Part shown: positions 1 through 64,000 of the stretch, piece by piece | Layout: each line of letters opens with the position of its first letter | How positions within the stretch are numbered: the first letter of the stretch is position 1 | IMG/VR virus record: IMGVR_UViG_3300032782_000001 | Coordinates: 116,404 to 180,403 of that record | Direction: 5' to 3' (one strand) | DNA length: 64,000 nucleotides | From: a virus | Notes under the pieces: model-generated | Seen by the model: the letters and a program-made list of their open reading frames with translations, nothing else | The model's database searches: none | Told to the model about the DNA's origin: nothing | Made by a program: the position numbers and the translations under genes

Positions 1-4
1 CAGT

Positions 5-382
5 ATGTATGAAACTGTTGCCGTTTCGGTCATAAATCCGAGTGCTGTGTCCAAAGTCCAAATCGCTAAACCACCTCCCTCCCTAATTTGGTCCTTTCCT
101 GATCGTGACATTGAAATCCATGCCATTCAAATTGGATTTTGGTTAGATTTTGAAATCCATACAATAAGCTCAGGGGCAAATAAGTCCATGTTTTGCCGAT
201 ATGGGTCTTCACACGACGAGCCGTCTAATCGACGATTCGAATCGTTTCAAGGTTCTTGGCAAAGAATCGATGACTCTCGGGCACCGGTAGCTGTTGATCG
301 CCTAATAGCCGATGAAGAGTGGATTCCCATTCGTGATGAAATATGTAGACTTTACGAAGTGGTCCTCGTCATGAATTCATAA
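5..382 (+). CDS. hypothetical protein; C-terminus ends ...VVLVMNS (VM-tail family)
   Basis: ATG-initiated 125-aa ORF; C-terminal tail resembles the recurrent V-M-E/D/N-S terminus seen on at least 13 proteins in this window. Confidence 0.4.
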   Translation: MYETVAVSVINPSAVSKVQIAKPPPSLIWSFPDRDIEIHAIQIGFWLDFEIHTISSGANKSMFCRYGSSHDEPSNRRFESFQGSWQRIDDSRAPVAVDRLIADEEWIPIRDEICRLYEVVLVMNS

Positions 383-385
383 AAC

Positions 386-414
386 TTGTGCTTGAGACTG
401 ACTTAGTGTAGAAT
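386..414 (+). promoter_or_regulatory. putative sigma70-type promoter (TTGTGC-17nt-TAGAAT)
   Basis: -35-like TTGTGC at 386-391 and -10-like TAGAAT at 409-414 with 17-nt spacer, upstream of the 486 gene. Confidence 0.25.
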
Positions 415-438
415 TTCCTCATGCTCGGCAACCGCATT

Positions 439-475
439 CCTCACGGAAAGGAGTTCATGTCATGACCCCGTGAGG
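439..475 (+). promoter_or_regulatory. 8-bp inverted repeat (CCTCACGG/CCGTGAGG) enclosing SD + ATG-TCA-TGA mini-ORF in 5' leader of gene 486
   Basis: Perfect 8-bp arms at 439-446 and 468-475; loop contains AAAGGAG then ATGTCATGA (2-codon ORF); directly upstream of RBS GAGGGAGG and GTG start of 486. Confidence 0.25.
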
Positions 476-485
476 GAGGTGTCCC

Positions 486-899
486 GTGCCGACGCGGAAG
501 AAAGCACGCCTAACTAAGCGTCTTCAGTCTCAGTACAATCAGATTCTTCAAGGTAACATCCCGGGCCATTACGAATATGGTTATGGGTTCGGATGGCCGA
601 TTGGCGGTGCCGGTTCTGGTGCCATTGGATGGGTCGCGTATTTGTTCGCCAAGGAATGGTCAGGTCGTGAAGGCGTCGATCTGAAAAAGCTTCAGGGAAT
701 CGTTCTGCGTTCAGGTGACGCAGAGTGTGCCTGGCGATTTGCCAGAGACATTCCGGCGGCCAATAAGCGTCGATTACAAACTCTCGTCATGCAGACGGGA
801 GGTGCCAATCAGATGCGAAAGTTCGCAGCTCATGTTCCCGGAGCTGATAAGCAAACTCTTGAAAATCTCGCTATCGTATCTGAGATCATGAATATGTAG
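486..899 (+). CDS. hypothetical protein (Gly-rich segment GWPIGGAGSGAIGW)
   Basis: 137-aa ORF with GTG start preceded by GAGGGAGG SD; no recognisable domain. Confidence 0.5.
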   Translation: MPTRKKARLTKRLQSQYNQILQGNIPGHYEYGYGFGWPIGGAGSGAIGWVAYLFAKEWSGREGVDLKKLQGIVLRSGDAECAWRFARDIPAANKRRLQTLVMQTGGANQMRKFAAHVPGADKQTLENLAIVSEIMNM

Positions 900-913
900 G
901 CGTATTTTCAGAA

Positions 914-1300
914 GTGTATGTCCTCGGCTGCGGGAGTCGTGACTGGTCGGATTTCTTAATTGTCCGAGAGGCACTTTCATTTATTCCCGAAGGATCTATT
1001 GTTGTTCACGGCAACCAGCGCGGGGCAGATACATATATTGACATTGAAGCTCGGAATCGTGGATTAAAAGTCATACCAGTTCCGGCTGCATGGGAAACGC
1101 TGGGAGTTGCAGCAGGCCCTCTTAGGAATAACAGAATGCTTGAAATAATGAAAGAAGCTAGACGGAAAGGTCATGCCACATTAGTTATGGCTTTCCACGA
1201 TGATCTCAATCTTGGTGTAGGGACACGCGATATGGTGAAAAAAGCGTTGTCCGCAAAAATGGAAGTAATAATTTTCCTCCGCGTACCATTTTGGGAGTAA
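914..1300 (+). CDS. SLOG/DUF2493-like Rossmann-fold protein (putative)
   Basis: VLGCGSRDW...VVHGNQRGADTYIDIEA pattern resembling YspA/DUF2493 SLOG domains; 128 aa. Confidence 0.45.
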   Translation: MYVLGCGSRDWSDFLIVREALSFIPEGSIVVHGNQRGADTYIDIEARNRGLKVIPVPAAWETLGVAAGPLRNNRMLEIMKEARRKGHATLVMAFHDDLNLGVGTRDMVKKALSAKMEVIIFLRVPFWE

Positions 1301-1364
1301 CGTCGTCTGTGGACTTATATGGACCTACTGTTCCAACCGGATGGGGGTCTTCCCTGATTCAAAT

Positions 1365-1793
1365 TCACATTACTGTTACATCCAGTAATATATCCAACCC
1401 TTTCGTCATAATTTCCAGTACGTCACCTAGTTCTTCCACATATAACGGCCCACAGAGAACATCTGACGGAATCAGAACCAGGAGGCTCATAGACAGATTT
1501 AAAAAGTCTGCTCTTAAAAATGCAGTATTCCATGAATCCAGAATGCTAGGATTGGACAACCGTCCTAGTGTGGAACCTAAGCCGAAATCTCTGGCTCTCT
1601 CCACCAGTTTAGACAGGAACTGGATAGTCCATCGCCAACGGAATTTCTCTCGGAGATCGCCTGGCCGGAAAAGGATCGGGTGATGGGAATCCCTCAGTTC
1701 CACATCCAAAATAATGTTTTTCTCACCCCCGCTCAGTTGGATTTTTCCAGATTGGAAACCTATGTCGGGCCAGTTCGTATCGTAAAGATTCAT
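1365..1793 (-). CDS. hypothetical protein (uncertain)
   Basis: 142-aa minus ORF in a region where plus-strand ORF 1291..1683 is S/T-rich low complexity; overlaps start of 1680..1970. Confidence 0.25.
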   Translation of the reverse strand: MNLYDTNWPDIGFQSGKIQLSGGEKNIILDVELRDSHHPILFRPGDLREKFRWRWTIQFLSKLVERARDFGLGSTLGRLSNPSILDSWNTAFLRADFLNLSMSLLVLIPSDVLCGPLYVEELGDVLEIMTKGLDILLDVTVM

Positions 1794-1970
1794 AACGAAA
1801 TCTTCCGTTTTCTTTTTTCAGCGGAAGAAATGGCTGCGGCAGTAGAAGAAATCAGCGATCTTACAGAAATCCGCATAGGGGTGTGCATTTTCTGCGGGGG
1901 GTTGGCGGCATATGAACCAGATGGAATACCGAGGTGTCGCAACCCGATCCGATGTGTCATGAATTTTTAG
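1680..1970 (+). CDS. small Cys-rich protein of the VM-tail family (ends ...RCVMNF)
   Basis: C-terminal CxFCGG...RCRNPIRC-VMNF resembles zinc-ribbon + VM tail of paralogs; true start may be internal ATG (MAAAVEE). Confidence 0.45.
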   Translation: MMGIPQFHIQNNVFLTPAQLDFSRLETYVGPVRIVKIHNEIFRFLFSAEEMAAAVEEISDLTEIRIGVCIFCGGLAAYEPDGIPRCRNPIRCVMNF

Positions 1971-2368
1971 GACATCATCACATCCAACACAATTGCGTTG
2001 CGGATTATTGTGTCGCTAATATTACGAGCTTCCTCAATTAAGTCTTGAGGACGCCATGGGAGGACCATTCTGCCAATTCTCAATCCTAGTTCTCGGATGG
2101 ACGATCGATACTGACGTAGTTTCGGAGACTCTCGGGAATCTTGAACTCGGATTCTCCTAGCGGGCCAGTCATTCCATTCAACATATGTTTTCCCACGATT
2201 TGTTGTTTGGAACACTCCGATATTCCAGGAATTACGTCTGTCTTCGACAAGAAAATCAGTCCCGACAACTTGGGATTCAACATATACCCAATATTCAGAA
2301 GTGCTTCTCTGTTCCAGTCTAACATTCAGTTTAAGCTGACCTATCGATTTGAAAGGTTCCAGCGGCAT
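1967..2368 (-). CDS. hypothetical protein
   Basis: 133-aa minus ORF, divergent from 2412 gene; no plus ORF of comparable quality. Confidence 0.4.
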   Translation of the reverse strand: MPLEPFKSIGQLKLNVRLEQRSTSEYWVYVESQVVGTDFLVEDRRNSWNIGVFQTTNRGKTYVEWNDWPARRIRVQDSRESPKLRQYRSSIRELGLRIGRMVLPWRPQDLIEEARNISDTIIRNAIVLDVMMS

Positions 2369-2411
2369 GTTGACTCCTTCATCCTACCGCTAAGTTGTAG
2401 GGTCCAATCCC

Positions 2412-2714
2412 ATGTCTAAGAAAACTCTTGAAGAAGCATTAGAACAAGAACTGCTACGGAAGCATCTTGTTTCCAGTCGCGATGCCATCAATAAGATGCT
2501 GGACGTGAGTGTCCCTGTCATAATTCAAGCACAGCGGATTCACGCCATATGGGCTGAACATGCCGCAAGAGCGGGATGGGAATACGGGTTGTTCAAAGAT
2601 CCTGATAATCGCCGGGATCCAAGATTGTTACCCTTCAATCAGTTATCTGAAGAGTTCAAAACTGAATTCTACGACATAGCATCTGGGACTCGAGATACTG
2701 ACTCCATGAATTAG
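2412..2714 (+). CDS. hypothetical protein
   Basis: 100-aa ORF, ATG start. Confidence 0.5.
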   Translation: MSKKTLEEALEQELLRKHLVSSRDAINKMLDVSVPVIIQAQRIHAIWAEHAARAGWEYGLFKDPDNRRDPRLLPFNQLSEEFKTEFYDIASGTRDTDSMN

Positions 2715-2948
2715 TTATTTCCGGTCCATGATCGTTCGGAAGAGAGTAAATAACTCGTCAGTAGCTTTCTTCTTTTCTTCAACAGAAGTATCTGGAGTCC
2801 AGCTTCTCGCCGTTTCCCTCACGGCAATAGCTCGTTTCCGTAAATCCTCAGCTTCGTCAGTGGATTCATCACCAAGCTTCAAAAGCATGGCTTCCACGCC
2901 TTTTTCAAAATAAGACATGGTGCCGGATTCTTTTGTCTTGCCGGCCAT
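2715..2948 (-). CDS. hypothetical protein
   Basis: 77-aa minus ORF with charged helical composition. Confidence 0.4.
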   Translation of the reverse strand: MAGKTKESGTMSYFEKGVEAMLLKLGDESTDEAEDLRKRAIAVRETARSWTPDTSVEEKKKATDELFTLFRTIMDRK

Positions 2949-2981
2949 AATATGACCCCGTAATGGAAGTTGAGCGTTGTG

Positions 2982-3179
2982 TTAGCTCAACATCACGACT
3001 TTTACGATGTGATACTCGCAATTCTCGATTGATACCGATCCGTCAGGGTCTTCTCCTGGGGATCTCGCAGTAACCTGTCCACAACGTCTACATTGGTACA
3101 CATTCATCTCTTTACCGCAAGCTTTGTCCATTATTTTGTTTATTTCAGGATGTTGTAATACCTCCCAAACATGAGCCAC
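2982..3179 (-). CDS. small zinc-ribbon protein of the VM-tail family (ends ...KVVMLS)
   Basis: CGKE...CRRCGQ...NCEYH then VVMLS-stop; minus-strand member of the family. Confidence 0.45.
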   Translation of the reverse strand: MAHVWEVLQHPEINKIMDKACGKEMNVYQCRRCGQVTARSPGEDPDGSVSIENCEYHIVKVVMLS

Positions 3180-3202
3180 CTTTAACAGTACGTCGAATGT
3201 AA

Positions 3203-3862
3203 ATGCATGTCATGGATCCATATGGTATTGAACCTAAAAAGAGGAACCAGGTTCGTCACACTCCGCCATCTCGATCGAATTTTTTGAATCGATTCCGAGA
3301 TAGGATCGTAAAGTGTGATGATGATTGGATTATCGTAAGGAATTGGGCCTCTGAGCTCAGCATGCCAATACTGATAGTAGCATCGTTGTTCAATTCGCTT
3401 GTAGCTGAAGGGATTTTGGAAGGACCTCTTCCCGTTCCTGTCGAAGAAGAACATCTCAAGTACGGCGGCCGAGGCATTTGTTTCTTAAATGGGAAATGGT
3501 ATTACAGAGATTTCGAATTTGAGAGATTTTACAAATGGGGATCTCGCGGTTGTCAGAAAGTCAAGAAATGTGGTAAATCCGAACTGCCAATAGGCAGGCA
3601 ACCTTCTAAAAGGACTATTTCCAAAAAGGCACAGGAAAGGCCTTTGAAACTGTGTGAATGGAACGGGAAAGGATACCGTATTAATCGAGACGCACCAACA
3701 TTCAAGGAAGCCGCGAGAACACAGGTGCAGGTTACTACGGGTTCTATTTGTAATCGATGCGGCATTCAGTTGGATTTCAATGGGAAACATTCTAGAAGAA
3801 GCAGAGGACATACTCGAATTAAATGTAACAAATTTATCGTAAAAACTGTCATGGAAAGCTGA
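3203..3862 (+). CDS. zinc-ribbon-containing protein, C-terminal ...KTVMES
   Basis: 219-aa ORF; CNRCGIQ...KCNKFIVKTVMES tail matches family consensus. Confidence 0.5.
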   Translation: MHVMDPYGIEPKKRNQVRHTPPSRSNFLNRFRDRIVKCDDDWIIVRNWASELSMPILIVASLFNSLVAEGILEGPLPVPVEEEHLKYGGRGICFLNGKWYYRDFEFERFYKWGSRGCQKVKKCGKSELPIGRQPSKRTISKKAQERPLKLCEWNGKGYRINRDAPTFKEAARTQVQVTTGSICNRCGIQLDFNGKHSRRSRGHTRIKCNKFIVKTVMES

Positions 3863-3883
3863 CCTGGGATTGTATTGTCGACC

Positions 3884-4720
3884 ATGGCGAAGACTCCTCC
3901 TTATCCTTTCCTCAAATGGGCTGGCGGGAAAGGCCGAGTCGCGTCACGAATTTTGGCGCGACTCCCTGAATCGATCAATACTTATTACGAACCATTTCTT
4001 GGTGGAGGAGCTATTTTCTTTGAATTGGCAAAAGAAAAGCGGTTCAAGCGTGCCGTCTTATCTGATATGAATCCGGCACTCATCAACTGTTGGCAAGTCA
4101 TTCAAGCCAATGTTGAATCTCTGATCCGTGAGCTCCAAAAGTCCCAGTATAAGTATGAAAAGAAGACGTATTTGAAAATCCGAGCAGCTGATATTTCGAC
4201 ATTTTCAGACGTCCAAAAGGCTGCCAGGACTATTTACCTCAATAAGACTTGTTTCAATGGTCTTTATCGAGTAAATAGTCAAGGCAATTTCAACGTACCT
4301 TTTGGCAAATACTCCAACCCAACGATTTGTGATGAATCTAATCTCACGGCCGTAAGTCAAGCTCTAAAAGGCGTTGAGATCAAAATTTGCGAGTTCAATG
4401 TCGCGGAGAAAGCCAAGATTGGAGATGCGGTGTATTTCGATCCTCCGTATCTACCAATTTCGGCTACTTCGAAATTCACGGCATATACTGAATTAGGATT
4501 CGGGTTGGAAGATCACGAAAAACTTGCTGGACTTTTCCAACATATCGGTAAGAAAGGTGTTAGATGTGTCCTTTCCAATTCAGCGGCGAAGAAAGCTATT
4601 GAGTTATACTCGGATTTCGACATGGATAAATTCATTGGAACTAGGTCAGTCGGTGGTCCAGTAGATTTCCGGAAACCCGCTGGCGAAATCATTGTGTTCA
4701 ATGGACCGAAAACAAAGTAA
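3884..4720 (+). CDS. dam: DNA adenine methyltransferase (Dam-like, alpha-group N6-adenine MTase)
   Basis: Motif I FLKWAGGKG near N-terminus and motif IV DPPY (VYFDPPYLP); length ~279 aa typical of Dam; ATG at 3884 (track ORF 3875 starts at TTG). Confidence 0.9.
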   Translation: MAKTPPYPFLKWAGGKGRVASRILARLPESINTYYEPFLGGGAIFFELAKEKRFKRAVLSDMNPALINCWQVIQANVESLIRELQKSQYKYEKKTYLKIRAADISTFSDVQKAARTIYLNKTCFNGLYRVNSQGNFNVPFGKYSNPTICDESNLTAVSQALKGVEIKICEFNVAEKAKIGDAVYFDPPYLPISATSKFTAYTELGFGLEDHEKLAGLFQHIGKKGVRCVLSNSAAKKAIELYSDFDMDKFIGTRSVGGPVDFRKPAGEIIVFNGPKTK

Positions 4721-4729
4721 AGGTTCCTA

Positions 4730-4975
4730 ATGATTGACATCATTGAAACACAATCTTTCCGTGTGGATGGATTAGTTCTAATTGAAGAATCCGGAGCTGT
4801 CTGGCGAACTTTCAGTAGGCCATGGTGGGATATTTCTTCCTGGTTTTGGTGGTGGCTTTGTCCTGGTAGAAAGAAGATGATCATCACCAAGCATAACGAC
4901 GGCCGTCGGACGCGAGTCCGTGCGGTAAGAATAGCGAAATCGTACCTACATATTGGGTCTAAATCGCGAACGTAA
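4730..4975 (+). CDS. hypothetical small protein (Trp-rich hydrophobic segment)
   Basis: 81-aa ORF; WWDISSWFWWWLCPG. Confidence 0.3.
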   Translation: MIDIIETQSFRVDGLVLIEESGAVWRTFSRPWWDISSWFWWWLCPGRKKMIITKHNDGRRTRVRAVRIAKSYLHIGSKSRT

Positions 4976-5004
4976 ATTCCAATTATTGCGATGTAATTAC
5001 GTTC

Positions 5005-6384
5005 GTGAACCATGATACGAAGATCGCCATGATTCTTCATGCGGCGAGGTCTTTAGTATCGAGGAAGCAACCCGCTTCCGTTATTGAAATTTTTGCTGGC
5101 TTCGTTAATCCTACCAGCAACAAGCCGATTAGCTCAAGCAGAAAACACGCATTATTGGACCATTGGGTGTCCAATGGATGGGTTTCGCGAAGGCGTGTGA
5201 AAGGGATCGATCATTATTCGGCGCTCTCCGTTTCAGACTTGGAGGCGGTTGTAGAAGTACACGAGGAAGAAGAAGCAGACATGAAAAGAAAGCGCTACAG
5301 TCGTCTGTCCGAAGAGCTACACGGTAAAGGGCTAGTAGCCGTACGCGCTTTGAAGAAACTTCTATCCGACGAAACTCCTCAACCACGCACTAGTCTATTC
5401 ACCGTCTATCGAGGAGATAAGTTCCAAGAACGAGCAGCTCTGAGTCCTCCATGGCAAATGGAACTTCTCCAAGTTCTTACAGGGAATGGAGTCGTTGTGA
5501 AAATCGACGGCAATCCCACTCTTTACAAGATTGGAGACCATGAAGCGGCCCAAAATCTTGTAGAAGGGATTGAGCATCCATGCATCATTTCTCTCATTGA
5601 TCCTAACACTCCATGTGGGTTGGATCATGAGTCTATGAGACAGAGGAAACTGAACAAAGAACGTACTCTGAATGTGAAGGTTCCCACTCATGAGTCTATC
5701 CCCGAAGAGGAGCTTCCTACAGAATCTATCGTGACTACGTCCGAATCGGTCATTGATCAAGCTCCCGCGTTTCCAGCCGCTGTTCCAGCCGAATCGATCG
5801 AAGAAGAACCCAAGGATAAACTTCAAGAGAAAGAGGACGGTCTCCTTGAGACTATCCTTGAGCAAGTCTTAGATTCGATGAAAGCGCAAAATGCACTCAG
5901 TGAGCGCATTGCGAATCATGTGAAAGATCTCGGTGGGTACATGAAATCTACGAATGACTTCATGCATACGACCAAGGAGTCACTGAAGCATATTGATCAG
6001 AGAATCGTCAGATTGGAAGAATTAATTCGTTCGTCTAATTCTGATTCTAAGCAGAAGGCCGTTTCGAAATTAGAAGAGAAAATGATTCATGACGTCATTT
6101 CCAAATGTGACGAATCGGTCCGATTGGCGACGCAGTCTACTATAACGAGCTTGAAGATTGAAATCGGCTCGATGAAATCTGGATTCCAATCAATGGAATC
6201 GGCCATTGCAGAAGTGGCTGCGTCCATGGCATCCATTTCAGCACACATTCAAAAACCTCGCTCGAAAATGTCCAGGAAGGCCCGATGGGGTCACATCCTC
6301 GGGCGTCTCGATGTAGTTGTGAACGATCTTGACACCTTGAAGGAGTTGGCATTGGAAACTGTTCCGGGTTCCAATTCTTCATAA
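5005..6384 (+). CDS. hypothetical protein with acidic and coiled-coil regions
   Basis: 459-aa ORF; EEEEAD acidic patch and long helical C-terminal half. Confidence 0.55.
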   Translation: MNHDTKIAMILHAARSLVSRKQPASVIEIFAGFVNPTSNKPISSSRKHALLDHWVSNGWVSRRRVKGIDHYSALSVSDLEAVVEVHEEEEADMKRKRYSRLSEELHGKGLVAVRALKKLLSDETPQPRTSLFTVYRGDKFQERAALSPPWQMELLQVLTGNGVVVKIDGNPTLYKIGDHEAAQNLVEGIEHPCIISLIDPNTPCGLDHESMRQRKLNKERTLNVKVPTHESIPEEELPTESIVTTSESVIDQAPAFPAAVPAESIEEEPKDKLQEKEDGLLETILEQVLDSMKAQNALSERIANHVKDLGGYMKSTNDFMHTTKESLKHIDQRIVRLEELIRSSNSDSKQKAVSKLEEKMIHDVISKCDESVRLATQSTITSLKIEIGSMKSGFQSMESAIAEVAASMASISAHIQKPRSKMSRKARWGHILGRLDVVVNDLDTLKELALETVPGSNSS

Positions 6385-6424
6385 ATTACTGAGCTTTCAG
6401 CGTAAACTTGCATGGAGGTAAACC

Positions 6425-6844
6425 ATGAGTTTGCGCAATGCAATCCAAAGCATCGTTCGTGAAATGTTGGGATCCGATATCCGACGGCTCGTGAAGGAGA
6501 TCCTTCTCGAAGAGCTCGAGGAACCGAATGAAACCCCACCCGCACCTGCATTGAACCCGAGGTCGGAAGCTGCGAAAAGGGCCGCAGCCGCTCGCGTTTC
6601 TAACCAGAAAAAGAAGAATCCACTGAAATTGCCGAAGGAGGCATTGAACCTCGGTCTGGAAGTTGGTCAATCTTGGACGGGAAAGCCGTACATGAAGGGC
6701 CTCGTGGGTCGCGTGATCGAGATCACGTCCATTGATGCCACCGGTTGCGGGACCGTGGTGAAGAAGAGCAATTCCAAGCATCCGCAAGCCAAGCACGTTT
6801 CTTTCGAGCGGCTCCGGAAGAGCTACGTTCGTGTAACTCCATGA
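6425..6844 (+). CDS. hypothetical protein (N-terminus MSLRNAIQSIVREML shared with next gene)
   Basis: 139-aa ORF; stop overlaps next start (ATGA). Confidence 0.55.
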   Translation: MSLRNAIQSIVREMLGSDIRRLVKEILLEELEEPNETPPAPALNPRSEAAKRAAAARVSNQKKKNPLKLPKEALNLGLEVGQSWTGKPYMKGLVGRVIEITSIDATGCGTVVKKSNSKHPQAKHVSFERLRKSYVRVTP

Positions 6845-7722
6845 GTCTACGAGACGTTATAAGACGAATCGTACTCCAAGAGATTCGTGAATTGGTGGTG
6901 GAAGCCGTCCAGGTTTCCACCACTGATCCGAGACCTGACATAATTCCGGCCCGGAAACGGTCTGTCCTTTACAAAGGTGATAGCTGGGCGAAGAAATCAG
7001 TTCGCCTTCGAGTCTGGGAAGCGGTTTTGTTGAGTCTTGGGCGACAAAGATTCCAAGCTGGCCCCCATCTCTTCTTAGCATCTCGAGAAGGCGGAGATGC
7101 ATCGGTGCTCCGTGCACTAGGGGCTCCAGATAGATCCATGATCGCTGTGGATTGGGATGAGGAGGCCATCTCAGAATTTAAAAAGATCTACCCAGGAATC
7201 CGGACTGCATCCGATGACGTAGCTAATGTTTTGGTATCGGAAGATTCCTTTGCTTCTGTTCATTTGGATCTCACGTCTCAAATTACAGAATCTTATCTCG
7301 CAAGAATAATTTTAGCCTCAAAGAAGATCATGCCAGGCGGCGTTATTGCTTGCGCGTTCACAGTTGGACGCGAGAAAAGCTTCCAGAAAAGCATCAACGG
7401 TTGCGCATATGACGCGCGCCTGGGGACTGTGTTGGACAGTATCCGGTCTTCCATTGGGTATAAACCAAGGGTCCTTCTTCAATTCAAGTATAGAAGCGAT
7501 TCTATTCACGGAATTGGCACCAATATGTGCGTTCTTGTCGTTCAAATGGTTCCCTTTATCGAGCCGGCTCCGAAGCTCCAATCCATTTCTGTGTATGATT
7601 TCTATCGAGATATCGAACGTCATGTTAATTCCCGTTCGTTGAATCTCTTCATTAACTGTAGTCAGTCCAAGACTGAAGAGCTTCGAGCACGAGTGATGAT
7701 GTATCCTCCTCCTCGAGCATAA
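6841..7722 (+). CDS. hypothetical protein, possible Rossmann/SAM-MTase-like fold
   Basis: Starts MSLRDVIRRIVLQEI (paralogous N-terminus to 6425 gene); GDASVLRALGA...IAVDWDE resembles MTase motifs I/II weakly. Confidence 0.45.
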   Translation: MSLRDVIRRIVLQEIRELVVEAVQVSTTDPRPDIIPARKRSVLYKGDSWAKKSVRLRVWEAVLLSLGRQRFQAGPHLFLASREGGDASVLRALGAPDRSMIAVDWDEEAISEFKKIYPGIRTASDDVANVLVSEDSFASVHLDLTSQITESYLARIILASKKIMPGGVIACAFTVGREKSFQKSINGCAYDARLGTVLDSIRSSIGYKPRVLLQFKYRSDSIHGIGTNMCVLVVQMVPFIEPAPKLQSISVYDFYRDIERHVNSRSLNLFINCSQSKTEELRARVMMYPPPRA

Positions 7723-7746
7723 ATCGACCTGAAGGTCGAGTATGTA

Positions 7747-9039
7747 TTGGGACTCATGGGAATGTACGAAGAAGCTTCCAAGCGGAAGGCGCTCGCTGTC
7801 AGGGCTCTTCGTTCTCTTCTTGTAAGTCAGAAACCCCTTGAAATGGATGCTATTTTCATGCTTCCAGGGGAAGCTTATGAACGTCGAGATTCTCCCAATC
7901 GGGCCTGGCAGAACGAATTCATGGCTTCTTTGATCGGAAGCGGGATTGTTCAAGAGCACTCGAAAAATAAGGGACGATCCATGTTTGTCTTAAAGAACCC
8001 GGATCGTGTTATCCAGCTCTTGAAAGACGAAAACGCGGGTGGTGATGAGTTAGCAGAACTCGTCACCGAGACGTCTGAAAATGCTCAGTGGTCTAAGACC
8101 GGACAGTCTAACGTCACTCGGACAGCTAAGGGGATCCCTCTTACCAGCAAACCATTTCATAATCTTCCCAGTCTTCTCAAGACGCCAGAATCCACTAAGA
8201 CTAATGTAAACGTCACTGTATTCGGCCTCAACGATGATATGAATGTGGAAACTGAAGACGGAGGGAAATTCGAGACTGAGGAAGAGACTGAGGAGACTGA
8301 AGAATCAGATGACGAATCTGAGACTTCAGGAAATGAAGTTCCGCCAACTTATCAGTGGCCTACTGTCATTCTTGATTATGTTGAAGCCACTAATAAGCAA
8401 TATGTTTCCACTTCAGAGATCGCAGTTCACGCTCTCAAGTTTTCGCCTTCCAACGTCAACGTTTCTGTCCTGAGAGCCATTGGCGGAGTGCTTCGCAATA
8501 ATGGTTGGCGAAATGGGAAATCTAAACCTAATGATGGTTCTAGGCCTATAAGGATTTGGATCCGAAAGGGTTCGCCGGATCCTCAAAACTATGACCTTCC
8601 CGGTTCTTCCCATTCAGAGTATGAGACCGAATCTAACTCACGTGATTCCATTGTTCCGACAGCGATTCCTGGTGTTCAAACCATCACTCAGACCAGTCTT
8701 GATTCTATTCAGAATACTCTTTCTGAACTTCAAGATCTGCAGGCTAGGGTATGTGAGAATCTAATCTACGTCAGGGATAGTGTAAACACTCTTCACGATA
8801 GAATGGAAAGTCTGGAAACTAAACTGGACAGATTGGAAGCCGATAGAAGCACGGATCTAGACTCTGCTCTTGTAAATTCCATGCGTAAAGAAGTAAGGGC
8901 AGCAATGGAAGAGGCAGTAAGTCAGATTGAGACCGGGCGTTCGGCACGCGCCATGGCTGCTGCAGGGAAACTGTCCAGCGAAATCGCAAGTCTCCGCGAT
9001 CTCATTCAAAACGCGATGGACGGAGACGAAGATGAATGA
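7747..9039 (+). CDS. hypothetical protein with poly-acidic tract and C-terminal coiled coil
   Basis: 430-aa ORF; ETEEETEETEESDDESETS tract. Confidence 0.55.
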   Translation: MGLMGMYEEASKRKALAVRALRSLLVSQKPLEMDAIFMLPGEAYERRDSPNRAWQNEFMASLIGSGIVQEHSKNKGRSMFVLKNPDRVIQLLKDENAGGDELAELVTETSENAQWSKTGQSNVTRTAKGIPLTSKPFHNLPSLLKTPESTKTNVNVTVFGLNDDMNVETEDGGKFETEEETEETEESDDESETSGNEVPPTYQWPTVILDYVEATNKQYVSTSEIAVHALKFSPSNVNVSVLRAIGGVLRNNGWRNGKSKPNDGSRPIRIWIRKGSPDPQNYDLPGSSHSEYETESNSRDSIVPTAIPGVQTITQTSLDSIQNTLSELQDLQARVCENLIYVRDSVNTLHDRMESLETKLDRLEADRSTDLDSALVNSMRKEVRAAMEEAVSQIETGRSARAMAAAGKLSSEIASLRDLIQNAMDGDEDE

Positions 9040-9982
9040 TTTGACCAAAATGATTTCCTCTTACAAGGGGAACTCCAAATCAATGACGGAAAGACAGAAA
9101 GCAGAGCTGGAGAGTCAACTCTGGGCGAGTTATACCGCCTCTTCCGGTAAATCTTCAAATGGTTCCAGTCGAGAATGGTTGGTGACTGTTCTTGGTGGGA
9201 AGAGTAGGGATTATGAACTTCGTTTCACCTTGTGGAACGCTGGTGAATGGGTACAGCCACTATGGGATTTACTTGAAAACGGAATGCCGAGAACCACTGC
9301 CGTTCGACTCATGCGAGAGGCGCGCAGTAATGCATCTCTGAATCGGGTATCTCTCGCCGTATCTTTGCAGGCTGTGCTCGCCGCGTACAATGAATCAGGG
9401 TACGAAGCACGAACCCCGGAGGGGAAGACTTACAGGCGGACATCTCCTGGTCAGAAGTCTCAACAAGAAACGGAGTCGGAATCAAATCCTATCTTTGATT
9501 CCGATCAGTTCCAGATCACCAGGTCCAAAAAGTTCCGAGATAAGCTCGTGGCTCTGACGAGCGAATATGTTAGGACTAGTCTTACTGATTATCCCAACAT
9601 CGATGTCATCGAGGCTCGTAGGGCCGTAGACGATTTCACAAGCTTTGTTCGCGAAGCTTGTGAAGATTTGCGCCGGAAGATCTCAGTAATGAGGTCTGAA
9701 GGTCGCAAGGATAGTAAACGTCAAAAGGTGACTAGAGACCAGCTTCGCCATGCGTGTGAAGTCCTAGGCATTTCTGTAATTTACGGACACGTGCCAGACC
9801 TTAGAGTGGCTAAAAGGGCCATGCTTAAACGAGCTCGCGAACTCCATCCCGACAGGCACGGAGGTTCGGAAAAAACTCGTGCAGAGTACCAGGCCGTCAT
9901 TGAATCTTATGGAGTGATCGAAACTTACGAGAAAGGACTGACCGTTCATGCGAATGGAGATCGTAGCAATGAAGTCCGCTAA
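9032..9982 (+). CDS. J-domain (DnaJ-like) protein
   Basis: C-terminal AMLKRARELHPDRHGGSE...YQAVIESYGVI with HPD tripeptide; ATG at 9032 overlapping upstream stop. Confidence 0.6.
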   Translation: MNDLTKMISSYKGNSKSMTERQKAELESQLWASYTASSGKSSNGSSREWLVTVLGGKSRDYELRFTLWNAGEWVQPLWDLLENGMPRTTAVRLMREARSNASLNRVSLAVSLQAVLAAYNESGYEARTPEGKTYRRTSPGQKSQQETESESNPIFDSDQFQITRSKKFRDKLVALTSEYVRTSLTDYPNIDVIEARRAVDDFTSFVREACEDLRRKISVMRSEGRKDSKRQKVTRDQLRHACEVLGISVIYGHVPDLRVAKRAMLKRARELHPDRHGGSEKTRAEYQAVIESYGVIETYEKGLTVHANGDRSNEVR

Positions 9983-10544
9983 CCGCAACCCGCCTCCTGC
10001 GCCGCCCCCGGCTCACAGGAAGTCTGTCAACTTCGAAGATTTCATCCCCGATCGGAATCTGAGTGAAGTCCAAAGGGCTGCCCAGTTCCTTTTTTGGGCA
10101 GCGGAGAATATGCCGAAGCGTTTCGTCCCATTCGTATGGATCGCGAAATACGCCTACATCAAACCTAAGTTGCCTCGTTCCGATTCGGCAGAGGTAACTT
10201 TGATCCGTCAAAAGAAGATGGACCAGATCAAGCGTGTTCTGTGGACCGAGTATAAGCGGCGCACGGTATCCGCTCCTCGGAATTCTGAGCCAGGAGTCCG
10301 AGCGACTTACGATCACGACGACATGGCCAATACCGACCTTGTGCGTCGGAGGCGTCATGTGGCCAGCAGCATCAAGCAGATGGCTGACACTCACGCGGCT
10401 ATCGATCCGGAACAGATGAATGACGCGTTGGCTAAGGCCATGGTCTTGGATATGAAACCGATCGTCAAGAAACTCAACACTCCCGATCTTATTCGGAGGT
10501 TGGAACTTCCTCCCCACAAGAAAAAGAAGGAAGATGATAAATGA
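9948..10544 (+). CDS. hypothetical protein
   Basis: 198-aa ORF; ATGA overlap with next gene. Confidence 0.5.
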   Translation: MRMEIVAMKSANRNPPPAPPPAHRKSVNFEDFIPDRNLSEVQRAAQFLFWAAENMPKRFVPFVWIAKYAYIKPKLPRSDSAEVTLIRQKKMDQIKRVLWTEYKRRTVSAPRNSEPGVRATYDHDDMANTDLVRRRRHVASSIKQMADTHAAIDPEQMNDALAKAMVLDMKPIVKKLNTPDLIRRLELPPHKKKKEDDK

Positions 10545-10900
10545 AAAAACTCTTCATCGTGGATGACGATGCGAATGTCCTCCGTGTCCATGTCAGAGCG
10601 CTTTCCAAACACCATCAGGTCACGGCTTCTTTGGATGCCGAAGATCTGATGGCTTCGCTACGGGCCGGTCATTCTTATGACGTCGTGGTTTCCGACGTTG
10701 AAATGCCAGGCATGTCGGGGAAGCAGCTTCTGGATGCTTTGCGCTCGGAATTCCCCAGCTATGAATCGAAATTGATTTTTGTAACTGGGGGAGCCGACTC
10801 CAAAATCTTGGAGTCGCTCGGCACTAAGGCCATCATACTCTGGAAACCGGTCCCAGTGACTGAATTGTTGGAAGCAGTCCAAAACGTGAACGGATCTTGA
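10541..10900 (+). CDS. stand-alone response-regulator receiver (CheY-like REC) domain protein
   Basis: IVDDD acidic pocket, phospho-acceptor-like D in VVVSDVEMPGMSG, LIFVTG and KP motifs in canonical order; 119 aa. Confidence 0.8.
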   Translation: MKKLFIVDDDANVLRVHVRALSKHHQVTASLDAEDLMASLRAGHSYDVVVSDVEMPGMSGKQLLDALRSEFPSYESKLIFVTGGADSKILESLGTKAIILWKPVPVTELLEAVQNVNGS

Positions 10901-11313
10901 AACCGATTCCGACAGTCGTCATTATCCAAGGGAAGGCTGTCAATCAGCATCATTTGGAATGCCCGGAGTGTGGATCCACAATGGAGCTCCGTGGAATAAA
11001 TGAGAAGCTCTATTATGTTTGTATTTCAGTAGGATGTAAAGGTATTCACGGGTCTCATCCGGATGGCAAACCTTTAGGCATTCCTGCTAAAGCTAACATC
11101 AGGAAGGCCAGATCTGCAGCCCATATTGCCTTCGATAGGATTTGGGAGCACAAGAAAATGACGCGCACTGAAGCGTATGCTTGGCTTTCCAAAATCATGG
11201 GTGTTCAAGAGGCTCACATTGGTAACTTCGATGCCGAGCAATGCAGGAAAATTGTCACGACAGTCAAAACAGAATTCCCTGAGCTCTTCCCATTCAGCGA
11301 CGACATCCCATGA
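10897..11313 (+). CDS. protein with topoisomerase-type C4 zinc finger
   Basis: CPECGSTMELRGINEKLYYVC..GCKG resembles zf-C4_Topoisom. Confidence 0.5.
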   Translation: MKPIPTVVIIQGKAVNQHHLECPECGSTMELRGINEKLYYVCISVGCKGIHGSHPDGKPLGIPAKANIRKARSAAHIAFDRIWEHKKMTRTEAYAWLSKIMGVQEAHIGNFDAEQCRKIVTTVKTEFPELFPFSDDIP

Positions 11314-12136
11314 ACCCTGGTGGGTTTATATGGTTCGATGTTCAGATAACACATTTTATACAGGCATCACGAACAACATTCCAAAGCGAATTGAGAAACA
11401 TGACGACGGGAAAGGTGCCAAATACACACGCGGGCGTGGGCCCGTGACCTTGGTTTGGGCTCGAAAATTCCAAAGCAAGTCTGAAGCTTTAACTGAAGAA
11501 GCGCGCGTCAAGAAACTCTCAAGATTTACAAAAGAATCCATGGCTCCTTGGTGGTGCCATACTCCCAGTCTTCGAAAGAAGAATATTCTCTTTCAAGCAT
11601 TCATTGAAGTGAATGCTAAATATGAGCAAAAAACGAAAGGGAAACTTATTGGATCCCCTTCTATCAGGAAGGAATTATTCAATACATATTCCAGGGCGGT
11701 GCCAACTGAAGAGGCACTCCGTGCTATTGTGAGACTCTCTCCCCTTGTGGAAATGGGTGCCGGCACTGGATACTGGGCTTCTCTCTTGAATCATTTAGGA
11801 GCGGATATCATTGCATATGACAGAATTGATTCAGTTAACCTTTGGCACACCGGACCGACTCGATTCTTTGATGTCAAAAACGGTTCTCCCGAATCTTTGT
11901 TGAATCATTCGGATCGTTCTCTTTTCCTTTGCTGGCCTCCTGCCGACAGCAAGATGGCTGTGGAATGTCTTCGGAATTGGAAAGGACGGGAATTAGCTTA
12001 CGTGGGAGATTTCAATGGATTAACTGGAGATCAGGAATTCTATGACGTTTTGCGTCGAGATTTCGTTCTCACACAGACCATTGAAATCCCGCAGTGGGCG
12101 GGGGCAGAAGATTACTTAACTATCTGGCAAAAATGA
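11177..12136 (+). CDS. GIY-YIG nuclease domain (YhbQ-like) fused to a Rossmann SAM-MTase-like domain; start uncertain (ATG 11177, 11231 or 11330)
   Basis: PWWVYMVRCSDNTFYTGITNNIPKRIEKH..GKGAKYTRGRGP matches GIY-YIG/YhbQ; downstream VEMGAGTGYWASLLNHLGADIIAYD resembles MTase motif I; no stop between. Confidence 0.65.
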   Translation: MLGFPKSWVFKRLTLVTSMPSNAGKLSRQSKQNSLSSSHSATTSHEPWWVYMVRCSDNTFYTGITNNIPKRIEKHDDGKGAKYTRGRGPVTLVWARKFQSKSEALTEEARVKKLSRFTKESMAPWWCHTPSLRKKNILFQAFIEVNAKYEQKTKGKLIGSPSIRKELFNTYSRAVPTEEALRAIVRLSPLVEMGAGTGYWASLLNHLGADIIAYDRIDSVNLWHTGPTRFFDVKNGSPESLLNHSDRSLFLCWPPADSKMAVECLRNWKGRELAYVGDFNGLTGDQEFYDVLRRDFVLTQTIEIPQWAGAEDYLTIWQK

Positions 12137-12161
12137 TTCATCCTCCAGCGTAATGTGACTC

Positions 12162-12494
12162 ATGAAGCCTGATCAGATCATTTCGCTCACCGAGAAATAC
12201 GAAGAAGCTTTCCGGCGCGTCGGTACCAGGCCTAAGGAGATCGACAGGAGCATTACGCCTCCTGGTATGCAGAAGGCATGCGAACACGCAATGTGGATGC
12301 TCCCTAAGATCCGGGAGATCCTCCAGGAGGGAAAGCATGCGAAAGCTGAAAGGTGGTTTTGTTTCGTACAGAGCGTTATGTGGCAGGCAGGATTCTTCAG
12401 CATCAATGATATGCGTGATCACAACCGGACCCCCGAAGAGGAAAAACCTGTTAGCCCGAATCCGGATGCCTGTTCTAATATCCTTGAAGATTAG
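12162..12494 (+). CDS. hypothetical protein
   Basis: 110-aa ORF. Confidence 0.5.
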   Translation: MKPDQIISLTEKYEEAFRRVGTRPKEIDRSITPPGMQKACEHAMWMLPKIREILQEGKHAKAERWFCFVQSVMWQAGFFSINDMRDHNRTPEEEKPVSPNPDACSNILED

Positions 12495-13021
12495 CTGTCC
12501 ATTACCTCCGTCGCAATCTTGGACATGTCAGCGTTAGCCTCAAGCAGGACCCACAAGACGCGGGCATCTGCCGCTACCATAAATTTCTCGTGTCGCCAAT
12601 CCTGGCAGTACCAGTCATAACCTTCGTAAGTTTTCTTTCGTTCTCCTTGATGGAGACGGGTCCTACAAGGACGTACTTGCAGCATTACATGTCCGTTACT
12701 AAGTTCAGGGAGAACTTCGAAATGGAGCATGGCGATAGTCGTGGAAGTCGGGTTTGAAGAATAATCTTTGTGCTCGGATGTTGACCATTTCACCCAAAAA
12801 CGGTTACCACCACTGCAATGAATATGGATATGGTAGGAACAAAATTCAACGGATGCTTTTAGCCTGTCAAATTCTTGGATCAGGTGAGAAATTACTGAGT
12901 CATGTAGCTCACTGAACATCATTCCAGATAATACGTTCAGACTTTGCTGTAAAATGAATCCGGAGGTTTCCATGTCAGTTATTGTAGAGATCAGGGCCGC
13001 CGAAGGCGGAGATGACGCCAA
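12491..13021 (-). CDS. hypothetical protein (ends ...ATEVMDS)
   Basis: 176-aa minus ORF; no competing plus ORF; C-terminal VM-tail. Confidence 0.45.
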   Translation of the reverse strand: MASSPPSAALISTITDMETSGFILQQSLNVLSGMMFSELHDSVISHLIQEFDRLKASVEFCSYHIHIHCSGGNRFWVKWSTSEHKDYSSNPTSTTIAMLHFEVLPELSNGHVMLQVRPCRTRLHQGERKKTYEGYDWYCQDWRHEKFMVAADARVLWVLLEANADMSKIATEVMDS

Positions 13022-13638
13022 ACTCCTCGTTGAGGATCAACTCCGAGTCTATGCGCGCCGCGCGGTTCGGAGGGGTCTTTGACCTTGAAGTAACCGAACG
13101 CCTTCCGGGCCTCGTCGTCTTCCGGTTAACCGGTAAAGGTGCAGACGAAGCTTGGAAGGATGAAGCCGGTGGACACCGCTGGCAAAGGATTCCCCCAACC
13201 GAAAAAAGGGGTCGAGTCCAAACGAGCACTGTGACAGTGGCAGTTTTGCCAGAGCCCACAGAAGCTCAGATCCGGATCGATCCGAGGGACATAGAAGCGT
13301 CCACTACTCGTGGATCTGGTCCTGGTGGTCAAAATCGAAATAAAGTGGAAACGTGTGTCATTTTGAAGCACATCCCTACGGGGCTAACTGTTCGTTGTGA
13401 ATCTGAGAGATCACAACATCAGAATCGAGCTATTGCCCTGGCACTCCTCCGGGCCAGATTATGGGACGCTGCACAGAAGCAGGCCATTGGAGCTCGTGAT
13501 GATAACCGGAAACGTCAAATTGGATCCGGAATGCGTGGAGACAAGAGAAGAACAATTCGATGCCAGGATGGGATAGTCAACGATCACTTGACTGGAAGAC
13601 ACTGGAACTTCAAAGAATATGAGCGCGGTGACTGGTAA
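12972..13638 (+). CDS. PrfH-like class-I peptide chain release factor (lacks domain 1; GGQ motif); expression requires programmed +1 frameshift at CTT-TGA-C (13077-13083)
   Basis: Frame 0 (12972..13082) gives MSVIVEIRAAEGGDDAKLLVEDQLRVYARRAVRRGL-stop. The +1 frame from 13081 continues DLEVTE...GGHRWQRIPPTEKRGRVQTSTVTVAVLPE...SGPGGQNRNKVETCVILKHIPTG...RSQHQNR. The two frames together align with RF1/RF2 domains 2-4. The shift site is GGAGGGG-T-CTT-TGA-C, the canonical prfB cassette. Confidence 0.8.
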
Positions 13639-14001
13639 CTAGCGCTTCATCAAGAAACTCAAAGCCTTATTGTGGAAAGTGACGAGACCTTTACCGGCCT
13701 CGTCTCTCTCTGCAGTTCCGTGGTCGGAAACCAGCCATTTACAGAGGACTTCTCGAGCTTCCACAGCCATGGCCTTTGCTTCATCATCTTCTATTTTATC
13801 CAGAATATCAATGGTCTCCTCGATCATACCCTGGAAAATAGAATAGGTTCCAGAGATCTTACTCATTCGCTGGCGAAAACTTCGCCAGTTCACTTGCTGG
13901 GTAGAATCTTGGAAACCCTCGGTGCACCAATGACATATGGCGTCGGATTCACCTCCGCAGGCCTCGCAAACCCTAGGTGTATCTGCCGGATCGTCCATCA
14001 C
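13639..14001 (-). CDS. hypothetical protein with N-terminal Cys cluster
   Basis: 120-aa minus ORF; CEACGG...CHWC. Confidence 0.45.
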   Translation of the reverse strand: MMDDPADTPRVCEACGGESDAICHWCTEGFQDSTQQVNWRSFRQRMSKISGTYSIFQGMIEETIDILDKIEDDEAKAMAVEAREVLCKWLVSDHGTAERDEAGKGLVTFHNKALSFLMKR

Positions 14002-14038
14002 AAACTACAGAAGACAAAAGGTCGTTCAAGTGGACGAT

Positions 14039-14539
14039 TTATTTCTTGGCTTTGTCTTCGACTGCCTTGAAATCCGGGGGTATGACAACCGCTGTCTGCG
14101 GATTCATAGAAGGAAGGGGAGGCGGAACAGGAGCAGTAATAACTGGCTTCGGTTTCGGCTTGAGTTTATTCCCTACCGCAGGCGGTGCTGGATGGGGCGT
14201 TCCTGCAGGTGGTTCAGTGGTGGGTTCCGCGGATGCTGCAGCCATGGCTTCTTTGCGAACTTCCCGATCCTTTTTTAGGTATTCGTGAAGCGCTTTAATG
14301 TCTTCGTTCGTCTTCAAATTTGCTTCAGACAAGTTGGAAATGGACTTCGAGAGCTCTTCATAACTTGCCTTCTGAAGAGAGGTATCCATGGTTTTTACGA
14401 GCGCAGTGACGGCAGTAATGAGAGCCGTCAGAGCAGTAATCACAACTGCTACTGCTTTGGCCCTAGCGTAGAAATTTTTAGCCTCCGGAGGAATGCTTTC
14501 CTTGGCAGAATCGGGGCCTGAAATTTCTATCTGATTCAT
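14039..14539 (-). CDS. membrane/Pro-rich protein
   Basis: 166-aa minus ORF with hydrophobic helix VAVVITALTALITAVTALV and PKPKPVITAPVPPPLP. Confidence 0.5.
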   Translation of the reverse strand: MNQIEISGPDSAKESIPPEAKNFYARAKAVAVVITALTALITAVTALVKTMDTSLQKASYEELSKSISNLSEANLKTNEDIKALHEYLKKDREVRKEAMAAASAEPTTEPPAGTPHPAPPAVGNKLKPKPKPVITAPVPPPLPSMNPQTAVVIPPDFKAVEDKAKK

Positions 14540-14570
14540 ATTAGACCCCGCCCATTAGACGTCTCTAATA

Positions 14571-14610
14571 CCTACGACCGCGGAAATTGTGAAATTTCCG
14601 CGGTCGTAGG
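14571..14610. terminator. perfect 18-bp stem hairpin (CCTACGACCGCGGAAATT-GTGA-AATTTCCGCGGTCGTAGG)
   Basis: Perfect inverted repeat with 4-nt loop, lying between minus-strand genes; no strong U-tract. Confidence 0.5.
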
Positions 14611-14622
14611 AGCCACCTAGCT

Positions 14623-14727
14623 TTACTTCTTGGCTGCCTTCTTGGCTGCCTTCTTCGCGGGCTTTTTGGCTGCCTTCTTCGCGGGCTTCTTTGCGGCCTT
14701 CTTGGCTGCCTTCTTTGCGGTTGCCAT
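14623..14727 (-). CDS. 34-aa lysine/alanine-repeat basic peptide (MATAKKAAKKAAKKPAKKAAKKPAKKAAKKAAKK)
   Basis: Minus ORF with SD GAGGAAA 5 nt upstream of ATG, followed by strong hairpin; the track ORF 14555..14767 is the wrong frame of the same repeat. Confidence 0.4.
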   Translation of the reverse strand: MATAKKAAKKAAKKPAKKAAKKPAKKAAKKAAKK

Positions 14728-14796
14728 GATTTCCTCTGGGTTTGATGGAGTGATGTCTGAAGGCCAATGCATTCAGACAGAGAATCTAGTTGATAG

Positions 14797-15258
14797 CTAG
14801 ATCCCTACAGGAGTGTCCGAAGGTTCAATGAGCCGACGGAATTCCTCCCGGAGTTCTTTGTACATTACGAGTGTGCCTGTATAAACACGACACAACCCTA
14901 GAGAATCAGCTTGACAATAACATAAGAACCCGACTTGCCTATCGACGGGGTTCGCGAATTTCCTGAACCCTGGATGGCTACCGTGCTCCATTAGGGCAGT
15001 TTCCATCGCTTCTGCACTGATAGAATAGTCTACTTTAGGAGTCATTTTCTTCCCGAAAGGATAGAATGTGACTCGAATACCATCTTCATCCGCTTCAGTC
15101 CAATTCCCGGCAAAATTATCCGGCTTTGGATGGAAAGCTACGAAAGCGACACGCCCGAATTCCGGCCTATCATAAGGAATTATCGTCCTTCCACTAATCC
15201 GAAGCTGCTCGGATCTTGAATTAAGATCAGCCAGACTAATAACTAATTCAGTCTTCAT
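14797..15258 (-). CDS. hypothetical protein
   Basis: 153-aa minus ORF. Confidence 0.5.
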   Translation of the reverse strand: MKTELVISLADLNSRSEQLRISGRTIIPYDRPEFGRVAFVAFHPKPDNFAGNWTEADEDGIRVTFYPFGKKMTPKVDYSISAEAMETALMEHGSHPGFRKFANPVDRQVGFLCYCQADSLGLCRVYTGTLVMYKELREEFRRLIEPSDTPVGI

Positions 15259-15347
15259 AATTCACGCTACCAATTTTAGGCCTTTCTTGTTCTATTGGAA
15301 AGAAGCTCGTCCTGTGCGGCACCGGAGCCGCAGAAGGACGGAATCTC

Positions 15348-15629
15348 ATGGATAGGAAACTGGAGATCGGATCTGCCGTGGTATTCATCACGGCAGAGCG
15401 TGTGAAGGTTAACGCTCTCATCGAATACGTCCACCATAGTGGTAGCGTAGACGCTGAAGAGCACAGGCAGAAGTATGGAAACTGGCCGTGCGTGAATTTG
15501 ATGTTCCTGTCGCCGGATCCCAACAAGGTGGATCAGCATGGCAGGCAGAAGGAACGCGCCTCGTCAGTTTCTCACGGCAGTGTCCAGGGGACTCCTCAGG
15601 GTTACTGTTGGCTTTGGCCTGACGAGTAA
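15348..15629 (+). CDS. hypothetical protein (uncertain; competing minus ORFs)
   Basis: 93-aa ORF in gap between two minus genes. Confidence 0.2.
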   Translation: MDRKLEIGSAVVFITAERVKVNALIEYVHHSGSVDAEEHRQKYGNWPCVNLMFLSPDPNKVDQHGRQKERASSVSHGSVQGTPQGYCWLWPDE

Positions 15630-15699
15630 TCTTCCCGCCTTCGGTCGGTACCCAAAAGGCGCCGATGACCGGAGGTTCCGACGCCGCGCAGGGCGAGCT

Positions 15700-16431
15700 T
15701 CAAATGCCGGTGAGTTCGCACCACCGGTCTATCACCATTTGAGCGTATGCAATGGATGGCATTCCGTAGGCACCCAGAGAAAAGGCATCGTTTACTTCAA
15801 CAACAAGTGTCTTTCCTTCCGACGTGACTCCGAGGTCCAGAGAATAAGCCACAGGCGCGCTTTTAAACGCCAGTACACATTTTTGCGCAATTTCAAAATC
15901 CGGATATTTCGTGAAGTCACCTCGATAATGACGACAGTTCACAATCAGTCCTCGATGAATGAACAGTCTATATTCAGCCACGAAGTCCACCACATCAGAG
16001 GCTAAGATTTCGAATTCATCCGGGAATGAAGCCGTCTTGATAAGATCCCGGATTGCGCCACTCGTTACAAACCCTGTGAACGCTTTACCACTTTTGAGTG
16101 GCTTGATGAACATGTGATGATTATTTTCGAGACGCTCCCTAACATATTTCATGTTGGTTTCCCACATATGTCGACCATAAAATTCGCGAATTTCTTCGAC
16201 AGGTCCGTGATCTAATGTAGGTTGCACAATTCCAAGTCTATCCAGAGCTCGACGCACAGGGCCGATCCATCCATGAACTAACGTCTCTTTGCGGAGTTCT
16301 AGTGAATCGATTTCCTCGGCCGTGAAAGGAATTGTTTCTATACCAAGCATATAACATCCATACCACAGGGAAAAAGCGGTCTCATTAATGAACTCACCGT
16401 TTTTCTTCTGGATGTATGCGAGATCAATCAT
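15700..16431 (-). CDS. ATP-grasp fold protein (putative)
   Basis: FIKPLKSGKAFTG, EYRLFIHRG and DLGV..GKTLVVEVND resemble ATP-grasp lysine, central and C-terminal motifs. Confidence 0.5.
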   Translation of the reverse strand: MIDLAYIQKKNGEFINETAFSLWYGCYMLGIETIPFTAEEIDSLELRKETLVHGWIGPVRRALDRLGIVQPTLDHGPVEEIREFYGRHMWETNMKYVRERLENNHHMFIKPLKSGKAFTGFVTSGAIRDLIKTASFPDEFEILASDVVDFVAEYRLFIHRGLIVNCRHYRGDFTKYPDFEIAQKCVLAFKSAPVAYSLDLGVTSEGKTLVVEVNDAFSLGAYGMPSIAYAQMVIDRWCELTGI

Positions 16432-16458
16432 TAGACATGTTACAGCGTAAGATCTCGC

Positions 16459-17409
16459 ATGCGACTCCGAGGAACAGAATTTGGCAGAGTTTGGTGCTCT
16501 TCAGGATCATTGGGATTCTTCGGTGACGGATATTGGTATCATCGGTTGATGAAACCGTTCGGTCTGGACTACGAAGATACTACCTTCGTGGCTAAGACGA
16601 CGACTCTCTTCCCAAGGAAAGGGAACATGCCTTTGAAGGAAGATAAGGTGACGCCGAAAAATTTACTTCCTTCTTGCATTAAGATCAACTTTCGGAAAGG
16701 GGCAGTTCTGAATTCCGTCGGACTCAGCGGACCAGGTTTTTTCGATCTGATTGGAACAGGGAAATGGCAAAGGAGAACCGAACCTTTCCTCATTTCCTTC
16801 ATGTCAGTATCTTCAACGCCTGAGGGAAGGCTCTCGGAGCTTCGAGGCTTCGTTAGTTTTCTTAAGCCGAAAATCCAAGAATTTCAGGCGCCTTTCGGTG
16901 TGGAAATGAACTTCTCATGCCCAAATGTTGGGCTCCATTCCGGAGAGTTATCCTCTGAAGTCATGACGGCTTTGGAAACAGCTGCTCCGCTTCAAGTCCC
17001 TCTTATTCCGAATTTCGGACCCGACGTCTCCACAAAGATCATTTGGGACACCATGCTTCATCCTTCTTGTGATGCAGTGTCTATTTCCAACACTTTGAAG
17101 TGGGGAATGATGCCTGATCGCGTGGATTGGGAATCCATTTGGGGGTCTAAATCCTCTCCACTAGTCCAATTTGGAGGTGGAGGAATGTCCGGGTCTCCTA
17201 TTTTCCCGATAGTGTTGGAACTCGTCCAAGAAGTTTGCAAAGACTCTATTCCGAAACCCCTGATTGCGGGCGGCGGAATCATGAACGAGGCTAACGCTGT
17301 AGCACTCATTAAGTCTGGAGCTTCTGCCATCAAGCTGGGAACAGTTGCGATGCTCAGGCCGTGGCGTGTACGTGGGATTGTAAAGAAAGTTCGGGAGATG
17401 ATGCTTTGA
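16459..17409 (+). CDS. pyrD: dihydroorotate dehydrogenase (class 1-like)
   Basis: NFSCPNVG active-site motif and C-terminal LIAGGGIMNEANAVALIKSGASAIKLGT FMN-binding motif. Confidence 0.8.
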   Translation: MRLRGTEFGRVWCSSGSLGFFGDGYWYHRLMKPFGLDYEDTTFVAKTTTLFPRKGNMPLKEDKVTPKNLLPSCIKINFRKGAVLNSVGLSGPGFFDLIGTGKWQRRTEPFLISFMSVSSTPEGRLSELRGFVSFLKPKIQEFQAPFGVEMNFSCPNVGLHSGELSSEVMTALETAAPLQVPLIPNFGPDVSTKIIWDTMLHPSCDAVSISNTLKWGMMPDRVDWESIWGSKSSPLVQFGGGGMSGSPIFPIVLELVQEVCKDSIPKPLIAGGGIMNEANAVALIKSGASAIKLGTVAMLRPWRVRGIVKKVREMML

Positions 17410-18410
17410 AAATTTCCATTCGAAGGCCAGATGATTTCCATGTTCATTTAAGAGATGGTGACATTCCATCTCTCGTAGGTCCATATACGTCTGATTCCTT
17501 CTCAAGGGCTTTGGTGATGCCCAACACTTCTTCTCCCATTCTCTCAGCGATGGATGCTGAAACCTACAGGAAGAAGCTTCGAGAAGATGTCCCCCTTCTT
17601 GAGCCCCTCATGACTATTCAGCTCACAAGTTCTACTTCACCAGAAATGATCTTGGAAGCCCAAAAAGTGGGGGTTATGGCTGCCAAGTTTTACCCCTTGG
17701 GGGTCACAACCAATTCAGGGAACGGATCTCTTCAGATCACTGATTTGAGATCTCAGCTCTCCATGATGGAAGAAATTGGAATGATCTTATGCCTCCATGG
17801 AGAAACTCCAAACGTTTTTTGTATGGACAGGGAACGCGATTTCTTGCAACGTTCCCTCATGCCGCTGTCGAAGGGGTTTCCTAAACTCAAGATTGTTCTG
17901 GAACATCTATCCACGGCTGATGCTGTTGGCTACGTAGAAAATCTCCCCGACAATGTTGCAGCCACCATCACAGCTCATCATCTAGTCTTGACTCTGGATG
18001 ATGTTTTGGGAGATAAACTGAAGACGCATCATTTCTGTAAGCCCATAGCCAAGCACCCGAGAGACAGAGAAGAACTCCGAAGGGCGGCCACTTCCGGGAA
18101 TCCAAAATTCTTCCTCGGAACTGATTCAGCACCTCATCCAATCAATGGTAAAGAATGTGCTGAAGGATGTGCCGGAGTTTTCACTGCACCAGTTGCCATG
18201 GAAATCTTGGCAGAAGAATTTGAGAAAGCAGATGCTCTCCAAAAATTGGAAGCGTTCACCAGCGAATTTGGAGCACGATTCTACGGACTTCCATTGAATA
18301 AAGAAAAACTCGTTTTAGAGAAGAAATTGCGACGAGTTCCTGGTATGGTACAGAGAAATTTTGTACCATTTATGAGCGGTAAGGAACTATTATGGTCTCG
18401 AAGCTCTTGA
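17406..18410 (+). CDS. pyrC: dihydroorotase (class II, PyrC-like)
   Basis: LKISIRRPDDFHVHLRDGD...MPNTSSPI and LGTDSAPHP...CAGVFTAP...FYGLPLN collinear with E. coli PyrC; TTG at 17406 with GGGAG SD preferred over GTG 17361. Confidence 0.9.
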   Translation: MKISIRRPDDFHVHLRDGDIPSLVGPYTSDSFSRALVMPNTSSPILSAMDAETYRKKLREDVPLLEPLMTIQLTSSTSPEMILEAQKVGVMAAKFYPLGVTTNSGNGSLQITDLRSQLSMMEEIGMILCLHGETPNVFCMDRERDFLQRSLMPLSKGFPKLKIVLEHLSTADAVGYVENLPDNVAATITAHHLVLTLDDVLGDKLKTHHFCKPIAKHPRDREELRRAATSGNPKFFLGTDSAPHPINGKECAEGCAGVFTAPVAMEILAEEFEKADALQKLEAFTSEFGARFYGLPLNKEKLVLEKKLRRVPGMVQRNFVPFMSGKELLWSRSS

Positions 18411-18459
18411 AACTGACCGGCTACTGGCAGAGTATATGAGGCGATCTCGCCTCAAATAC

Positions 18460-18533
18460 CCGCCAGTAGCTCAGTTGGTAAGAGCACGAGCCTTATAAGC
18501 ACGGAGTCGGTGGTTCGATCCCACCCTGGCGGA
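18460..18533 (+). tRNA. tRNA with anticodon TAT (Ile, AUA-reading)
   Basis: Cloverleaf: acceptor CCGCCAG/CTGGCGG, D-arm GCTC-AGTTGGTAA-GAGC, anticodon loop CTTATAA, T-arm GGTGG-TTCGATC-CCACC; no CCA encoded. Confidence 0.6.
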
Positions 18534-18534
18534 C

Positions 18535-19548
18535 TTAATCGTCGTCACTAAAAGACGAGCTAGACCCTCCGTCGTCATTGTCATCATTACCGAAGGAAGA
18601 TGCGGATCCGCCGGAATCGTCATCATCTGATACGCTGGATGATGACCCGAAAGATGAGCTAGCACCGCCAGTGTCATCATCGTCGTCATACCTGCGGCGA
18701 GACCGGACCTCCCGTTCCACGTAGACGTCCCTCTCGTATACCCTGTCTCGACGCGCGCTCAAGCTGCCGAGTGCATAACCAGTAAGAAGATCCCCATTTC
18801 CTCCAGAAGAGGAAGTCTGATTCACTACTACTGTAGTAGGAGCCGCAGGAGCTGCAACATAGACCGGGCGCATAGCCGGAGCTGGAGGGGGCATAGCCGG
18901 AGGCGGCGGATCCGGAATCTGATTAGAACGACGCGGCTTGGAAGAGACTTCTCTGGCCTTATCACGGAATTTATCAGCCCATGCCTCTTCTTCCATATTG
19001 CGAACACGTTTCTCTGCAATTTCTTCGTCCAGCTCTTCGATCTTCCTCTCGTGCTCTTCTTCCCGCCGTTTGTTCTTCCACCAGAAGAAACCACCGATCG
19101 CCACTACGAGGACCACGGTGCCAAAGATCCACCATCCAGTGTTACTATTCGTGGCAGGGCCAGGAATTTGAGCAGGTGTAGATTGAGTGGTCGAAGTCTG
19201 GGTCCTGAGACCAATGGTCTTCTCAGCAATTTTCACAACGCCGTCTGCCCAACGGGCCTCTTTGAAAGCAGAATTGCCGGCAGACGAAATAGATGACCAC
19301 TGTGATGGGGTAACTCCGACGCCCTTACCGAAATGGACCACAACGTTTTTGTGGGTCGGATCCAATCCGATGGCAACCACACCAGGTTCATCTACAGCCT
19401 TGTGTACTCGCGACTCGAGTGCCGATTTGCTCAAGGAGCTTGATGTGATCACTTGAACGTCGAATGGCCACTGGGCCGCCGCGGTTTGTAGTGCGGTTAC
19501 GTCCGCAGGGCTGAAAGTCCCAGCATCATCATGAATGTTGATCGTCAT
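18535..19548 (-). CDS. TPM-domain protein with TM helix and Gly/Ser/Asp-rich C-terminal tail
   Basis: N-terminal TPM-like domain, TM segment WWIFGTVVLVVAIGGFFWW, then low-complexity tail; stop abuts tRNA. Confidence 0.65.
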   Translation of the reverse strand: MTINIHDDAGTFSPADVTALQTAAAQWPFDVQVITSSSLSKSALESRVHKAVDEPGVVAIGLDPTHKNVVVHFGKGVGVTPSQWSSISSAGNSAFKEARWADGVVKIAEKTIGLRTQTSTTQSTPAQIPGPATNSNTGWWIFGTVVLVVAIGGFFWWKNKRREEEHERKIEELDEEIAEKRVRNMEEEAWADKFRDKAREVSSKPRRSNQIPDPPPPAMPPPAPAMRPVYVAAPAAPTTVVVNQTSSSGGNGDLLTGYALGSLSARRDRVYERDVYVEREVRSRRRYDDDDDTGGASSSFGSSSSVSDDDDSGGSASSFGNDDNDDGGSSSSFSDDD

Positions 19549-19635
19549 GTCTGTGTATCCTCTCTCTACAGTTACGCTTGAAGCCGTTTCCGTGATGAGA
19601 TCATACCGGTCAAAAACTGGAATCTACGAACAATC

Positions 19636-19664
19636 TTGACACAAAGCTCGCGAACGGTTATCAT
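19636..19664 (+). promoter_or_regulatory. near-consensus sigma70 promoter TTGACA-17-TATCAT
   Basis: -35 TTGACA 19636-19641, 17-nt spacer, -10 TATCAT 19659-19664; upstream of gene 19769 with SD CAGGAGG. Confidence 0.4.
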
Positions 19665-19768
19665 GACTCAGCCATGAAGCACCACCTCTGAATTCACACC
19701 TGTCGTGGCCCTCCTGGGCACCGTCGCGTTCTCAACGTCCGACGAGTCCAGAATCCAGGAGGTAGACC

Positions 19769-20185
19769 ATGTATCAGATGAGTGAAGAAGAGCGCGCGGA
19801 GCGCTCCAAGGTGAAGGCTCTCCACGCGGCTATTCGCGGATGCGGCCCGGTTGGTGACCGGTATCGCAATCTCGCGTGGGGTTTCGTGCGCGGTTTCCCA
19901 TACCGACGCATTGAGCGGAACCATCATGTTCAAATGTTGGACAACGCCAACTATGAACAGATGGCGAAGCTCGACAACCATTATCGTCAACTTGACGGTC
20001 AGTGGTTTTATGAACACAATATGCCCTCGGAGACTTGGCTCTTCGACACCTTGAAGAAGTTCCTCCCGGAACTTAAGAAGGAACAGATTGTCACGTGGAT
20101 GCGTGACATGTCCGGTGCAATTCCTCCGCCGCCACCTCGGCCAAAGCGGACGCGTGAAGAAGCGATGGCTCACGCGGGGGTGTAG
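19769..20185 (+). CDS. hypothetical protein
   Basis: 138-aa ORF with good SD; Pro-rich C-terminus. Confidence 0.6.
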   Translation: MYQMSEEERAERSKVKALHAAIRGCGPVGDRYRNLAWGFVRGFPYRRIERNHHVQMLDNANYEQMAKLDNHYRQLDGQWFYEHNMPSETWLFDTLKKFLPELKKEQIVTWMRDMSGAIPPPPPRPKRTREEAMAHAGV

Positions 20186-20523
20186 TGGACAAGCTATACG
20201 TCATCGTCCGGGGGGATCTTCCCCCCGGAGACCAGGCCGTCCAATCCATGCATGCGGCGTTGAAATACGCCAAAGAGCATTCGGATTGGACGGCCTGGTA
20301 CGAGGCTTCCAATTACATTGCGCTCCTAAGCGTGCCTAATGAGCGAGAGCTCATGAAATTGCTGATGAAAGCGCGAGATCGAGATCTCAAATTCGCAGCT
20401 TTCTGCGAGCCGGATCTAGATGATTCTATGACTGCTATTGCACTTGAACCCGGGTTCCGATCCAGGCGCTTGTGCAATGGGCTCCCGCTTGCGCTTTCGG
20501 AAAACCAAAATATTCCGGCGTAA
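20185..20523 (+). CDS. peptidyl-tRNA hydrolase, PTH2 family
   Basis: KLYVIVRGDLPPGDQAVQSMHAAL matches PTH2 core (VxVVRxDLxMGxGKxAAQCxHAA). Confidence 0.7.
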   Translation: MDKLYVIVRGDLPPGDQAVQSMHAALKYAKEHSDWTAWYEASNYIALLSVPNERELMKLLMKARDRDLKFAAFCEPDLDDSMTAIALEPGFRSRRLCNGLPLALSENQNIPA

Positions 20524-20531
20524 GCTAGTTC

Positions 20532-20786
20532 ATGAACGACACCATTAGGACCGTGCGGGCGCTTCTTCAGAACACGGCATCACCGGCTGGTGATCACACT
20601 AAGGTTATCTTGGAAGTTAAGCAGCATTCTGGAGAAATCATCTGGCCGGACTTCATTACTCACGACGACAAAGTCTACAGGAACACTCTCACTACCCTCT
20701 GGGGTGCTCGCGTTTATTCGCAAGTCCCGGCATGTCCAGCGAGAATTTCTGAAGATAAGTGGGACGAACTGGCTAAAGGGTCCTGA
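20532..20786 (+). CDS. hypothetical protein
   Basis: 84-aa ORF; stop followed directly by next start. Confidence 0.5.
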   Translation: MNDTIRTVRALLQNTASPAGDHTKVILEVKQHSGEIIWPDFITHDDKVYRNTLTTLWGARVYSQVPACPARISEDKWDELAKGS

Positions 20787-20787
20787 G

Positions 20788-21192
20788 ATGATGGGCTACA
20801 GCGCTACCGACGTCTTCACGAAGAAGGAACAAGTGCTCTTGAGCATGGCCAAAGTTCTGGTTGAATGCTTACCAGAAATTCCAGGTCTCCGATGTCACGA
20901 AGTAGCAAGAGCCGTAGGTACCGTCTTGGGTTTGGAAACCCAAGATGGTCATTATGGACCGGTAGAACACTCCTGGCTCGTCGTTCCTCCTCGAAGCATG
21001 GGACGGGGGCCGGGAGTGCTTGACGTATACTCTGTTGGAAGTCTTCCCACAGTCCGTTTATGTGACGGGTTCCTTCTGCTCCCTTATGCCAAAGAATTCC
21101 AACCGGGGATCCCTAGGCAGGATATTGATGAAGGTTTGGTGATGGATCTTATAGACTGCATGCACGCGAGGCTTCTGGGAGCTCCGCTGTAA
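20788..21192 (+). CDS. hypothetical protein
   Basis: Begins MMGYSATD immediately after upstream TGA; upstream part of track ORF 20590 is low-complexity. Confidence 0.5.
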   Translation: MMGYSATDVFTKKEQVLLSMAKVLVECLPEIPGLRCHEVARAVGTVLGLETQDGHYGPVEHSWLVVPPRSMGRGPGVLDVYSVGSLPTVRLCDGFLLLPYAKEFQPGIPRQDIDEGLVMDLIDCMHARLLGAPL

Positions 21193-21202
21193 CGTTCAGC
21201 CC

Positions 21203-21781
21203 ATGGAAGATAACGAGATTCTCGGGAATCCGCGCGATGGCATCATTGAGCTATTGAAGGCTCGAAGTGTCAAATTTGGGAATTTCACTCTAGCGTCAGG
21301 GAAGAAGAGCGATTTCTTCGTGGATTGCAAACAATCCATTCTCACTGGTATCGGACATGTCTGGGCTGGGCAACTGATGTTGGAAGCTGTCGCCCTTCAC
21401 TTCAAGGAAGCTAGGGCTGTAGCAGGGGTGGAACTCGGTGGGTGCCCCCTGGCGAGTTCAGTGGCGCTCCTCAGTGCTGTCGCTCCTGAAATTCATAGTC
21501 TGGATGCTCTATACGTTCGTAAGACTAAGAAAGATCACGGAACTGGGAATCTTGTAGAAGGTAAAGGTGACATGGAATCCGGAACCCCGGTCGTCTTGCT
21601 TGAGGACGTCGCGACGACTGGAGGATCTTCCATGAGAGCTATCAAAGCACTTCAAGATGAAGGATTCCGGGTCCTCGGGGTTATTACCCTCCTGGATAGG
21701 AATGAAGGCGCTTCTGACGCGTTCCGTGAAGCCGACATCCCGTTTGTCGCCATCTTGGACCGATGCGACCTCGAGGACTGA
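21203..21781 (+). CDS. pyrE: orotate phosphoribosyltransferase
   Basis: VKFGNFTLASGKKSDFFVDC and PRPP motif VVLLEDVATTGGS. Confidence 0.85.
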   Translation: MEDNEILGNPRDGIIELLKARSVKFGNFTLASGKKSDFFVDCKQSILTGIGHVWAGQLMLEAVALHFKEARAVAGVELGGCPLASSVALLSAVAPEIHSLDALYVRKTKKDHGTGNLVEGKGDMESGTPVVLLEDVATTGGSSMRAIKALQDEGFRVLGVITLLDRNEGASDAFREADIPFVAILDRCDLED

Positions 21782-22713
21782 TCAGCGTCTTCCTGGTTCT
21801 GTCTTGTTCCAAGCAGCCAGTTCAGACGAACACCGAAGGCATCCCTGACGCCGGACAACCGGTCGTCGTCGAAGCCGTCCCGCTTGAGCCGGAAAACCAC
21901 CTTCCTGTCGTTACTCTCGGTGAATATTCCACCGAGTATTCATGCGAAGGGAAGGATGAAGCTCGAGCCAAGAATATCGAGCTTGCAGCTTCTCGTCTCC
22001 AAGCGTGGAACGAGAATTGGAACCCTGGCGAGGAATTCAGTTTTAACGATGCAGTCGGACCACGGACTTCAGAAGCTGGGTTCTTAAACGCTCCCGTCAT
22101 CTTCATGGGTGAGACCACAGCAGGGATAGGTGGAGGAGTCTGCCAAGTTAGTTCCACGCTCCACGCGGCCGCTCTCATGAGTGGATTGGAAGTTATTACC
22201 CGTCGCCCCCATACGCGCTTCTCCAAGTATATTCCTCACGGCTTAGATGCGACGGTGGCTTATCCGCCTGAATGCAATGGGAATCACCGGGAGAATATCG
22301 CGAATGGAAAAAATCCGAAGTGTGATTCGGTGGATTTGATTCTCCGAAACCCATTCGGATTTGAGATCAGTATTAAGACATTTACTGAAGAATCAGGTTT
22401 AGGGAAGAAGCGACTGAGAATCTGGATCGAAGGAGCCAAGAATCCGATCGAGAAAGCTTCCTACCGCATCATGCAGTCCGGTGGCGTGGATTTTAAAAGG
22501 ACCTTCCATAAAATTAGTCGAATCCGGACTGCTACTTACAAGAAGCTAGTTCAATCCGGTCAACAAGGGGCTCATGTTACTTCATTCATATCATATTTGA
22601 TGAAGGACGGGACGAAGAAAGAAATCAGCTACAGGAGTGAGTACCCTCCGGTGAACGAAACCTGGGAGGTTGGACTTCTGTACGATATGTCAGGTCCGCC
22701 GCCTTGGGAATAG
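21763..22713 (+). CDS. VanW-domain protein, probable lipoprotein
   Basis: GGGVCQVSSTLHAAALMSGLEVITRRPH matches VanW core; N-terminal LVLSCS lipobox-like. Confidence 0.6.
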   Translation: MRPRGLISVFLVLSCSKQPVQTNTEGIPDAGQPVVVEAVPLEPENHLPVVTLGEYSTEYSCEGKDEARAKNIELAASRLQAWNENWNPGEEFSFNDAVGPRTSEAGFLNAPVIFMGETTAGIGGGVCQVSSTLHAAALMSGLEVITRRPHTRFSKYIPHGLDATVAYPPECNGNHRENIANGKNPKCDSVDLILRNPFGFEISIKTFTEESGLGKKRLRIWIEGAKNPIEKASYRIMQSGGVDFKRTFHKISRIRTATYKKLVQSGQQGAHVTSFISYLMKDGTKKEISYRSEYPPVNETWEVGLLYDMSGPPPWE

Positions 22714-22718
22714 ATTAT

Positions 22719-22795
22719 GGGTCCGTAGCTCAACTGGCTAGAGCTGTCGTTTTCAACTCGAATGGTTGCGGGTTCAAATCCCGTCGGGCCCTCCA
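22719..22795 (+). tRNA. tRNA-like gene; anticodon positions 34-36 read TCA (UGA-reading) but anticodon stem weak (3 WC pairs)
   Basis: Acceptor GGGTCCG/CGGGCCC, D-arm GCTC-AACTGGCTA-GAGC, T-arm GCGGG-TTCAAAT-CCCGT, encoded CCA; loop TTTCAAC. Confidence 0.4.
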
Positions 22796-22819
22796 CTTTC
22801 AATGAAAAGCAAGCGTCAA

Positions 22820-22892
22820 GCTTCCGTAGCCAAGTTGGTCAGGCAGCGGCTTTCAATTCCGCCACACGTGGGTTCGAGTCCCACCGGAAGCG
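22820..22892 (+). tRNA. tRNA with anticodon TCA (opal-suppressor type)
   Basis: Acceptor GCTTCCG/CGGAAGC, anticodon stem GCGGC/TCCGC (4 bp + C-T), loop TTTCAAT, T-arm GTGGG-TTCGAGT-CCCAC. Confidence 0.55.
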
Positions 22893-22913
22893 CTCGCTAG
22901 GTACTGTGGTACC

Positions 22914-23531
22914 ATGGCGCCTGTAGATATCCCGGATGGCGGTCTCGACTTGTCTTCGGCTACTGAAGACGTTGTGCGAGAATATGCCATGGACCTCATC
23001 AACGAGTACGTCCCGAGCACGACAGGAGACGACAAGTTTGCTGAAATCGCCAAAGATTATGGCGGTTCAGGGACGACCTGCGGTTATTTATGCCATTGGC
23101 TCATGTGGCGAATGGGATGCCGCGATCCGAAAATGGTGAACCGAGATGAGCCGTCAGACGGGCTTCATTATGTTCCCGGCGCGAACATTTCACGGATCTT
23201 CGCTAATCCTCATTTCGTCCATTACAAACCCGGTTTGGGAATGACGCCTGATAATGGGGACATTGTCTTCCTCAGCGACGGGCCCCCCGACACTGAGCAT
23301 GTGTACGTCTCGACTGGAGTGGATGACACGAAAGATCCCCCCATTTGGAGTGGGGCTAACGCGGGTCAGAGAGATAAAACCACTGGCAAACAGTGTTCTA
23401 TCTTCATAGACAGAACATTCTCCCATGATTCTCTCTTATACTCTGGCGGATCCAAGAAGATCGTGGGATGGGTAGATATCAGCCAGCTTCCATTCACTGC
23501 CATGGCGGATCTACACGAACCTGGTGAATGA
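22914..23531 (+). CDS. putative papain-fold cysteine peptidase (transglutaminase/CHAP-like)
   Basis: GTTCGYLCHWLMWRMGCRD candidate catalytic Cys region and downstream His/Asp; weak. Confidence 0.35.
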   Translation: MAPVDIPDGGLDLSSATEDVVREYAMDLINEYVPSTTGDDKFAEIAKDYGGSGTTCGYLCHWLMWRMGCRDPKMVNRDEPSDGLHYVPGANISRIFANPHFVHYKPGLGMTPDNGDIVFLSDGPPDTEHVYVSTGVDDTKDPPIWSGANAGQRDKTTGKQCSIFIDRTFSHDSLLYSGGSKKIVGWVDISQLPFTAMADLHEPGE

Positions 23532-24352
23532 TGCAAGGCATTAAACTCATCTTTAGGTCCAAGGAAAATCGAGTTCTCGCCTTCAAGAACGCAGATGACT
23601 GGGACCTTCCTTCTTGTTCCGTAGAACATGTGGACGAACTCCGAAACTCTACGAGGAATCTTTTCAAGAAGGTAACGGGTGCATTTCCGGATAAAGATCC
23701 CATCCCTGTGTATCGCGGATACGACGATGAATATGGGGTTTCTTCGTCGTATATTTCGGATTGGACAGGGATCCCGAAAACTAAGAAAGGTCAGAAAGCA
23801 GACTGGGTTGATGTTATCGATATATTATCCAGTAAATGGGGACTTTTTGCCCGGGATGCTTTCCACCGGCTCAAATTGATTAACCGTCCTAAGCTGGACT
23901 TGGAAGATCTCTACACAATCAGCAAGAAAGCTTTAAAAGACGGATCTCGTCATGCAAGCGAAGGCGTCGACAAAGTCATTGACGAAATTGTTTTCCTCAT
24001 GGAGATCAATAAATCTGAGGCAGTAGACAACCTGCTTCAGCATATGGATGTAACCAAACTCCATGCTGATATCTTGTCAGCTGCACTGGCGGTACTAGAA
24101 AATTACGATTTACCTTCAAAAGCAAGATTCGTCGAAGATGCCAACATCATCATTCAGGAAATCGATGCCTTACGTCCAAAAATGAAACTTAAAGATGAAT
24201 ATGGGAGAATTTTATCTCATGATGTCCGGGGGGATGCCTTGAAATATTATCGCAAGAAAGCTGTTGAATTCGGAAATCTTCTGCGAGAAGGAAAACTCGG
24301 ACCAGGCCTCCATCGAGGCGGAGCTCCCATCCCCCGCAGGAAAGCAAATTGA
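23528..24352 (+). CDS. hypothetical protein
   Basis: 274-aa ORF. Confidence 0.55.
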   Translation: MMQGIKLIFRSKENRVLAFKNADDWDLPSCSVEHVDELRNSTRNLFKKVTGAFPDKDPIPVYRGYDDEYGVSSSYISDWTGIPKTKKGQKADWVDVIDILSSKWGLFARDAFHRLKLINRPKLDLEDLYTISKKALKDGSRHASEGVDKVIDEIVFLMEINKSEAVDNLLQHMDVTKLHADILSAALAVLENYDLPSKARFVEDANIIIQEIDALRPKMKLKDEYGRILSHDVRGDALKYYRKKAVEFGNLLREGKLGPGLHRGGAPIPRRKAN

Positions 24353-24633
24353 ACTATCAGGAAAAGCAAAGACTCATTCAACAGGCATTGAAAGATATGT
24401 CTGACGGAAAGAGGAATCTTCTCAGTAATCCTTTCGCCGGTCTCATGCCTCCGAGATTGGATCCTTCAGAAGTCGCCAGAAAAATGTTTCCTATTGAGCC
24501 CCTTCCACAAGGAGCGGTGCCAGTATACTTTCTGCCTCAATGCATAAGATGTGATGGTCATTACGAAGATTTGAAAAATCATTCAATCGAAGAATGTAAT
24601 CTTTGCATCGTTGTTGATGTGATGGAGTCATGA
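24349..24633 (+). CDS. small zinc-ribbon protein, C-terminal ...VVDVMES
   Basis: CIRC...ECNLC then VMES-stop; ATGA overlap with next paralog. Confidence 0.55.
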   Translation: MNYQEKQRLIQQALKDMSDGKRNLLSNPFAGLMPPRLDPSEVARKMFPIEPLPQGAVPVYFLPQCIRCDGHYEDLKNHSIEECNLCIVVDVMES

Positions 24634-24881
24634 ACGGTCCGAAACGACTCCACTACAGTGATTCTAACAAGTTGACTGCATCCGTCAATAAAATTAGCCA
24701 TCTCATGACCAACCACGATTGGGAAGATAAGTCCGAACCAGAGAAGAAAGCGGGCGGACTTATCATTTCTAAAATCGAATTGGAATGTCGTAAATGCGGA
24801 TTGGTGGCCGGGTTGCTTCCTCTTGAGGAGTTGGATCGCGATTGCGACATTGTTTTAGTGCGCTCCGTGATGGAGTCATAA
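24630..24881 (+). CDS. small zinc-ribbon protein, C-terminal ...VRSVMES
   Basis: CRKC...DCD then VMES-stop. Confidence 0.55.
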   Translation: MNGPKRLHYSDSNKLTASVNKISHLMTNHDWEDKSEPEKKAGGLIISKIELECRKCGLVAGLLPLEELDRDCDIVLVRSVMES

Positions 24882-24920
24882 ATTTCTGTTGTAATGTTGT
24901 ATCACTAGATAACCCAATCA

Positions 24921-24936
24921 GGAGGAAGTCATGTAG
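24921..24936 (+). promoter_or_regulatory. start-stop mini-ORF: SD GGAGGA then ATG-TAG
   Basis: GGAGGAAGTCATGTAG; strong SD 4 nt before ATG followed directly by TAG. Confidence 0.2.
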
Positions 24937-24944
24937 ACTTAGAA

Positions 24945-25010
24945 ATTCGGGCGGCAGGGGTGAAGGCCCCGCACCGGTAGGTTAATGGGTTCAAGTCCCA
25001 ACCCCGACCC
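24945..25010 (+). other. tRNA-like fragment with T-arm (TGGG-TTCAAGT-CCCA) but no complete cloverleaf found
   Basis: GGGTTCAAGTCCCAACCCCGACC resembles T-arm plus acceptor 3' strand; no complementary 5' acceptor located. Confidence 0.2.
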
Positions 25011-25029
25011 GTCTTACCTTTTCCAATTC

Positions 25030-25406
25030 GGGCCTGATCGGCTTCGACTGGGGAAGAAAGAACGATCTGCGTGCAGGCGGCGCTCGATCCGCCATAACCA
25101 ATCGAGCCGACACAGCTGCCAACGACAACGGCGCCCTCCGCATCGCGGCCTAAAAAACCGCGCGGATGTCTTCCCGGCGAAACTGCTTCCAGTAACCGGA
25201 TGAAGGCACGAACCCAAGAGGAAGCTGGCCGTGGGAGTAACCCTCCTTTTATCCCGACGCCTCAGCCGGGAAGGCGAGATCAAGTCTAGGCTGACAGTGC
25301 GGAAAGACGCGCAAACTCAGTCGCAGGGGATACGGCGACTACGCACGTGAACGAGGGTTGTTTGGACAACTTCAGGACGCGGGTTCGATTCCCGCCAGGT
25401 CCACAA
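25030..25406 (+). ncRNA. ssrA: tmRNA (ssrA); predicted tag ANDNGALRIAA
   Basis: 5' GGGCCTGATCGGCTTCGACTGGGG is like E. coli GGGGCUGAUUCUGGAUUCGACGGG. 3' GGACGCGGGTTCGATTCCCGCCAGGTCCACA is nearly identical to the E. coli tmRNA 3' end. Acceptor pairs 25030-25036 with 25396-25402. Internal ORF GCC AAC GAC AAC GGC GCC CTC CGC ATC GCG GCC TAA. Confidence 0.8.
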
Positions 25407-25417
25407 GGTGTTTGGAA

Positions 25418-25606
25418 ATGCATCAATGGGAAGGTTGGGTATTTCCCAATCCAAAAGACGGTAAAGTCTTAGCTTGGGTCATTTGTGGTAGATGCAGTTA
25501 TTGTGTCCATTATGTAAATCATCAGCCCGGGTTCACACCCCCGATTCCACCGGACAATCCTCCTGATTGCAATGAACGATTGGTGAAATGGGTAATGGAA
25601 CAATGA
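25418..25606 (+). CDS. small Cys-rich protein, C-terminal ...VKWVMEQ
   Basis: CGRCSYC...DCNERLVKWVMEQ; ATG at 25418 just beyond tmRNA. Confidence 0.5.
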   Translation: MHQWEGWVFPNPKDGKVLAWVICGRCSYCVHYVNHQPGFTPPIPPDNPPDCNERLVKWVMEQ

Positions 25607-25812
25607 CTCGTATTGAACTTTTGAAGGAAATTCAAGAACATCCGGAGAGACACCGGCATGACTTTGACGCGCTCCAAGATTGTTGCTTTATTGATGGTGC
25701 TATTGATCTCGGAGTCATGCAAGCTCACGAGAACGTCAACCTCGGGATGAATGGTGGGATTCGCTGCGACGTGACTTCAGGGCCTTGCGCTTGTGGAGCT
25801 TGGCATCGATGA
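25588..25812 (+). CDS. hypothetical Cys-containing small protein
   Basis: 74-aa ORF in an overlapping gene chain. Confidence 0.4.
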   Translation: MGNGTMTRIELLKEIQEHPERHRHDFDALQDCCFIDGAIDLGVMQAHENVNLGMNGGIRCDVTSGPCACGAWHR

Positions 25813-26026
25813 GTGGATTCCATTTCACTGCCACGCCGGTTGCGCCGGCAGTGAAATGGAATCCAAATGCACCACAAGCGTCGTCGTCCCAAGAACCGTC
25901 GTGCCGGATGCTTGCTTTGTAAACCGTGGAAGAGTAACGGAGTTAATCAGGAGAAGCCTTCGATTCGGAGGAAACTCCAAGAGAAGTTGGAAGTTTTGGT
26001 TTGCTCCGTGTAACCTGCTTCCATGA
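25793..26026 (+). CDS. hypothetical small protein (uncertain)
   Basis: 77-aa ORF, ATGA-coupled to HNH gene; competing minus ORF 25825..26160. Confidence 0.3.
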   Translation: MELGIDEWIPFHCHAGCAGSEMESKCTTSVVVPRTVVPDACFVNRGRVTELIRRSLRFGGNSKRSWKFWFAPCNLLP

Positions 26027-26679
26027 AGCTCAAAGACATCAATCTTCTCGACGTCGGTAACACGATCCAGATCGTCGGTGCTGTTTATGCCGACGACAAG
26101 AAAGTCCTGATCTGTCTCTTTCCGGAGGATCGCGGAGAGATCCAGACTGAGCAGGACCACTCATATGGCGACTGCATGGGGACTGCCACTTCCCAGCTCG
26201 TCACCAAGGACAAGAAGTACCTGGATATTGATGTTCTCGACATGGATGCCGAGGACTGGTTGAAGTTCCTGAAGCAAACCGACGTCATGGAGACCGAGAT
26301 TCTGACGAAGGCATCTGATGGGACGCTGGCGAAGGCCATCTACCGGAAGAGCCAACGTCAAATCGACCAGGTCGTGAGTTGGCAAGTCTTCAAGCGCGAT
26401 AGCTACACTTGCCGTTACTGCGGCAACGACGCCGTTCCTCTGACGGTGGATCATCTCGTTCGATGGGAAGAGGGCGGTCCAACGATCGCGGATAACCTCG
26501 TTGCTTCTTGTAAGAAATGCAACAAGACCCGCGGGAATCTCTCCTACGAGGAGTGGCTCCGACATCCACGATACCTGGAGGTCTCCAAGAGCCTCACCGT
26601 GGAAGTGAGGGCTTTGAACGAAGATCTCGTCGGCAAAATCCGATTCATCAAGAGGAACGTTCACGTTCGGACTCGGTGA
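26023..26679 (+). CDS. HNH homing-type endonuclease
   Basis: CRYCGNDAVPLTVDHLVRWEEGGPTIADNLVASCKKCN HNH core. Confidence 0.8.
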   Translation: MKLKDINLLDVGNTIQIVGAVYADDKKVLICLFPEDRGEIQTEQDHSYGDCMGTATSQLVTKDKKYLDIDVLDMDAEDWLKFLKQTDVMETEILTKASDGTLAKAIYRKSQRQIDQVVSWQVFKRDSYTCRYCGNDAVPLTVDHLVRWEEGGPTIADNLVASCKKCNKTRGNLSYEEWLRHPRYLEVSKSLTVEVRALNEDLVGKIRFIKRNVHVRTR

Positions 26680-26858
26680 AACGACTTAGCTATTCTGACC
26701 TGAGGGAAGCCAAGACGGCGGCCCTGGAAAGGCTGGCGAAGGCCATTGCTGTTCGGATTCCCTCAGGTCAAATATCGGAAAAAGAGTATCGTAGTCGTCT
26801 CATCTACGCCATAATGAGGAAAGAAAAAGAAATCTCCCGTGCACCCCGTAATAGATAA
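26676..26858 (+). CDS. hypothetical small basic protein (GTG start overlapping HNH stop)
   Basis: GGTGA overlap; 60 aa. Confidence 0.3.
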   Translation: MKRLSYSDLREAKTAALERLAKAIAVRIPSGQISEKEYRSRLIYAIMRKEKEISRAPRNR

Positions 26859-26873
26859 TGATGAGGTCGGACC

Positions 26874-27146
26874 GTGGTCCGTCGAAATCCGAAACACCTC
26901 CCAAAATCCTTCAATCTCCAGGGTCCAATCCACATCCCTGAGGCTTCGAACCTTGGAGATTCAGTTGCGGCAGCGAGTGTGGAAATGGCTGCGTTCAACT
27001 CGCCCCCTCAAGGGGAACTCATCTACCAAAAATTCCACGCGTTGACTCGCTGTCCACAATGCGATTCCATCATCGATCCCAGTAAAAGTGATCACGGTTC
27101 AGAAGAATGTAACCGTCGAATTGTGCTTCAGGTTATGGAGTCCTGA
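26874..27146 (+). CDS. small zinc-ribbon protein, C-terminal ...VLQVMES
   Basis: CPQC...ECNRRIVLQVMES. Confidence 0.5.
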   Translation: MVRRNPKHLPKSFNLQGPIHIPEASNLGDSVAAASVEMAAFNSPPQGELIYQKFHALTRCPQCDSIIDPSKSDHGSEECNRRIVLQVMES

Positions 27147-27163
27147 AAATGTAACGTAATACC

Positions 27164-27361
27164 ATGACCATGCCCTCCGATCGGAAGGATTGGGAAGGAC
27201 TCTCAGCTCTTCAGCTCCTTGAAAGGGTCCTAGTTGAGAATCGACAGCTCAACGAAAATATGACTTCCGTGCAAAACCGTAGTAGTGAACTTCTCGAGAA
27301 AGCTCGAGCATGGCGGAAAAGGCTTATTGAACTCGGGGAACCAGACCCCGGTCCTCCCTGA
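27164..27361 (+). CDS. hypothetical small helical protein
   Basis: 65-aa ORF. Confidence 0.45.
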   Translation: MTMPSDRKDWEGLSALQLLERVLVENRQLNENMTSVQNRSSELLEKARAWRKRLIELGEPDPGPP

Positions 27362-27382
27362 CTGTTAATTGGCTCGAGAAGT

Positions 27383-27946
27383 GTGAGCCACCAAAGGCGA
27401 TCCAGTATTAAACAGAATGAACGTGAAATTGGGAAACTCCGAGGCCCTCGCGGATATAGACTGTGTCGCTTTTGTCGCAAAGAAGTAATGCCTCCACGGC
27501 AGACTTTCTGTAGCGATTATTGTGTTCATGAATGGAGAATCCGTTCAGATCCTCAGTATTTGAGGAAGTTCGTCTATGAACGAGATCTTGGCATTTGTGC
27601 CATATGCCATGTAGATACTCGGTATATCCGCATAGCTCTAGAGAATGCCGCGCGAGATTCCATGATCGCCAGTGGTGTGTGGTATTGGAAAGACCATCCA
27701 ATATTTCTTGCTGAATGCAAGAAATATGGACTCACGGTCAAAGAGTCTGCGAAATCTCTTTGGCAAGCCGATCATATTATTGAAGTAGTTGATGGTGGGG
27801 GCGAGACAGATCTATCCAATATCCGCACTCTTTGCATACCGTGTCATAAACAAAAAACCCGGTCTGCTAACGCAGTGCGGAAACAAATGGCTTACGTGGA
27901 CAAGGACTTAGCACCACTTCCCGACGTCAAACGTCTCATCGACTAG
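27383..27946 (+). CDS. HNH endonuclease
   Basis: N-terminal CRFC...C..C zinc finger and HIIEVVDGGGETDLSNIRTLCIPCH HNH motif. Confidence 0.75.
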   Translation: MSHQRRSSIKQNEREIGKLRGPRGYRLCRFCRKEVMPPRQTFCSDYCVHEWRIRSDPQYLRKFVYERDLGICAICHVDTRYIRIALENAARDSMIASGVWYWKDHPIFLAECKKYGLTVKESAKSLWQADHIIEVVDGGGETDLSNIRTLCIPCHKQKTRSANAVRKQMAYVDKDLAPLPDVKRLID

Positions 27947-28659
27947 GCTGCACGACGCCTGCGCCTGGCAGGCTCCACGGCCGGGTCGACCACGGGGGCT
28001 TGAGGGGCTTGAGGGGCTTCCAATTGAAGGCGGTTAATTCCCGCCAGGTTGGCAAATCCATCTCCGGCTGGGACTACAAATGCATCTCCCATGGTCTCGG
28101 GATGATAATTCTTGTTCGCGATCTTGAAAAACTGATCCGGATGGGATTGGAGCATGAATTTCTGAATCAGCATTTGATCAGGAATAGGAATGTTGAATAC
28201 TTTGAATATGACACAAAATTTTGCTGTGACTTCCCCATCTTCTACCCTGGAAACATTCCAGCAGGAAGAATTTTCGATCCGATAAAGGAATCCGTCTGAA
28301 GACCGAACGTGGAAATGTTTGAAACGTCTAAATTCAGACTTCTGATCTTTATCTAAATGTCGACGTAGAAGTTTGGCCGCCTTTTTGGTGGCGACGACCA
28401 TCTCCTTCGCTTCGATTTGCGTTTGGGTGCCGCGCCTGTCGAAATATGCCGCGCGAACTTCCGGGACTAGACTGATCTCAGATAAAGACCAAGACCAAAC
28501 GTGCTCTTCGTTACAACAAGAGCAACTGAATCCGATTCGCCTTTCGAAAGGCCAGCCTTCAGCGCGGAATTGGGAATGATCTCGATGCTCAGTCCAAGAT
28601 CGTCGACGATGGTCCGGATCACGATCTCCAACAGCTCTTACAACCTCTTCTACCTGCAT
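27943..28659 (-). CDS. member of paralogous family (with 29651 and 30333 genes); APQAPQAP repeat
   Basis: Shares LLRRHL..DQ...F..FHV..SDGFLYRI...KFCVIFK...PDQMLIQKFMLQSHPDQFFKIAN block with two plus-strand paralogs. Confidence 0.55.
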   Translation of the reverse strand: MQVEEVVRAVGDRDPDHRRRSWTEHRDHSQFRAEGWPFERRIGFSCSCCNEEHVWSWSLSEISLVPEVRAAYFDRRGTQTQIEAKEMVVATKKAAKLLRRHLDKDQKSEFRRFKHFHVRSSDGFLYRIENSSCWNVSRVEDGEVTAKFCVIFKVFNIPIPDQMLIQKFMLQSHPDQFFKIANKNYHPETMGDAFVVPAGDGFANLAGINRLQLEAPQAPQAPVVDPAVEPARRRRRAA

Positions 28660-28759
28660 TCTTCATTAATACACCCAAAAAGCTCGAGCGGCTTCCGATA
28701 GAGTATCGTTAGGTAGAGCATGGCTCTGCGTGCTGGTAGTCTTAGAACAGATCCGAGCC

Positions 28760-29221
28760 ATGGCAAAGAATAAAAAACCCCCGGTCAGACTGATTCTCTC
28801 TCTTCCGGAAGAAATAGCGTCGGGACTGGATAAAGAAATCAGGAAGCTCCGGAAGCGCCATCCGGGTGTCCATCCGACAAGAGCTAGTATTACTCTCGCT
28901 CTAATCAAGAGCGGGTTGCTTAGGCGTGTAGACACGAAGGAAGAGCGCAATGAGTCTTATAAACTCATAGTGCGGGAAGCCAATATTTTCAAGAATCGCG
29001 GTAAAGAAGCTATGAAAGCGGGTGATGATGTCGGGGCTCGAGCTCTATATCTGAAAGCAGCAGCAGCAGAACTCGATGCCCTTTCCGTTTTAGGTACGAA
29101 TGACGAAGTCGCTACCAAAACGGTGGTCATTGAAATGTTACTTCTTTTGAAAGCAGCTACAGGTTATAAGCATCTACCAGAAGTACCGCTTAGCATGGAT
29201 GCTCCATTACATAATTCTTGA
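28760..29221 (+). CDS. putative ribbon-helix-helix (CopG/Arc-like) DNA-binding protein
   Basis: MAKNKKPPVRLILSLPEEIASGLDKEIRKL resembles RHH N-terminal strand-helix. Confidence 0.45.
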   Translation: MAKNKKPPVRLILSLPEEIASGLDKEIRKLRKRHPGVHPTRASITLALIKSGLLRRVDTKEERNESYKLIVREANIFKNRGKEAMKAGDDVGARALYLKAAAAELDALSVLGTNDEVATKTVVIEMLLLLKAATGYKHLPEVPLSMDAPLHNS

Positions 29222-29266
29222 ACATGGTTCCATTGTATTGTGACTGAAGCCCGCTAGGAGGATCAA

Positions 29267-29563
29267 ATGGACACTCAGATTCAGACTCAGACTGCCGACG
29301 AATTCTCCGCCAAGAACTCTCTCCAGGGCACCGGATTTGGAGAGCTTGCCATCATGGGCAAGGAAGGCGATACCAAGATCATGTGGGACAAGTCCAAGCC
29401 CGTCGAAGTGGACACTGCTCGGGATACTTTCAAGCGCCTTCGCAAGGAAGGATACCTCATCTATCGCGTCGTTGGTGAGAAGGGCGACAAGGGCGAGCAG
29501 ATGAATGAATTCGACCCCGATGCTGGCCGACTCATTGCAGCTCCTGCGATGACGGGTGGATAG
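29267..29563 (+). CDS. hypothetical small protein with strong RBS
   Basis: SD TAGGAGGA 6 nt before ATG; 98 aa; hairpins downstream. Confidence 0.6.
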   Translation: MDTQIQTQTADEFSAKNSLQGTGFGELAIMGKEGDTKIMWDKSKPVEVDTARDTFKRLRKEGYLIYRVVGEKGDKGEQMNEFDPDAGRLIAAPAMTGG

Positions 29564-29650
29564 CGATCATACTGTCGTTCAAGTGGCTCCATAGCCGCAT
29601 TCATGGAATAGCCACAAACAACGGCATTTGTTTGCATGTAAACTCGGCTG

Positions 29651-30343
29651 ATGCCGATCTATGGTAGAGACAAGGGGCTTTCAAAAGAGGTGCTTGAAGC
29701 CCGGGCCAGAGCGGAGCGGCTCCTTCGTAGCCATCTGAGTCCGGATCAGGTCCGTGATTTGGACCAGCACAACTGGTTCGAAGTCCACGTGGCAGACCGA
29801 GTCTATCGGCTGCTCCGCGGTCGGATGGGGAATGTCCGTCTCATGTGCGACGGGAAAGCCGTCGCACAGTTCTGCATCCATCCCAAGACGGATGTTCCCG
29901 ATGCCGACACGATGCTTGCTCAAAAGCTCATGCTTGAAAGTGACGAGGAGTCGTTCCTGCGCATCGCTAACCGATCAGAACTAATGGGTCGGTATGATGG
30001 CCTTTACGAGGGCAGTCGAGTCCGTCGAGGAACCGGTCCTGTTGAAGTACGGCCTCTCGATCCAGTGGCACGAGAAGAAATCATTACGCGTAGTCTCTTA
30101 ACTGCTGAAGGACGAGAGAGACTAGCATCGGCTGTTTGGACCGCCGCTCGATATCATCGGATTGCCAATCCTAATGCGAGCTCTGAAACTACCTCTGCTG
30201 AACCCCCGGCTCGTGTTGGACAACTTGAAATCGCAGCTAGATTAGCTGCTGCATATCAGCCCGGTGATCACAGGATCGTTAGGGCTATGAAGAAATGGGC
30301 AGCGTTTTCCAGACATTTGACGGAGATCTCCAATGCCGCTTGA
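29651..30343 (+). CDS. paralogous-family protein (LLRSHLSPDQ...FCIHPKTDVPDADTMLAQKLMLESDEESFLRIAN)
   Basis: Conserved ~90-aa block shared with 30333 and 27943(-). Confidence 0.6.
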   Translation: MPIYGRDKGLSKEVLEARARAERLLRSHLSPDQVRDLDQHNWFEVHVADRVYRLLRGRMGNVRLMCDGKAVAQFCIHPKTDVPDADTMLAQKLMLESDEESFLRIANRSELMGRYDGLYEGSRVRRGTGPVEVRPLDPVAREEIITRSLLTAEGRERLASAVWTAARYHRIANPNASSETTSAEPPARVGQLEIAARLAAAYQPGDHRIVRAMKKWAAFSRHLTEISNAA

Positions 30344-31196
30344 TTCACTTGTTCGAGCAGTAAATGAAATTCAAACCACGAATTCAGGGCCGATTTTGAC
30401 TGCGGCCACGGGAGCTGGAACCGTGAACTGCGTATGGGGACCTTGGAACGTCCAGTTTATTCAGACTGGGACTTCTACCACTACGTATACGGCCACTAAT
30501 GCTACCAATGATTCTTGGGTTGTCTGGAATCAACAGATGGCCCATGAGCTCCAACGAGCTGTTAACGCTGCTAGTGCAGCTATGACGTCAGTTGGATATG
30601 CTGTCACCAACACCATCACCGACGCGACGTCCGCTCTTTCCAACTCCAGTATTTGGACCATTTGGAATCAAACCATTTCCACAATCTCCACTACCAATAC
30701 TTGGACCGTTTGGAACGAGCAGCTTCGAAACGCCAATCCACAACAAGTTCGCCAAGCCGTCGAAAGGCGACGTCCTTCGGAAGAGGAAGTTAGGGCGAAC
30801 TTGGAGCGCGAGAAAACCTGGCGCGAAGCAGAAGAAAAACGGAAGAGGGAAGAGGAAGAAGCCAAGGCGAAGGCCGAAATTCTTCTTCGTCGTCATCTTT
30901 CACCTGAACAACAAGAAGACCTGGATAAGAAGAATTGTTTCTTCCTTCATATTGGGGAAGAAAGATATCAAATTGTCCGAGGACAACATGGAAACGTCAA
31001 GCTTTTGGATGAAGATGGGAAGATTAAGAGGTCTTTCTGCATTCATCCGAAGGTGAAAGTCCCGGATGCAGATGCAATGCTCGCTCAGAAGTTTCTTCTA
31101 GAAACGGACAAGGATGCATTCTACAAGATTGCCAATATCACCGAATATGGTGGTCGGGGCGGTGCGCTTCCGCCTGCGGCCAACGCCAATCGATAG
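30333..31196 (+). CDS. paralogous-family protein with N-terminal W-x-x-WN repeats and charged coiled coil
   Basis: LLRRHLSPEQ...FCIHPKVKVPDADAMLAQKFLLETDKDAFYKIAN; repeats WTIWNQ/WTVWNE/VVWNQ. Confidence 0.6.
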   Translation: MPLDSLVRAVNEIQTTNSGPILTAATGAGTVNCVWGPWNVQFIQTGTSTTTYTATNATNDSWVVWNQQMAHELQRAVNAASAAMTSVGYAVTNTITDATSALSNSSIWTIWNQTISTISTTNTWTVWNEQLRNANPQQVRQAVERRRPSEEEVRANLEREKTWREAEEKRKREEEEAKAKAEILLRRHLSPEQQEDLDKKNCFFLHIGEERYQIVRGQHGNVKLLDEDGKIKRSFCIHPKVKVPDADAMLAQKFLLETDKDAFYKIANITEYGGRGGALPPAANANR

Positions 31197-31205
31197 GGTG
31201 GCTCC

Positions 31206-31381
31206 ATGGACGAGGCAAGTCGGGTAGCCCAACAAATCCATAATCAATGGCCTTTCATACCCGAAGAGGATGCTAAGGCTTTCTATCTTTCTCTCGGAAT
31301 GATTACTGTGGGTGAAGGGACTGTTCGTGTTAGTCTTTGGGTTTTGGCTCGAGTAATTGAGCACAAAATGGGCAAAAACTA
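31206..31381 (+). CDS. hypothetical 58-aa protein (below ORF-track cutoff)
   Basis: ATG 31206, TAA overlapping next gene ATG (TAATG); preferable to minus ORF 31098..31364. Confidence 0.35.
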
Positions 31382-31843
31382 ATGCAACCCACTTATCTTA
31401 TCGGAGATGCTACTCGTCCCGTAGCGGATGGACCAAAAGTAATTATACATATCGTGAACACCGCAGGTCGGTGGGGTGCCGGCTTTGTGAAAGCAATTTC
31501 ACGGAGATGGTCAGATCCTGAGAAACGCTACAGGAAGTGGGCTAAAGAAGAAAGCTTCAAACTAGGGGAGGTCCAGTTCGTCCAAGTTGATCATGATATT
31601 TGGATTGCCAATATGGTAGCTCAGCTCGGAATTGGAGAGCTGAACGGCCCTCCCATAAGATACGAAGCCTTAGAACAATGTCTTCAAAAAGTGGCGATTT
31701 TCGCACTTGAGAAAGGAGCCACTGTCCACGCACCGAGGATTGGATGCGGTCTTGCTGGAGGAAAATGGTCCAAGGTGGGACTTCTCGTGGAATACGAGCT
31801 TTGTAACGCCGGAGTAGGTGTTTTCATTTACGATCTCAGCTAA
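31382..31843 (+). CDS. macro domain protein (ADP-ribose binding/hydrolase)
   Basis: LIGDATRP...VIIHIVNTAGRWGAGFVKAI and HAPRIGCGLAGG match macro-domain fingerprints. Confidence 0.7.
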   Translation: MQPTYLIGDATRPVADGPKVIIHIVNTAGRWGAGFVKAISRRWSDPEKRYRKWAKEESFKLGEVQFVQVDHDIWIANMVAQLGIGELNGPPIRYEALEQCLQKVAIFALEKGATVHAPRIGCGLAGGKWSKVGLLVEYELCNAGVGVFIYDLS

Positions 31844-31876
31844 TCAAATTCGTAGACTCATGACGTAGAGGCAGTC

Positions 31877-34090
31877 GTGAGCGACGAAATTCAGAAGATT
31901 CCGAAAATTCCGAATCCTTCCGGTAAGTCCGCCGTTGACGGAGAGCCCGAAGACCTAATTCAAATCGGCCAGTGGTACTGGGTCAAAAATCAAAAGGATA
32001 AAGACCCTTGGTTTGGGTGCGTCGTCCACGTTGGGACGAACTACGCAGAAGTCCAAGCTCCTCGGTATGGCTCCAGCAGGATTCATTTCGATAATTTCTT
32101 TTCCATTTGCTCTTTGGAGCCTAATCCGGATGCGGTAATCGATAAGGAGATTTCCGAGCATCAAACGGAAGTCAATCGGCTCCTTGGACGCGTGAAAGAA
32201 GTCACCGCCCAGCTCTCTATTGTCCCGAATCCTCTTCTCCAGTCTGGCAACGAAACACGAGCACTCGCGCTCCGTGGTCCAGGCCAGGATATGGGCGAAT
32301 ATGGGAAGGCGCTAGAGAAAGCCAAGAAGGAGATTCTTCCTGACTTATTCCGTCGGATTCAAAGCACCAACGAATCTCTGGCAGCATGGATGACCGCTAA
32401 GATCGTCCCGTTGAAAGCTCAAGCTAAAGGTCTTGATTCCATCATTGGAGCCATCAACGAACGCATCTTCTCGGTGGAGCTTTACGCCGGGCTGACCGAG
32501 AACGTTGAGAAAATTCGCGATGGAGAACCTGCACCACTTTCCACAAAAGTTCATCTCTTTCAGCGTCGCTGTTACATGGACGAAGAGTGTCTTGCCCATT
32601 ATGAAACGGGCGGCATATCATTCCGCAACATTCACGAATTCGATAACTGGATCGCACGAGAAGACAATCTGAATAGATTGTTTCCATTCCCTCGATCCAT
32701 CGTTGCCTTTCGTGTCCGTCGTTCGGAAAAACATCGAGAGATCATCAATTTCTCAGATTTTATCTCTCTTGAAGGAGAACTCAACGCAGATAAATGGACT
32801 TTCCTCTACATCCGGAATGGAGCTCAACTCTTTCGGATGGATACGAAAATCGAATTCGGTCATAAATTATTCCCGGATCTCGGTCATAATTCCCTCGTGG
32901 GAAAACTGTGGGCGGAAATGTTCGCCGGCAACGTCAAAAGACTCATCACAGACAACGAACACACTGGCATTATCGAGGATTTAGAGCGAGAACGAAAAGA
33001 ATGGAGGAAAAAGGATAAAGCTTTCCAGCAAGCCAAGAAGGCTGGAAAGAAAACTTCTGACGACGCAGAAGTTAACTGGCCAGGATTCGAACCAAGGCTC
33101 TTCCATGATTACGAGCCTTACGATCGTTCGAGCGTATACAAGGATGATATTGCGGAGAAAATTCAAGACGAAATCCGTGAACACAATCGAATCGGACTTG
33201 TCATTCAAGGACTCCTCGATAGATCTCCCGTTCTTCATCCGCACCCGCCTTGGCAGATTTGGACCCCAGATGGGTTCAATATGGCCTTGGAGCTTGTCTA
33301 TGATGAGAGCAGGACTCTGACCACGGGTGAGGCTCCCGACTTCGAAGCGTATCGCGCGCGATTGAACCAGTCTCTCAAGACGGGTTCAGTCACTGTTGGT
33401 CAGCAAGAAGCTTGGCTTAGATATGAGGCCAAGAAGGAATCCGATCGCCGAGATCGTGATTATCGTTATGCCAGGGAGCATTACCGACCTTCCCATTTCC
33501 AACCCCACGGGAATCCGGGGCCTGGAATTCTCGCGAAGGTTATGAATTTCAACAAGAACACCAAAGAGTGTTCGTACTCTTGGAATCGGGAACGTCAAAC
33601 TCACCCTAATTACGGAAGTCCAATTCGCACGACGTTTTCCTGTGTCTCCGGAATCGTGTTGAACGTGGATGCATACACCCCTGGAGATTTCAAAATTTTC
33701 TTCAATGATCCGAGAACCCGTGCCGATTACCTCCAGTGGGCTCCTTTGCTCTTGGAAGCAGAAGAATATCACGCCGGAAACCGGAAAGTAGTAGAACCGG
33801 CGCCTCCTGGTCCAAAAATCGAAAGTAGTTGGGAAGGTCAAAAAAGGTACGAAAATCGCAAAATCCGAAAGCAGCTTATGGGTAAAGCTGTTAGATTGGT
33901 TCGTGATGTCAAAATGATGGACGGGACCGTCTACAAGTCCGGATCACTTTGGCGAGTAATTGGAGGTTCTGGACGAGATTTTGAAATTGAAGGAATCGAG
34001 ACTGACGGGACCCCTTCCAAGAAGTCCCGAGGCATCCGGAAGATGCGTGCGCACGACTTCGAAGTAGATCCGGACATTCCGGAAAAGTAG
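31877..34090 (+). CDS. large hypothetical protein (737 aa)
   Basis: Long uninterrupted ORF, GTG start; no recognisable motif. Confidence 0.65.
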   Translation: MSDEIQKIPKIPNPSGKSAVDGEPEDLIQIGQWYWVKNQKDKDPWFGCVVHVGTNYAEVQAPRYGSSRIHFDNFFSICSLEPNPDAVIDKEISEHQTEVNRLLGRVKEVTAQLSIVPNPLLQSGNETRALALRGPGQDMGEYGKALEKAKKEILPDLFRRIQSTNESLAAWMTAKIVPLKAQAKGLDSIIGAINERIFSVELYAGLTENVEKIRDGEPAPLSTKVHLFQRRCYMDEECLAHYETGGISFRNIHEFDNWIAREDNLNRLFPFPRSIVAFRVRRSEKHREIINFSDFISLEGELNADKWTFLYIRNGAQLFRMDTKIEFGHKLFPDLGHNSLVGKLWAEMFAGNVKRLITDNEHTGIIEDLERERKEWRKKDKAFQQAKKAGKKTSDDAEVNWPGFEPRLFHDYEPYDRSSVYKDDIAEKIQDEIREHNRIGLVIQGLLDRSPVLHPHPPWQIWTPDGFNMALELVYDESRTLTTGEAPDFEAYRARLNQSLKTGSVTVGQQEAWLRYEAKKESDRRDRDYRYAREHYRPSHFQPHGNPGPGILAKVMNFNKNTKECSYSWNRERQTHPNYGSPIRTTFSCVSGIVLNVDAYTPGDFKIFFNDPRTRADYLQWAPLLLEAEEYHAGNRKVVEPAPPGPKIESSWEGQKRYENRKIRKQLMGKAVRLVRDVKMMDGTVYKSGSLWRVIGGSGRDFEIEGIETDGTPSKKSRGIRKMRAHDFEVDPDIPEK

Positions 34091-34091
34091 A

Positions 34092-34424
34092 TCAGCAGTT
34101 CCTCAGGAAAAGAGTGAGGAATGCAAGCGCTAGTGCCGTTCCCACGGCAAAAGCTATAATGACCTTTTTACTAACTCCGGAAGGAGGCTTAGCAAGCCCG
34201 GAGAAAGACGGTTGAGTGATTCGAATAGCGACGAACTTACCTGTATCACCCGCTTTCTTAGCCCAGGAGACATCGAACTGAGTCCTTTGGTAGCCACAAT
34301 TGCCACATTGAGATTGGGAAGCGTTTACACGCATACCACAAATCCGACAGTTCCACAACAAATCCATGTCCCCTCCTTCTATCATATTAGTTTCAATGAA
34401 CGGGCCATGAACTTGTTGTAACAT
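34092..34424 (-). CDS. zinc-ribbon membrane protein
   Basis: CRIC...CGNC followed by C-terminal TM helix. Confidence 0.5.
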   Translation of the reverse strand: MLQQVHGPFIETNMIEGGDMDLLWNCRICGMRVNASQSQCGNCGYQRTQFDVSWAKKAGDTGKFVAIRITQPSFSGLAKPPSGVSKKVIIAFAVGTALALAFLTLFLRNC

Positions 34425-34432
34425 GTTTTACT

Positions 34433-34954
34433 GTGCCGAATGGGTTGAAAGTCAATAGTATTTCCATTCAATCTGAACCTGTTTCTCGTGTCATGGGAGA
34501 TCTTTGGATGGGTGGATTACCCCCTATTGGCACTCCCGTATCCGAGCATTTCGATTGTCTTGTGCTCGCGGCAATGGAATACCAATGTGATTGGGACTAT
34601 CCAGGAGTGGAAGTAGTCTTAGCACCATTAAATGATGATGGTAATCCTATGACGCGAGACGAAATGTCTCACGCTGTCCGAGCAGCCGGACGTGTTTCCA
34701 GATGGTTGATGGAAAGGAAGTCCGTACTGGTAACCTGTCGTATGGGTAAGAATAGGTCTGGTCTCATATGTGCATTGACCTTATGCTGTGGACCTACTGG
34801 TCTAACTCCAGAACAGGCTGTTTCCAAAATTCGAGCAGCCCGAGGTCAAAATGCTTTAGGAAACCGTCAGTTTTTGAAATTCATCAAGGAATTTTACGAA
34901 CTAAGAGCCGACTCTCTAAAAGGAGTTGATAGGCTTCGTTCGGAGATACCTTAG
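34433..34954 (+). CDS. dual-specificity protein phosphatase (CX5R)
   Basis: VLVTCRMGKNRSG = HCxxGxxRS P-loop signature. Confidence 0.75.
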   Translation: MPNGLKVNSISIQSEPVSRVMGDLWMGGLPPIGTPVSEHFDCLVLAAMEYQCDWDYPGVEVVLAPLNDDGNPMTRDEMSHAVRAAGRVSRWLMERKSVLVTCRMGKNRSGLICALTLCCGPTGLTPEQAVSKIRAARGQNALGNRQFLKFIKEFYELRADSLKGVDRLRSEIP

Positions 34955-35441
34955 GACTGGCATTGAAATGAATGTGTCCCGCCATGGGACCATCCCATTT
35001 CCAAGCCCAATCACCATTCAAATAATTATTACGTCCGCACCATTCCACCAAGGCGAACCGACACATTCGTTCCATAGCCTGGACGAGGAGAATGTCATTA
35101 GGTGGAGTTTGACTATTTTGCGATTTAATCTTTTTGGAAATTTCTTCTAATTTAGAGGCCACTTGAACAACTAGGTCGTCGGACCATCGTGATAAAATCT
35201 CGTGTGGGTTTTCCAAGCCGGTCGGTTCCAGACACATTGATATCAACTGGAAGAAGGCTTCTACTCCATCGTTATTATTTGGAATCATGTCCTTGACATG
35301 TTCTTGTAGTAAAACAGAAACAGACTCTTTCAAAAAGAGTCGTTTGGTTTGGTTTTTTCCGTCTTCTTGTTGAGACAAGGTTCCCTCCGAATCATTATGG
35401 TACACCTGAATTCGTAAGAAAAGTACCGTCCAGTATGACAC
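34884..35441 (-). CDS. hypothetical protein
   Basis: 185-aa minus ORF; 3' overlap with phosphatase gene; true start possibly internal. Confidence 0.4.
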   Translation of the reverse strand: MSYWTVLFLRIQVYHNDSEGTLSQQEDGKNQTKRLFLKESVSVLLQEHVKDMIPNNNDGVEAFFQLISMCLEPTGLENPHEILSRWSDDLVVQVASKLEEISKKIKSQNSQTPPNDILLVQAMERMCRFALVEWCGRNNYLNGDWAWKWDGPMAGHIHFNASPKVSPNEAYQLLLESRLLVRKIP

Positions 35442-35791
35442 TGGCGGCTCGAGAGATCAAGAAGCAGTTATTGATTAAATCTGTGGGATATGGAGTGATG
35501 ATGGCTGAAGTGGTTCCCACTCCGGAACGGACGCTTCCAGCCAATGGTCATTTAGGAGAGCATTCCAAGGAACTCGACAAATTTGTTCGCATGTCAGGAA
35601 TGGAAGTACAAGAAGTTTTAGCGGATCCAGAAGACCCTTCCAAAGCTGTCATTCTTTTACCTGAAGGTCTGCCTCCTTGCATTCACGAGAAGAATCAAAC
35701 CGGGGATGAAGATTGGGCCCGTTTACAACGGATTCTGGAGGTTACGGGGAACCAGCGCCTAGCATCAAGGTTGGAATTGCTGAAGACATGA
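35435..35791 (+). CDS. hypothetical protein
   Basis: 118-aa ORF. Confidence 0.45.
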   Translation: MTLAAREIKKQLLIKSVGYGVMMAEVVPTPERTLPANGHLGEHSKELDKFVRMSGMEVQEVLADPEDPSKAVILLPEGLPPCIHEKNQTGDEDWARLQRILEVTGNQRLASRLELLKT

Positions 35792-35817
35792 GTTCTGGTG
35801 TACTTATCAGGTGAATT

Positions 35818-36165
35818 TTGACCAAAGAAGAAGACGAGAGGACGGCATTCGAAATATGGTGCTGTTTTTATTTCGCGCGGGCCGTCTTCGGAAAACTCGT
35901 ACAAGAGTATCCATCACCAGGTCTACTTGGAGGAGCCAAGGACAAACTCCGAGTCTTAGAAAACGACGCAGCATTGGCCAAGAATGCAAAGCGGGCTATT
36001 TCTATTCGACGGATCCCATTCATCTCGTTGGAAATAGGCCGGAGAGAAGCTGCGGTGTTGTCCGACAAAAGTTATCAAGAACTCCGCGAAACGGCGCTCC
36101 GGAGTCCATGCCTGGACGAAATGGCAACCTGGGAAGTAATTGTAGCTCTAGTCATGGACTCGTAA
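35818..36165 (+). CDS. hypothetical protein, C-terminal ...IVALVMDS
   Basis: Preferred over overlapping frame 35811..36341 (Arg/Ser-rich, non-protein-like). Confidence 0.45.
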   Translation: MTKEEDERTAFEIWCCFYFARAVFGKLVQEYPSPGLLGGAKDKLRVLENDAALAKNAKRAISIRRIPFISLEIGRREAAVLSDKSYQELRETALRSPCLDEMATWEVIVALVMDS

Positions 36166-36347
36166 AACTCCCTTCATACATACCTTCGGTATTGAATCCG
36201 AAAGATGTAAAAAGGGCTTTGGAAGAAGCCAATTTAGTATTGGTTCATGGACATGTAAGAAACCGTCAGTTTACTGATTCCGCATTCATTCTAGCCTTTC
36301 TCTTCCTCATTATCGCAACAATGTTAGTAACTTCGTGTTAAACAGCA

Positions 36348-37550
36348 GTGGAACTACGAACGAAAAATACTCCCGTCCACGGGTTGGACTTAGTTGGTAG
36401 GTATTCCAAAGAAGTTCGTGCGATCCCTCTTTTATCCAGGGACGACGAAGAGAACTATTTCAGAAGAATCGATAGCGCTGAATCTGAATATGTCAAACAC
36501 ATTTTGAGTCATCCGGACGCTAAAAGCCTACTCCGAAATTTAGTAAGGCAATCTTTTTCCAGGGAAGATTCCACGATCATCCCTCTTTTGGAATCTGTCA
36601 TTTCTTCAATGCATCGCAAGAATGCAGTAGAAATGACTGCGATCCTTGTTCCACAATCTCGATTTTCTGATGGCATGAGGAAGTGGCTCGATGACCTACC
36701 TTGCGAAATGAAATCCACTAAATCTGTTCGGACTTCCACAATCTGGATGAAGAAACTATCAAAATTGTGGATGAACCGAATTGATATCAAATCACAATTT
36801 GTCCAAGCAAATCTTCGCCTAGTGATGATGATCGCTCACAAATATGCGAGGACAGCCAATTCACTGAGTTTCCTTGATTTAGTTCAAGATGGTAATATTG
36901 GCCTAATGAGGGCCGTCGACAAATTCGACTTGGTCCGAGGGAACCGATTTTCTACTTATGCAGTTTGGTGGATCCGCCACAGTATTAAACGATCTTTGCA
37001 AGATTGCGACAAAACTGTTCGAATTCCCGTTCATATTTCAGATAGAATGTCTCAAATGGCGAAAGTAGAACAATCATTTTATACTCAGTTCGGTAGCAGA
37101 CCGGACAATAGAATTATCGCCCATGAATTAACTGTTCCTGTCGGCAAAATCAAGGCGATGGAATCCGTCCGTCGTATTTCAGTTACTTCTATTGACGCAC
37201 CCGTGAATTTCATGGAAGATGGGTACGTTCTTTCGGAGGTCATCCAAGACAAGGAAACACCTTCACCACTGGAAGAACTCACGAAGGTGCGCATGTCTGG
37301 TGATGTAGATCAGGCGCTAAAAAGGTTGACCGAGCGGGAAGCTCTCGTTTTAAGGATGAGGTTCGGGTTCGGATTCCAGGAGCATACTCTCCAAGAAATC
37401 GCCACCAAGTGGGGGCTCTCTAGAGAGAGAATTCGACAAATTGAAGCTGAAGCACTTTCCCATTTGCGTGGGAATCAGCTATTGAAAGATTATACTGAAG
37501 GAACGCCCAAACGGTTCAAAAAGCGCTCCATTGTATCGTGTCGTCCGTGA
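36348..37550 (+). CDS. RNA polymerase sigma factor, sigma-70 (RpoD-like) family
   Basis: Region 2 DLVQDGNIGLMRAVDKFD...YAVWWIRHSI, region 3, and region 4 LTEREALVLRMRFGF...TLQEIATKWGLSRERIRQIEAEAL. Confidence 0.85.
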   Translation: MELRTKNTPVHGLDLVGRYSKEVRAIPLLSRDDEENYFRRIDSAESEYVKHILSHPDAKSLLRNLVRQSFSREDSTIIPLLESVISSMHRKNAVEMTAILVPQSRFSDGMRKWLDDLPCEMKSTKSVRTSTIWMKKLSKLWMNRIDIKSQFVQANLRLVMMIAHKYARTANSLSFLDLVQDGNIGLMRAVDKFDLVRGNRFSTYAVWWIRHSIKRSLQDCDKTVRIPVHISDRMSQMAKVEQSFYTQFGSRPDNRIIAHELTVPVGKIKAMESVRRISVTSIDAPVNFMEDGYVLSEVIQDKETPSPLEELTKVRMSGDVDQALKRLTEREALVLRMRFGFGFQEHTLQEIATKWGLSRERIRQIEAEALSHLRGNQLLKDYTEGTPKRFKKRSIVSCRP

Positions 37551-38116
37551 AGGATGTAAGAGTATATTTTGTAGGAGCCCATGCCACTGGGAAAACTACT
37601 TTAGCTCGATATGTCTCTCGAAGATTTGGACTCCCATTGTTGACGGAAGTAGCAAGATCGGTTCTTGCTGAACGAGAACTGACGATTCAGTCACTCAGGT
37701 CAGATCTTGAAGTGGTTGATGCTTACCAGTCCGCAGTATTCCAACGGCAAGTCGCTGAGGAATCAAAACATCAGACATTCGTTTCGGACAGGAGCTTTGA
37801 TAATTTAGCCTATGCTGCACAACACGCGAGGATTCTGCATGGACTGATCGATTCGGCAGGCTTGGAATGCTACGTCCAATCTCTCCAAAAAGAAGAGACC
37901 ATTATCTTCTTTGTTCGGCCGTCTCAAATTACTCTCAAAGATGATGGTGTCAGAGAATCAGTAGCCTGGGACGATGTTATTGCCATCGATGCATGTGTAA
38001 AATTCATGCTTGAAATGTGGGGGCTTCGTTATTTCACGCTTTCCATGTCGTCTTTGCAAGAAAGAGCTCGATTGGTGGATGCTGTCTTAGGGATGACTGG
38101 GCTTTCTCCACTGTAA
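37538..38116 (+). CDS. P-loop NTPase, NadR-type ribosylnicotinamide kinase-like (AAA_28)
   Basis: Walker A GAHATGKTTLARYV and overall similarity to NadR kinase domain. Confidence 0.55.
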   Translation: MSSVKDVRVYFVGAHATGKTTLARYVSRRFGLPLLTEVARSVLAERELTIQSLRSDLEVVDAYQSAVFQRQVAEESKHQTFVSDRSFDNLAYAAQHARILHGLIDSAGLECYVQSLQKEETIIFFVRPSQITLKDDGVRESVAWDDVIAIDACVKFMLEMWGLRYFTLSMSSLQERARLVDAVLGMTGLSPL

Positions 38117-38135
38117 TTCTTCTCTGGAGGCTCAC

Positions 38136-39428
38136 ATGTCCAACGAAAGTCAAAATCGGGTAGTTCATATCATTGGAGGCGGTACGACCGCTCATGTGAG
38201 GCCTCATTTAGGAATTTCAGCTAATGCATATGGAGGAACGGCGCGCAGATTGGCTTCAATGTGTAAGGAACGATGGGGGAATGGAATTGACATCCAACTT
38301 CATCTGACGAAGATGGCATCTGCTGGAGCGAGTTCACTCGAAACGAATCACGACGTTCACAATCTCCTCAAAAATCTAGTATCAGACCCGACCACTAAAG
38401 TCATTTTCATGCCAGTGGCCCTGTGTGATTACACAGGGAGCGTGATGAGCAACGGTATTGCGACCAATAGTGGTACGACACAACCGCGTCTGAAGAGTCG
38501 AGATGGACAACAGCTCATGCTGCTCGTACCTGCTGATAAGCTCATCGGAGGAATCCGTAAATATCGGAAGGATATTTTCCTCGTTGGATTCAAAACGACG
38601 ACTTCAGCATCAGAAGATGAGCAATACTTCGCAGGTCTAGACCTGGTTAAAAGGTCCTCATGCAATTTGGTCCTGGCCAATGATCTACACACAGGACTGA
38701 ATATGACGGTCACCCCCGAACAGTCTCGATATCATGTGACCAAGGATCGGAATGAAGCGCTCCGAGGCCTCGTTGATATGGCTTATCTCCGATCCAAACT
38801 TCATTTCACAAGGTCCACCGTAGTGAACGGAGAACTTGTGAAATGGGACTCTCCCGAGATCCCTAATTCCCTAAAGATTGTTGTTGAACACTGTATCAGC
38901 AGGGGTGCTTACAAACCGTTCCTTGGTTCCACCAACGGACATTTTGCGGCAAAATTATCAGATGGAATGATTGCCACTAGTGTCCGGAAAACTGATTTCA
39001 ACAATATTCGAACTGCAGGCTTGGTGAGAGTAGAACCTGTTGGAGAAGATAAGATCATAGCATATGGTGGGAAACCGTCAGTAGGCGGACAAAGTCAGAG
39101 ATACGTTTTTGCTCAGGTGCCAGAAGCCGATTGCATTGTTCATTTCCACTGCCCAGTCAAGACTGGGTCACGTGTTCCAATTCGGTCCCAGAGGGAGTTT
39201 GAATGTGGCTCCCATGAATGTGGGCAAAACACGAGTTCTGGACTCCAAAAGTTTGGAAACCTTTGGGCTGTCATGTTAGATCAACATGGACCCAATTTGG
39301 CTTTCCACAGCTCAATTGACCCTCAAGAAGTAATCCAATTCATTGAAGCGAATTTTGATTTGCTCGGTAGAACTGATGGGGTGATTGCCGAAGTGAACAT
39401 TCCGGAAATGGAGTATCCGATGATGTAA
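38136..39428 (+). CDS. hypothetical protein with N-terminal DFP/CoaB-like Rossmann motif
   Basis: VVHIIGGGTTAHVRPHLGISANAYGGTARRLA resembles CoaB core; 430 aa. Confidence 0.5.
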   Translation: MSNESQNRVVHIIGGGTTAHVRPHLGISANAYGGTARRLASMCKERWGNGIDIQLHLTKMASAGASSLETNHDVHNLLKNLVSDPTTKVIFMPVALCDYTGSVMSNGIATNSGTTQPRLKSRDGQQLMLLVPADKLIGGIRKYRKDIFLVGFKTTTSASEDEQYFAGLDLVKRSSCNLVLANDLHTGLNMTVTPEQSRYHVTKDRNEALRGLVDMAYLRSKLHFTRSTVVNGELVKWDSPEIPNSLKIVVEHCISRGAYKPFLGSTNGHFAAKLSDGMIATSVRKTDFNNIRTAGLVRVEPVGEDKIIAYGGKPSVGGQSQRYVFAQVPEADCIVHFHCPVKTGSRVPIRSQREFECGSHECGQNTSSGLQKFGNLWAVMLDQHGPNLAFHSSIDPQEVIQFIEANFDLLGRTDGVIAEVNIPEMEYPMM

Positions 39429-39461
39429 AACACTGGGCCCTTTCTAGGACGGCATACTAAA

Positions 39462-39797
39462 GTGTCTGATCAAAACGAAAAGAAACCCGGTCGGGATTAC
39501 GTCATACTCGGACCCAAAGACGAAAACGGAAATCCCGTTTGTATTCGTCATAAACCGGATCATACTATCCAAGTGGGAACCATCATCCCCACTCGTGATG
39601 GTGTTCCGATTCATCCAGGATCCGAAATTGTAAAGCTGACATCCGATGGTGGGCCTTGCATGGATGTCGAAGTCCTGTACGACGGAAGTTCAGAGTCCAC
39701 CGGGACAACCAAAGGACCGGCAAAGGTTACGACGCAAGCTTATAGAGAGTCATGGGACAGGATTTTTGGTTCAAAACCTGTGATTGGTAGTGCCTGA
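39462..39797 (+). CDS. hypothetical protein
   Basis: 111-aa ORF, GTG start. Confidence 0.45.
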   Translation: MSDQNEKKPGRDYVILGPKDENGNPVCIRHKPDHTIQVGTIIPTRDGVPIHPGSEIVKLTSDGGPCMDVEVLYDGSSESTGTTKGPAKVTTQAYRESWDRIFGSKPVIGSA

Positions 39798-39817
39798 GGT
39801 GTAGAGTTTCCATCGCC

Positions 39818-40144
39818 ATGGTGGAAGACTCCAAATTAGAATGTCGGGACCTCAAGTTGGACTGCCAAGAAGAACTGGAAGAGATTTCCAAGAAATATCC
39901 GCGGGGGATCTACGTTCATCACAAAGGCGGATTGTACTGCCTTTATTCGATGACAGTTCACGAATCTCTTTTATTGCCATTATTCCATTATTATAGTCTT
40001 CAAAAGAAAGTCCGCTGGACTCGAGATTTTGTTGCTTGGACTTCCATAGTCCAACGTGACGATCAAGAAATCCCGAGATTTAAGTTCTTGCGCGACGCGA
40101 CACGCCAAGAACTGCTGGAAGCTTGTGGACTGGAATTGCCATGA
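39818..40144 (+). CDS. hypothetical protein
   Basis: 108-aa ORF. Confidence 0.5.
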   Translation: MVEDSKLECRDLKLDCQEELEEISKKYPRGIYVHHKGGLYCLYSMTVHESLLLPLFHYYSLQKKVRWTRDFVAWTSIVQRDDQEIPRFKFLRDATRQELLEACGLELP

Positions 40145-40707
40145 AAAATTCTGCAGAACAAATTTCTCTATTTCCGAAACGTCCATACAATCAACCGGGA
40201 GATCCGGCGTCATATTCAGAAAAGCCCGTGCCTTTGTCTGAAGCAGATGTCTTTTGGATGAAAGACATGAACAAACGGATTTGGAAGCCATGCGCTCCAG
40301 ATAGATTTGGTCATGTCATATATACCGATGACGGTAGTATTTCTGTGGAAGAACAAGATAAGATATTCCGACTTATCCGAGAATGCAAATTGATGACCAC
40401 AATGGGTTGTGGTATGTTTGGACTTTCGGGATATTCCATGGGGGTGTGGAACCATCCTGAATTCCCTGGTTTAGGACCAGAACACCTCATGACCTTAACA
40501 GATGGTCATCTTCCGGCGCCGTCTAAAGAAGTAATGTCCCGGTTCAATAAGGGAGAGGAACGCCAGGCGGTATGCGAAAATGCCTGGATCCTATTTTCTC
40601 AGTTCACCCATTCTCCAACTAATTTAAAACTAATTGAGCTCTACAAGAGCGAATCGCGCGGAAGTAAAATTGAACCTCCACAAGCCCGTTCTTATTACGA
40701 TTATTAG
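40123..40707 (+). CDS. hypothetical protein
   Basis: 194-aa ORF. Confidence 0.55.
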   Translation: MWTGIAMKNSAEQISLFPKRPYNQPGDPASYSEKPVPLSEADVFWMKDMNKRIWKPCAPDRFGHVIYTDDGSISVEEQDKIFRLIRECKLMTTMGCGMFGLSGYSMGVWNHPEFPGLGPEHLMTLTDGHLPAPSKEVMSRFNKGEERQAVCENAWILFSQFTHSPTNLKLIELYKSESRGSKIEPPQARSYYDY

Positions 40708-40710
40708 TTG

Positions 40711-40884
40711 ATGCTAAAAATGGCTGTGGCATTTCTGATTGGAACGTTTACAGGAGCTTTCATTTGGGAACATGCCCGAAGAATGTTCCAGTTCCCACAG
40801 ACCCCTCCGAAACCGAATGGGAAACTGGATTCCGAGTGGAGGAGTGATCATCCGAAGCCCAAAAACTGGCGCGATGTGAACTAA
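40711..40884 (+). CDS. 57-aa small membrane protein (below track cutoff)
   Basis: MLKMAVAFLIGTFTGAFIW TM helix. Confidence 0.3.
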   Translation: MLKMAVAFLIGTFTGAFIWEHARRMFQFPQTPPKPNGKLDSEWRSDHPKPKNWRDVN

Positions 40885-40914
40885 ATTGACATAAATCCAA
40901 TGTATTCATGAACG

Positions 40915-41235
40915 ATGGACAAAGACCAATCTTCAGGCATCCCCGATGTAGTCGTTACTGTTGACGGATTTACCGTATCCTACTCCTTCGACGTTTATCA
41001 AGGAGGATTGAAATCATCTAATTTCGTGTCAATGAATTTCAAAACTTCTCGACCTGTTACTCCGGAAGAAGCTGTTATTTTGGAAGTAACTCACAGTTCC
41101 ATTGTCACAGATGCAGCAGTTTATGACGCACTGGCGCGAGGTGCCATTGACACAGAGACGGCGAATGACCTGATTCGGCAGTCTCGAGAACGCCATACCA
41201 AAATCGCTCAAAAGCTTACCGATAAGCTTAAGTGA
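40915..41235 (+). CDS. hypothetical protein
   Basis: 106-aa ORF. Confidence 0.5.
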   Translation: MDKDQSSGIPDVVVTVDGFTVSYSFDVYQGGLKSSNFVSMNFKTSRPVTPEEAVILEVTHSSIVTDAAVYDALARGAIDTETANDLIRQSRERHTKIAQKLTDKLK

Positions 41236-41257
41236 CTGGTTGCTGTACGGTCGCTGA

Positions 41258-42055
41258 ATGCAGCAAGAGGCGCCTCTCACCAAAGAGAAACTCGATGCGA
41301 TCTTAGACGAAATCGCAGAGTTCCGCGTCGACTTAGCTGAAGATCCGACACTTCCAGAACTCGGTACAAAGTACCTCCAGAGCAGCTTGGCTAAATGTCG
41401 AGCGTTCTTGAACAGGACTCATTATTATCTTCAATTAACCAAGAGATACGAAAAGGATCTCAAATCCAACCTCAAACTCTTGGAACTCAATGTAGATCTC
41501 AAATTTAATGGTCTTTTAGCTGACGATGCCACTGTTCGTCAACAACCTTCCATTGATGACAGGAAAGCTCTTGCTATTTCAATGATGAACAGTGAATATG
41601 AAGAAATTGCCAAGCTCCGCGCATCTCTAATGGATGCGGAAGAGACCGTGAAACTCGTAAAGGCTAAATACGATGATCTAAACAGGACTAATTCTGATAT
41701 CAAGCTTCAACGTCATCTTGTGAAAGATGATAAGATGGATCAAATGACGGGAGGGGAGGGATACGAAAAGCCTCAAGCCCGTCAAGATAGAGTGGTAACG
41801 GGCGGCCTAGCTCCGCCGGTGAAAGCAGAGCCAATTGACCCGAAAGACCTTCTGGACCCTAATCGGCGGCCAGAAGATATGCCAGAACCAGTTGACATGG
41901 CTCATGCACAGCAAATTGCTGATTTCTTTTCGGGTCGATCTACCGGGAACGGAATTCAGGTTCACCAAGGTCCAGAATCACCCAAGTCAACTGAAGAGGA
42001 ATCCGTCGATGAAGCGCCTCTTCAAGCTATATCCTACGATGACCTCCTCAGTTGA
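41258..42055 (+). CDS. coiled-coil protein (possible scaffold-like)
   Basis: 265 aa, long helical heptad-like region, acidic C-terminus. Confidence 0.5.
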   Translation: MQQEAPLTKEKLDAILDEIAEFRVDLAEDPTLPELGTKYLQSSLAKCRAFLNRTHYYLQLTKRYEKDLKSNLKLLELNVDLKFNGLLADDATVRQQPSIDDRKALAISMMNSEYEEIAKLRASLMDAEETVKLVKAKYDDLNRTNSDIKLQRHLVKDDKMDQMTGGEGYEKPQARQDRVVTGGLAPPVKAEPIDPKDLLDPNRRPEDMPEPVDMAHAQQIADFFSGRSTGNGIQVHQGPESPKSTEEESVDEAPLQAISYDDLLS

Positions 42056-42151
42056 GGATTGAACTTTCAATGTAGGATCCTATTGCTAGACCGGGTGAGC
42101 CCCGGTCACCTTCAAGCGTATTCGCGTTCAAAGGAAGAGGAGAGGAGAGAC

Positions 42152-43027
42152 ATGAGCATCATGGAATTCGGGTTCGACGACTCCAAGGTTGTCAAGGCCC
42201 AAGGGATGGAGCAGTTCAAGCTGAGCAAGCCTGGTGAGAAGGCTCGCATCACGATCATCAGCTTCAAGCGCTTCCACGACGTGATCCTCGCCAACAAGGC
42301 GAAGGAGAAGGGTTCGGCCCTCACGGATGATGAGAAGGCCGATATCATCAAGCGCGTCGATTTGAAGCTATCGGAGAAGCTCAAGAAGAAGCCCGAAGAG
42401 ATGACCGAGGTCGATCGTCTCGATATCTGCAATCCCAAGTTCTCTGTAGCATTTACTCACTACGGAGATGGCATCGGAACCATTCGTTGCCTCAGCAAGT
42501 ACGAAGGCTCGACTTGCGTGAAGCCCGAACTTTGCTGTGACAAGCTCGGTGAGGCCGACCAAACGGTCGCCACGATTGTCATGCAATACCCGGTCGATGA
42601 CAATCTCGTCATCGACGGTGCGCTCCTCAAGGAGCGCAAGTATACCCATTTCTGGGTTTACAAGATGTCGGCCAAGAACTTCAAGAAGGTCGAGAGCGCG
42701 TACATCGATGCTCGCAGCGATGGCCGCCAGGTCGTCGACATGAAGGTCACCCTCGACGGCGATCCCAAGTTCAAGAAGCACCAGATCGACGCTGGCACGA
42801 ACGCATACTGGGCTCGTGAAGGATTCGACCCGGAGACCCGGGCTTGGATTCTGGATCAGGGTCTCCGTGCATGGAAGCATGTCGAGAACAACCTTGGTTT
42901 CGTGATGAAGCGTGAGACCTTGGTCGAGCGTCTTGGAGGCCAGGAGCAATCGGAGAAGGCACTTTCTGGCGGAGAGGCGTCCGCAGACGCTCCGAAGCTC
43001 GTGTCCTCTTACGAATCGCTCATCTGA
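42152..43027 (+). CDS. hypothetical protein with very strong RBS (possibly abundant/structural)
   Basis: AAGGAAGAGGAGAGGAGAGAC-ATG; track ORF from 42059 includes implausible leader. Confidence 0.55.
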   Translation: MSIMEFGFDDSKVVKAQGMEQFKLSKPGEKARITIISFKRFHDVILANKAKEKGSALTDDEKADIIKRVDLKLSEKLKKKPEEMTEVDRLDICNPKFSVAFTHYGDGIGTIRCLSKYEGSTCVKPELCCDKLGEADQTVATIVMQYPVDDNLVIDGALLKERKYTHFWVYKMSAKNFKKVESAYIDARSDGRQVVDMKVTLDGDPKFKKHQIDAGTNAYWAREGFDPETRAWILDQGLRAWKHVENNLGFVMKRETLVERLGGQEQSEKALSGGEASADAPKLVSSYESLI

Positions 43028-43080
43028 CGTATCTCGTCAGGAGGCGGGACGAGGGAATTACTCCTCGTCCCGCTCAGTTT

Positions 43081-43806
43081 ATGAAAACACTCGGCCTCGA
43101 CCCGAGCTTGCGAGCTTATGGCTGGGCTATATACGACAGTGAAGCCCAGCCACGTAACAGGAGAGTAGCTTCTGGTCATGAGGGGACATTGCCACTTACG
43201 ATCCCCGTCGCCAGATTCATGCACTTCCGATCGATGGTATCAGATTTACTTGAAAAGTATTCTGTGGATGCCGTTGGTTTGGAAAGTCCGGCTTATGGTG
43301 GAGGGCCTTTCGCTGAAAATCACTTCGGTTTAATGATGTTTTCACTCGAATCTATTTTTGAAAAACGGAAAGATTGTGTGCTTTTCGATCCGACTACTTT
43401 GAAATATCTTGTCGGGAAATCCAATGCCGGGAAGATGGACATCCAGAGATTTGTCCAATTGGATACAATGGACCCGGATGTCATCAACAATAATGAAGCG
43501 GATGCTTATTGTGTTGCCAGGGAAGCTGCTCGTTTCATGTTGGTGAAAGACACCAAAATCGATTTATCCCAACTTTCTGATCATGAAAGAATGGTATTCA
43601 TAGAACGCAAACGTAAGGTAAAAAACTCCACCGGAATGCTAAGACTGAAACGAACTGCTCATGCATTCCGTGAGAATAGTAGGTTTTTCAATTTCAGCAA
43701 AGTCCCGGCAGGAGATGTCAAGCTCCCGCAACGTTCAATGGTAAATAAGTCCCTATTACAGTGGCTCACGGACATGGACACTGTAAAAGAAGTGATGGAA
43801 TCATAG
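43081..43806 (+). CDS. RNase H-fold RuvC/YqgF-like putative Holliday-junction resolvase, C-terminal ...KEVMES
   Basis: MKTLGLDPSLRAYGWAIYD N-terminal strand like RuvC ILGIDPGxxxxGyav; acidic residues downstream. Confidence 0.45.
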   Translation: MKTLGLDPSLRAYGWAIYDSEAQPRNRRVASGHEGTLPLTIPVARFMHFRSMVSDLLEKYSVDAVGLESPAYGGGPFAENHFGLMMFSLESIFEKRKDCVLFDPTTLKYLVGKSNAGKMDIQRFVQLDTMDPDVINNNEADAYCVAREAARFMLVKDTKIDLSQLSDHERMVFIERKRKVKNSTGMLRLKRTAHAFRENSRFFNFSKVPAGDVKLPQRSMVNKSLLQWLTDMDTVKEVMES

Positions 43807-43823
43807 AACTGGTTGGAGGAGCG

Positions 43824-45152
43824 ATGGCGAAGGCAGAAGTTGGGAAGTGGCACCCGAAACTGGCGAGATTCCGAACGAATATCGAGAAGAGGACCAACAT
43901 TCGAGACGTATATTCGACGCCTTCCTTCGAAATCCCGTATATCAATTCGGGAAGCACTGTTTTAAACATGCTCATTGGTGGGTCGCGACTTGCGAACACT
44001 GGTAAATTCGTTTGCCCTGGTTGGCCACGGGGAAAAATCGTAGAAATTTTCGGGCGTGAAAGCTCCGGGAAATCAACCATCGCGATGACTGCGATGGCTC
44101 ATGCTATTGCATCCAATGAGGGAACCGGGACCGGTGTTTATATCGATCTCGAATGTGCAGTCCAAGACACGTACGCCGTCAAACTTGGCGTGGATTTCCG
44201 GGACCCATCTCAAGGTGGGTCTGGTCAGGCCATCCGACTCCAGCCTCAAAATGCTGAGGATACAGAAACCATTGTTGGGGCTGCGGTCCATCAGGGTGTA
44301 GACCTGATCGTCATCGATTCTGTGGCTGCACTTATTCCCAGGAGGGAACAGAAGCGCGATGCCTCGAACGAAGAAGAGAAAAAGGGAGTAGCAGAAGTCC
44401 CGAGGTTCATGAGCGCTTGGCTTCCTAAGCTGACTGCCATGATCGCCAAGACCAAGACATGCGTCATCTTTCTCAACCAAACGCGGGATAAGATCGGAGC
44501 CAAAGGCTTCTCGGAAGAAGCTCTCAAAAGCACTACGGGTGGAAATGCACTGAAATTCTACTCGTCTGTTCGCATGCTTTTGAAGCCTCGAATGTCTACG
44601 AAGGCCAAGGTATGGAACCCGATCATTAAAAAATTTGAAGATGTCCAAATTTCTGAGGACATCGAAGTAAAAATGATTAAAGATAAGCTGGATGCTAAGA
44701 AAGGCCACTCAGGTCTCATTACCATTCGGTACGGCGTCGGTATCGATGAACTCCGCACCATGCTGAATGTGGCGGAAGCATATGATATTGTCACCAAGAA
44801 GAAAAACGCAAAGAAGCAAGACGTGTTTAGCTTCAAATCTCCGAGTACCGGTCACATTGTGGAAGCAACGGGACTGGAAAAGTTTCGTCTTGCCATCAGC
44901 CGCCAAGAAGGTGGAGTTCTTCTGCAAGAGATGCTGAGTCTCGCGACAGACCGCATCATGCAAGGGTTCAAGATGTTGGACGACGAAGAATTGGCTGCGC
45001 TGGCAGATGATGCAGTCACGAAGCGTGAAGATGACGATGATGACTATGAAGCCGGTGAACCGCCGGAGATGGTCTACGAAGACGGCACCGACGAAGAAGA
45101 TTCTTCGGGAGACGAATCCGAACCATCAGCCGTCACTACCATTGACGTCTGA
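43824..45152 (+). CDS. RecA/UvsX-like recombinase
   Basis: Walker A GKIVEIFGRESSGKSTIAMTA, RecA-like core, acidic C-terminal tail; SD GGAGGAG before ATG 43824. Confidence 0.85.
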   Translation: MAKAEVGKWHPKLARFRTNIEKRTNIRDVYSTPSFEIPYINSGSTVLNMLIGGSRLANTGKFVCPGWPRGKIVEIFGRESSGKSTIAMTAMAHAIASNEGTGTGVYIDLECAVQDTYAVKLGVDFRDPSQGGSGQAIRLQPQNAEDTETIVGAAVHQGVDLIVIDSVAALIPRREQKRDASNEEEKKGVAEVPRFMSAWLPKLTAMIAKTKTCVIFLNQTRDKIGAKGFSEEALKSTTGGNALKFYSSVRMLLKPRMSTKAKVWNPIIKKFEDVQISEDIEVKMIKDKLDAKKGHSGLITIRYGVGIDELRTMLNVAEAYDIVTKKKNAKKQDVFSFKSPSTGHIVEATGLEKFRLAISRQEGGVLLQEMLSLATDRIMQGFKMLDDEELAALADDAVTKREDDDDDYEAGEPPEMVYEDGTDEEDSSGDESEPSAVTTIDV

Positions 45153-45190
45153 CCGATATTAGTCGAATACGACTGGTGTAGTCTTCCACA

Positions 45191-46516
45191 ATGCGCAAAG
45201 ACGGATCCGATTCTTTGAGTCCCGTTGTTGTACGGATTAGCTCATTCCAATCCGTCGAGGACGTTGAACTCGAAATTCGCGGATTTACCTGTATCACAGG
45301 TAAATCCAACATTGGGAAAAGTGCTATTGTTCGGGCCATCGCAGGAGCATTGCAAAATGCTCCTGTGGTTGGTGATGTCCGCAAAGGCGCCAAATTTTGT
45401 TCTGTCACGATTAAATCTGAAAACTGGGGTTTCAGATGGGAGAAAGGTGAAAAAGGCGGCGGAACTTATTATTTCGATGGGAATAATAAAATCTTCGACA
45501 AGATTGGCCAGGGACAAATTGAAGAAATCGTAAAGCTCGGGTTCGGAACAGTCAAAGTCGGAGATGATACCATCGAACCTTGGCTTGCCCCGCAATGGGA
45601 ACCCATCTTTTTATTGAATCGGTCTGGTCCGGCGGTTACTGATTTCATTTCCGGAGTATCTAGACTTCATGTCTTGCAAGATGCAATCGTATTGAGTTTA
45701 CGTGGGAAGAAAAAATTTCTAGACGAGGTCAAGACTCGAACAGAAGTCACAGAGAAACTACGAGTCAAAGAAGCCGCTGTTGCCGGATTGGATGCGATGA
45801 TCCGCGTCGCTCGAGAATTGGAAGGACAGGCCCAATCTATTGATGAGTATGAAGCTAGGAAAAATCTAGCTGAAAATTTATTTCGGAAGATGAACCAAGC
45901 TCGAGCGGGGATTTCTCTCTTATCTCCTATTGAAGACGCTATTATTCCTGAACCGCCGGCTGCTCAGGTTATGAAACGTCTTAAATCGTGTTATTCTCAT
46001 TGGAAAAAATGTGACGGAGCTGCCAAGTCCATTCTTCAAATTCGAGCAATCTCCGGAGTGCAAATCCCGGAGGCTCCTCATGCAGAAATGGCGAGACTTA
46101 AATCGGCAGTAAAACACACAGTCATTTTTAAACTGAAACAAACTGTGGAAACCATTCAAGACATCGGGAATGTGAATATCCCCCATTCTGATGTGAACGT
46201 AGATATTGATCGGATGAAGAAAGCCTCTTCACATTTGAAGAAAATTCATACTGCAGCAATGGAAGTACAGAGACTTTCGGCAGTTATCCCAAACGTCCAA
46301 CCGCCACCTGATTTGAAAAAACTGGTGGCGGCTAAAAGACATTGGTTGTCCATTTCTGCTATCTCTCAAGAGATAGCAGAAATGGAAAAGAATTTAATCG
46401 GAGTGTCTACTGAACTTGCAAAAGTTCAGGATGAACTTTCATCCATCCCGAGTTGTTCTGCATGTGGTCGTCCGATTGCCAACCGCCATTCACACGAAAA
46501 CATCAAGACGGCGTAG
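45191..46516 (+). CDS. Rad50/SbcC/SMC-like ATPase head fragment with coiled coil and CxxC zinc hook
   Basis: ISSFQSVEDVELEIRGFTCITGKSNIGKSAIVRAI N-terminal P-loop; coiled coil; C-terminal SCSACGRP. Confidence 0.55.
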   Translation: MRKDGSDSLSPVVVRISSFQSVEDVELEIRGFTCITGKSNIGKSAIVRAIAGALQNAPVVGDVRKGAKFCSVTIKSENWGFRWEKGEKGGGTYYFDGNNKIFDKIGQGQIEEIVKLGFGTVKVGDDTIEPWLAPQWEPIFLLNRSGPAVTDFISGVSRLHVLQDAIVLSLRGKKKFLDEVKTRTEVTEKLRVKEAAVAGLDAMIRVARELEGQAQSIDEYEARKNLAENLFRKMNQARAGISLLSPIEDAIIPEPPAAQVMKRLKSCYSHWKKCDGAAKSILQIRAISGVQIPEAPHAEMARLKSAVKHTVIFKLKQTVETIQDIGNVNIPHSDVNVDIDRMKKASSHLKKIHTAAMEVQRLSAVIPNVQPPPDLKKLVAAKRHWLSISAISQEIAEMEKNLIGVSTELAKVQDELSSIPSCSACGRPIANRHSHENIKTA

Positions 46517-46874
46517 TAGGCGGATTCGCAGCCTGAGTGGAGTCAGCAGGGGGAACAGGGGGAGGGTTGGAACCAGCTTCCTTCTTTGCTTTCATAGCGT
46601 CTGAAGGCTGCCGGTATGTCTGATGGAGTCCAACCGTTCCAGCACCCGAGAGTAGACCCATGAGCGCCGTCATGGCTGCATCCTGCCAAGTCCCACCGTT
46701 GATGACTGCCATTGCGATGCCGCTGACCAATCCCGTAAGTGTCAACACTGGCGGAATGATCCAATTGGGGATCTTGGAAGTATTGCTGATGATCTTGCCG
46801 ATCACGTAGCAAACACCCATGACTACGAATGGGAAAAACTTATGGAAATCTTCAGGAGTCATATTACCTCTCAA
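46503..46874 (-). CDS. holin-like small membrane protein
   Basis: Two or three TM helices, charged Pro-rich C-terminus. Confidence 0.45.
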   Translation of the reverse strand: MRGNMTPEDFHKFFPFVVMGVCYVIGKIISNTSKIPNWIIPPVLTLTGLVSGIAMAVINGGTWQDAAMTALMGLLSGAGTVGLHQTYRQPSDAMKAKKEAGSNPPPVPPADSTQAANPPTTPS

Positions 46875-47476
46875 GTTGACTGAAACTGGACTTGCATGCG
46901 ACGGATATCATCTAAGTGTTGGGTGTCAACCAACACGAAATTTTCCGCCATAACTTGCAAAGAAGTATTTTCTCCGGCCATTTTTATGGCCGCTCGACCG
47001 GCTTCAATAGCCTCAAGTTCCATCGATGCAAGCGTTTTGAAAAAACCTTGGAGGTTCGCCGTGCACGTAGGTACTTGAATAAACGTTTGCATGGGATCCC
47101 CGCCCATACCAACGATCCGCATCGCAAGGTCGTATGCGTGTTGTCGCTCTTCTTTGGAATGGTCATACCAATGGTCAACGAGTGAGTCCCGCCAAGGACC
47201 TTTTACTCGATCCGCGAAACTACGGTAAGCGGCGTCAATAGCATACTTGGCCGTCAGCCACTTTTGGAGATGTGCAATTACCTGACCCGTAGGAACGACA
47301 AAATCACCTTCCGGGTTGCTTGGGACTGTCAGAGTTGGTGAATCTTCCAGAGCCAAAAGAACTCTTCCAATATCCTGAGATATTGCAGAGCGACTAGGAT
47401 TGCGATTGGAATCTAAGCCGCTGGCAATCCGATTTAATGCACCACGAATATGGCTCGGCCTGACGTTCCTGTCCAT
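46871..47476 (-). CDS. ferritin-like four-helix-bundle protein (putative)
   Basis: HWYDHSKEERQHAYDL and ELEAIEAG E-x-x-H-like pairs; weak. Confidence 0.4.
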   Translation of the reverse strand: MDRNVRPSHIRGALNRIASGLDSNRNPSRSAISQDIGRVLLALEDSPTLTVPSNPEGDFVVPTGQVIAHLQKWLTAKYAIDAAYRSFADRVKGPWRDSLVDHWYDHSKEERQHAYDLAMRIVGMGGDPMQTFIQVPTCTANLQGFFKTLASMELEAIEAGRAAIKMAGENTSLQVMAENFVLVDTQHLDDIRRMQVQFQST

Positions 47477-47521
47477 TTCGAAATAACGGAAATAAAGGTC
47501 CTAGTCTGTATGATCTGTTAG

Positions 47522-47839
47522 ATGAGAGATTTCGATTGGAAATATGTTCCCCAAACGGGTCTCGTGTTATTGACGGTCCCGGAAATATCTAAAGATGTTC
47601 AAGTACAAATTGCGGATTTCCGCGACACGCATGCTCTAGCCTATGCTCCGTCAGGGGGATTTATTGGGTATTCCCATAAAGGGTCAGAGCTGGGCGTCCC
47701 TGGAAGTATGAGACTAGGGAAAACTCCACTCCATCTGGTAGATGGAATCTGGTTCATGTTTGAGGACGAAAAAGGTCAACAAGCTCATCAACATGTTCTT
47801 CTTAAGCTAGAATTATTGATTTTGAAGCCTCTTCCGTAA
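47522..47839 (+). CDS. hypothetical protein
   Basis: 105-aa ORF. Confidence 0.45.
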   Translation: MRDFDWKYVPQTGLVLLTVPEISKDVQVQIADFRDTHALAYAPSGGFIGYSHKGSELGVPGSMRLGKTPLHLVDGIWFMFEDEKGQQAHQHVLLKLELLILKPLP

Positions 47840-47868
47840 ATCTCGAGGTATCTCGCGTATCCGAGGTC

Positions 47869-48504
47869 ATGAACGCGAGCATCCTCGACAAGAATCATCC
47901 CTCCTTCGGTTGCAAAAATGCGTGGTTCCTCTTTGGGATCCGGGCGTCCGGAAATACCGTCTCGAAGATGATTCTCGTCGAGGCAAAGGGGCCTTGGGCA
48001 GTCCAGACGATGGAAAGGCTTCTCCAGAAGGATGGGGCCGTGAGTGATACCTGTTTCTCTCTCCTGGTCCATAGGGAGTGTCCATCTATCGGGATTCGGG
48101 CAGAGATCGTGGAAGAAGTGTCTTACGTAGACTTCATGCTCGATGTGGTGGAGCCGGGACGTCTTCTCGAAGACTCTATTGTCTCGGTGTCCCTTCGGAA
48201 TTCACTCACGGCGGAAGAGAGGGCACATGCATCGCGAAAGCTCGAGAATCCCGCGCCCGTCCCCGCCCGCGTCCAGAACCCGGTCCCTGTGCCTGCTCAG
48301 GCTCCCGTCTTGCGAGTGGTGAAGAACTCCATGTCTCCTCCGATGGAGGAGACCCCCACTTACGCGAAGCTTACTGGCGGACTGATTCACCTCGGTTTTA
48401 AGAAGGCCGACGTGAAGAAATTCATTGACAGCCTCGGTCCTCGACTCCATTCCGAAAAGATCGAAGACCTCATCCGCCTTGGCATCAAGGAATTGGCGGC
48501 ATAA
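47869..48504 (+). CDS. hypothetical protein with PAPVPA linker
   Basis: 211-aa ORF. Confidence 0.5.
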   Translation: MNASILDKNHPSFGCKNAWFLFGIRASGNTVSKMILVEAKGPWAVQTMERLLQKDGAVSDTCFSLLVHRECPSIGIRAEIVEEVSYVDFMLDVVEPGRLLEDSIVSVSLRNSLTAEERAHASRKLENPAPVPARVQNPVPVPAQAPVLRVVKNSMSPPMEETPTYAKLTGGLIHLGFKKADVKKFIDSLGPRLHSEKIEDLIRLGIKELAA

Positions 48505-48533
48505 ATTCTGGAGAAACGGTAGTACATAACAGC

Positions 48534-48836
48534 GTGAAGACCGACATCCGTAGTTCAGAGGCGTTCCGCCAGCTCTTCTTGGTACCTCCTGACGAATCCC
48601 CGGAGGTACTGGGGACCGCGGATTCTGAACAGGAACAGGACGAGTCTCAACACCTCAAGACGCTGGAAAAGTGGTATCCGGATACCAGCCAGCCGGCAGT
48701 GACTCAACCAAGCGCTGCTATGAAGGTCTTCCTGGTATCCTGCACGGCTCTTGTCTGGGTCGCCATCATCACAACCACTCTCGTGGTGTTATTCTTCGTC
48801 GGGATTGTCACTACAGCCATTGCACACGGGCTGTAA
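48534..48836 (+). CDS. hypothetical protein with C-terminal TM helix
   Basis: 100-aa ORF. Confidence 0.4.
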   Translation: MKTDIRSSEAFRQLFLVPPDESPEVLGTADSEQEQDESQHLKTLEKWYPDTSQPAVTQPSAAMKVFLVSCTALVWVAIITTTLVVLFFVGIVTTAIAHGL

Positions 48837-48844
48837 TATACGGA

Positions 48845-49297
48845 ATGATCGAGGTAATAGCCTTCGGTCCCCCTGCTGCCACCAATCCTCACGTTCCAGA
48901 CTATATCGTGGTTCGGGACGGACCTGTCCTCCTCCGGGCAGGACAAGGTAACAAGCCAGATTCCGAGGTTATTCTGGGTCCGCTCCTTAAGAGCGGTCAT
49001 GCAATCCGACTCGAACCACCCATTGAATGGCAACCAGACTCTTGGCTCGTAATCGATAATAAACCCGCCTGGATTCTGAGCGGGAAGATGGATGACTGGC
49101 GATCTCTTCGTTCCAAAGAAATCCTGACTGAAGCTTCCATGATGAATGATCCGGAAGCTAAGTTGGCCCGATTGAAAACGGCGGGACGCATTGCTGGTGT
49201 CCCAGTGGAAACTCTGGTAGGAAGACTCGAATCTGCAAGGACATCCCCCGATGAACGGTTGGAAGACGTCTATCGGCGCCTCAGGTCACAAAAATAA
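48845..49297 (+). CDS. hypothetical protein
   Basis: ATG 48845 (MIEVIAF); upstream part of track ORF 48671 overlaps previous gene. Confidence 0.4.
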   Translation: MIEVIAFGPPAATNPHVPDYIVVRDGPVLLRAGQGNKPDSEVILGPLLKSGHAIRLEPPIEWQPDSWLVIDNKPAWILSGKMDDWRSLRSKEILTEASMMNDPEAKLARLKTAGRIAGVPVETLVGRLESARTSPDERLEDVYRRLRSQK

Positions 49298-49553
49298 CAA
49301 TGAAATAAGCTACTGTAGCTGTCAACACCAAGGCTTGGAATACCCTACGACCTTTAGAAGGTATTCCAGATTCGATCGATCCAGCTTCCAATAATCCAGA
49401 AATAATGCAGTTTAGCTCGACTGCAAAAAATGCGAAGATTTCCGGTTGAGAATGTTTAGTGTTGGAATGAATCGTTGCTACAAGCATGGAAAACCATGCT
49501 ACCATAAACAATGAAGCTAAACTGCCTCGCATCCTTCGGGCAACCCAAACCAC
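49281..49553 (-). CDS. small membrane protein
   Basis: 90-aa minus ORF, three hydrophobic segments. Confidence 0.35.
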   Translation of the reverse strand: MVWVARRMRGSLASLFMVAWFSMLVATIHSNTKHSQPEIFAFFAVELNCIISGLLEAGSIESGIPSKGRRVFQALVLTATVAYFIVIFVT

Positions 49554-49753
49554 TGTACGAAGATGCTCTTCACGTCTGGATTACTTAGCATCTCGTAACA
49601 CACGAGAGCAAAAACAGGATCCACACGGATTCGGGCGAAGATCGGGCCGCAACGCGACCCAAACCTCGCCCGACAATCTGCGCAAGCGCTGTCATGAAGG
49701 CGAGCAGCCTTCTGGCATCCTGCACACTTTCCAATCTGAGGGATATCAGTCAT
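49517..49753 (-). CDS. small Cys-rich protein
   Basis: CAGC...CADC...C pattern. Confidence 0.35.
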   Translation of the reverse strand: MTDIPQIGKCAGCQKAARLHDSACADCRARFGSRCGPIFARIRVDPVFALVCYEMLSNPDVKSIFVQWFGLPEGCEAV

Positions 49754-49839
49754 ATAGACCTGTACGGTCTATAGACGCTGATTTCTAGAGGACTCAACGT
49801 CCTCTGAACACGCTCTGTCGGACCGGTATTCGACAGTCG

Positions 49840-50829
49840 TTAAATGGGGGCGCTTTGGATGACCCAAAAGTCCGAACACAAGCTTGTATTCTGGACATAC
49901 GCGTAACTCATCCAGAAGTATCCTGAGAGACCCCAACCAGTGCCCCAAGAATTACGGACGAGGAAAGCACCCTTGGAAGTGGAACCATCGGCCGTAAAGG
50001 ACTTATTGTCATCGTAGCCAACGAGGCAAACCGCATGTCCACCCTGGAGCTGCTCACTCTTCTGAGGCACAGGTAGACAACCTTGATTCGCCATCGTAGA
50101 GCTCATCATATAATCATAAACCTGGAAGCCGAATCCGATGAGGAATCCGCTTGCAAGCGTAGATTTCATGGTTTCGATATCACCATCAGTAATAGCGTGA
50201 TAGCTCGTGACTTTGTGAGTCGCAGCAGCAGTCCAAATGGACTGCGGCGGATTGACCGTGAACTTTGAAATGTCGTATGGCCAAGCCGCTTCGTCTGCTA
50301 CTCCATATGATGCTCCACATTTGATAGCATCACGAATAGTAGCACCTGAGTCTTCACTTACCGTCCCCTCGATTTTTCGAGTTCCGTAATATTCAAAAAG
50401 CCGACTCGCTCGCTCAAGAGCTGCGGGCGTGGGGGCGGGCGTGGGGGCGGGCGCCGTACCAGGGGTCACGGTCGTCGTAAACGACATGACACCCTTAGGG
50501 TCTACAGACACCGGCGAAGTGGTAACAGTAGGAACGGTTCCCGTGGGGGAAACCACTACACCCAGACCGGAATGAAGTCCTGCAAGCCTCTTGATCTCGT
50601 TGAATTCGACGAGTCCCGAGAACATGTTAGCAGTGCAGCTTCCGAGTTCACCTTGATCGACGACAGGACTGCACATCGATTGGTTGTTGAACGAAGCCGG
50701 GATGGCAAGAAGGCTTCCGTGAAGCTTGATCTTGAAAGCTTCATCCCTCGGATCAAAGTGTTGTTTCTTCCAGCCTCCGAGGTGGATCCTTCGCGTAGAA
50801 CCGTCCGGATGATGCAGCGTCTTGAGCAT
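49840..50829 (-). CDS. papain-like cysteine peptidase (C1 family)
   Basis: QGELGSCTANMF (Q..GSCWAF-like Cys site), GGHAVCLVGYDD (His), VRNSWGTGWGLSGYFWMSY (Asn/Trp); Pro/Thr linker PAPTPAPTPA. Confidence 0.8.
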   Translation of the reverse strand: MLKTLHHPDGSTRRIHLGGWKKQHFDPRDEAFKIKLHGSLLAIPASFNNQSMCSPVVDQGELGSCTANMFSGLVEFNEIKRLAGLHSGLGVVVSPTGTVPTVTTSPVSVDPKGVMSFTTTVTPGTAPAPTPAPTPAALERASRLFEYYGTRKIEGTVSEDSGATIRDAIKCGASYGVADEAAWPYDISKFTVNPPQSIWTAAATHKVTSYHAITDGDIETMKSTLASGFLIGFGFQVYDYMMSSTMANQGCLPVPQKSEQLQGGHAVCLVGYDDNKSFTADGSTSKGAFLVRNSWGTGWGLSGYFWMSYAYVQNTSLCSDFWVIQSAPI

Positions 50830-50841
50830 TGTTCTCTCCTA

Positions 50842-51189
50842 TTACTCCGCAGGTTGCCACCAATCGGAGCAGTATTCATCTGCTGGAGCAGGGAGTTCGT
50901 CTCCTCCGTTCCAGGCTACAAAATTCGGTTCAACACAACGGGAGGTATCGTCCTCCCCAGTTGAACCAAACTTGCAGTTTGCGCAACAAGACCCGCCTTT
51001 CGGCACACGCATTCCTGCGACATGCTCGTCAGGAAGGAAGAAAGGCCCGACGCCTCCGAAGGCTTTTTCTACTCCTTCTTCGTCGTCTTGCTGATTTTGG
51101 TCCTGAACCTGGTCCTGTTGTAATTGCTCTTGATCTTGAGCAGCCAAGATATGTAGATATCTCGCTGCGACCCGCTTAGCCAGGCTCAT
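50842..51189 (-). CDS. hypothetical Gln/acidic-rich protein with CCANC motif
   Basis: 115-aa minus ORF in minus-strand cluster. Confidence 0.45.
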   Translation of the reverse strand: MSLAKRVAARYLHILAAQDQEQLQQDQVQDQNQQDDEEGVEKAFGGVGPFFLPDEHVAGMRVPKGGSCCANCKFGSTGEDDTSRCVEPNFVAWNGGDELPAPADEYCSDWWQPAE

Positions 51190-51198
51190 ATCGTCCTT

Positions 51199-51555
51199 TC
51201 AGACGTTCAATTTTCCGATGTTCTTATAGCCAGCGGCCAGATCGCTTTTGAGTTGAAGCAAATGTGAAGCTTCTTGCTCCAACTCAGACCGACTCGGGTC
51301 CTGCGGATTCAGCGTTTTGGCGGCTTTCATGATTTTGTCGAAAAGAGCTTGTAGCCCACCGACAGCCGCTTCGTATTCCTGTTTAGTAAATTTGTCGACA
51401 TGGGCAGCTTGACGAGGTGCCACAATCGCGTCCCTGATGCGTCGCAGTTCAGAAGCCACCTTGCGCTTATCAGGACGCATAGTCCCCATATATTCGCACA
51501 GGTCTCGAAGAGCTTTGGCAGCTTCTTGGGGCGTCACGCCGGTACGAACCATCAA
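51199..51555 (-). CDS. hypothetical helical protein
   Basis: 118-aa minus ORF. Confidence 0.5.
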   Translation of the reverse strand: MMVRTGVTPQEAAKALRDLCEYMGTMRPDKRKVASELRRIRDAIVAPRQAAHVDKFTKQEYEAAVGGLQALFDKIMKAAKTLNPQDPSRSELEQEASHLLQLKSDLAAGYKNIGKLNV

Positions 51556-51579
51556 ACTCCTATGAATGGGGAATAAAGG

Positions 51580-52230
51580 ATGCGAGTCTTAGTTAGCGGA
51601 TTCGAACCCATTTGGGGTATTAAGAGGACTCCCAGTGGAGACCTTGCAAAATTATGGCAATCTGGAGAAATGCCGGTACCTGTAGGTGTTGAAGTGAAGG
51701 CGCTTCTGCTCCCTCAGGTGTTCGGAATGTGTACTAATGCCGTCTGCGATGCTATTTCGGAATTCCAACCGGATGCCGTAGTGATGTTCGGAGCTACGAC
51801 AAAAAATGATCCGGTCAGACTTGAGAGATTCGCAATTAACTGCGAACGATCCCCTATGGGGGATAATTCAAAAATTCCCGTCCGAGATAGGCCGGTCGTA
51901 GCCGGGGGGCCATCAGCCTACGAATCGACTTTGCCTGTGTATCATCTCGTAGATAGGCTTGAAGCCCAAGGAATCGCGGCAAAGCCTAGTTATTTCGCCG
52001 GAACGCACGTATGCAATTCCATACTGTATGGAGTTTCACACTGGCTGGCTTCCCGTCCCATCTCGAAGAAGCCAATTATTGGGTTTGTCCATGTAGCATT
52101 CCCGAACGAATTCGGTGTAGTTGAAGATGATCTTTGGGACACTGAAACTTGGCCAAAGCTCATGAGAGCTTCCGTTGTTTTGGTGGAAGAGATTGCAGCA
52201 TGGCTGTCTTCCAGGCCTGGTGCTACATGA
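51580..52230 (+). CDS. pcp: pyroglutamyl-peptidase I (C15)
   Basis: MRVLVSGFEPIWG start, GPSAYESTLPV, AGTHVCNSILYG catalytic Cys context match Pcp. Confidence 0.8.
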   Translation: MRVLVSGFEPIWGIKRTPSGDLAKLWQSGEMPVPVGVEVKALLLPQVFGMCTNAVCDAISEFQPDAVVMFGATTKNDPVRLERFAINCERSPMGDNSKIPVRDRPVVAGGPSAYESTLPVYHLVDRLEAQGIAAKPSYFAGTHVCNSILYGVSHWLASRPISKKPIIGFVHVAFPNEFGVVEDDLWDTETWPKLMRASVVLVEEIAAWLSSRPGAT

Positions 52231-52418
52231 CTGACACTCGGAAGTTTTGGTCCATCGAGTATATTGACGAAGATGGCGATCTCATTACCACAAACATACT
52301 TGCCACAACGGAAGAGATGAAAAAATTGATGGATGAGTTCGCACGGCGAGGGATGAAGGCAGAGACACACGACCTTTCGCCGCCGGCTGTAAACTCTTCA
52401 AATGCATTGCTCTCCTGA
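52227..52418 (+). CDS. hypothetical small protein
   Basis: ATGA overlap with pcp stop; 63 aa. Confidence 0.4.
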   Translation: MTDTRKFWSIEYIDEDGDLITTNILATTEEMKKLMDEFARRGMKAETHDLSPPAVNSSNALLS

Positions 52419-53058
52419 ATGGAACGACCTTGTCCAGTCTTCATCCGGTGATGTGAGGCGGCTCGCCTCAGTTTGGCGTTTCAGTTCAATCCCCATTGCG
52501 GTAGACGAGAACACCGCAGAGCACTCGTATTGGGTGGCTCTCTACGCCGCCATGATTCACAGGACTGCGGCTCCTGATGGACTTTTCCAGGGGATTCTCG
52601 GTCCCATTCTCTTGAAAGCTCTGGTGCACGATCTTGCAGAATGCGTAACAGGGGACGTGGTTCGAGTATTCAAATATTCAACCCCCGAGCTCAAGCAAGA
52701 AGTGGACAGGGCAGAAAATATTCTGATGAAAAAACTGCCAAACCTCGTTCAAGACCTCGTGGGAGAAGCGGAACAGCCTCAAGGAAATGACAAGGCATAT
52801 ATTTCTGCGGTGGTAAAGTGCGCTGATTTTTTGAGTCTGTTCCAGTTTATGAGGCGTGAAGCCATGCGAGGTAATTCCGAAATTGCCCCATTTTATGGTC
52901 GAATGATCACGGACTTGGAGACTATGGCTTCCGACGAGCGGGAATTAGTAGTAGGGAAAGATTTGAAGTTCCGACCTTCAGAGCTTTACACGGCTATGTT
53001 CACGGAAGCTCGCGCTATTTACAGATTCAAATGGAATATCGGGTCTAATAATGGCTGA
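52402..53058 (+). CDS. HD-domain phosphohydrolase (YfbR-like 5'-deoxynucleotidase)
   Basis: H...HSYWVA...ALVHDLAECVTGDV HD motif arrangement. Confidence 0.65.
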   Translation: MHCSPEWNDLVQSSSGDVRRLASVWRFSSIPIAVDENTAEHSYWVALYAAMIHRTAAPDGLFQGILGPILLKALVHDLAECVTGDVVRVFKYSTPELKQEVDRAENILMKKLPNLVQDLVGEAEQPQGNDKAYISAVVKCADFLSLFQFMRREAMRGNSEIAPFYGRMITDLETMASDERELVVGKDLKFRPSELYTAMFTEARAIYRFKWNIGSNNG

Positions 53059-53554
53059 AACCAAAAGTGAAATTCGGGCCAGAATCGATGAACTCGATAA
53101 AGTCCTCGACAGTCTCGAAGCTGGTTTTGTAGAAGATATATCGCCTTACAAATTCATCGAGGCGCGGAAGAACGCACTGGAAGAGGAACTAGCTCGCGCT
53201 GAGGAAGATCTTTTCGCTTCGGTCCTTCAATCTCATAAAACCATCTGTGCAGTGAAACAGATGGAAGAAGATGCAGCCTATGGCCAAGACCCAGCCCTGT
53301 ATTACACATTAGCTATTTGTGGAGAATCTGGGGAGATGGCGAATAAAATCGTCAAGGCTCTCCGGAATGGAAATGACCCCAACGCGTGCAAAAACGCTGT
53401 CATTTCGGAACTCCCGGATGTTATCATTTATAGCGCCGTCCTAGCATACGTGCTTCAGATCGATTTGACGAGGTTGGTCAACGACAAAGTAAAAATTGTC
53501 ATTGAACGTGCCGAATCTGGTTATTATGGCGGGCCGCTCAGCAAGATCACATAA
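53051..53554 (+). CDS. MazG-like nucleoside triphosphate pyrophosphohydrolase
   Basis: LAICGESGEMANKI E-x-x-GE-x-x-E core. Confidence 0.6.
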   Translation: MAETKSEIRARIDELDKVLDSLEAGFVEDISPYKFIEARKNALEEELARAEEDLFASVLQSHKTICAVKQMEEDAAYGQDPALYYTLAICGESGEMANKIVKALRNGNDPNACKNAVISELPDVIIYSAVLAYVLQIDLTRLVNDKVKIVIERAESGYYGGPLSKIT

Positions 53555-53925
53555 TGAAGTCCAGAGAGTTATGTCGATGGGCGTGTAGTTGGCTCCGCGG
53601 GAAAGGTCATGAATTCCGACCAGGGAATCTTGGAGTTCCTTGTGTAGTATGTATTAAATGTAATCTGCTTCTTACTTCCAGAGGTCGAATACAGACCCCT
53701 TCACACATGTGGTTGGCTGAATCAGCACAGAAACCAAGAATCGGACGTGTAACTTATTGCGGGAGACGAAGTGGCAAGGCAATCACGCCAAAAATGACAA
53801 TCGGATCCATACGCATAACCCACCATCGAAGACAAAACGATAGTTCTTCAAGTTTGCGAAAGATGGCAATGAAAATTTCGCATTCCTGCAAAGAACTTCG
53901 TATACTAGAAGTGATGGAATCATGA
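53554..53925 (+). CDS. hypothetical basic protein, C-terminal ...RILEVMES
   Basis: 123 aa; ATGA overlap with next gene. Confidence 0.5.
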   Translation: MKSRELCRWACSWLRGKGHEFRPGNLGVPCVVCIKCNLLLTSRGRIQTPSHMWLAESAQKPRIGRVTYCGRRSGKAITPKMTIGSIRITHHRRQNDSSSSLRKMAMKISHSCKELRILEVMES

Positions 53926-54275
53926 AGATCACCGGTGCAGATAAGTTACTGTTATTGAATGGACATCCTTGCTGTGTGCTTTGGAAGGCAGTAGACCTTG
54001 AAGGGGCTTATATATGGCCAACGACCGGAGTTCATGGGTTCATCCCATCGAAAGCCTTCGAGATCAGTCGGAATACCGCTACAGGGAAAATTCATCAAGA
54101 CGAAGTCGGAACAATTGAAGTGACGACTTCAATTGTTCCCATTCGAAACGGTCTTTCGGTCCATCCTGGACCAGAGGGATTTCGACTGGAGACCTTAATT
54201 GTAGTAAATCCGAACGGAACGTGGAGTCCGGCGCCTGTTTGGATCGGCGAGAAGCTCGAACTCCAAAAAACCTAA
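53922..54275 (+). CDS. hypothetical protein
   Basis: 117-aa ORF. Confidence 0.45.
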   Translation: MKITGADKLLLLNGHPCCVLWKAVDLEGAYIWPTTGVHGFIPSKAFEISRNTATGKIHQDEVGTIEVTTSIVPIRNGLSVHPGPEGFRLETLIVVNPNGTWSPAPVWIGEKLELQKT

Positions 54276-54519
54276 ATTTTTTAGCGTTATACTTCGCCGA
54301 GCGAATTGACTGGCAAATTCGACAGAATCGCCTCTTGCCGACCACATAAGCGTCTTTGAGAGAATGTCCATGCTTGCAATGTGTGGGCTTGGGTTTGGCC
54401 AAAAGAGCAGCACGGACGCGTTCGGTATGCTCCGCCGAATGCTTTTTTCCGATCTGTGCGGCAGTAAACCGTCCAGAGGAGCCCCATGAGGACACCCTAC
54501 CGGACCAGTAGCATTCGCT

Positions 54520-54924
54520 CTACATCGGAGTACCATCGATATTTCCCCGGAAAATCGTATAGAACGGCAACGTATTATCTTTATTGATACGATCTGCTGC
54601 CGCTTTATCGTCTTCGAGTTCGTCCGACTCGAGACGAGTTTCTCTAGCAAGCTGAAGAAGAATGGGGTCAGATGTGATCCGCATGAGATCTGCCTTGGCT
54701 TGAGGAATTTTCCTCAAAGTTAGATAGAGTTCCTCCCAGCTGATTTCATCAAGTTTGCATTTTCCATTTTGGAAATAGATGTTATTGGATTTATCCCCCT
54801 GGCAGAGAGTGCAACAATTCCAATTCTTGTTGATCCGGTCTTCCGGTTCCCTCTCACAATCAGGCATTGGAGGGCAAGGTCCGAATTGCCCATTTTGACA
54901 CGGTCCACAAGGTTTGTTATCCAT
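54520..54924 (-). CDS. Cys-rich hypothetical protein
   Basis: CGPCQNGQFGPCPPMPDC...CCTLC. Confidence 0.45.
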   Translation of the reverse strand: MDNKPCGPCQNGQFGPCPPMPDCEREPEDRINKNWNCCTLCQGDKSNNIYFQNGKCKLDEISWEELYLTLRKIPQAKADLMRITSDPILLQLARETRLESDELEDDKAAADRINKDNTLPFYTIFRGNIDGTPM

Positions 54925-54975
54925 ATTGAACGCTACTCATCGAAAATTCACTCATCTCCAACGTATTTTACATAT

Positions 54976-55800
54976 ATGTCAAAACGCACTATTTTTGTAG
55001 GAGACGTTCACGGGTGTCTCGAAGAATTGGATGAGCTTCTCCGAATCATTCGGTGCCAATCCGGAGACCGGCTAATTTTCCTTGGAGATCTCATCGATCG
55101 AGGCCCGGACCCTGTCGGATGTGTTAGGCGCGTCCGTGAACTCCAGTGTGAGTCAGTCCTCGGGAATCATGAGGAGAAAGCTCTGAGATGGCTTCGTTAT
55201 GAAGCTGCCCGCGCAGTTTCCGGGACGCCCAACCCCATGAAGGCCCCATGGCCGGACAGGCAGAAGGAATGGGAATCCCTGTCGAGAGACGATGTTGACT
55301 GGCTGTCTTCCCTTCCCATCCTCATCGAGGTCAATCCGAAATTGGTGGCCGTCCACGCAGGATTAGAACCAGCGTTCCCTTTGGACCGACAAAGGATGAA
55401 TAAGGTCATTCGCGTCCGATATGTGGACTCCAAGGGGAAGATGGTTTCGCTCGGAGAGGATTCAGTTATTCAACCCGCGGGAACCACTTATTGGTCCAAA
55501 TCTTGGAAGGGGCCGCAAAGCGTCATCTATGGCCATGCCGTCCATTCTCTTAACTTACCCGTCATGGATACTCCGGGTGGGAGGTGGCCATTCGGTTTGG
55601 AGCCTTCTCTGGAAATGGCGAAGGAAATTTATCAAGAACCGGTTTGCGTCGGGATTGATACTGGATGTGTCTTCGGCGGGTATTTGAGTGCCGTTTATGT
55701 CGAAGATAGTTCTCCCATCCCCACTACTTTGGCTCGCGTCAAAGCAAAAAGGCAGTATCGGAGTTTACCTCCGGGACTAGAAGTCCCACACTTCGTCTAA
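54976..55800 (+). CDS. Ser/Thr protein phosphatase, PPP family (lambda-PPase/ApaH-like)
   Basis: GDVHGC, GDLIDRG, GNHE metallophosphoesterase motifs in order. Confidence 0.8.
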   Translation: MSKRTIFVGDVHGCLEELDELLRIIRCQSGDRLIFLGDLIDRGPDPVGCVRRVRELQCESVLGNHEEKALRWLRYEAARAVSGTPNPMKAPWPDRQKEWESLSRDDVDWLSSLPILIEVNPKLVAVHAGLEPAFPLDRQRMNKVIRVRYVDSKGKMVSLGEDSVIQPAGTTYWSKSWKGPQSVIYGHAVHSLNLPVMDTPGGRWPFGLEPSLEMAKEIYQEPVCVGIDTGCVFGGYLSAVYVEDSSPIPTTLARVKAKRQYRSLPPGLEVPHFV

Positions 55801-56585
55801 AGCGCGACCGATACTACGCAATCTGCATTGAATTTCAAGCCATTCGTATGAACCGTCCAATCCGGTTCAACGATGGCTGATCCTCCATGACCAAAATCTT
55901 GAGAAAACGTTCCATTTTCTTCTTCTCCCCACCTATTGGCAATGACAGCAGTACATCGATTGTCTGCCACAAATTCCATCCAGGAAGTAGACGGGAAGCC
56001 GCCTTTACCCCAGTTCACACACATCGCCACTAAATCGACTCGTTTCCCTTCAAAAAGAGGAGGTCCTTTAGTAGCAATCCGAGGAATGTTGTCAGGAATT
56101 TTGTCTCTGACATCTCGACACACGACAACAGAAACTAAACCTAAATCAGTCTGAACTACGGCAGGAGGTTCTAACCCCGGTTTAGACCAAAGGAAATCAT
56201 TACCCCATAGGTTAATTTTTCGGCAAGTTAGGATCAAACTTCCGTCTGGGGCTGCTATTGACGCAGAATTATGCAGTTTTCCATCTAATAATTCTACGAA
56301 TCCCCAAGATATGTAAGCGTGTAGTTCTACAGCAGCTCGGCGCATATACCTGGCTGTAGGACCTTCTCCGGCTGGTTCTGCTACCCGGATAGCTTCATCG
56401 GGTCCCATGAAGCTATATCCTGTCATACACAGCTCTGGGAACACGATGAGCTGAGACCCCACCAATCCAGCCGAGTGTAGAAGGTCTTCGCTCCGCCGGA
56501 TATTGTCGGCTACATCAGCTTTGCAAAAAGCCATTCGAGGCCGGTATTGAATGGCACTCAAAATGGTCATACTATTTCCGTTCAA
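55797..56585 (-). CDS. carbon-nitrogen hydrolase (nitrilase superfamily)
   Basis: Catalytic E in LIVFPELCMTGY, K in CRKINLW, C in VSVVVCRD. Confidence 0.7.
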   Translation of the reverse strand: MNGNSMTILSAIQYRPRMAFCKADVADNIRRSEDLLHSAGLVGSQLIVFPELCMTGYSFMGPDEAIRVAEPAGEGPTARYMRRAAVELHAYISWGFVELLDGKLHNSASIAAPDGSLILTCRKINLWGNDFLWSKPGLEPPAVVQTDLGLVSVVVCRDVRDKIPDNIPRIATKGPPLFEGKRVDLVAMCVNWGKGGFPSTSWMEFVADNRCTAVIANRWGEEENGTFSQDFGHGGSAIVEPDWTVHTNGLKFNADCVVSVAL

Positions 56586-56895
56586 TAAAACCGTCGCGGC
56601 CTTCTGCTATCTTCCGGTCTAACTCTGCGTTCTTTTCTCGGAGAACGGCAGTGTGATGGATAATGGACTGCAGAGCTTCTTGGACTTCTCGGAATTTAGC
56701 ACTGGCGCCAGGATCACCCGGATGCTTATCCGGATGGTTTCTACTGGAGACCTCTTTAGCTAGTTTCTTAGCTCTATCCAAAGCCTTCTCTGCTGCTTCT
56801 AATCGTTCGCGACGAGTAGGAAGCTTAGCCATAGACTCGATGAGAGCCTTGGGATCCTGACCCAAAGTCCACCAAGCTCTGGCAAGGTCCATCAT
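56572..56895 (-). CDS. J-domain protein
   Basis: LAKEVSSRNHPDKHPGDPGASAKFREVQEAL with HPD. Confidence 0.65.
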   Translation of the reverse strand: MMDLARAWWTLGQDPKALIESMAKLPTRRERLEAAEKALDRAKKLAKEVSSRNHPDKHPGDPGASAKFREVQEALQSIIHHTAVLREKNAELDRKIAEGRDGFIERK

Positions 56896-57092
56896 AGAGA
56901 AAAACCCTTCAAAGATTTGAGCGCTCGGGTCTTCTTTTTCGATACCTTCCGCCTGATCAGGTAGTTTTCGAGTTCTTCGACAGTGTGCAACTCTCGACCA
57001 TGAGCCTTGAGATAGTCCGATTTAATTTCTCGGAGTTTGTCCGAAAACTCATCAAAAGTCACTGGAATACCATACAAATTTGACTCTTCCAT
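56892..57092 (-). CDS. hypothetical small protein
   Basis: 66-aa minus ORF coupled to upstream gene. Confidence 0.35.
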   Translation of the reverse strand: MEESNLYGIPVTFDEFSDKLREIKSDYLKAHGRELHTVEELENYLIRRKVSKKKTRALKSLKGFSL

Positions 57093-57105
57093 TGTAACGT
57101 ATGTT

Positions 57106-57339
57106 ATGGGATTGCAGCGAGGTAGGGGTCGTCAAGTCAGAGGCGGGTACGGGACAGATTGGCCCCGACTTTTCCGACGGCTGAACGACGTATATACCGC
57201 GACTGGTCAAGAACGACCCAAGGCAGTCTTGAACAACCATTCTGACAGGAAAGAGTTCATCTGTCGGAAGTTGGGGGTGGTTTGTGATGCCGATGTAGAT
57301 CGCATTGCAAACCAGCTCGGACTGGGACGCAAGTCCTAA
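57106..57339 (+). CDS. hypothetical Arg/Gly-rich small protein (uncertain)
   Basis: MGLQRGRGRQVRGG; shorter than track ORF 57037. Confidence 0.25.
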   Translation: MGLQRGRGRQVRGGYGTDWPRLFRRLNDVYTATGQERPKAVLNNHSDRKEFICRKLGVVCDADVDRIANQLGLGRKS

Positions 57340-57408
57340 CTTGATCTCAAAAAATTGACGCGTTAAAGTAGCGCTTGTCAGAGCGGAAGACGCGCTAAGG
57401 AGAAACGA

Positions 57409-58065
57409 ATGAAGACGGATACGAAGAAGGCCCCCTCCCCCAAGCAGACTCAGGCGAAGATCGCCTCCCTTCTCAAGGGGATCGACAACTCTGTGGAGAC
57501 GATCAATCGTCATCAGAGTACCATCCAGCAGAATGCCAAGGAGGTCAGGAAGCTGGCTGCGGGCCTCTCGGATCAGGCACCGAAGCCCGCAAAGGCGGCG
57601 AAGCCCGCCAAGGCTGCCGCCAAGACTGCCGCCAAGACTGCCGCAAAGGCGGCGAAGCCCGCCAAGCCCGCAAAGGCAGCCGCAAAGGCTGCAGACAAGC
57701 CCGCCAAGGCACCGAAGCCCGCCAAGACTGCCGCAAAGGCACCGAAGCCCGCAAAGGCGGCGTCCAAGGACGACGAGCGCAAGGATCCGGTGGAAGGACG
57801 GCCCCATCTCAAGGAGGTCCTGAAGGATCTCATCGCCCAGGCGGGTGGAAAGCCTGTGTCTCCGGCGGAATTGTGGCATGCAGCCACCAAGAAGTGGGGG
57901 TACTGGTCCCGTCAGTCTTGCTACAATGCCCTGAAGGATACGAAGGCCTTCACTCTGAAGGGTGATGGGTACGTGAACGTCAAGGGCAATTCGAAGGTCA
58001 CCGACAGTGAAGCTGAAGCCTTCGTCCAGAAGGCCTCACAGCCGGAGACGGAAGCCGTTTCCTGA
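57409..58065 (+). CDS. histone H1-like lysine/alanine/proline repeat protein with folded C-terminal domain
   Basis: SD AAGGAG; AKPAKAAAKTAAK repeats; minus ORF 57052..57879 is an artefact of the repeat. Confidence 0.65.
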   Translation: MKTDTKKAPSPKQTQAKIASLLKGIDNSVETINRHQSTIQQNAKEVRKLAAGLSDQAPKPAKAAKPAKAAAKTAAKTAAKAAKPAKPAKAAAKAADKPAKAPKPAKTAAKAPKPAKAASKDDERKDPVEGRPHLKEVLKDLIAQAGGKPVSPAELWHAATKKWGYWSRQSCYNALKDTKAFTLKGDGYVNVKGNSKVTDSEAEAFVQKASQPETEAVS

Positions 58066-58076
58066 ACGGAAGGTAC

Positions 58077-58114
58077 CTTCGGGCCCGGTGTTTCCAGAAA
58101 TGCCGGGCCCGAAG
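58077..58114. terminator. 12-bp perfect GC-rich hairpin (CTTCGGGCCCGG / CCGGGCCCGAAG)
   Basis: Directly downstream of stop of 57409 gene; 14-nt loop. Confidence 0.45.
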
Positions 58115-58127
58115 CGTATTGTAAACC

Positions 58128-58481
58128 ATGACCTGTGCAATGGTTGACGATAAGACCGCGGAAATGATGGCGCTGGAAAGAGCCATCCGAACTTATGCTA
58201 TCCGGATTGCTCGGAAATGCTTCCTCGAATGCCAATGCGAGGAAGACCATCCTGTTCTTATTAATGAACGCCATCTAGTGGAAATGGCAAAGTCCAAACT
58301 CCAGGAAAGACTCCTTGCTAATCGGATGGACCCTTCCAAAATGGCATCTCAGCTTGAAGCCAAGATCCGATATATCGCAAAACTGAGGATTTCTGTCTTG
58401 GCAGATGCGGAAGATATTCGTGATGCCGGGACCTTAGTGCTCGAACGAGAGCACATTGAAGTGTTTCCTCCCATCCATTAA
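58128..58481 (+). CDS. hypothetical protein
   Basis: 117-aa ORF. Confidence 0.5.
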   Translation: MTCAMVDDKTAEMMALERAIRTYAIRIARKCFLECQCEEDHPVLINERHLVEMAKSKLQERLLANRMDPSKMASQLEAKIRYIAKLRISVLADAEDIRDAGTLVLEREHIEVFPPIH

Positions 58482-59089
58482 TGGACATAAAAATTGCTCA
58501 GGCATTAGGTCCCATCAAACTCAGTTTGATGGACACGGCAGTTGTAGCATCTTCTCGCCGCTTGAAAATTTATGGTAATGATGTCCCATGCAAACCTGGC
58601 TGTGCAGGTTGTTGTAGTAGGCTCATTCGTATAACTATGGCAGAAGCCACCATTCTATATGAACACTTAGTCCAGAATGGTGAGTGGACTGAGGTAAGGA
58701 AAGAAGCAAGAGATCAATTTTCATTGGTTAAAGAAGTTGATCCCGTAGCTTGGTTCAAGATGAACCGGTCTTGCCCAGTTTTGAATCCTAAGACACGTAA
58801 CTGCCGAGGGTATGCCGTTAGACCGGCTTTTTGTTCTACACATTTTGTCACGTCATCGCCGGACCTATGTGATCCGTGGAATGCTGCTGATGGCATATAT
58901 CAACCAGTAGACATGGATGATCTCATGGAAATTTTCTCCAAGAGAGTTTCCGAGAATGTCGCCGGATACGGTATCTTTGGGCTAGAATTGGCGCTGCCGG
59001 TGGCATTATTACTAGCAGAAAGAATTTCCGTCCAGTCTGGATTGGAATTGGATCAGGCAGTCAAACTCCTATTTCGTGAATTCGCATGA
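58481..59089 (+). CDS. YkgJ-family zinc/iron-chelating (CxxCxxCC) protein
   Basis: CKPGCAGCC signature and downstream Cys. Confidence 0.6.
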   Translation: MDIKIAQALGPIKLSLMDTAVVASSRRLKIYGNDVPCKPGCAGCCSRLIRITMAEATILYEHLVQNGEWTEVRKEARDQFSLVKEVDPVAWFKMNRSCPVLNPKTRNCRGYAVRPAFCSTHFVTSSPDLCDPWNAADGIYQPVDMDDLMEIFSKRVSENVAGYGIFGLELALPVALLLAERISVQSGLELDQAVKLLFREFA

Positions 59090-59334
59090 ACCAGGGTTTA
59101 TGCGAATATTGTACTCGCAACGGACCTGAAAGGGTCCCTGTTAGCCATGAAGTCTCCAAACCCATTTATGTCTGTGAGACGTGTTGGAAAATGCTCAAGG
59201 AGCAGAAGACAGCCTTACCCCTAATCCGTGGAAATCTCTCTTTGAGACTCCGGGGCAAGATTTCCAAAGAAGCTTTCAAAGAAATGGCAGATAGATTCTT
59301 CCAGGAAATCAGTACCTGGAAACCCCGAAACTAG
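59086..59334 (+). CDS. small zinc-ribbon protein
   Basis: CEYC...CETC. Confidence 0.5.
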   Translation: MNQGLCEYCTRNGPERVPVSHEVSKPIYVCETCWKMLKEQKTALPLIRGNLSLRLRGKISKEAFKEMADRFFQEISTWKPRN

Positions 59335-59996
59335 CGGGCTACCGCCATCCCAGCAAGCCAGTTTTTGATCTGGTTGCGCATATCCCTGACAGTCTTGGTT
59401 GAAACCTTGTGGTTATCCCAGGTGAGGGCCTCACGGATAACATCTGGACTCGCACCGCTCCTAGCGGCCCTCACATACCTCGCAAGGTCCCACATCCCAT
59501 TTTGACGCATCACGCCTTCGATGTCTTCCAAATGATCATCGAAGAAATCGTCAGTAATTTCTGGGGCAGCGGCTTCCGCAATTTCCAAAATAGAATGGCC
59601 ATCTTCGGTATTACAGGGAGAGTCTAAGGAATTCCTCTCTTTGTCATACCGCCGCTTCCGATGGACTAAATTTATGCAGACATTATTTGCCACCATATAG
59701 ATGTAGTGGCCGAAACTGGACTTGCGGGGATCGTGAGCGGATTTCGTGAAATTCTTGTGGATGACCGCCAAGAATACTTCTTGAAGAAGTTCGTCCATTG
59801 GGACTTCAGGGACTCTGAAATACTTATGGACAATCTTAATGATGTCCGGACGTTTGAATTTAACGTCCACCCCTAAGGGAGTTGATGGGTCATCTGCAGC
59901 GTTCCTGGGCCACGGGAGTCTTTCTGGCGGCCTACGAATAGGATCCGAGTCCAGGTTGACAATCCTTGAACGCCGAATCCCAGAAATAGCAGCCAT
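59331..59996 (-). CDS. sigma-70 family (ECF-like) sigma factor
   Basis: LLQEVFLAVIHKNFTKSAHDPRKSSFGHYIYMVANNVCINLVHRKRR matches region 2; C-terminal HTH-like. Confidence 0.55.
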   Translation of the reverse strand: MAAISGIRRSRIVNLDSDPIRRPPERLPWPRNAADDPSTPLGVDVKFKRPDIIKIVHKYFRVPEVPMDELLQEVFLAVIHKNFTKSAHDPRKSSFGHYIYMVANNVCINLVHRKRRYDKERNSLDSPCNTEDGHSILEIAEAAAPEITDDFFDDHLEDIEGVMRQNGMWDLARYVRAARSGASPDVIREALTWDNHKVSTKTVRDMRNQIKNWLAGMAVAR

Positions 59997-60042
59997 TCAG
60001 GCACCCTCCAGAATCGTGAAGTCTCATCTCTACCAATTTCCA

Positions 60043-60324
60043 ATGCGGTCGGGATGGAAATTGGTAGAGATCGTGGGATTATATCACGAAGAAACGCATT
60101 TAACAAGGGCCGTCGGAGCGTATTGTCGTATGATGAGCACCCAAGAAGAGCATATCAGGCGAGTGTTGGAAGCAGTTTCGGCCGGAGTGGATAGGCCATC
60201 CCTCATCGAAAAAAAGACGTGCCTGGCAGCTCCCCAAGTCGCAGATGCACTTCGTGCATTGCGTAAGAGGAAGCTTGTTGTTTCTGACGCAGGGCGGTAT
60301 AAGAGAGCCGCCCATGAAAGCTGA
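60043..60324 (+). CDS. putative winged-helix DNA-binding protein (divergent from ECF-like sigma)
   Basis: LTRAVGAYCRMMSTQEEHIRRVLEAV...LRALRKRKLVVSD. Confidence 0.4.
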   Translation: MRSGWKLVEIVGLYHEETHLTRAVGAYCRMMSTQEEHIRRVLEAVSAGVDRPSLIEKKTCLAAPQVADALRALRKRKLVVSDAGRYKRAAHES

Positions 60325-60820
60325 TTTTCTCCGAGAATGTATGGCCCCATTCGGGCCAGTTCCTATTGATGATTTCAATAGGGCATTCTGCGTTGTGTGC
60401 GCCAATAGGGAATGTGGTCGGAGTCGATCCAATGCCATGCAGTTTGACCGACGAGCAGTGGAATGGAAGGACCGACTTTTCACCTCAGTCCCTCGTGCTG
60501 CAGACAACGACCCAAGGTATGACACCATTCGAGCCAAAAAGTTCCTTCCAGTGTTGGAGTCATCTACCATCAATACTCCTCCCAGTCCTCCCCGATTTGA
60601 AGTCATATCCCCAAGCCCTCAAGAACCCACTGTCCCACAAATTCAACAGCAGGTAACTGAGGTAAAAATTACCGCTCCTGTTACTTCTGAATCAACTGAA
60701 ATCGGAGTCCGGCCAGCTCTCGATAACACTCCCTTCAAACAGGGAACTATGTTGGGCCCGTCCAAAGAAGAAAAGATAATGCAGCCTGGTGGCTCGTTTA
60801 CTTTTGACTCAGATGAGTAA
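60314..60820 (+). CDS. hypothetical Pro/Ser/Thr-rich protein with N-terminal Cys cluster
   Basis: ATGA-coupled; CVVCANRECG. Confidence 0.5.
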   Translation: MKADFLRECMAPFGPVPIDDFNRAFCVVCANRECGRSRSNAMQFDRRAVEWKDRLFTSVPRAADNDPRYDTIRAKKFLPVLESSTINTPPSPPRFEVISPSPQEPTVPQIQQQVTEVKITAPVTSESTEIGVRPALDNTPFKQGTMLGPSKEEKIMQPGGSFTFDSDE

Positions 60821-61703
60821 CAAACTTTCCCTTCGATCCATTCCTGCGTGGGGTGAAGATCTGTCTGCTTTCCTGAAGGTTTGTAGGAAAGAAGGGGATT
60901 CCGAATTAGTTCAACAGGTAGAAGAAAAACTCTTGGCGGGATACCTGATGGGTATCCGTACCTTGTTAACAACAGATCACGTCGCTAATAAAGTAGCGGC
61001 AGAATCTTATCCTGCAACATCGGCCGCTCCGGGGCTAATAGATCGATTCTGGCATCTAGCAAAACCCGGTTCTGAAGACATCTTCCAAAAAGCTGTCGAG
61101 ATAATTCTGGAAGAATTGGATGCAGCGCGTCTAAAAGAACCGAGTCTGTATTTAGTGAATGTCCAAACTGGAAGGGCAGTTCTACCTTTCAATAAAGATA
61201 CTGTTTTTCAACCTCCGGATTATATTGGAGAGGATGGCCTTGTTCATAAAGCAAGGCCCATTGTTCATCCAGCTTTGACTTCCGCCATGGCATTGGCACA
61301 GCAAGAAGCCGCGCGCCGGGAAATTGTTCTTAAAAAATCAAAGGATCCTAAATTCAAAAGCGCAGTAGAACATCTCTTGGATCCTGAAGGGATGATCACT
61401 TCCGCCAAAGAAAGACTTCAAGCTGTCGGGGTCGTTATTGACGACATTCCATCAGATTCAGAACCGCAAGAAGTGGAGTTTGGTAGAGAAGCAATAGACG
61501 GCATAAACCAAGCTCCGAATTACCAGTTCCATCGCAAGAGTACCTTCAGTGCAATTTTAGCTCAAAAGATTCTGCGTTTATGTGGACCTGGAGGACACTG
61601 TCATATTGGTCCAATCCGAGAAAGGAAAGGATCTAAACAAAGGTGGTATGCCGTGTCTGTTACTGTTCGAGCTGCTCCGTTGAGCCTTCCTGCGTCAAAA
61701 TAA
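60813..61703 (+). CDS. hypothetical protein
   Basis: ~296 aa; ATG overlapping upstream stop. Confidence 0.55.
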   Translation: MSNKLSLRSIPAWGEDLSAFLKVCRKEGDSELVQQVEEKLLAGYLMGIRTLLTTDHVANKVAAESYPATSAAPGLIDRFWHLAKPGSEDIFQKAVEIILEELDAARLKEPSLYLVNVQTGRAVLPFNKDTVFQPPDYIGEDGLVHKARPIVHPALTSAMALAQQEAARREIVLKKSKDPKFKSAVEHLLDPEGMITSAKERLQAVGVVIDDIPSDSEPQEVEFGREAIDGINQAPNYQFHRKSTFSAILAQKILRLCGPGGHCHIGPIRERKGSKQRWYAVSVTVRAAPLSLPASK

Positions 61704-62322
61704 ACGCTAGCACCGTTGCGAGTGCAAATCGGAATTCCGCTACTCCAGCAACGTGTATTGATTCTAGATGATCTAGAACTTTCACCATGGCGTCCACTCG
61801 ACATCTATACTGGAATGTTATATAGGTACCTAAAGGTAGAATTGGAATTACGTCTGACGGATCTTTTAGAATCGGAAAGAATTGTGTAAACAATTCTAGT
61901 ACAGATTTCATGGTCTTAGCCAATTGGTTAGTTGCTATTGAAGGAATACCGGAAGAAATTTGAATGACCTCAGGTTTAAACCGGTCTTCTGTTAATTCTG
62001 GAATCCATGCAGCGAACGGAGCCATGACTTCATATTTGTCTATGAGCCCGGCACCCAACAATGCAGGCGTTACAGTTTGCATAAGACAACATGGCATTTG
62101 AACACGGAGAGATGCCATCCTCTGATGAGGATCATGAGATTGAATTGAGACTTCTCCATATTCGAAAAATCGGGCGTATGGCTCACCGTTGGGGAGAATC
62201 ATGGTTTTTGGAACATTTTCCAGGCCATTGATTCCACTGGGCCAGCCTGAACCCCTCGGTAATTGCCTTTGTTTTGATAAGTCACGACATCCCCGACAAG
62301 GGTGTGAAACCGAATCTGACAA
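61660..62322 (-). CDS. hypothetical protein
   Basis: 220-aa minus ORF. Confidence 0.45.
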   Translation of the reverse strand: MSDSVSHPCRGCRDLSKQRQLPRGSGWPSGINGLENVPKTMILPNGEPYARFFEYGEVSIQSHDPHQRMASLRVQMPCCLMQTVTPALLGAGLIDKYEVMAPFAAWIPELTEDRFKPEVIQISSGIPSIATNQLAKTMKSVLELFTQFFPILKDPSDVIPILPLGTYITFQYRCRVDAMVKVLDHLESIHVAGVAEFRFALATVLAFILTQEGSTEQLEQ

Positions 62323-62894
62323 ATTCTCATCCCTGGATAAATGATCGTTGGATGGATCACAACGATTTCTAATGTGTACTGACCATCGAATCCCGGGTCA
62401 CCATATCCAGCAGTGACATGAACGAAGATAAAAAGACGGCCAATAGATGACTTGCCGTCCACAATGGGCACAAATTTGTTTGTTTGGATACGTTCTGCTG
62501 TGTGTGCAAGATAACCAATACCGGGCTTTAAAAGGAGCGGTTGCCCGGACTCCAATTCACACTTGATGATTTTATTTGATTTGGACGCGTCCAGTTTGTT
62601 TTCGTAGGCTCGCTCTGAATACGTGGGATCGTAACGGGGCCTTAGGAGATCACCAGCATATCCGTGACATCCTGGTTCAAAACTGCCTGAGACTACATTT
62701 TCATATACAGCAAATTGATTCCCAAGAGTTAAATCATATGAAGCCGGATTCAGCTTATCTTCATAACTAATCTGTGTAGGATTCCACGGGTCGACAATAA
62801 TATCACCGGCTTCAACAGATTTCTTAATCTCCAATCCAGAGAGGATGCCGCCTTGATACATGGAATCTTGACCTATTCTTTCAACCGAGCCCAA
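62199..62894 (-). CDS. dcd: dCTP deaminase/dUTPase-family enzyme
   Basis: GDIIVDPWNPTQ...NPASYDLTLGNQFAVYEN matches Dcd N-terminal core. Confidence 0.8.
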   Translation of the reverse strand: MGSVERIGQDSMYQGGILSGLEIKKSVEAGDIIVDPWNPTQISYEDKLNPASYDLTLGNQFAVYENVVSGSFEPGCHGYAGDLLRPRYDPTYSERAYENKLDASKSNKIIKCELESGQPLLLKPGIGYLAHTAERIQTNKFVPIVDGKSSIGRLFIFVHVTAGYGDPGFDGQYTLEIVVIHPTIIYPGMRICQIRFHTLVGDVVTYQNKGNYRGVQAGPVESMAWKMFQKP

Positions 62895-64000
62895 AAAGTT
62901 CCGTCAGAAATTGGAATTGTTCGGGCTTCACCCGAATTCCTTCAGATTCGCTGACGAGAATTTCGCCTTTCGTATTTACAATTCGAAGCGGCACATCACC
63001 TTCTGCAAGAATGTAAATAGCATGCATTTTCCGTTGAGAATTCTCAGTGGGCACAGCTCTGAGAGTCCAACGGAAAATTTTCTCCCCTTCAATCAGTGGT
63101 AACGCAGTCACATTAGTATTGGACGTCTTTTCTTTTACCGGTTCTCGTACCGGAATCGTAATCTCATCATAGTTGATATTCAGACTGGACCCCCCAATTT
63201 CTAATTCTCCGATATCTCCTTGGAAAACCACAGACGATCCCCCCTTTCCCACAGGGTCAAGCTCCGCTTCCTTCACGACAGGAACGGTAGCAGGAATGGT
63301 AGCAGGAGAAGGGATGGTAGCAGAAACAGGGAGTGCAGGAGGAGTAGGAGATGCAGTCATGACAGGTGGGGAAACTGGAGCTTCCAGTTGTCCTCCAGGA
63401 GGAATGCGGTGAATCCAGTTTTCCAAAAAATCAGGGACTTTTTGATAGATCCTGCCATCAGAGAAAAATTCATCTTTCTTTAGTTTGGCATCGTAAGTCC
63501 CATCCTTGAGCCTTTTCCCACGATAGGTTCCATCTTCATTCAATGATTCCTTCGGGACGGGAATCCCGTCAACCATTTTGAAATAATCGAATCGAGCCTT
63601 CCAATTAATATCAATGCCAGGCTCCGTCAAAAGCGGGACGACCCATTCCTTCCCATGAGCCTTCGGCAGCTTCCATGGATAAGTCATCCACTCGTCCAAT
63701 TTCCGAACGATTTCCATTAAGTATTCAGGTTTAATTTCGTACACAACCTCATCGTGAACGGTGAGAACGTACCTAACCCTGTCTTCCCATCCAAGAGTCC
63801 GAATTTGTTTATCAACTAGACACAGCGCGAATTTTAGAATATCTGCTGAAGTGGACTGGATGGTGTAATTGATTGCACATCTCTCTGCTTTACTTCGGAG
63901 TGCTCGGATGGGTGAATCAATAGTCGGAATAGGCAGTTTCCGACCGAATGCTGTGTAAACGAATTTATGTTTCCGTGCGAATTTCTTCTGATGATCAACA
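62881..64000 (-). CDS. family-A DNA polymerase, C-terminal part (5' end beyond window), with ~270-aa extension after motif C
   Basis: Minus frame open to window edge. It reads KHKFVYTAFGRKLPIP...RCAINYTIQSTSADILKFAL...LTVHDEVVYE, i.e. Pol A motifs B and C. It then continues in frame through a PTPPALPVSATIPSP linker to 62881. Confidence 0.8.
   Translation of the reverse strand, partial: VDHQKKFARKHKFVYTAFGRKLPIPTIDSPIRALRSKAERCAINYTIQSTSADILKFALCLVDKQIRTLGWEDRVRYVLTVHDEVVYEIKPEYLMEIVRKLDEWMTYPWKLPKAHGKEWVVPLLTEPGIDINWKARFDYFKMVDGIPVPKESLNEDGTYRGKRLKDGTYDAKLKKDEFFSDGRIYQKVPDFLENWIHRIPPGGQLEAPVSPPVMTASPTPPALPVSATIPSPATIPATVPVVKEAELDPVGKGGSSVVFQGDIGELEIGGSSLNINYDEITIPVREPVKEKTSNTNVTALPLIEGEKIFRWTLRAVPTENSQRKMHAIYILAEGDVPLRIVNTKGEILVSESEGIRVKPEQFQFLTELFGLG

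Follow-up and report, generated by a model that had tools for sequence, protein, structure and literature searches.

A recurrent C-terminal V-M-E-S tail on otherwise unrelated proteins of a huge phage

About one in eight of the proteins predicted in the window (the whole 64,000-nt stretch of DNA that was analysed, taken from a ~436-kb "huge" phage) end in the same short peptide (12-14 of ~104, ~13% of genes). This VMES tail is a strictly C-terminal, portable peptide conserved as protein, and it is carried by dozens of small soluble accessory proteins, otherwise unrelated, in a clade of huge phages. Because these proteins share the end while the rest diverges, we infer from the sequences that the tail is a portable recognition helix which is read, as helix plus free C-terminus, by one conserved receptor. 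The use that we favour for it, at well short of even confidence, is that of a sorting tag directed to the capsid, akin to the capsid-targeting sequence of phage T4.

Form and conservation of the tail

The C-termini of the carriers were aligned and gave the consensus [ITL]-V-x-x-[VI]-M-E-S, or in general form Φ(-8)-V(-7)-x-x-[VI](-4)-M(-3)-[EDN](-2)-S(-1)-COOH. The first-pass annotation had described recurrent V-M-(E/D/N)-(S/Q) tails on 12 listed ORFs, all of which were present with these ends. The alignment confirmed the shared end and extended it to V or I at position -7, found in 41 of 43 carriers (carrier selection ignored this position). Ser was the last residue in 37 of the 43, and conservation fell off with distance from the stop codon. 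VM[EDN][SQ] closed 10 of 104 window C-termini, where chance would give 0.0035 (Poisson p ~7e-32), and did not occur internally in the 19.8k residues of window proteins. Apart from VMES, no C-terminal 4-mer recurred in the window. When a PSSM was trained on carriers of other genomes only, with the window left out, 12 window C-termini outscored all 18,933 internal 8-mers.

Among 45 carriers, Ser was encoded by six kinds of codon, Val by four and Glu by two, and the stop codons were TGA (23), TAA (18) and TAG (4). Since no codon for Val, Glu or Ser and none of the three stops is left unused, selection acts on the protein and not on a DNA signal, as had been claimed from the window. Hydrophobic residues at i, i+1, i+4 and i+5 indicate a folded helix, and AF2 predicted the tail as helix in two unrelated carriers, at residues 72-82 of the protein at 24630..24881 and at 232-240 of the RuvC-like protein at 43081-43806 (pLDDT 91). 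The tail forms the closing two turns of this terminal, amphipathic helix. The window carriers are as follows.

5..382, plus strand: carrier ending ..YEVVLVMNS, Cys at -12 (PSSM 14.5, above all internal 8-mers); gene truncated by the window edge, true start 16 nt upstream (132 aa)
486..899, plus strand: missed carrier with the variant end ..LAIVSEIMNM, 137 aa, tail without nearby Cys (PSSM 14.4); top codon score among carriers
1680..1970, plus strand: doubtful carrier ending ..CRNPIRCVMNF, CxxC..C pattern (PSSM -3.1, p 0.005)
1967..2368, minus strand: missed carrier ending ..NAIVLDVMMS, 133 aa, tail-only (PSSM 12.5)
2982..3179, minus strand: zinc-ribbon family, HVWE..CRRC..NCEYHIVKVVMLS, 65 aa (PSSM 6.1, C-terminus rank 13)
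3203..3862, plus strand: 219-aa protein (P0129) whose C-terminal ~45 aa are a zinc-ribbon plus tail module, ..CNRC..KCNKFIVKTVMES (PSSM 21.9)
12491..13021, minus strand: tail-only orphan ending ..SKIATEVMDS (PSSM 14.1); the JGI call of 142 aa places the start near 12919 (calculated)
24349..24633, plus strand: capsid-arm chimera followed by a Cys knuckle, ..CNLCIVVDVMES (PSSM 19.9)
24630..24881, plus strand: zinc-ribbon family, NHDWE..CRKC..DCDIVLVRSVMES, 83 aa (PSSM 21.5)
25418..25606, plus strand: zinc-ribbon family, MHQWE..CGRC..DCNERLVKWVMEQ, 62 aa (PSSM 7.7); start directly follows the tmRNA gene
26874..27146, plus strand: zinc-ribbon plus tail, ..CPQC..ECNRRIVLQVMES, 90 aa (P0121; PSSM 22.1)
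35818..36165, plus strand: tail-only carrier ending ..WEVIVALVMDS, 115 aa (PSSM 18.3)
43081..43806, plus strand: RuvC-like Holliday-junction resolvase to which a tail of ~10 aa is appended, ..WLTDMDTVKEVMES (PSSM 23.5)
53554..53925, plus strand: carrier ending ..SCKELRILEVMES, 123 aa, Cys at -12 (PSSM 17.8)

The earlier ORF list missed 486-899 and 1967-2368 and included the doubtful 1680-1970, which is overlapped by a minus-strand ORF (1365-1793) with a similar codon score that another pipeline called in its place. The earlier start at 25418 was upheld because the 5' end of the longer ORF 25358-25606 overlaps the tmRNA gene. The ORF at 35818..36165 was preferred to the overlapping 35811-36341 by codon score and GC phase, and it has no counterpart conserved at the same position in the closest relative. 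The last carrier (53554..53925) sits in a segment missing from the L003 relative; its codon score is poor, but neighbouring ORFs overlap both its start and its stop. The orphan at 12491..13021 matched nothing but itself among 5.8 billion proteins. Independent pipelines called the same ORFs for P0121, P0123, P0127, P0129 and P0142, and two further carriers lie directly left of the window.

Zinc-ribbon family and unrelated carriers

A zinc-ribbon family that is detectable by profile and has the signature HxW..CxxC..DC[DN]xxΦVxxVMES accounts for about half of the window carriers. The full H-x-W signature is present at 2982, 24630 and 25418, and the CxxC..C module at 3203, 24349 and 26874 and, doubtfully, at 1680; the seven tail-only window carriers lack the signature. 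No significant Pfam, PDB or fold match was obtained for the family. Its members are true relatives, a single family whose terminal helix, beginning at the last Cys, is the tail, and therefore some of the recurrence is paralogy. The earlier statement that most carriers are zinc-ribbon proteins is true of 7 of the 14 window carriers and of 39% overall. Likewise, of the larger carriers that had been called unrelated, the RuvC-like nuclease is indeed so, but the 219-aa protein ends in a zinc-ribbon family module and not in a bare tail. Some tail-only carriers retain Cys at -12 and many carriers have no Cys at all, and distant family members vary at -3 (VLES, VQES, VIES).

The portability proposed in the first-pass annotation was borne out by proteins that acquired the tail as an addition. 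The RuvC-like protein matched PHROG 159 (E 5e-15), and an alignment of 113 sequences showed invariant acidic residues and a conserved catalytic core. Only 7 of 120 homologues carry the tail, and the common core of the orthologues ends ..LLxWLE. Outside the window, the tail was added after a Lar-like domain and after a phrog_7499 domain. A search of related phages, which had also been recommended, found the motif again in at least 12 contigs with 38-65% GC, giving 95 non-redundant carriers. These fell into 86 BLAST clusters when the last 8 residues of each were stripped, and they are located in variable islands rich in small orphan genes.

Proposed capsid link and rival explanations

The link to the capsid is indirect and comes from carriers that contain pieces of capsid protein. 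The protein at 24349..24633 shows homology over residues ~3-60 to the N-terminal arm of the major capsid protein of phage-G type, seen with the PHROG major head protein profile (E 0.019), in blastp against the L053 capsid protein (E 3e-7), with a capsid HMM (E 5e-8) and by alignment. This arm was found in carriers of four genomes, the window protein included, and two other carriers contain capsid-protein segments 86-115 or 270-294. Among 259 large proteins tested, the major capsid protein was the only one with fragments in several carriers, and in one lineage carriers are encoded 1-6 kb downstream of the capsid gene. By analogy with T4, the tail would dock on capsid protein, scaffold or head protease and so draw accessory proteins to the capsid under assembly, and the tagged proteins would be incorporated and then delivered along with the DNA, like the diverse internal proteins of T4. 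Strict C-terminality, enrichment, codon scatter, persistence over the whole GC range, portability and the predicted helix are consistent with such a tag, as are the capsid-fragment carriers, the variable orphan islands and one carrier resembling the anti-restriction protein Lar.

Several observations speak against the capsid tag. Capsid segments occur in just ~6 of 95 carriers, which could be assembly regulators and not cargo; ~13% of genes is many for packaged cargo, and a resolvase would be unusual cargo. The tail stands at the end opposite to the T4 sequence, cleavage at Glu would take off one residue, and the zinc-ribbon helix, which begins at a zinc ligand, may be mere fold core. No tails were seen in the 80 kb sampled of LR745208, although its capsid protein shares 78% identity with that of a tail-bearing contig; it is therefore unlikely that the capsid protein as such dictates the system. 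The head-protease logo of giant phages is Glu-specific (A-X-E, with V at P4 and S at P1'; PMC10052503), and the likeness of V-M-E|S to it is taken as a lead only. More broadly, the tail may, doubtfully, be a C-terminal 'postcode' that enrols >10% of the proteome, most plausibly for loading of the giant capsid and co-injection, with fast-evolving effector-like proteins, a resolvase and capsid-protein mimics as members. If so, it would represent a previously unrecognised phage system of protein sorting and effector delivery.

A C-terminal degron is a somewhat unlikely alternative to the capsid tag. It would have an AAA+ protease or adaptor of host or phage clear at the right time the potentially toxic resolvase as well as accessory proteins, which are probably early ones, and the capsid-fragment carriers could be assembly inhibitors needing timely clearing. 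Strict C-terminality with a free carboxylate and the many small orphans of variable islands fit this reading, and the phage's own tmRNA implies that tag-directed turnover is already in use. C-terminal degrons exist on DNA-repair proteins (RecN, MuA with ClpXP). Phage G, a relative, encodes ClpP and ClpX (bioRxiv 10.1101/2024.12.16.628780). However, the polar E-S end differs from the non-polar ssrA-type ends (the phage tmRNA tag is ..LRIAA), the tail is predicted to be helical and joined straight to a zinc ligand rather than exposed or disordered, and the motif stays constant across probable hosts of widely differing GC. A cognate PDZ or protease partner, for which a search had been suggested, did not appear: the window proteins scanned, roughly half of all, yielded no PDZ, TPR or AAA+ protease or adaptor. 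Docking on a non-capsid hub (a replisome or recombination factor, RNA polymerase, a chaperone or a conserved host machine), to which each carrier would bring a different activity, is unlikely. An amphipathic helix with a C-terminus recalls tail docking of the clamp, SSB and TPR types, a resolvase is among the carriers, constancy over 38-65% GC would fit a highly conserved receptor, and in the clade two core proteins adjoining RuvC and RecA end in another motif, ..SYDDLL. But RecA, the SbcC-like protein, sigma factors and the methylase have no tail, the tail sequence is unlike known clamp, SSB-tail and PDZ ligands, and one replication or transcription hub for ~80 unrelated orphans is hard to explain.

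It is distinctly unlikely that the tail is no separate signal but the sole fold-constrained part, the terminal helix (as zinc-ribbon core or helix cap), of an ancient and very fast-evolving single family, with the few add-ons produced by 3'-end recombination. The HMM-detectable zinc-ribbon half of the window carriers, with its helix starting at the last Cys, the Cys kept at -12 and the drift at -3 all point this way, but folding would allow L, I or F for V and M and would not fix a terminal E-S on proteins whose upstream sequences are unrelated, the RuvC-like, Lar-like and phrog_7499 proteins fold tail-free in other phages, and many carriers lack Cys. Still less probable is an action at or just after translation, either as a nascent-chain element in termination or rescue or as an acceptor of C-terminal modification by enzymes encoded nearby (candidates are an R2K ATP-grasp ligase, a peptidase and a phosphatase). 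The position fixed relative to the stop codon, with conservation decaying away from it, would suit this, and the window encodes an RF-1/PCRF-domain protein, PTH2, tmRNA, two UGA-reading tRNAs and, at 15700-16431, the R2K ATP-grasp gene. A calcineurin-like phosphatase, identified by eye only, lies near carriers in three genomes. An RF-1-domain gene adjoins a carrier in the window and in L040, but such adjacency is weak evidence when ~13% of genes are carriers. Furthermore, carriers do not differ from non-carriers in stop-codon use, Ser comes from two codon boxes and hence two different tRNAs, the hydrophobic spacing implies a folded helix, and in a close-relative search two R2K and two papain-like relatives lay on contigs whose sampled flanks were tail-free. 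That the recurrence stems from a nucleic-acid signal (ribosome-binding site, terminator or recombination linker) or from a single duplicated gene annotated in shifted frames has next to no probability. Some carrier stops do overlap the next start (ATGA), e.g. 24633/24630, but all synonymous codons and three stops are used, downstream DNA is unrelated, the motif survives 38-65% GC, and independent pipelines agree on ORFs whose bodies are unrelated; codon degeneracy refutes this reading.

Comparison with known terminal tags

The logic of a VMES-type tail is known from other systems, and literature searches found no published description of the tail itself. The T-even internal proteins are a highly diverse small accessory and anti-defence set whose sole common part is a short terminal peptide (PMC3012670). 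The VMES tail resembles the T4 sequence in being a short terminal peptide on otherwise unrelated small proteins in variable loci (86 clusters among 95 carriers) and in its hydrophobic-x-Glu element, which recalls a head-protease site. The T4 peptide, in contrast, occupies the N-terminus, is cut off by the head protease after [LI]-x-E and marks a handful of proteins, whereas the VMES tail has an unrelated sequence, lies at the extreme C-terminus of ~13% of gene products, and would lose only Ser through a cut at Glu. Encapsulins use cargo-loading peptides, and the HK97 head protease a C-terminal targeting tail, as short C-terminal docks for unrelated cargo on the inner face of an HK97-fold shell. 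The VMES tail is likewise C-terminal, and the capsid protein of the clade is of the phage-G HK97 type. The encapsulin consensus is LTVGSLK-like, with no need for the extreme end, and is unrelated to [ITL]-V-x-x-[VI]-M-E-S.

The ssrA/ClpX degron is also transferable and strictly C-terminal, with recognition involving the free carboxylate, but ssrA tags are disordered and end in non-polar ..LAA, whereas the VMES tail ends in E-S or D-S and is predicted to be helical. KDEL, PTS1 (-SKL) and viral PDZ-binding tails work through a small number of invariant terminal residues, which unrelated proteins share and one receptor reads. The VMES tail shares this logic, but those tails are eukaryotic and differ in chemistry, and PDZ ligands have a hydrophobic last residue where Ser predominates here. 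We know of no bacterial or phage receptor of the KDEL/PTS1 kind. Clamp-binding motifs have a QL[SD]LF-like consensus and the SSB tail is acidic with an aromatic end; Gln and aromatics are absent from the common residues at every position of the VMES tail. In SSB and T7 gp2.5, acidic C-terminal tails serve as a hub motif on DNA-metabolism proteins. The VMES tail differs from these in being neither acidic nor aromatic and in standing mostly on orphans rather than replication proteins, and a motif of the SSB kind, ..SYDDLL, stands on two core proteins of the same genomes.

Genomic setting and occurrence of the tail

The RuvC-like Holliday-junction resolvase encoded in the window (43081-43806, +) has an identical copy on a 436,316-bp metagenomic contig, and relatives are located on IMG/VR contigs of 63-427 kb; therefore, the window (64 kb, GC 48%) is part of a "huge" phage. 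No DNA-level likeness to it was found in the GenBank phage set. Besides the resolvase, an SbcC-like ATPase, a tmRNA, tRNAs and numerous auxiliary genes, the window encodes:

36348-37550 (+), sigma-70-like factor (full sigma-70 type)
43761-45152, RecA/UvsX-like protein

A second sigma-factor-like gene with region 2 only (59331-59996, -), two J-domain-like proteins below the Pfam cut-off (56572-56895, -; 8927-9982, +) and three genes that by eye resemble those of pyrimidine biosynthesis (dihydroorotate dehydrogenase-, dihydroorotase- and orotate phosphoribosyltransferase-like; 16459-17409, 17361-18410 and 21203-21781, +) were also present. The gene set of 104 proteins was derived from a simple codon-usage caller, about half of these proteins were covered by the Pfam and PHROG scans, and related genomes were sampled as loci of up to about 20 kb (L-numbers below), most of which were picked for containing a tail.

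Carriers are proteins ending in the VMES-type tail, Φ-V-x-x-[VI]-M-[EDN]-S. The first-pass annotation had listed 12 tailed ORFs, and the ends it gave were confirmed for all of them. VM[EDN][SQ] was found at 10 C-termini of the 104 proteins versus 0.0035 expected (Poisson p ~7e-32) and at no internal position in the 19.8k residues of the window, and VMES was the only recurrent C-terminal 4-mer there. When a position matrix trained on 79 carriers, all from genomes other than that of the window, was applied, 12 window C-termini outscored all 18,933 internal 8-mers; 2982-3179 (VMLS) ranked 13th among the C-termini, just under the top internal 8-mers, and 1680-1970 (CVMNF) was marginal (p 0.005). 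Carriers beyond the earlier list were found at 486-899 (..IVSEIMNM) and 1967-2368 (minus strand; ..IVLDVMMS), and two more lie immediately left of the window, so that four consecutive carriers stand at its left edge. ORF 35818-36165 was preferred to the overlapping 35811-36341 by codon score, and ORF 25358-25606, which overlaps the tmRNA gene, truly starts at 25418, its 5' extension being the translated 3' end of the tmRNA. This phage tmRNA (25030-25404, +; tag ANDNGALRIAA) sits inside the second carrier cluster.

Form and portability of the tail

Right-aligned carriers gave a motif longer than four residues, [I/T/L](-8)-V(-7)-x-x-[V/I](-4)-M(-3)-[E/D/N](-2)-S(-1), in which the frequencies at positions -4 to -1 are partly circular as these positions belonged to the search pattern outside the window. 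Position -7, though not a selection criterion, was V or I in 41 of 43 carriers (2.9 bits); position -8 was I in 19 of the 43, and -6 and -5 were mostly polar. The hydrophobic spacing fits one helix face, and the tail is predicted to be helical: AF2 models placed it in a helix at residues 232-240 of the resolvase (overall pLDDT 91, last block ~70) and at residues 72-82 of a zinc-ribbon carrier (pLDDT ~80).

The tail is a protein-level feature. Among 45 carriers, all six Ser, all four Val and both Glu codons were used, and the motif was retained across genomes of 38% to 65% GC. All three stop codons follow it and the DNA downstream is unrelated, so a ribosome-binding site or another DNA-level signal was rejected as the cause of the recurrence, as was frameshifted annotation. 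Scans of two carrier clusters for sigma-70 promoters and terminators gave counts at or below the shuffled expectation. Both a nucleic-acid signal and an artefact of annotation are essentially excluded.

The carriers of the window fall into a real small-protein family (class A), with the signature H-x-W-[EK] .. [RK]-C-x-[RK]-C-G .. D-C-[DN]-x-x-Φ-V-[KR]-x-V-M-E-S in 55-95 aa, whose last Cys starts the terminal helix, and proteins that have only the tail in common (class B).

Carriers in the window by class
2982, 24630, 25418: class A, full signature
24349, 26874, C-terminus of the 219-aa protein 3203-3862: class A, CxxC..C module
1680: class A, doubtful
5-382, 486-899, 1967-2368, 12491-13021, 35818-36165, 53554-53925, resolvase: class B, tail only

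A full HMMER profile scan of 1.84 billion proteins recovered only 19 class A representatives (E up to 0.001), and a word-indexed search with the class A module profile returned almost nothing beyond the queries themselves. Comparison of the zinc-ribbon model and profile with folds and PDB gave generic zinc ribbons only (E ≥ 0.02). With the last 9 residues removed, class B members of the window showed no detectable mutual similarity, and the homologue search with the 12491 carrier matched only itself. The RuvC-like orthologues of nine relatives have a common core up to ..LLxWLE, past which a tail was found only in the window (TVKEVMES) and one relative (IVESIMQK); 7 of 120 resolvase homologues in a 5.8-billion-protein collection had it. 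In another genome, a phrog_7499 domain (residues 1-74) continues into 50 aa rich in Cys whose end is IIVKTVMES. A Lar-like restriction-alleviation domain (residues 2-51) likewise runs on to ..IVNFIMEM. Apart from these two, the RuvC-like protein and a weak major-head match, carriers had essentially no Pfam or PHROG assignment. After tail removal, 95 non-redundant carriers formed 86 BLAST clusters, singleton or small. Their median size was 100 aa, they are soluble (one of the 95 looks transmembrane), and no bias in charge or hydrophobicity was observed. The tail is portable: it is a strictly terminal peptide on unrelated accessory proteins, under strong protein-level selection.

Capsid-like carriers and distribution among related phages

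When ORFs of tail-rich loci were clustered, some carriers grouped with a ~300-aa protein identified as the major capsid protein (PDB 6WKK "Gp27 major capsid protein", E 2.8e-60), which also has matches in gp27 of phage G and in the major head protein of the Tunturiibacter phage Tunturi_5 (PP885688). The following carriers matched the capsid HMM:

L051:1112-1414, capsid positions 9-47 (E 9e-12)
window 24349-24633, positions 11-66 (E 5e-8; pairwise blastp 3e-7; weak PHROG major-head match)
L073:7029-7298, capsid positions 8-59
L073:6626-6832, capsid positions 86-115
L051:918-1112, capsid positions 270-294
L040:3697-3996, capsid positions 37-67

The capsid protein stands alone among 259 large non-carrier ORFs in having several carriers as its fragments, and one such carrier, used as a tblastn query on the GenBank phages, hit capsid-protein N-termini only. 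No additional mimic of the capsid arm was found in phage G, Tunturi_5 or LR745208. Downstream of the capsid gene, at a distance of 1-6 kb, stand the carriers of three related contigs with 60-65% GC. At least four genomes, that of the window among them, therefore share a conserved protein type built as capsid N-terminal arm, Cys knuckle and VMES tail. A 63-aa ORF resembling capsid positions 32-70 (L047:6241-6429, -) ends in ..KKIITR and is thus an arm mimic without the tail.

Two degenerate DNA patterns (I-V-x-x-V-M-E-S-stop and V-x-x-V-M-E-S-TGA) were scanned against IMG/VR. Most matches were lone and resembled chance; repeated matches occurred in 3300012980_000004 (393 kb), 3300028920_000001 (427 kb), 3300036766_000359 (193 kb) and 3300022562_002172 (63 kb), three of which are RuvC-defined relatives of the window. 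Around single matches in these contigs and about seven others, each locus held 2-8 extra tailed ORFs; one locus, for example, had 8 in 10.5 kb, and the 393-kb contig had about 18 within ~25 kb. Carriers are non-syntenic between relatives and so behave as accessory genes. Tails were absent from the 80 kb sampled of LR745208 (485 kb), whose capsid protein nonetheless shares 78% identity with the one from a tail-bearing contig. Two carriers were found on a contig of 65% GC that shares a bin with a Phycisphaerales genome. L040 is a contig of a Phycisphaerales bin, and L138 belongs to a MAG labelled Methylobacter sp. This binning is a weak hint that the phage clade spans distant hosts, bacteria of different phyla, with the same tail kept.

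Possible roles of the tail and neighbouring genes

In kind the tail is a putative terminal recognition tag that belongs to no described family, and no paper describing the motif was found in the literature search. We infer that one conserved receptor would read it. The favoured reading, though a tentative one, is a capsid-directed sorting tag, because capsid-fragment carriers exist and because T4 offers a precedent, its diverse internal proteins having only a capsid-targeting sequence in common (PMC3012670); that sequence differs from the tail in lying at the opposite protein end and in carrier number. As a lead only, V-M-E|S is also like the Glu-specific head-protease sites of giant phages (A-X-E, V at P4, S at P1'; PMC10052503). 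Encapsulin loading peptides are defined by sequences that the tail does not have.

That the tail is a degron seems rather doubtful: a strictly terminal tag would suit it, but the tail departs from the sequence definition of ssrA-type degrons, and no AAA+ protease was found among the window proteins scanned (about half). Docking to some other hub is unlikely; the tail does not conform to PDZ ligands or to clamp or SSB-tail motifs. The scanned proteins included no PDZ, and the only TPR candidate among them was a weak sub-threshold TPR_10 match on a J-domain protein. Improbable, too, is the reading as a structural helix in one diverged family, which the class A signature and the helical models would suit; a single paralogue family was rejected as the whole explanation. 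Less probable still is a tail acting co-translationally or through C-terminal modification, and stop-codon use was equal in carriers and non-carriers.

Most huge-phage genes are orphans of unknown function, and a common tail would unite about one in eight of them in a single pathway, which would open a way into phage "dark matter". If the capsid-directed reading holds, the tail would mark the protein set delivered with the DNA, likely anti-defence or takeover effectors, and provide a short transferable tag for putting foreign proteins into very large capsids. The capsid-fragment carriers point towards unexplored regulation of giant-capsid assembly. If it is a degron, it would represent a new proteolytic timing circuit.

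RimK-like enzymes attach residues to protein C-termini, and an R2K-clade ATP-grasp enzyme of this type is encoded at 15700-16431 (-; PF18299, E 2e-38); its two relatives from a close-relative search lie on contigs without tails in the 20 kb sampled. A papain-family C1 peptidase (49840-50829, -) and a pyroglutamyl peptidase (C15; 51580-52230, +) lie 0.75 kb from each other; the close relatives found for the C1 gene are on contigs whose sampled flanks had no tails. Two tRNAs with anticodon TCA (22719-22795 and 22820-22893, +; 74-77 nt) are of opal-suppressor type, true tRNA-Sec being ruled out by length. Together with a 208-aa RF-1/PCRF-domain protein (13012-13638, +) and a PTH2 peptidyl-tRNA hydrolase (20185-20523, +), they hint that stop codons are recoded or translation is manipulated in other parts of the genome; within the window, TGA nonetheless works as a stop. 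In two genomes that are unrelated to each other, an RF-1-domain gene directly adjoins a carrier gene (window 13012-13638 and 12491-13021; L040:579-983 and 980-1147), which may be coincidental since carriers make up about 13% of genes.

A different C-terminal motif, ..S-Y-D-D-L-L-[KS] (variants SYESLI and SYxFIDDL), recurs on two adjacent conserved proteins (41258-42055 and 42059-43027, +) whose genes immediately precede those of RuvC and RecA. Neither protein matched Pfam, PHROG or PDB. The motif resembles an acidic hub tail of the SSB type and is kept in all relatives sampled (orthologues in L001-L009 and L038; also L021:18-404 and 397-1032). Finally, a calcineurin-like (ApaH-type) phosphoesterase, recognized by eye only, lies near carriers in three genomes (window 54769-55800, +; L108:3348-4145; L047:10077-10856), and the last residue of the tail is Ser.

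Follow-up and report, generated by a model that had tools for sequence, protein, structure and literature searches.

The locus at positions 12972-13638 of the window, as we call the whole 64,000-nt stretch of viral DNA analysed here, raises the question of how a release factor could be made from homology that is divided between two reading frames. According to our analysis, the locus is very probably one gene for a compact 221-aa class-I release factor of the RF1 type, which would be expressed through a prfB-type +1 frameshift.

All parts of the locus described here lie on the plus strand. The first reading frame (12972..13082) starts at ATG 12972, is served by an initiation Shine-Dalgarno sequence (GGAGG, 12962..12966) and consists of 36 codons followed by a stop. 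It reads MSVIVEIRAAEGGDDAKLLVEDQLRVYARRAVRRGL, terminates at TGA 13080-13082 and contributes the first strand and helix alpha5 to release factor domain 2, the conserved AEGGDDAK tip being part of this segment; an equivalent start, M-x-x-I-V-E-I-R, is seen in homologues. Near its end lies an internal SD-like stimulator, GGAGGGG (13069..13075), whose GGAGG core (13069-13073) is placed 3 nt 5' of CTT 13077-13079. This codon, the TGA and the C at 13083 form the putative shift site CTT-TGA-C (13077..13083). The +1 frame (13081..13638) comprises 185 codons and a TAA (13636-13638), ends in ERGDW and supplies, according to matches with Pfam PCRF and RF-1 and with RF1 structures, the remaining part of domain 2, the GGQ domain 3 and domain 4. 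The tripeptide 'anticodon' PPT (P74-P75-T76, 13192..13200) aligns at the PxT of RF1, and the GGQ motif of peptidyl-tRNA hydrolysis (G118-G119-Q120, 13324..13332) is invariant in both family alignments. Downstream of the TGA, frame 0 contains many stops, with a second TGA one codon and a TAA 20 codons past the first, and shows no release-factor homology. The first-pass annotation of this DNA had described the first reading frame, the shift site, the GGAGG 3 nt upstream and the +1 continuation, and each was recovered at the same position. The GGAGGNNNCTTTRRC motif is found a single time in the 64 kb of the window, where shuffles predict 0.03 occurrences.

An independently assembled 337 kb contig (ENA) carries the same cassette and encodes a protein 97% identical to that of the window, and a sequencing error is therefore excluded. 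The source of the window gene is a probable giant phage. Searches for further signals were negative: the RNA fold of 13050-13150 was no better than that of shuffles (z = -0.5), positions 12400-13700 had no match in Rfam, promoter or terminator signals around the gene did not exceed chance, and no defence-system link was returned by PADLOC.

Release-factor homology resumes in the +1 frame only, so that a contiguous factor would need the prfB-type shift with its SD-like stimulator, as the first-pass annotation had argued. When the trans-frame product of 221 aa (36 from frame 0 and 185 from the +1 frame) was compared with profile HMMs, a check that the same annotation had suggested, homology proved continuous across the shift. 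Pfam PCRF covers residues 2-89 and the NCBIfam RF1 model residues 2-207 (model positions 105-316), both unbroken at the junction, and residues 88-298 of Thermotoga maritima RF1 (1RQ0) align unbroken as well (E = 2e-48). The junction G-L|D-L-E itself aligns without gaps to uninterrupted homologues, for example P0009 with RRGLDVELVE. An AlphaFold model of the trans-frame product, predicted from an alignment of database proteins, has a mean pLDDT of 85.6, with values of 92-95 around the junction, and resembles ribosome-bound RF1 (TM 0.87-0.88, rmsd 2.3-2.4 Å) more closely than the PrfH structure (TM 0.64). The frame-0 portion behaves as protein in its own right. Residues E6, A10, E11, G12, G13, D15 and A16 are unchanged in an alignment of 28 relatives, and variability at codon positions 1, 2 and 3 amounts to 0.78, 0.73 and 1.43 bits across 102 genes, which is the wobble of a coding frame.

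The window protein is RF1-derived, is missing domain 1 and stands outside the PrfH family. The RF1 models TIGR00019 and NF001859 score 212.4 and 211.3 bits, below their equivalog cut-offs of 400 and 423.25, and the PrfH model TIGR03072 reaches 90.3 bits, below its cut-off of 166.65; in a comparison with PDB entries, PrfH obtained 50-54 bits versus 168 for RF1. Identity to RF1 is 37-42%. With canonical RF1 (prfA), the protein shares domains 2-4, a PxT-like loop, the GGQ motif, the Gln and Thr third-base readers and a fold at TM 0.88, and the RF1-type determinants Q71, P74-x-T76, T84 and GGQ are all present, Q71 and T84 being the third-base readers according to the alignment. Unlike canonical RF1, however, it lacks about 105 N-terminal residues and begins at RF1 residue 88 (1RQ0 numbering), in agreement with the absence of domain 1 noticed in the first-pass annotation, as is the RF1-like character of its recognition loop. 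No ORF for a domain 1 was found upstream of the window gene, and members of the family are about 220 aa long. A further difference concerns expression, as prfA is reported to be free of programmed frameshifting (PMC12421855). PrfH (RF-H) is likewise a class-I release factor paralogue, of about 200 aa, with domain 1 missing and GGQ kept; the PrfH-like identity originally proposed is not supported by the scores and TM values given here. RtcB is the constant partner of PrfH, whose decoding region has diverged (Baranov et al. 2006, PMC1586002; Burroughs and Aravind 2019, PMC6514570), whereas none of the genes called within 10 kb of the window gene is an RtcB, and no conserved neighbour of any kind emerged across 54 bacterial and 48 viral loci. 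No frameshift is described for prfH, in contrast to the cassette seen here.

The cassette was followed through 102 homologues, no two of them identical, that come from phage contigs in IMG/VR, from huge phages already published and from bacterial genomes, mostly of Myxococcota. The interruption falls at the same codon in every one of them, at identities down to about 40%. The codon before the stop is CTT in 102/102, although CTT accounts for only 6.8% of Leu codons elsewhere in the same genes. The stop that acts as a gate is TGA in 72 genes, TAG in 28 and TAA in 2, and is followed by C in 83 and by G in 16. GGAGG stands exactly 3 nt 5' of CTT in 61/102, a weaker SD-like variant is present in a further 23, and the remaining 18 have no recognisable element of this kind. 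A conserved second frame-0 stop that could limit readthrough was not found, the next one lying 1 to more than 1,000 codons away. The first-pass annotation had described the gene as phage-encoded; the cassette is not peculiar to phages and is found in an ordinary chromosomal context in most of 77 bacterial loci, nearly all of them Myxococcota. Archangium gephyra SDU49, Pyxidicoccus fallax DSM 14698 and Minicystis rosea DSM 24000 are carriers in culture. Taken together, we consider this comparative evidence decisive for a prfB-type +1 programmed frameshift in the family, as far as sequence conservation can speak to it, and frameshifting at CTT-TGA-C of the window gene would follow the same pattern. 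The exact 16-mer cassette alone is not specific as a marker, because only 9/32 of its hits in IMG/VR lie within RF1-like genes.

Several readings without a frameshift have to be weighed against these data. A one-base insertion, in nature or in the assembly, could have broken a short RF1-like gene from which nothing functional is made. An intact form does exist, since among the top-scoring protein relatives roughly one in two is a continuous ORF of about 222 aa, and NCBI annotation calls the interrupted loci truncated proteins. Decay would, however, hardly strike the same codon in 102 non-identical genes to about 40% identity, keep CTT and a stop invariant with GGAGG at -3 in most, and leave both halves open and conserved as protein; the independent assembly likewise speaks against an error. 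We therefore give this explanation almost no credence, and regard it as effectively refuted by the comparative data. The uninterrupted relatives also touch the prediction of the first-pass annotation that homologues encoded in a single frame would count against a frameshift. Such relatives were indeed found, but the claim survives because they are colinear with the trans-frame product, like the prfB genes without a shift. Somewhat less remote, though still quite unlikely, is that frame 0 yields a 36-aa peptide while an N-terminally truncated factor is started separately within the +1 frame (ATG 13012 or 13051). The +1 frame does contain upstream ATGs, and gene callers give proteins of 170-214 aa for many homologues. 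Against this, conservation is lacking in the +1 extensions 5' of the site (their recurring 'GGVFD' arises because they are a frame-shifted reading of the cassette), and their start codons are inconsistent, with M, L or V used at distances that differ. The frame-0 segment of 36 residues, by contrast, shows coding-type wobble, holds the invariant AEGGDDA tip and is predicted to form one folded domain with the downstream strands. In RF1, the tip of helix alpha5 touches the first base of the stop codon.

The TGA might instead be decoded as an amino acid, by a phage tRNA(UCA) or through genome-wide reassignment, so that the gene would be expressed by readthrough. Two tRNA(UCA) genes (22719-22795 and 22820-22893) lie 9.6 kb downstream of the release factor gene, and a sister group of the family has an in-frame TGA at or near the shift site with both halves in the same frame, mostly on the Trp codon of RF1. 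Phages are also known to carry 'code-change modules' in which RF1 is joined by a TGA suppressor (bioRxiv 2021.08.26.457843). In the window gene, however, the release-factor homology lies in the +1 frame, and frame 0 past the TGA is without it and soon meets a TGA and then a TAA. TGA is moreover the commonest stop of the window (39/85 ORFs), the standard code gives a coding density of 86%, and no convincing gene with in-frame use of TGA was found in the 64 kb. Judged by the frame of homology, readthrough appears refuted for the window gene, and we assign it a negligible probability. If active, the two tRNA(UCA) would compete with frameshifting.

The pairing of a suppressor tRNA with a factor that should not read the same stop, here tRNA(UCA) with an RF1-like factor, recalls the code-change modules of Jade phages, in which a phage RF1-type factor and TGA-suppressor tRNAs share a genome region. 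In the TGA-recoded Jade phages these modules are described as being written in the standard code, with a release factor gene that is not recoded, and adjoin lysis genes with in-frame TGA (Borges et al., bioRxiv 2021.08.26.457843). The 64 kb window differs in that it shows neither in-frame TGA genes nor an aminoacyl-tRNA synthetase. Genome-wide reassignment of TGA was considered for the window and rejected; TGA is its main genuine stop, and a codon-usage test gave only one weak candidate.

Returning to the frameshift as the preferred reading, we posit that ribosomes initiate at ATG 12972 and read 36 codons until tRNA-Leu occupies CUU in the P site, while the A site holds UGA, poorly terminated and with a C after it. 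The GGAGG 3 bases upstream would pair with the 16S rRNA tail, and while the A site awaits a release factor, the peptidyl-tRNA could slip from CUU to UUU. GAC (Asp) would then be decoded and the +1 frame translated to TAA 13636; where the release factor wins the competition, only the 36-aa peptide would be made. Since a stop acting as a gate competes with a slip, output should depend inversely on the efficiency of termination at the gate codon. With the UGA gate of the window, host RF2 rather than the product itself would set the output, and a UGA-decoding tRNA, if any, would lower it; in the UAG-gated relatives, output would be set by RF1 and probably also by the product. The product would most likely terminate at UAA and UAG, without stimulation by RF3. 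The first-pass annotation had tied production to poor termination at UGA in particular. This is too narrow, as TAG is the gate in 28/102 genes and TGA and TAG are exchanged between genes that are 97% identical, so that the identity of the sensing factor seems to be of little importance. The regulatory logic may rather be the sensing of weak termination as such, with the factor serving as a back-up or supplementary terminator, both for phages, as part of a translation module, and for Myxococcota.

The frameshift might nevertheless be real and the circuit one of true autoregulation, if a factor of broadened specificity recognised its own gate, be it UGA, UAG or UAA. All three stops are used, with TGA and TAG swapping freely between near-identical genes. 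The tripeptide is PPT in 52 of the 102 genes, PPN in 31 and another in 19; its first and third positions vary (PPT, PPN, PPS, PPG, SPT; the third can be T, N, S or G), where RF1 adheres strictly to P-x-T. Because of this variation, and of a few members that have lost the recognition loop, codon specificity is uncertain. The release factor genes previously known to bear such a cassette, prfB and Mimivirus R726, have all been interpreted as autoregulated. Most members of the present family, however, keep the first P and the third T together with the RF1-type Gln and Thr third-base readers, and tripeptide and gate codon showed no correlation across the 102 genes. PPT predicts reading of UAA and UAG, yet the gate is UGA in the window and in 72/102 genes, and TAG in 28. 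As an RF1-type factor should not read UGA, simple prfB-like autoregulation fails for most members, and we regard true autoregulation as improbable, though it is the most credible of the alternatives.

The frameshift in prfB (RF2), present in E. coli and most bacteria, is the textbook example of a +1 event and occurs at codon 25-26, in domain 1. The gene family described here shares its architecture exactly, with an SD-like element, a 3-nt spacer, CUU, a stop and then C; in both cases a class-I release factor is encoded, the shift yields Leu-Asp, and some homologues are colinear without a shift. The present family differs in being RF1-type without domain 1, and in placing the shift inside domain 2, at codon 36/221 and the 'KGW|N' position of RF1. 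Where the gate is UGA, the product also probably does not act as the sensor. Of the genes here, 27% are gated by TAG, as opposed to 0/8,164 prfB genes (PMC12421855); the prfB architecture itself is experimentally established, as summarised in PMC12421855 and PMC3711429. What these sequences point to is a prfB-type cassette in a different release factor family, at a different position and often with UAG, which is never used in prfB.

The closest viral precedent is Mimivirus R726, which together with Megavirus mg280 represents virus-encoded class-I release factors that need recoding at internal stops. These genes combine UGA-C readthrough, for which Trp was proposed, with a CUU-UAG-C or CUU-UAA-C +1 frameshift, and frameshifting at both sites was shown in the Mimivirus and Megavirus genes (Jeudy et al. 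2012, PMC3521657). Readthrough and frameshift sites are likewise both represented in the present family, but any one gene has only one of the two, whereas R726 combines them. R726 is moreover of the eRF1 type (eukaryotic/archaeal) and comes from a virus of eukaryotes, while the factors described here are bacterial-type and also chromosomal in bacteria. The suggestion in the first-pass annotation that a viral release factor with such a cassette was undescribed thus has a precedent in these two genes, and holds for the present family, as our literature search found no earlier description of it or of its frameshift. A recent survey covered more than 12,000 genomes and came to the conclusion that no programmed frameshift is used in RF1 genes (PMC12421855).

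The family would constitute a second, independent release factor lineage with the prfB cassette, at another site in the protein and with UAG gates being common. To our knowledge, very few conserved +1 programmed frameshifts exist in bacterial genes. With its different site and its UAG gates, this second lineage therefore amounts to a natural experiment, which bears on the requirements of the cassette and on the question of whether the product has to be the sensor. For phage biology, a regulated termination factor would be added to the tRNA/tmRNA islands of huge phages, and the 30-nt cassettes with a TGA or TAG gate may serve as ready-made reporters of RF2 or RF1 sufficiency. We further put forward, as a possibility that we ourselves consider doubtful, that the family represents a third lineage of bacterial-type class-I release factors, compact, RF3-independent and possibly of broadened stop specificity, which a 'test' stop (+1 frameshift or readthrough) switches on when termination fails and which would act as an inducible back-up terminator or rescue factor. 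If so, Myxococcota would keep this factor on the chromosome, and huge phages would carry it in translation islands with tRNA, tmRNA and Pth2, thereby keeping ribosomes turning over during takeover. The family is at present systematically mis-annotated and could be listed by annotation pipelines as a recoding exception; NCBI annotation misses the frameshift and labels the products of these loci truncated 'release factor-like' proteins.

The short RF1-type gene of the window (12972-13638, +) has an initiation GGAGG at 12962-12966 (+), 5' of its ATG at 12972, and opens with a frame-0 ORF of 36 codons, MSVIVEIRAAEGGDDAKLLVEDQLRVYARRAVRRGL, which ends at a TGA at 13080-13082 (+). The slippery codon CTT (13077-13079, +) is the last sense codon of this frame, the core GGAGG of an SD-like run, GGAGGGG (13069-13075, +), lies three bases 5' of it, and the base after the gate stop is C (13083, +). 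A +1-frame ORF of 185 residues, containing PPT and GGQ, runs from 13081 to the TAA at 13636-13638 (+), while frame 0 meets a second TGA one codon past the gate stop and showed no homology there. The first-pass annotation had described a +1 shift site at CTT-TGA-C, and its coordinates, SD-like run, PPT and GGQ are all confirmed. The E. coli prfB cassette is AGGGGG-UAU-CUU-UGA-C. The spacing between GGAGG and CTT in the window gene matches that of the prfB cassette, the consensus of which is given in PMC3711429. The window contains the string GGAGGNNNCTTTRRC a single time (0.03 occurrences expected), and the same cassette is found in an independently assembled 337-kb ENA contig with an encoded protein 97% identical.

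We used the 221-aa conceptual fusion of frame 0 and the +1 frame as query, and known release-factor models match it in single stretches spanning the junction. Pfam PCRF covers fusion residues 2-89, and NCBIfam RF1 aligns over model positions 105-316 with 212 bits, compared with 135 bits for RF2 and 90 bits for PrfH. Among PDB entries, T. maritima RF1 is matched over residues 88-298 (E = 2e-48), with about 97 bits for RF2 and about 54 bits for PrfH. The homology is continuous over the shift and best with RF1, and RRGL/DLEV of the fusion lies opposite RKGW/NLEV in the RF1 alignment. An AlphaFold model based on 46 aligned uninterrupted database homologues has a mean pLDDT of 85.6, with 92-95 across the junction, which falls in the turn that links helix alpha5 to the following strand. 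The model resembles ribosome-bound RF1 (TM 0.87-0.88, rmsd 2.3-2.4 A) more than PrfH (TM 0.64).

Because of these model and PDB matches, the fold, a product N-terminus that coincides with the start of RF1 domain 2, and the lack of any domain 1 coding sequence upstream of the gene, the product is an RF1 derivative without domain 1. The absence of domain 1 had already been proposed in the first-pass annotation and is upheld, whereas its PrfH-like assignment is rejected, the PrfH score lying below the cut-off of 166.65 and RtcB being absent nearby. The product keeps several RF1-type determinants, namely tripeptide residues P74 and T76, the third-base-reading Gln and Thr, and GGQ. NCBIfam holds no model dedicated to this short family, and the one RF1-like family in PHROGs is full-length and of unknown function. 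In the 477 nt 5' of the gene (12495-12971), no gene is called in the sister contig, Rfam gives no match and promoter-like sites do not exceed chance; an overlapping minus-strand ORF (12491-13021) has no Pfam match.

A protein search returned homologues of two length classes. Those of about 222 aa are uninterrupted, whereas those of about 195 aa cover 84% of the query and start with GGVFD, GGVFS or GGVFN, which is what GGAGGGGTCTTTGAC with a TGA, TAG or TAA stop gives when translated in the +1 frame. At the DNA level, 64 IMG/VR loci, 80 bacterial-genome loci and several published records were compared and classified by the frames of N- and C-terminal homology: a +1 shift is required in 111 loci, an in-frame stop with both halves in one frame is present in 21, and 9 are uninterrupted. 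CTT precedes the stop in 102/102 non-identical frameshift genes, yet accounts for only 6.8% of the Leu codons in the rest of these genes. The gate stop in this set is TGA (72), TAG (28) or TAA (2), followed by C in 83/102 and G in 16/102, and GGAGG stands exactly 3 nt 5' of CTT in 61/102, with weaker SD-like variants in a further 23/102.

Upstream of the shift site, frame-0 codon positions 1, 2 and 3 vary by 0.78, 0.73 and 1.43 bits, that is, mostly at the third base, and frame 0 is therefore the translated frame there; the trans-frame junction aligns with uninterrupted relatives without a gap. Taken together, the conserved cassette, frame-0 wobble and gapless junction exclude a pseudogene or sequencing error, and they make it very unlikely that the two halves are expressed independently. 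The finding itself is real, on stronger grounds than were available to the first-pass annotation: the gene belongs to a large family of short, recoded RF1-type genes that is conserved and lacks annotation, and its 221-aa factor is probably made by programmed +1 frameshifting. The exact 16-mer CGGAGGGGTCTTTGAC also occurs in about ten IMG/VR viral contigs (loci L160, L163, L167, L171, L175, L177, L185, L186, L188 and L189), in hits that show no release-factor homology. It lies there within an unrelated conserved region, and its +1 reading, 'DAVALVDYDGLE...', probably comes from a conserved gene read on its other strand or in a different frame.

In a distinct phage sub-family the gate stop is in frame, mostly as GGC-TGA-AAG-CAC and exactly on RF1's Trp codon, and TGG encodes every other Trp of the gene. 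In L040-L055, IMG/VR loci of the comparison, the TGA (about 6103-6117 per locus) lies inside the common string GGC-TGA-AAG-CAC-C, and the flanking tRNA array of several of them includes a tRNA-Trp(CCA). One or two in-frame TGAs also occur in the RF1-like gene (match about 3001-3650 of each locus) of LR745206, LR756502, LR756504 and LR756501, AT-rich phages in the 600-735-kb range (634-735 kb, 28-32% GC) that are among the largest published phage genomes (Al-Shayeb et al., 2020). Their positions vary, all within some tens of codons 3' of the point that corresponds to the shift site of the window, and long neighbouring ORFs contain no in-frame TGA; these look like gene-specific readthrough gates and not genome-wide reassignment. 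The 485-kb phage LR745208 carries the frameshift cassette. A further in-frame-TGA copy lies on the 816-kb 'plasmid 2' of Variovorax sp. WDL1 (NZ_LR594690.1, 5971-6675), where RefSeq divides the gene into WP_157103366.1 (hypothetical protein) and WP_068673472.1 (peptide chain release factor-like protein). Twelve tRNA genes and an HNH endonuclease beside it resemble a phage tRNA island. A stop that must be bypassed, by slippage or readthrough, thus recurs near the beginning of this gene.

As judged from the sequence, the mechanism is most likely that of prfB, because all defining features of the prfB cassette are present and conserved. A ribosome with tRNA-Leu on CUU would hold a slowly recognised stop in its A site, SD:anti-SD pairing would aid the slip from CUU to UUU, and GAC would be read next, so that more efficient termination at the gate codon would mean less output. 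By the 'tripeptide anticodon' rule, reported by Ito et al. (2000), the RF1-type determinants kept in the product predict that it reads UAA and UAG. With this specificity, host RF2 would sense a UGA gate such as that of the window, in line with the first-pass proposal that poor UGA termination in the infected cell controls production, and RF1 and the product itself would sense a UAG gate.

The window also has two tRNA(UCA) genes of normal size, at 22719-22795 (+; Rfam 56.7 bits, discriminator U73, encoded CCA end) and 22820-22893 (+; 55.1 bits, G73), which ARAGORN labels SeC and which are putative opal suppressors by their anticodon. Despite them, TGA is the commonest stop of window ORFs (39/85), in which no in-frame TGA use was detected. 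UGA-decoding tRNAs would compete with frameshifting, reportedly the premise of the suppressor-tRNA study of RF2 regulation by Curran and Yarus (1988), so the expected effect of the two genes is to reduce output rather than increase it. Simple autoregulation of the short factor does not fit: two genes 97% identical (L089 and L096) alternate between TGA and TAG gates, tripeptide and gate codon are uncorrelated across the frameshift genes, and the first and third tripeptide positions vary across the family, a few members having lost the loop altogether. This leaves two readings, a gate that senses termination capacity in general or a factor with a wider specificity than its motifs imply, and we give the specific regulatory logic proposed here roughly even chances.

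The family shares its cassette with prfB and differs in gene family and shift position, and part of its genes use a TAG gate, found in none of 8,164 prfB cassettes (PMC12421855); no programmed shift was found in prfA (PMC12421855). The closest precedent is Mimivirus R726 and Megavirus mg280, viral eRF1-type factors with UGA-C readthrough and a CUU-UAG-C or CUU-UAA-C +1 shift. This recoding has been tested experimentally in E. coli (PMC3521657). Given this precedent, the earlier statement that nothing similar was described for a viral factor went too far. PrfH shares only the absent domain 1 (PMC1586002, PMC6514570), and the phage RF1 of 'code-change modules' is reported as an ordinary ORF, unlike the recoded genes. 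Neither the family nor its recoding was found described in frameshifted-gene surveys (PMC3711429 and supplements), release-factor evolution reviews, huge-phage papers or the wider full-text literature, mostly of non-subscription journals; as most subscription journals lie outside this literature, an earlier report may exist. The family is a variant of stop-codon-gated release-factor genes.

Bacterial loci are overwhelmingly from Myxococcota, including Minicystis rosea, Archangium gephyra, Pyxidicoccus fallax and many Polyangia, Kofleriaceae, Sandaracinaceae and Nannocystaceae MAGs, and Polyangia chromosomal copies are the closest relatives of the window's protein (66-69% identity). Bacterial copies are solitary in ordinary chromosomal settings, e.g., near mraZ, rsmH, DAHP synthase or COX15, with no tRNA arrays and no conserved neighbour gene around them. 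Viral copies lie within dense tRNA arrays, in which as many as 35 tRNAs are packed into 12 kb, and one of them has a tmRNA directly downstream. The window consists mostly of ORFans and also encodes a sigma factor, UvsX/RecA-like recombinase, RuvC-like resolvase, DNA methyltransferase, HNH endonuclease, several PHROG families and a 737-aa protein also present in isolated phages. Because of this phage-type content its source is probably a huge phage, though the window contains no structural gene. A cluster of about 12 kb for translation and ribosome rescue comprises the RF1-like gene, tRNA-Ile(UAU) (18460-18534), a PTH2-type peptidyl-tRNA hydrolase (20185-20523, +; Pfam E = 1.5e-08), the suppressor tRNAs and, some 11.4 kb 3' of the RF1-like gene, a full-length tmRNA with the tag ANDNGALRIAA (25030-25406, +; Rfam 111.9 bits). 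An R2K-clade ATP-grasp protein (15700-16431, -; Pfam R2K_2 E = 1.7e-38) is encoded between the release-factor gene and the tRNA genes.

What the first reader, a model, noticed from the sequence alone, without database searches (positions are those of the whole stretch)
12972..25406. Clustered translation-takeover toolkit: RF-H-like factor, PTH2 peptidyl-tRNA hydrolase, tRNAs, tmRNA
Within ~12 kb the phage encodes the frameshift-gated release factor (12972), a tRNA-Ile(TAT) (18460), a PTH2 peptidyl-tRNA hydrolase (20185), the two TCA-anticodon tRNAs (22719, 22820) and a tmRNA (25030). This is a coherent set of factors acting on stalled or terminating ribosomes. It may counter host translation-targeting defences (tRNA/mRNA nucleases, ribosome stalling).
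Basis: inference. Interest (0 to 1): 0.55.

Follow-up and report, generated by a model that had tools for sequence, protein, structure and literature searches.

The report
Huge-phage translation island, gated release factor

Summary
Observation confirmed. tRNA-Ile(UAU), two unrelated opal-suppressor tRNAs(UCA), a full-length tmRNA, a PTH2-fold protein and a frameshift-dependent release factor all lie in 12972-25406. They are interspersed with pyrimidine-synthesis and other genes.

The factor is not RF-H. It scores as RF1 (212 bits) above RF2 (135) and PrfH (90), and it keeps the PxT-type motif and GGQ. It lacks domain 1, and no RtcB was found.

Its gene carries a prfB-type cassette, GGAGGGG-T-CUU-UGA-C, at codon 36/37. 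Of 133 homologous loci, 106 have this +1 shift (77 UGA, 28 UAG, 1 UAA), 24 have an in-frame stop at or near that position, and 3 are ungated. In most of the 24 the stop replaces the canonical RF1 tryptophan.

The family is chromosomal in Myxococcota. In huge phages it sits inside tRNA arrays, often with PTH2 and sometimes directly beside a tmRNA, so the island recurs. Close relatives of this phage pair the PTH2 block with amber, opal-like or ochre suppressor tRNAs.

Best reading: an island that manages stop-codon decoding and ribosome clean-up, resembling a phage "code-change module". However, TGA is the commonest ordinary stop in this window. The anti-defence idea is untested.

Translation toolkits in jumbo phages are known; the gated RF1-type family looks new.

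The parts
12962..12966 (+). GGAGG ribosome-binding site of the release-factor gene
   Evidence: Read directly from the sequence, 5 nt upstream of ATG 12972.
12972..13079 (+). Release-factor gene, frame-0 part (codons 1-36, MSVIVEIRAAEGGDDAKLLVEDQLRVYARRAVRRGL)
   Evidence: Aligns with the start of RF1 domain 2, including the GG(D/E)(D/E)A helix tip. Called as a separate 36-aa PCRF fragment in the relative L001.
13069..13083 (+). prfB-type +1 frameshift cassette: GGAGGGG (SD-like) T CTT TGA C
   Evidence: Read from the sequence. The cassette sits at the same codon in 106 of 133 homologous loci. CTT is invariant in 94 of 94 distinct contexts. An SD-like element lies upstream in 74 of 94. AGG makes up 38% of Arg codons just before CTT, against 5% in the gene bodies.
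13081..13638 (+). Release-factor gene, +1 frame part (residues 37-221; PPT motif, GGQ, TAA stop)
   Evidence: Pfam PCRF 101-194/194 plus RF-1. NCBIfam prfA 212 bits, above prfB 135 and prfH 90. Best PDB matches are RF1. AF2 model TM 0.89 to ribosome-bound RF1.
18460..18534 (+). tRNA-Ile(UAU)
   Evidence: ARAGORN; Rfam tRNA 63.6 bits. ATA makes up only 14 of 393 Ile codons in sampled window genes.
20185..20523 (+). Divergent PTH2-fold protein (putative peptidyl-tRNA hydrolase)
   Evidence: Pfam PF01981 35.3 bits, gathering score 23. AF2 pLDDT 93; Foldseek top 14 hits are all Pth2/Bit1, TM 0.74-0.78. Small family of 23 homologs. The Lys after the conserved Gly is not kept; Glu75 is invariant at the Asp position.
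22719..22795 (+). Opal-suppressor tRNA(UCA) no. 1 (U73, CCA encoded)
   Evidence: ARAGORN cloverleaf with a 7-nt anticodon loop. Rfam tRNA 56.7 bits. Same scaffold as an ochre tRNA(UUA) in relative L150.
22820..22893 (+). Opal-suppressor tRNA(UCA) no. 2 (G73)
   Evidence: ARAGORN; Rfam tRNA 55.1 bits. Unrelated to no. 1 (alignment score 12 of about 75). Closest to an amber tRNA(CUA) in L056.
25030..25406 (+). tmRNA, one-piece, tag ANDNGALRIAA
   Evidence: Rfam RF00023 111.9 bits, full-length model match. ARAGORN tRNA-like domain and tag reading frame. No SmpB detected in the window by tblastn.

Best explanation
This stretch is the translation island of a huge phage, or of a similarly large mobile element; the relatives' contigs are 337-436 kb. 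It carries parts that change and tidy up how stop codons are handled in the infected cell.

Shown:
(a) A 221-aa RF1-type class-I release factor without domain 1 can be made only if the ribosome slips +1 on CUU at CUU-UGA-C. An SD-like GGAGGGG sits upstream, the same device as in prfB.
(b) There are two unrelated tRNAs with a UCA anticodon, one tRNA-Ile(UAU), a PTH2-fold protein and a complete tmRNA.
(c) The same release-factor family sits in tRNA arrays of many huge phages, with PTH2 and sometimes a tmRNA next to it.

Inferred mechanism:
- The suppressor tRNAs compete with host RF2 for UGA.
- The RF1-type factor adds termination capacity at UAA and UAG.
- How much of it is made depends on how slowly the UGA at its own codon 37 is decoded. 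Fast decoding, by RF2 or by a suppressor tRNA, gives a dead 36-aa or read-through product. Slow decoding gives the +1 slip and the full factor.
- tmRNA rescues ribosomes that run past stops or stall, and PTH2 recycles tRNA from dropped-off peptidyl-tRNA.

This is the logic of the 'code-change module' described for TGA-recoded phages, built into the general translational self-sufficiency of huge phages.
For: - Components verified.
- The frameshift is real and selected. It is identical in an independent assembly (L001) and in a curated 485-kb huge-phage genome, LR745208. It is present in 106 of 133 loci. CTT is invariant, and the SD-like element and rare AGG codon are enriched only in frameshift-type genes.
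- RF1-type residues (Q..PPT..T and GGQ) are conserved.
- The island recurs. PTH2 of 97-107 bits lies in the tRNA arrays beside the RF in L010, L019, L020, L024, L025 and L049. A tmRNA abuts the RF in L004 and L148.
- All four PTH2 contexts of this lineage seen (the window with L001, plus the three relatives fetched) have suppressor or suppressor-like tRNAs 0.7-3 kb downstream of the PTH2 block: UCA x2 here, CUA in L146, an 8-nt-loop 'ttca' tRNA in L148, and UUA x2 in L150.
- A suppressor tRNA, RF1 and TrpRS 'code change module' is described for TGA-recoded Jade phages (bioRxiv 10.1101/2021.08.26.457843).
- Huge phages are reported to carry RF1/RF2, tmRNA and SmpB (PMC7162821).
Against: - TGA is the commonest ordinary stop in the window: 43 of 97 ORFs, with ATGA overlaps.
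- TGA stops are not backed up; read-through would add a median of 44 codons.
- No gene with a convincing in-frame TGA was found, and no aaRS was seen.
- A UGA-reading tRNA should lower, not raise, productive frameshifting at the gate.
- An RF1-type factor cannot autoregulate on UGA, yet UGA is the usual gate codon.
- The PTH2 gene's most conserved neighbours are a phosphoribosyltransferase and a NUDIX gene, not translation genes. Its catalytic Lys is not conserved.
- The elements are spread among unrelated genes on both strands, and no expression data exist.
- Only 64 kb of a genome of roughly 340-436 kb was seen.
Confidence: 0.45

Rival explanations
1. Anti-defence toolkit. The island supplies spare translation parts so that the phage survives host systems that cut tRNAs or mRNAs or stall ribosomes. 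tmRNA and the RF free stalled ribosomes, PTH2 recycles tRNA, and phage tRNAs replace cleaved ones.
For: In most related huge-phage loci the RF sits inside near-complete tRNA arrays, up to 39 tRNAs within 10 kb. From general knowledge, not tested here, such arrays can bypass anticodon nucleases. All parts act on stalled or terminating ribosomes.
Against: This phage has only three tRNAs in the window, and two are suppressors rather than copies of typical nuclease targets. No RtcB, Pnkp/Hen1 or RNA ligase was detected in the ORFs scanned. The RF keeps stop-codon recognition residues, so it is not an obvious codon-independent rescue factor. The same RF family is an ordinary chromosomal gene in Myxococcota without defence context.
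Confidence: 0.15
2. Accretion without coordinated function. Huge phages collect translation genes for general independence from the host. These genes pile up in variable, homing-endonuclease-rich tRNA islands, so the co-location reflects an insertion hot spot and shared descent rather than a working unit.
For: GIY-YIG and two HNH endonuclease genes flank the region, and HNH genes recur in related loci. The parts are interleaved with pyrimidine-synthesis genes and lie on no single operon. Gene order differs among relatives. Cultured jumbo phages are already reported with tRNAs, suppressor tRNAs that have no identifiable targets, Pth and tmRNA (PMC5852040; PMC11242549).
Against: Tight adjacency recurs in unrelated arrangements: PTH2 13 nt from the RF in L049, and a tmRNA 11-12 nt from the RF on either side in L004 and L148. 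The PTH2 block is paired with suppressor tRNAs of all three stop anticodons in relatives.
Confidence: 0.25
3. The gate is true autoregulation by a factor with broadened specificity. The short RF reads UGA as well as UAG/UAA, or acts as a back-up terminator when RF1 or RF2 is limiting. It therefore shuts off its own synthesis at whichever stop sits in the gate, and the suppressor tRNAs are a separate matter.
For: The gate codon is UGA in 100 loci and UAG in 29. No residue of the protein co-varies with that choice except the trivially linked residue 37. In prfB, where autoregulation is established, UAG is never used: 0 of 8,164 genomes (PMC12421855). About 98% of family members are gated, implying that unregulated expression is harmful. 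RF2 variants evolving towards omnipotence are reported to be toxic (PMC7530605, title and abstract).
Against: All RF1 determinants recalled from RF1-ribosome structures are retained: Gln and Thr for the third base, and PxT as PPT or PPN. Nothing in the sequence shows UGA recognition. A plain pause site that senses RF1 or RF2 shortage explains the same data.
Confidence: 0.25
4. The window is not from a phage but from a large plasmid or an unusual small cellular genome, so the tmRNA and tRNAs would be ordinary housekeeping genes.
For: No capsid, tail or terminase gene was detected in 64 kb. Large plasmid-like elements with similar translation gene suites are mentioned in PMC7162821.
Against: Most ORFs have no family match, as is typical for huge phages. 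The content includes homing endonucleases, a D12 methylase, a sigma factor, RecA and nucleotide-metabolism genes. Relatives of the PTH2 block carry endolysin-type M15 peptidases. The RF family's closest database phage hits are curated huge-phage genomes. Two suppressor tRNAs in a genome that uses TGA as its main stop would be odd for a cell.
Confidence: 0.1

Closest known systems
prfB (RF2) programmed +1 frameshift
   Same: Same cassette: an SD-like element about 3 nt upstream, then CUU, a stop codon and usually C. The same slip of tRNA-Leu from CUU to UUU is implied, and the host gene is also a class-I release factor.
   Different: It sits in an RF1-type gene, at codon 36/37 inside domain 2 rather than codon 26 of domain 1. 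The gate codon is UGA, UAG or, once, UAA, whereas UAG is absent from 8,164 prfB motifs. A sister clade uses an in-frame stop instead of a shift.
RF1 (prfA)
   Same: Best sequence match (212 bits) and best structure match (TM 0.89). PxT-type motif, GGQ, and domains 2-4 are present.
   Different: Lacks domain 1 (about 104 residues) and the last 30 or so residues. It scores below the equivalog cut-offs. It is gated by recoding, which a 12,000-genome survey did not find for prfA (PMC12421855).
PrfH (RF-H) with RtcB2
   Same: About 200 aa, no domain 1, GGQ present.
   Different: PrfH model score 90, cut-off 166.65. TM 0.65. The stop-codon tripeptide is retained here. There is no RtcB neighbour.
Phage 'code change module' (suppressor tRNA + TrpRS + RF1 in TGA-recoded Jade phages; bioRxiv 10.1101/2021.08.26.457843)
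   Same: UGA-suppressor tRNA genes together with an RF1-type factor in a phage, encoded in standard code.
   Different: No aaRS was found. No in-frame TGA occurs in neighbouring genes, and TGA is the main stop in the window. The RF is truncated and itself gated by UGA.
Mimivirus/Megavirus eRF1-like gene needing a frameshift and a read-through (PMC3521657)
   Same: A virus-encoded release-factor gene interrupted by stop codons that must be bypassed by recoding. That paper proposes the arrangement to be autoregulatory.
   Different: That factor is of the eukaryotic/archaeal eRF1 type in a eukaryotic virus. Here it is a bacterial-type RF with one event per gene.
Translation gene complements of jumbo and huge phages (PMC7162821, PMC5852040, PMC11242549)
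   Same: tRNA arrays, suppressor tRNAs without known targets, peptidyl-tRNA hydrolase, tmRNA and RF1/RF2 have been reported.
   Different: Those reports do not describe the truncated RF1-type family, its gate, or its regular placement in tRNA arrays with PTH2 and tmRNA.

Membership tests
PrfH (RF-H) | Scores above the curated PrfH equivalog model (TIGR03072, cut-off 166.65) | tested here: not met
   90.3 bits, while prfA models give 211-212 bits.
PrfH (RF-H) | Encoded next to an RtcB-type RNA ligase | tested here: not met
   No RtcB among the called genes within 10 kb in L001 or among the window ORFs scanned. No conserved neighbour in 76 bacterial loci.
PrfH (RF-H) | Loss of the stop-codon tripeptide (PxT/SPF). 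The feature is taken from general knowledge of the family. | tested here: not met
   PPT is at the PxT position within WQRIPPTEKRGRVQTS. PPT or PPN is conserved across the family.
PrfH (RF-H) | No domain 1 | tested here: met
   The product aligns to RF1 positions 105-316 of 347 only.
RF1 (prfA) | Closest family by sequence and by fold | tested here: met
   NCBIfam prfA 212 bits, above prfB 135 and prfH 90. PDB RF1 E = 2e-48. TM 0.89 to ribosome-bound RF1.
RF1 (prfA) | Passes the equivalog cut-off and has the full four-domain architecture | tested here: not met
   212 bits against cut-offs of 400 and 423. Domain 1 and the C-terminal end are absent.
RF1 (prfA) | PxT motif and GGQ | tested here: met
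   PPT at residues 74-76 and GGQ at 118-120.
prfB-type programmed +1 frameshift | CUU-stop-C shift site with an SD-like element a few nt upstream | tested here: met
   GGAGGGG T CTT TGA C at 13069-13083.
prfB-type programmed +1 frameshift | Conserved across diverged homologs, with nucleotide-level selection | tested here: met
   106 of 133 loci. CTT in 94 of 94 contexts. SD-like element in 74 of 94 frameshift-type genes against 1 of 22 read-through-type genes. AGG 38% against 5%.
prfB-type programmed +1 frameshift | The gate codon is one that the encoded factor itself reads (autoregulation) | tested here: inconclusive
   RF1-type residues occur with a UGA gate here. The family uses UGA (100 loci) and UAG (29) with no co-varying recognition residue. 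Specificity cannot be measured with these tools.
PTH2 peptidyl-tRNA hydrolase | Pfam PF01981 above gathering score, and PTH2 fold | tested here: met
   35.3 bits against 23. Foldseek top 14 hits are all Pth2/Bit1, TM 0.74-0.78.
PTH2 peptidyl-tRNA hydrolase | Active-site Lys and Asp. The residues are recalled from work on archaeal Pth2 and were not re-checked in a paper. | tested here: inconclusive
   The position after the conserved Gly is D, P, S or L rather than K. Glu75 is invariant where Asp is expected.
tmRNA | Full covariance-model match with a tRNA-like domain and a tag reading frame | tested here: met
   RF00023 111.9 bits, model 1-374 of 374. Tag ANDNGALRIAA followed by a stop.
tmRNA | SmpB partner encoded alongside | tested here: not met
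Host SmpB may serve.
Opal suppressor tRNA | Standard cloverleaf, 7-nt anticodon loop with UCA, not a tRNA-Sec | tested here: met
   74 and 77 nt, short variable arms. Both match Rfam tRNA RF00005.
Opal suppressor tRNA | Charged with a defined amino acid and active in suppression | not testable with these tools
   Similarity to phage tRNAs gave no clear isotype. The discriminator base is U73 in one and G73 in the other.
Phage code-change module | Suppressor tRNA together with an RF that does not read the suppressed codon | tested here: met
   Two tRNA(UCA) genes and an RF1-type factor within 10 kb.
Phage code-change module | In-frame recoded stops in neighbouring late or lysis genes, plus a matching aaRS | tested here: not met
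   The window is fully readable in standard code. TGA ends 43 of 97 ORFs. No aaRS was found among the ORFs scanned.
Huge-phage translation island | The same parts recur together in other huge-phage contigs | tested here: met
   Of 48 non-redundant viral loci, 29 have at least 5 tRNAs, 8 have PTH2 and 2 have a tmRNA. Of 75 bacterial-bin loci, the counts are 4, 1 and 1.

The most novel reading that the evidence does not exclude
The release factor belongs to a third, so far undescribed family of bacterial-type class-I release factors. It is compact, RF1-derived and lacks domain 1. It is chromosomal in Myxococcota and common in huge phages. About 98% of its genes are interrupted at or near the codon that replaces the conserved RF1 tryptophan, and need either a prfB-like +1 frameshift or stop-codon read-through. 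The same recognition residues accompany UGA and UAG gates. So the factor either reads both, which would make it a naturally omnipotent bacterial-type RF under autoregulation, or it is a back-up terminator switched on when host RF2 or RF1 runs short. In this phage it is combined with opal suppressor tRNAs, PTH2 and tmRNA to re-programme termination.
Probability: 0.4. Interest if true: 0.8.

Novelty: new variant of a known kind. Interest (0 to 1): 0.62.

Why it matters
Programmed frameshifting in release-factor genes has been a one-gene story (prfB). A recent survey of 12,000 genomes found none in prfA and never a UAG in the prfB motif.

A second, widespread family with the same cassette but an RF1-type body gives a natural test of what such gates sense: the factor's own activity or that of another factor. 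The family uses both UGA and UAG gates, and a sister clade uses read-through at the ancestral Trp codon.

It also points to a small, RF3-independent-looking release factor that phages carry next to their tRNA sets, PTH2 and tmRNA. This bears on how huge phages take control of termination and possibly of the genetic code.

On the practical side, the cassette is a compact sensor of UGA or UAG decoding, and the factor is a minimal RF1. Both could be useful for genetic-code engineering.

Tried and rejected
- Whole-window TGA recoding. Two same-frame ORF pairs separated by a single TGA (3203-3862|3875-4720 and 41258-42055|42059-43027) looked like candidates. The first pair is called as two genes in the relative, and its second ORF is a complete D12 methylase. 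The second pair has no homology either way. Stop usage and 90% ORF coverage fit standard code.
- Back-up stops after TGA as a sign of adaptation to suppression: none found.
- Amino-acid identity of the tRNA(UCA) genes by similarity to 731 phage tRNAs: no clear isotype.
- Whether phages with in-frame-TGA RF genes are code 4. A crude ORF-coverage test was confounded by tRNA arrays and GC content. A homology test across in-frame TGAs was noisy and underpowered (a first attempt timed out).
- Correlation of the gate codon with the PxT variant or any other residue: none beyond residue 37.
- A conserved partner gene in bacterial loci: none.
- Promoter and terminator scan: counts no higher than in shuffled sequence.
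- megablast of the region against GenBank phages: no match.
- Walking beyond the window ends by exact-protein look-up: not on record.
- Literature searches for a description of this RF family or its frameshift found nothing. The library lacks most subscription journals, so absence is not proof.

Full report
**1. What is in the sequence**

ARAGORN finds four RNA genes in the 64-kb window, all inside the reported span. They are tRNA-Ile(tat) at 18460-18534, tRNA(tca) at 22719-22795 and 22820-22893, and a tmRNA at 25030-25404 with tag ANDNGALRIAA. Rfam confirms all four above gathering score. The tmRNA scores 111.9 bits over the whole model, and the three tRNAs match the general tRNA family rather than tRNA-Sec.

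The two UCA tRNAs are ordinary 74- and 77-nt cloverleaves with 7-nt anticodon loops. They are unrelated to each other (alignment score 12 of about 75). They are therefore two independent opal suppressors and not a recent duplicate.

**2. The release-factor gene**

The gene starts at ATG 12972 behind a GGAGG ribosome-binding site. Frame 0 encodes 36 residues (MSVIVEIRAAEGGDDAKLLVEDQLRVYARRAVRRGL) that align with the beginning of RF1 domain 2. It then meets TGA within the sequence GGAGGGG-T-CTT-TGA-C at 13069-13083. The rest of the protein is in the +1 frame, up to TAA at 13638. This is the prfB device: an SD-like element, CUU in the P site, and UGA followed by C.

The joined 221-aa product has Pfam PCRF (C-terminal half only) and RF-1 domains.

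**3. It is not RF-H**

- NCBIfam scores are prfA 212, prfB 135 and prfH 90 bits, and the PrfH cut-off is 166.65.
- The best solved relatives are RF1 chains.
- An AlphaFold model (pLDDT 83) superposes on ribosome-bound RF1 at TM 0.89, on RF2 at about 0.8-0.85 and on PrfH at 0.65.
- The RF1 recognition residues are retained (WQRIPPTEKRGRVQTS, GGQ).
- No RtcB gene lies nearby.

What it shares with RF-H is only the missing domain 1.

**4. The family and its gate**

A protein search returns thousands of homologs. The closest are short proteins of about 195-235 aa. Many were called from a downstream start and begin ...GGVFDL..., which is the shift cassette read in the +1 frame.

I collected 64 loci from IMG/VR viral contigs (many 100-480 kb) and 80 from GTDB genomes. 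The GTDB loci are mostly Myxococcota and include the isolates Minicystis rosea, Archangium gephyra and Pyxidicoccus fallax.

Of 133 full-length loci:
- 106 require a +1 shift at the same codon, on CTT-TGA (77), CTT-TAG (28) or CTT-TAA (1);
- 24 carry an in-frame stop at or near that position (23 TGA, 1 TAG);
- 3 are uninterrupted.

In most in-frame cases the stop sits exactly where canonical RF1 has tryptophan (for example ...KLG-TGA-KHR... against RF1 ...RKGWNLE...). Read-through as Trp would therefore restore the ancestral residue.

Selection is visible at the nucleotide level. CTT is present in 94 of 94 distinct frameshift contexts. An SD-like element lies in the 12 nt upstream in 74 of 94 frameshift-type genes but in only 1 of 22 read-through-type genes. 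The rare Arg codon AGG makes up 38% of Arg codons just before CTT, against 5% in the gene bodies.

The same cassette (CGGAGGGGTCTTTGACC) is present in the 485-kb huge-phage genome LR745208.

No residue co-varies with the choice of UGA or UAG except residue 37, which is fixed by the shifted codon. In bacteria the gene has no conserved neighbour.

**5. Literature**

A 12,000-genome study reports programmed frameshifting in prfB only. It found no convincing case in prfA and no UAG among 8,164 prfB motifs (PMC12421855). A review of release-factor evolution does not mention phages or frameshifting. Targeted searches found no description of this family.

The nearest conceptual parallel is the Mimivirus eRF1-like gene, which needs a frameshift and a read-through (PMC3521657).

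**6. PTH2**

The 112-aa product of 20185-20523 passes the Pfam PTH2 gathering score (35.3 against 23). It belongs to a small family of 23 proteins. It folds with high confidence into the PTH2 fold; the top 14 PDB matches are all archaeal Pth2 or human Bit1, at TM 0.74-0.78.

It is divergent. The lysine that follows the conserved glycine in archaeal enzymes is not kept, while Glu75 is invariant at the Asp position. Hydrolase activity is therefore inferred.

**7. Is the clustering meaningful?**

Within the window, five independent elements falling within 12.4 of 64 kb has p of about 0.006. No other translation gene was seen in about 60 further ORFs. The rest of the window encodes a D12 methylase, a sigma-70 factor, RecA, RuvC- and RuvA-like proteins, ferritin-like protein, pyroglutamyl peptidase, YfbR-like and dCTP-deaminase-like enzymes, a NinI-like phosphatase and HNH endonucleases.

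The stronger evidence is comparative.
- Of 48 non-redundant viral loci with this RF, 33 have a tRNA gene within 10 kb, 29 have at least five (up to 39), 22 have one within 500 nt, 8 have PTH2 and 2 have a tmRNA. Of 75 bacterial-bin loci the counts are 17, 4, 12, 1 and 1.
- PTH2 ends 13 nt before the RF in L049.
- A tmRNA starts 11 nt after the RF in L004 and ends 12 nt before it in L148.
- Close relatives of this phage share the block PTH2 - phosphoribosyltransferase - NUDIX. Each one has suppressor tRNAs just downstream: CUA in L146/147; an 8-nt-loop 'ttca' tRNA plus a tmRNA and a gated RF in L148/149; and two UUA in L150/151.
- Suppressor no. 1 of the window shares its scaffold with one of the ochre tRNAs.

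**8. What argues against a simple code switch**

The window reads cleanly in standard code, with 97 ORFs and 90% coverage. TGA is the commonest stop (43 of 97, with typical ATGA overlaps). TGA stops have no nearby back-up stop; the median extension on read-through would be 44 codons. No aaRS or SmpB was seen.

A UGA-reading tRNA should also compete with the productive +1 slip. In frame 0 a second TGA follows two codons later, and read-through yields only a short junk tail.

Only 64 kb of a genome of roughly 340-436 kb is visible, so recoded late genes elsewhere cannot be excluded.

Suppressor tRNAs without identifiable targets, Pth and tmRNA have already been noted in cultured jumbo phages (PMC5852040, PMC11242549). 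Huge phages are reported to carry RF1/RF2, tmRNA and SmpB (PMC7162821).

**9. Verdict**

However, the RF is mis-assigned and the anti-defence purpose is untested.

The most likely function is management of stop-codon decoding and its by-products during infection. The RF1-type factor would be produced according to how the UGA in its own gene is decoded. Confidence in this reading is about 0.45.

As a phage translation toolkit this is a known kind of thing. The gated, domain-1-less RF1-type family across huge phages and Myxococcota appears to be a new variant and is the part most worth following up.

Noticed in passing
L040-L055 and others (e.g. L043 10001-10654), viral contigs: In a sister clade of the release-factor family the gene has an in-frame TGA where canonical RF1 has Trp (…KLG-TGA-KHR…). 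There is no SD-like element upstream. L002 has an in-frame TAG, and L017 has two TGAs. It is unresolved whether these phages use code 4 or rely on leaky read-through.
   Followed up: partly
L148 12858-12934 (also L149): A tRNA with an 8-nt anticodon loop (CC-TTCA-GT) lies next to a tRNA-Glu(TTC). It is 2.4 kb upstream of a tmRNA-RF pair. It could be an opal suppressor or a frameshift suppressor.
   Followed up: no
L150 11415-11580 (also L151): Two tandem ochre-suppressor tRNAs (anticodon TTA) lie in a high-GC relative, downstream of the same PTH2-PRTase-NUDIX block. L146/147 has an amber tRNA(CTA) at the equivalent place. Related phages thus carry suppressors for all three stops.
   Followed up: partly
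window 16459-18410 and 21203-21781: Pyrimidine de novo synthesis genes lie inside the island: a dihydroorotate-dehydrogenase-like gene, dihydroorotase (pyrC, 374 bits) and orotate phosphoribosyltransferase (pyrE, 135 bits). dCTP-deaminase-like and YfbR-like nucleotidase genes lie elsewhere in the window.
   Followed up: partly
window 20185-21781; L146, L148, L150: The PTH2-like gene is always followed within about 1 kb by a phosphoribosyltransferase, and in relatives by a NUDIX hydrolase. This raises the possibility that this divergent PTH2-fold protein acts on a nucleotide-linked substrate rather than peptidyl-tRNA.
   Followed up: no
window 13080-13088: A second in-frame TGA follows two codons after the shift-site TGA (CTT TGA CCT TGA). 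Frame-0 read-through would therefore need two suppression events and still ends in a short junk tail. The second TGA is not conserved in other loci.
   Followed up: partly
window 15700-16431 (-): An R2K-clade ATP-grasp protein (Pfam R2K_2, 132 bits) is encoded on the opposite strand between the RF and the pyr genes. It is conserved in the close relative L001.
   Followed up: no
window 11177-12136, 26023-26679, 27383-27946: A GIY-YIG nuclease fused to a methyltransferase-like region and two HNH endonucleases flank the island. HNH genes recur in the tRNA arrays of related loci, which is consistent with mobile, mosaic islands.
   Followed up: partly
window 18535-19548 (-): A 337-aa protein has an N-terminal TPM/DUF5129-like domain, a transmembrane segment, a proline-rich stretch and a long Asp/Ser/Gly-rich acidic tail. 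It lies directly after tRNA-Ile on the opposite strand.
   Followed up: no
window 36348-37550, 43761-45152, 51580-52230: A sigma-70-family factor (regions 2 and 4), a RecA homolog and a pyroglutamyl peptidase (C15) are encoded elsewhere in the window. No capsid, tail or terminase gene was detected anywhere in the 64 kb.
   Followed up: partly
L066, L080, L091 (Minicystis rosea, Archangium gephyra, Pyxidicoccus fallax chromosomes): Cultured myxobacteria carry the frameshift-gated short RF gene as a stand-alone chromosomal gene. Public annotations call only the +1 ORF, for example a 174-188-aa 'release factor-like protein'. The frameshift therefore appears not to be annotated.
   Followed up: partly
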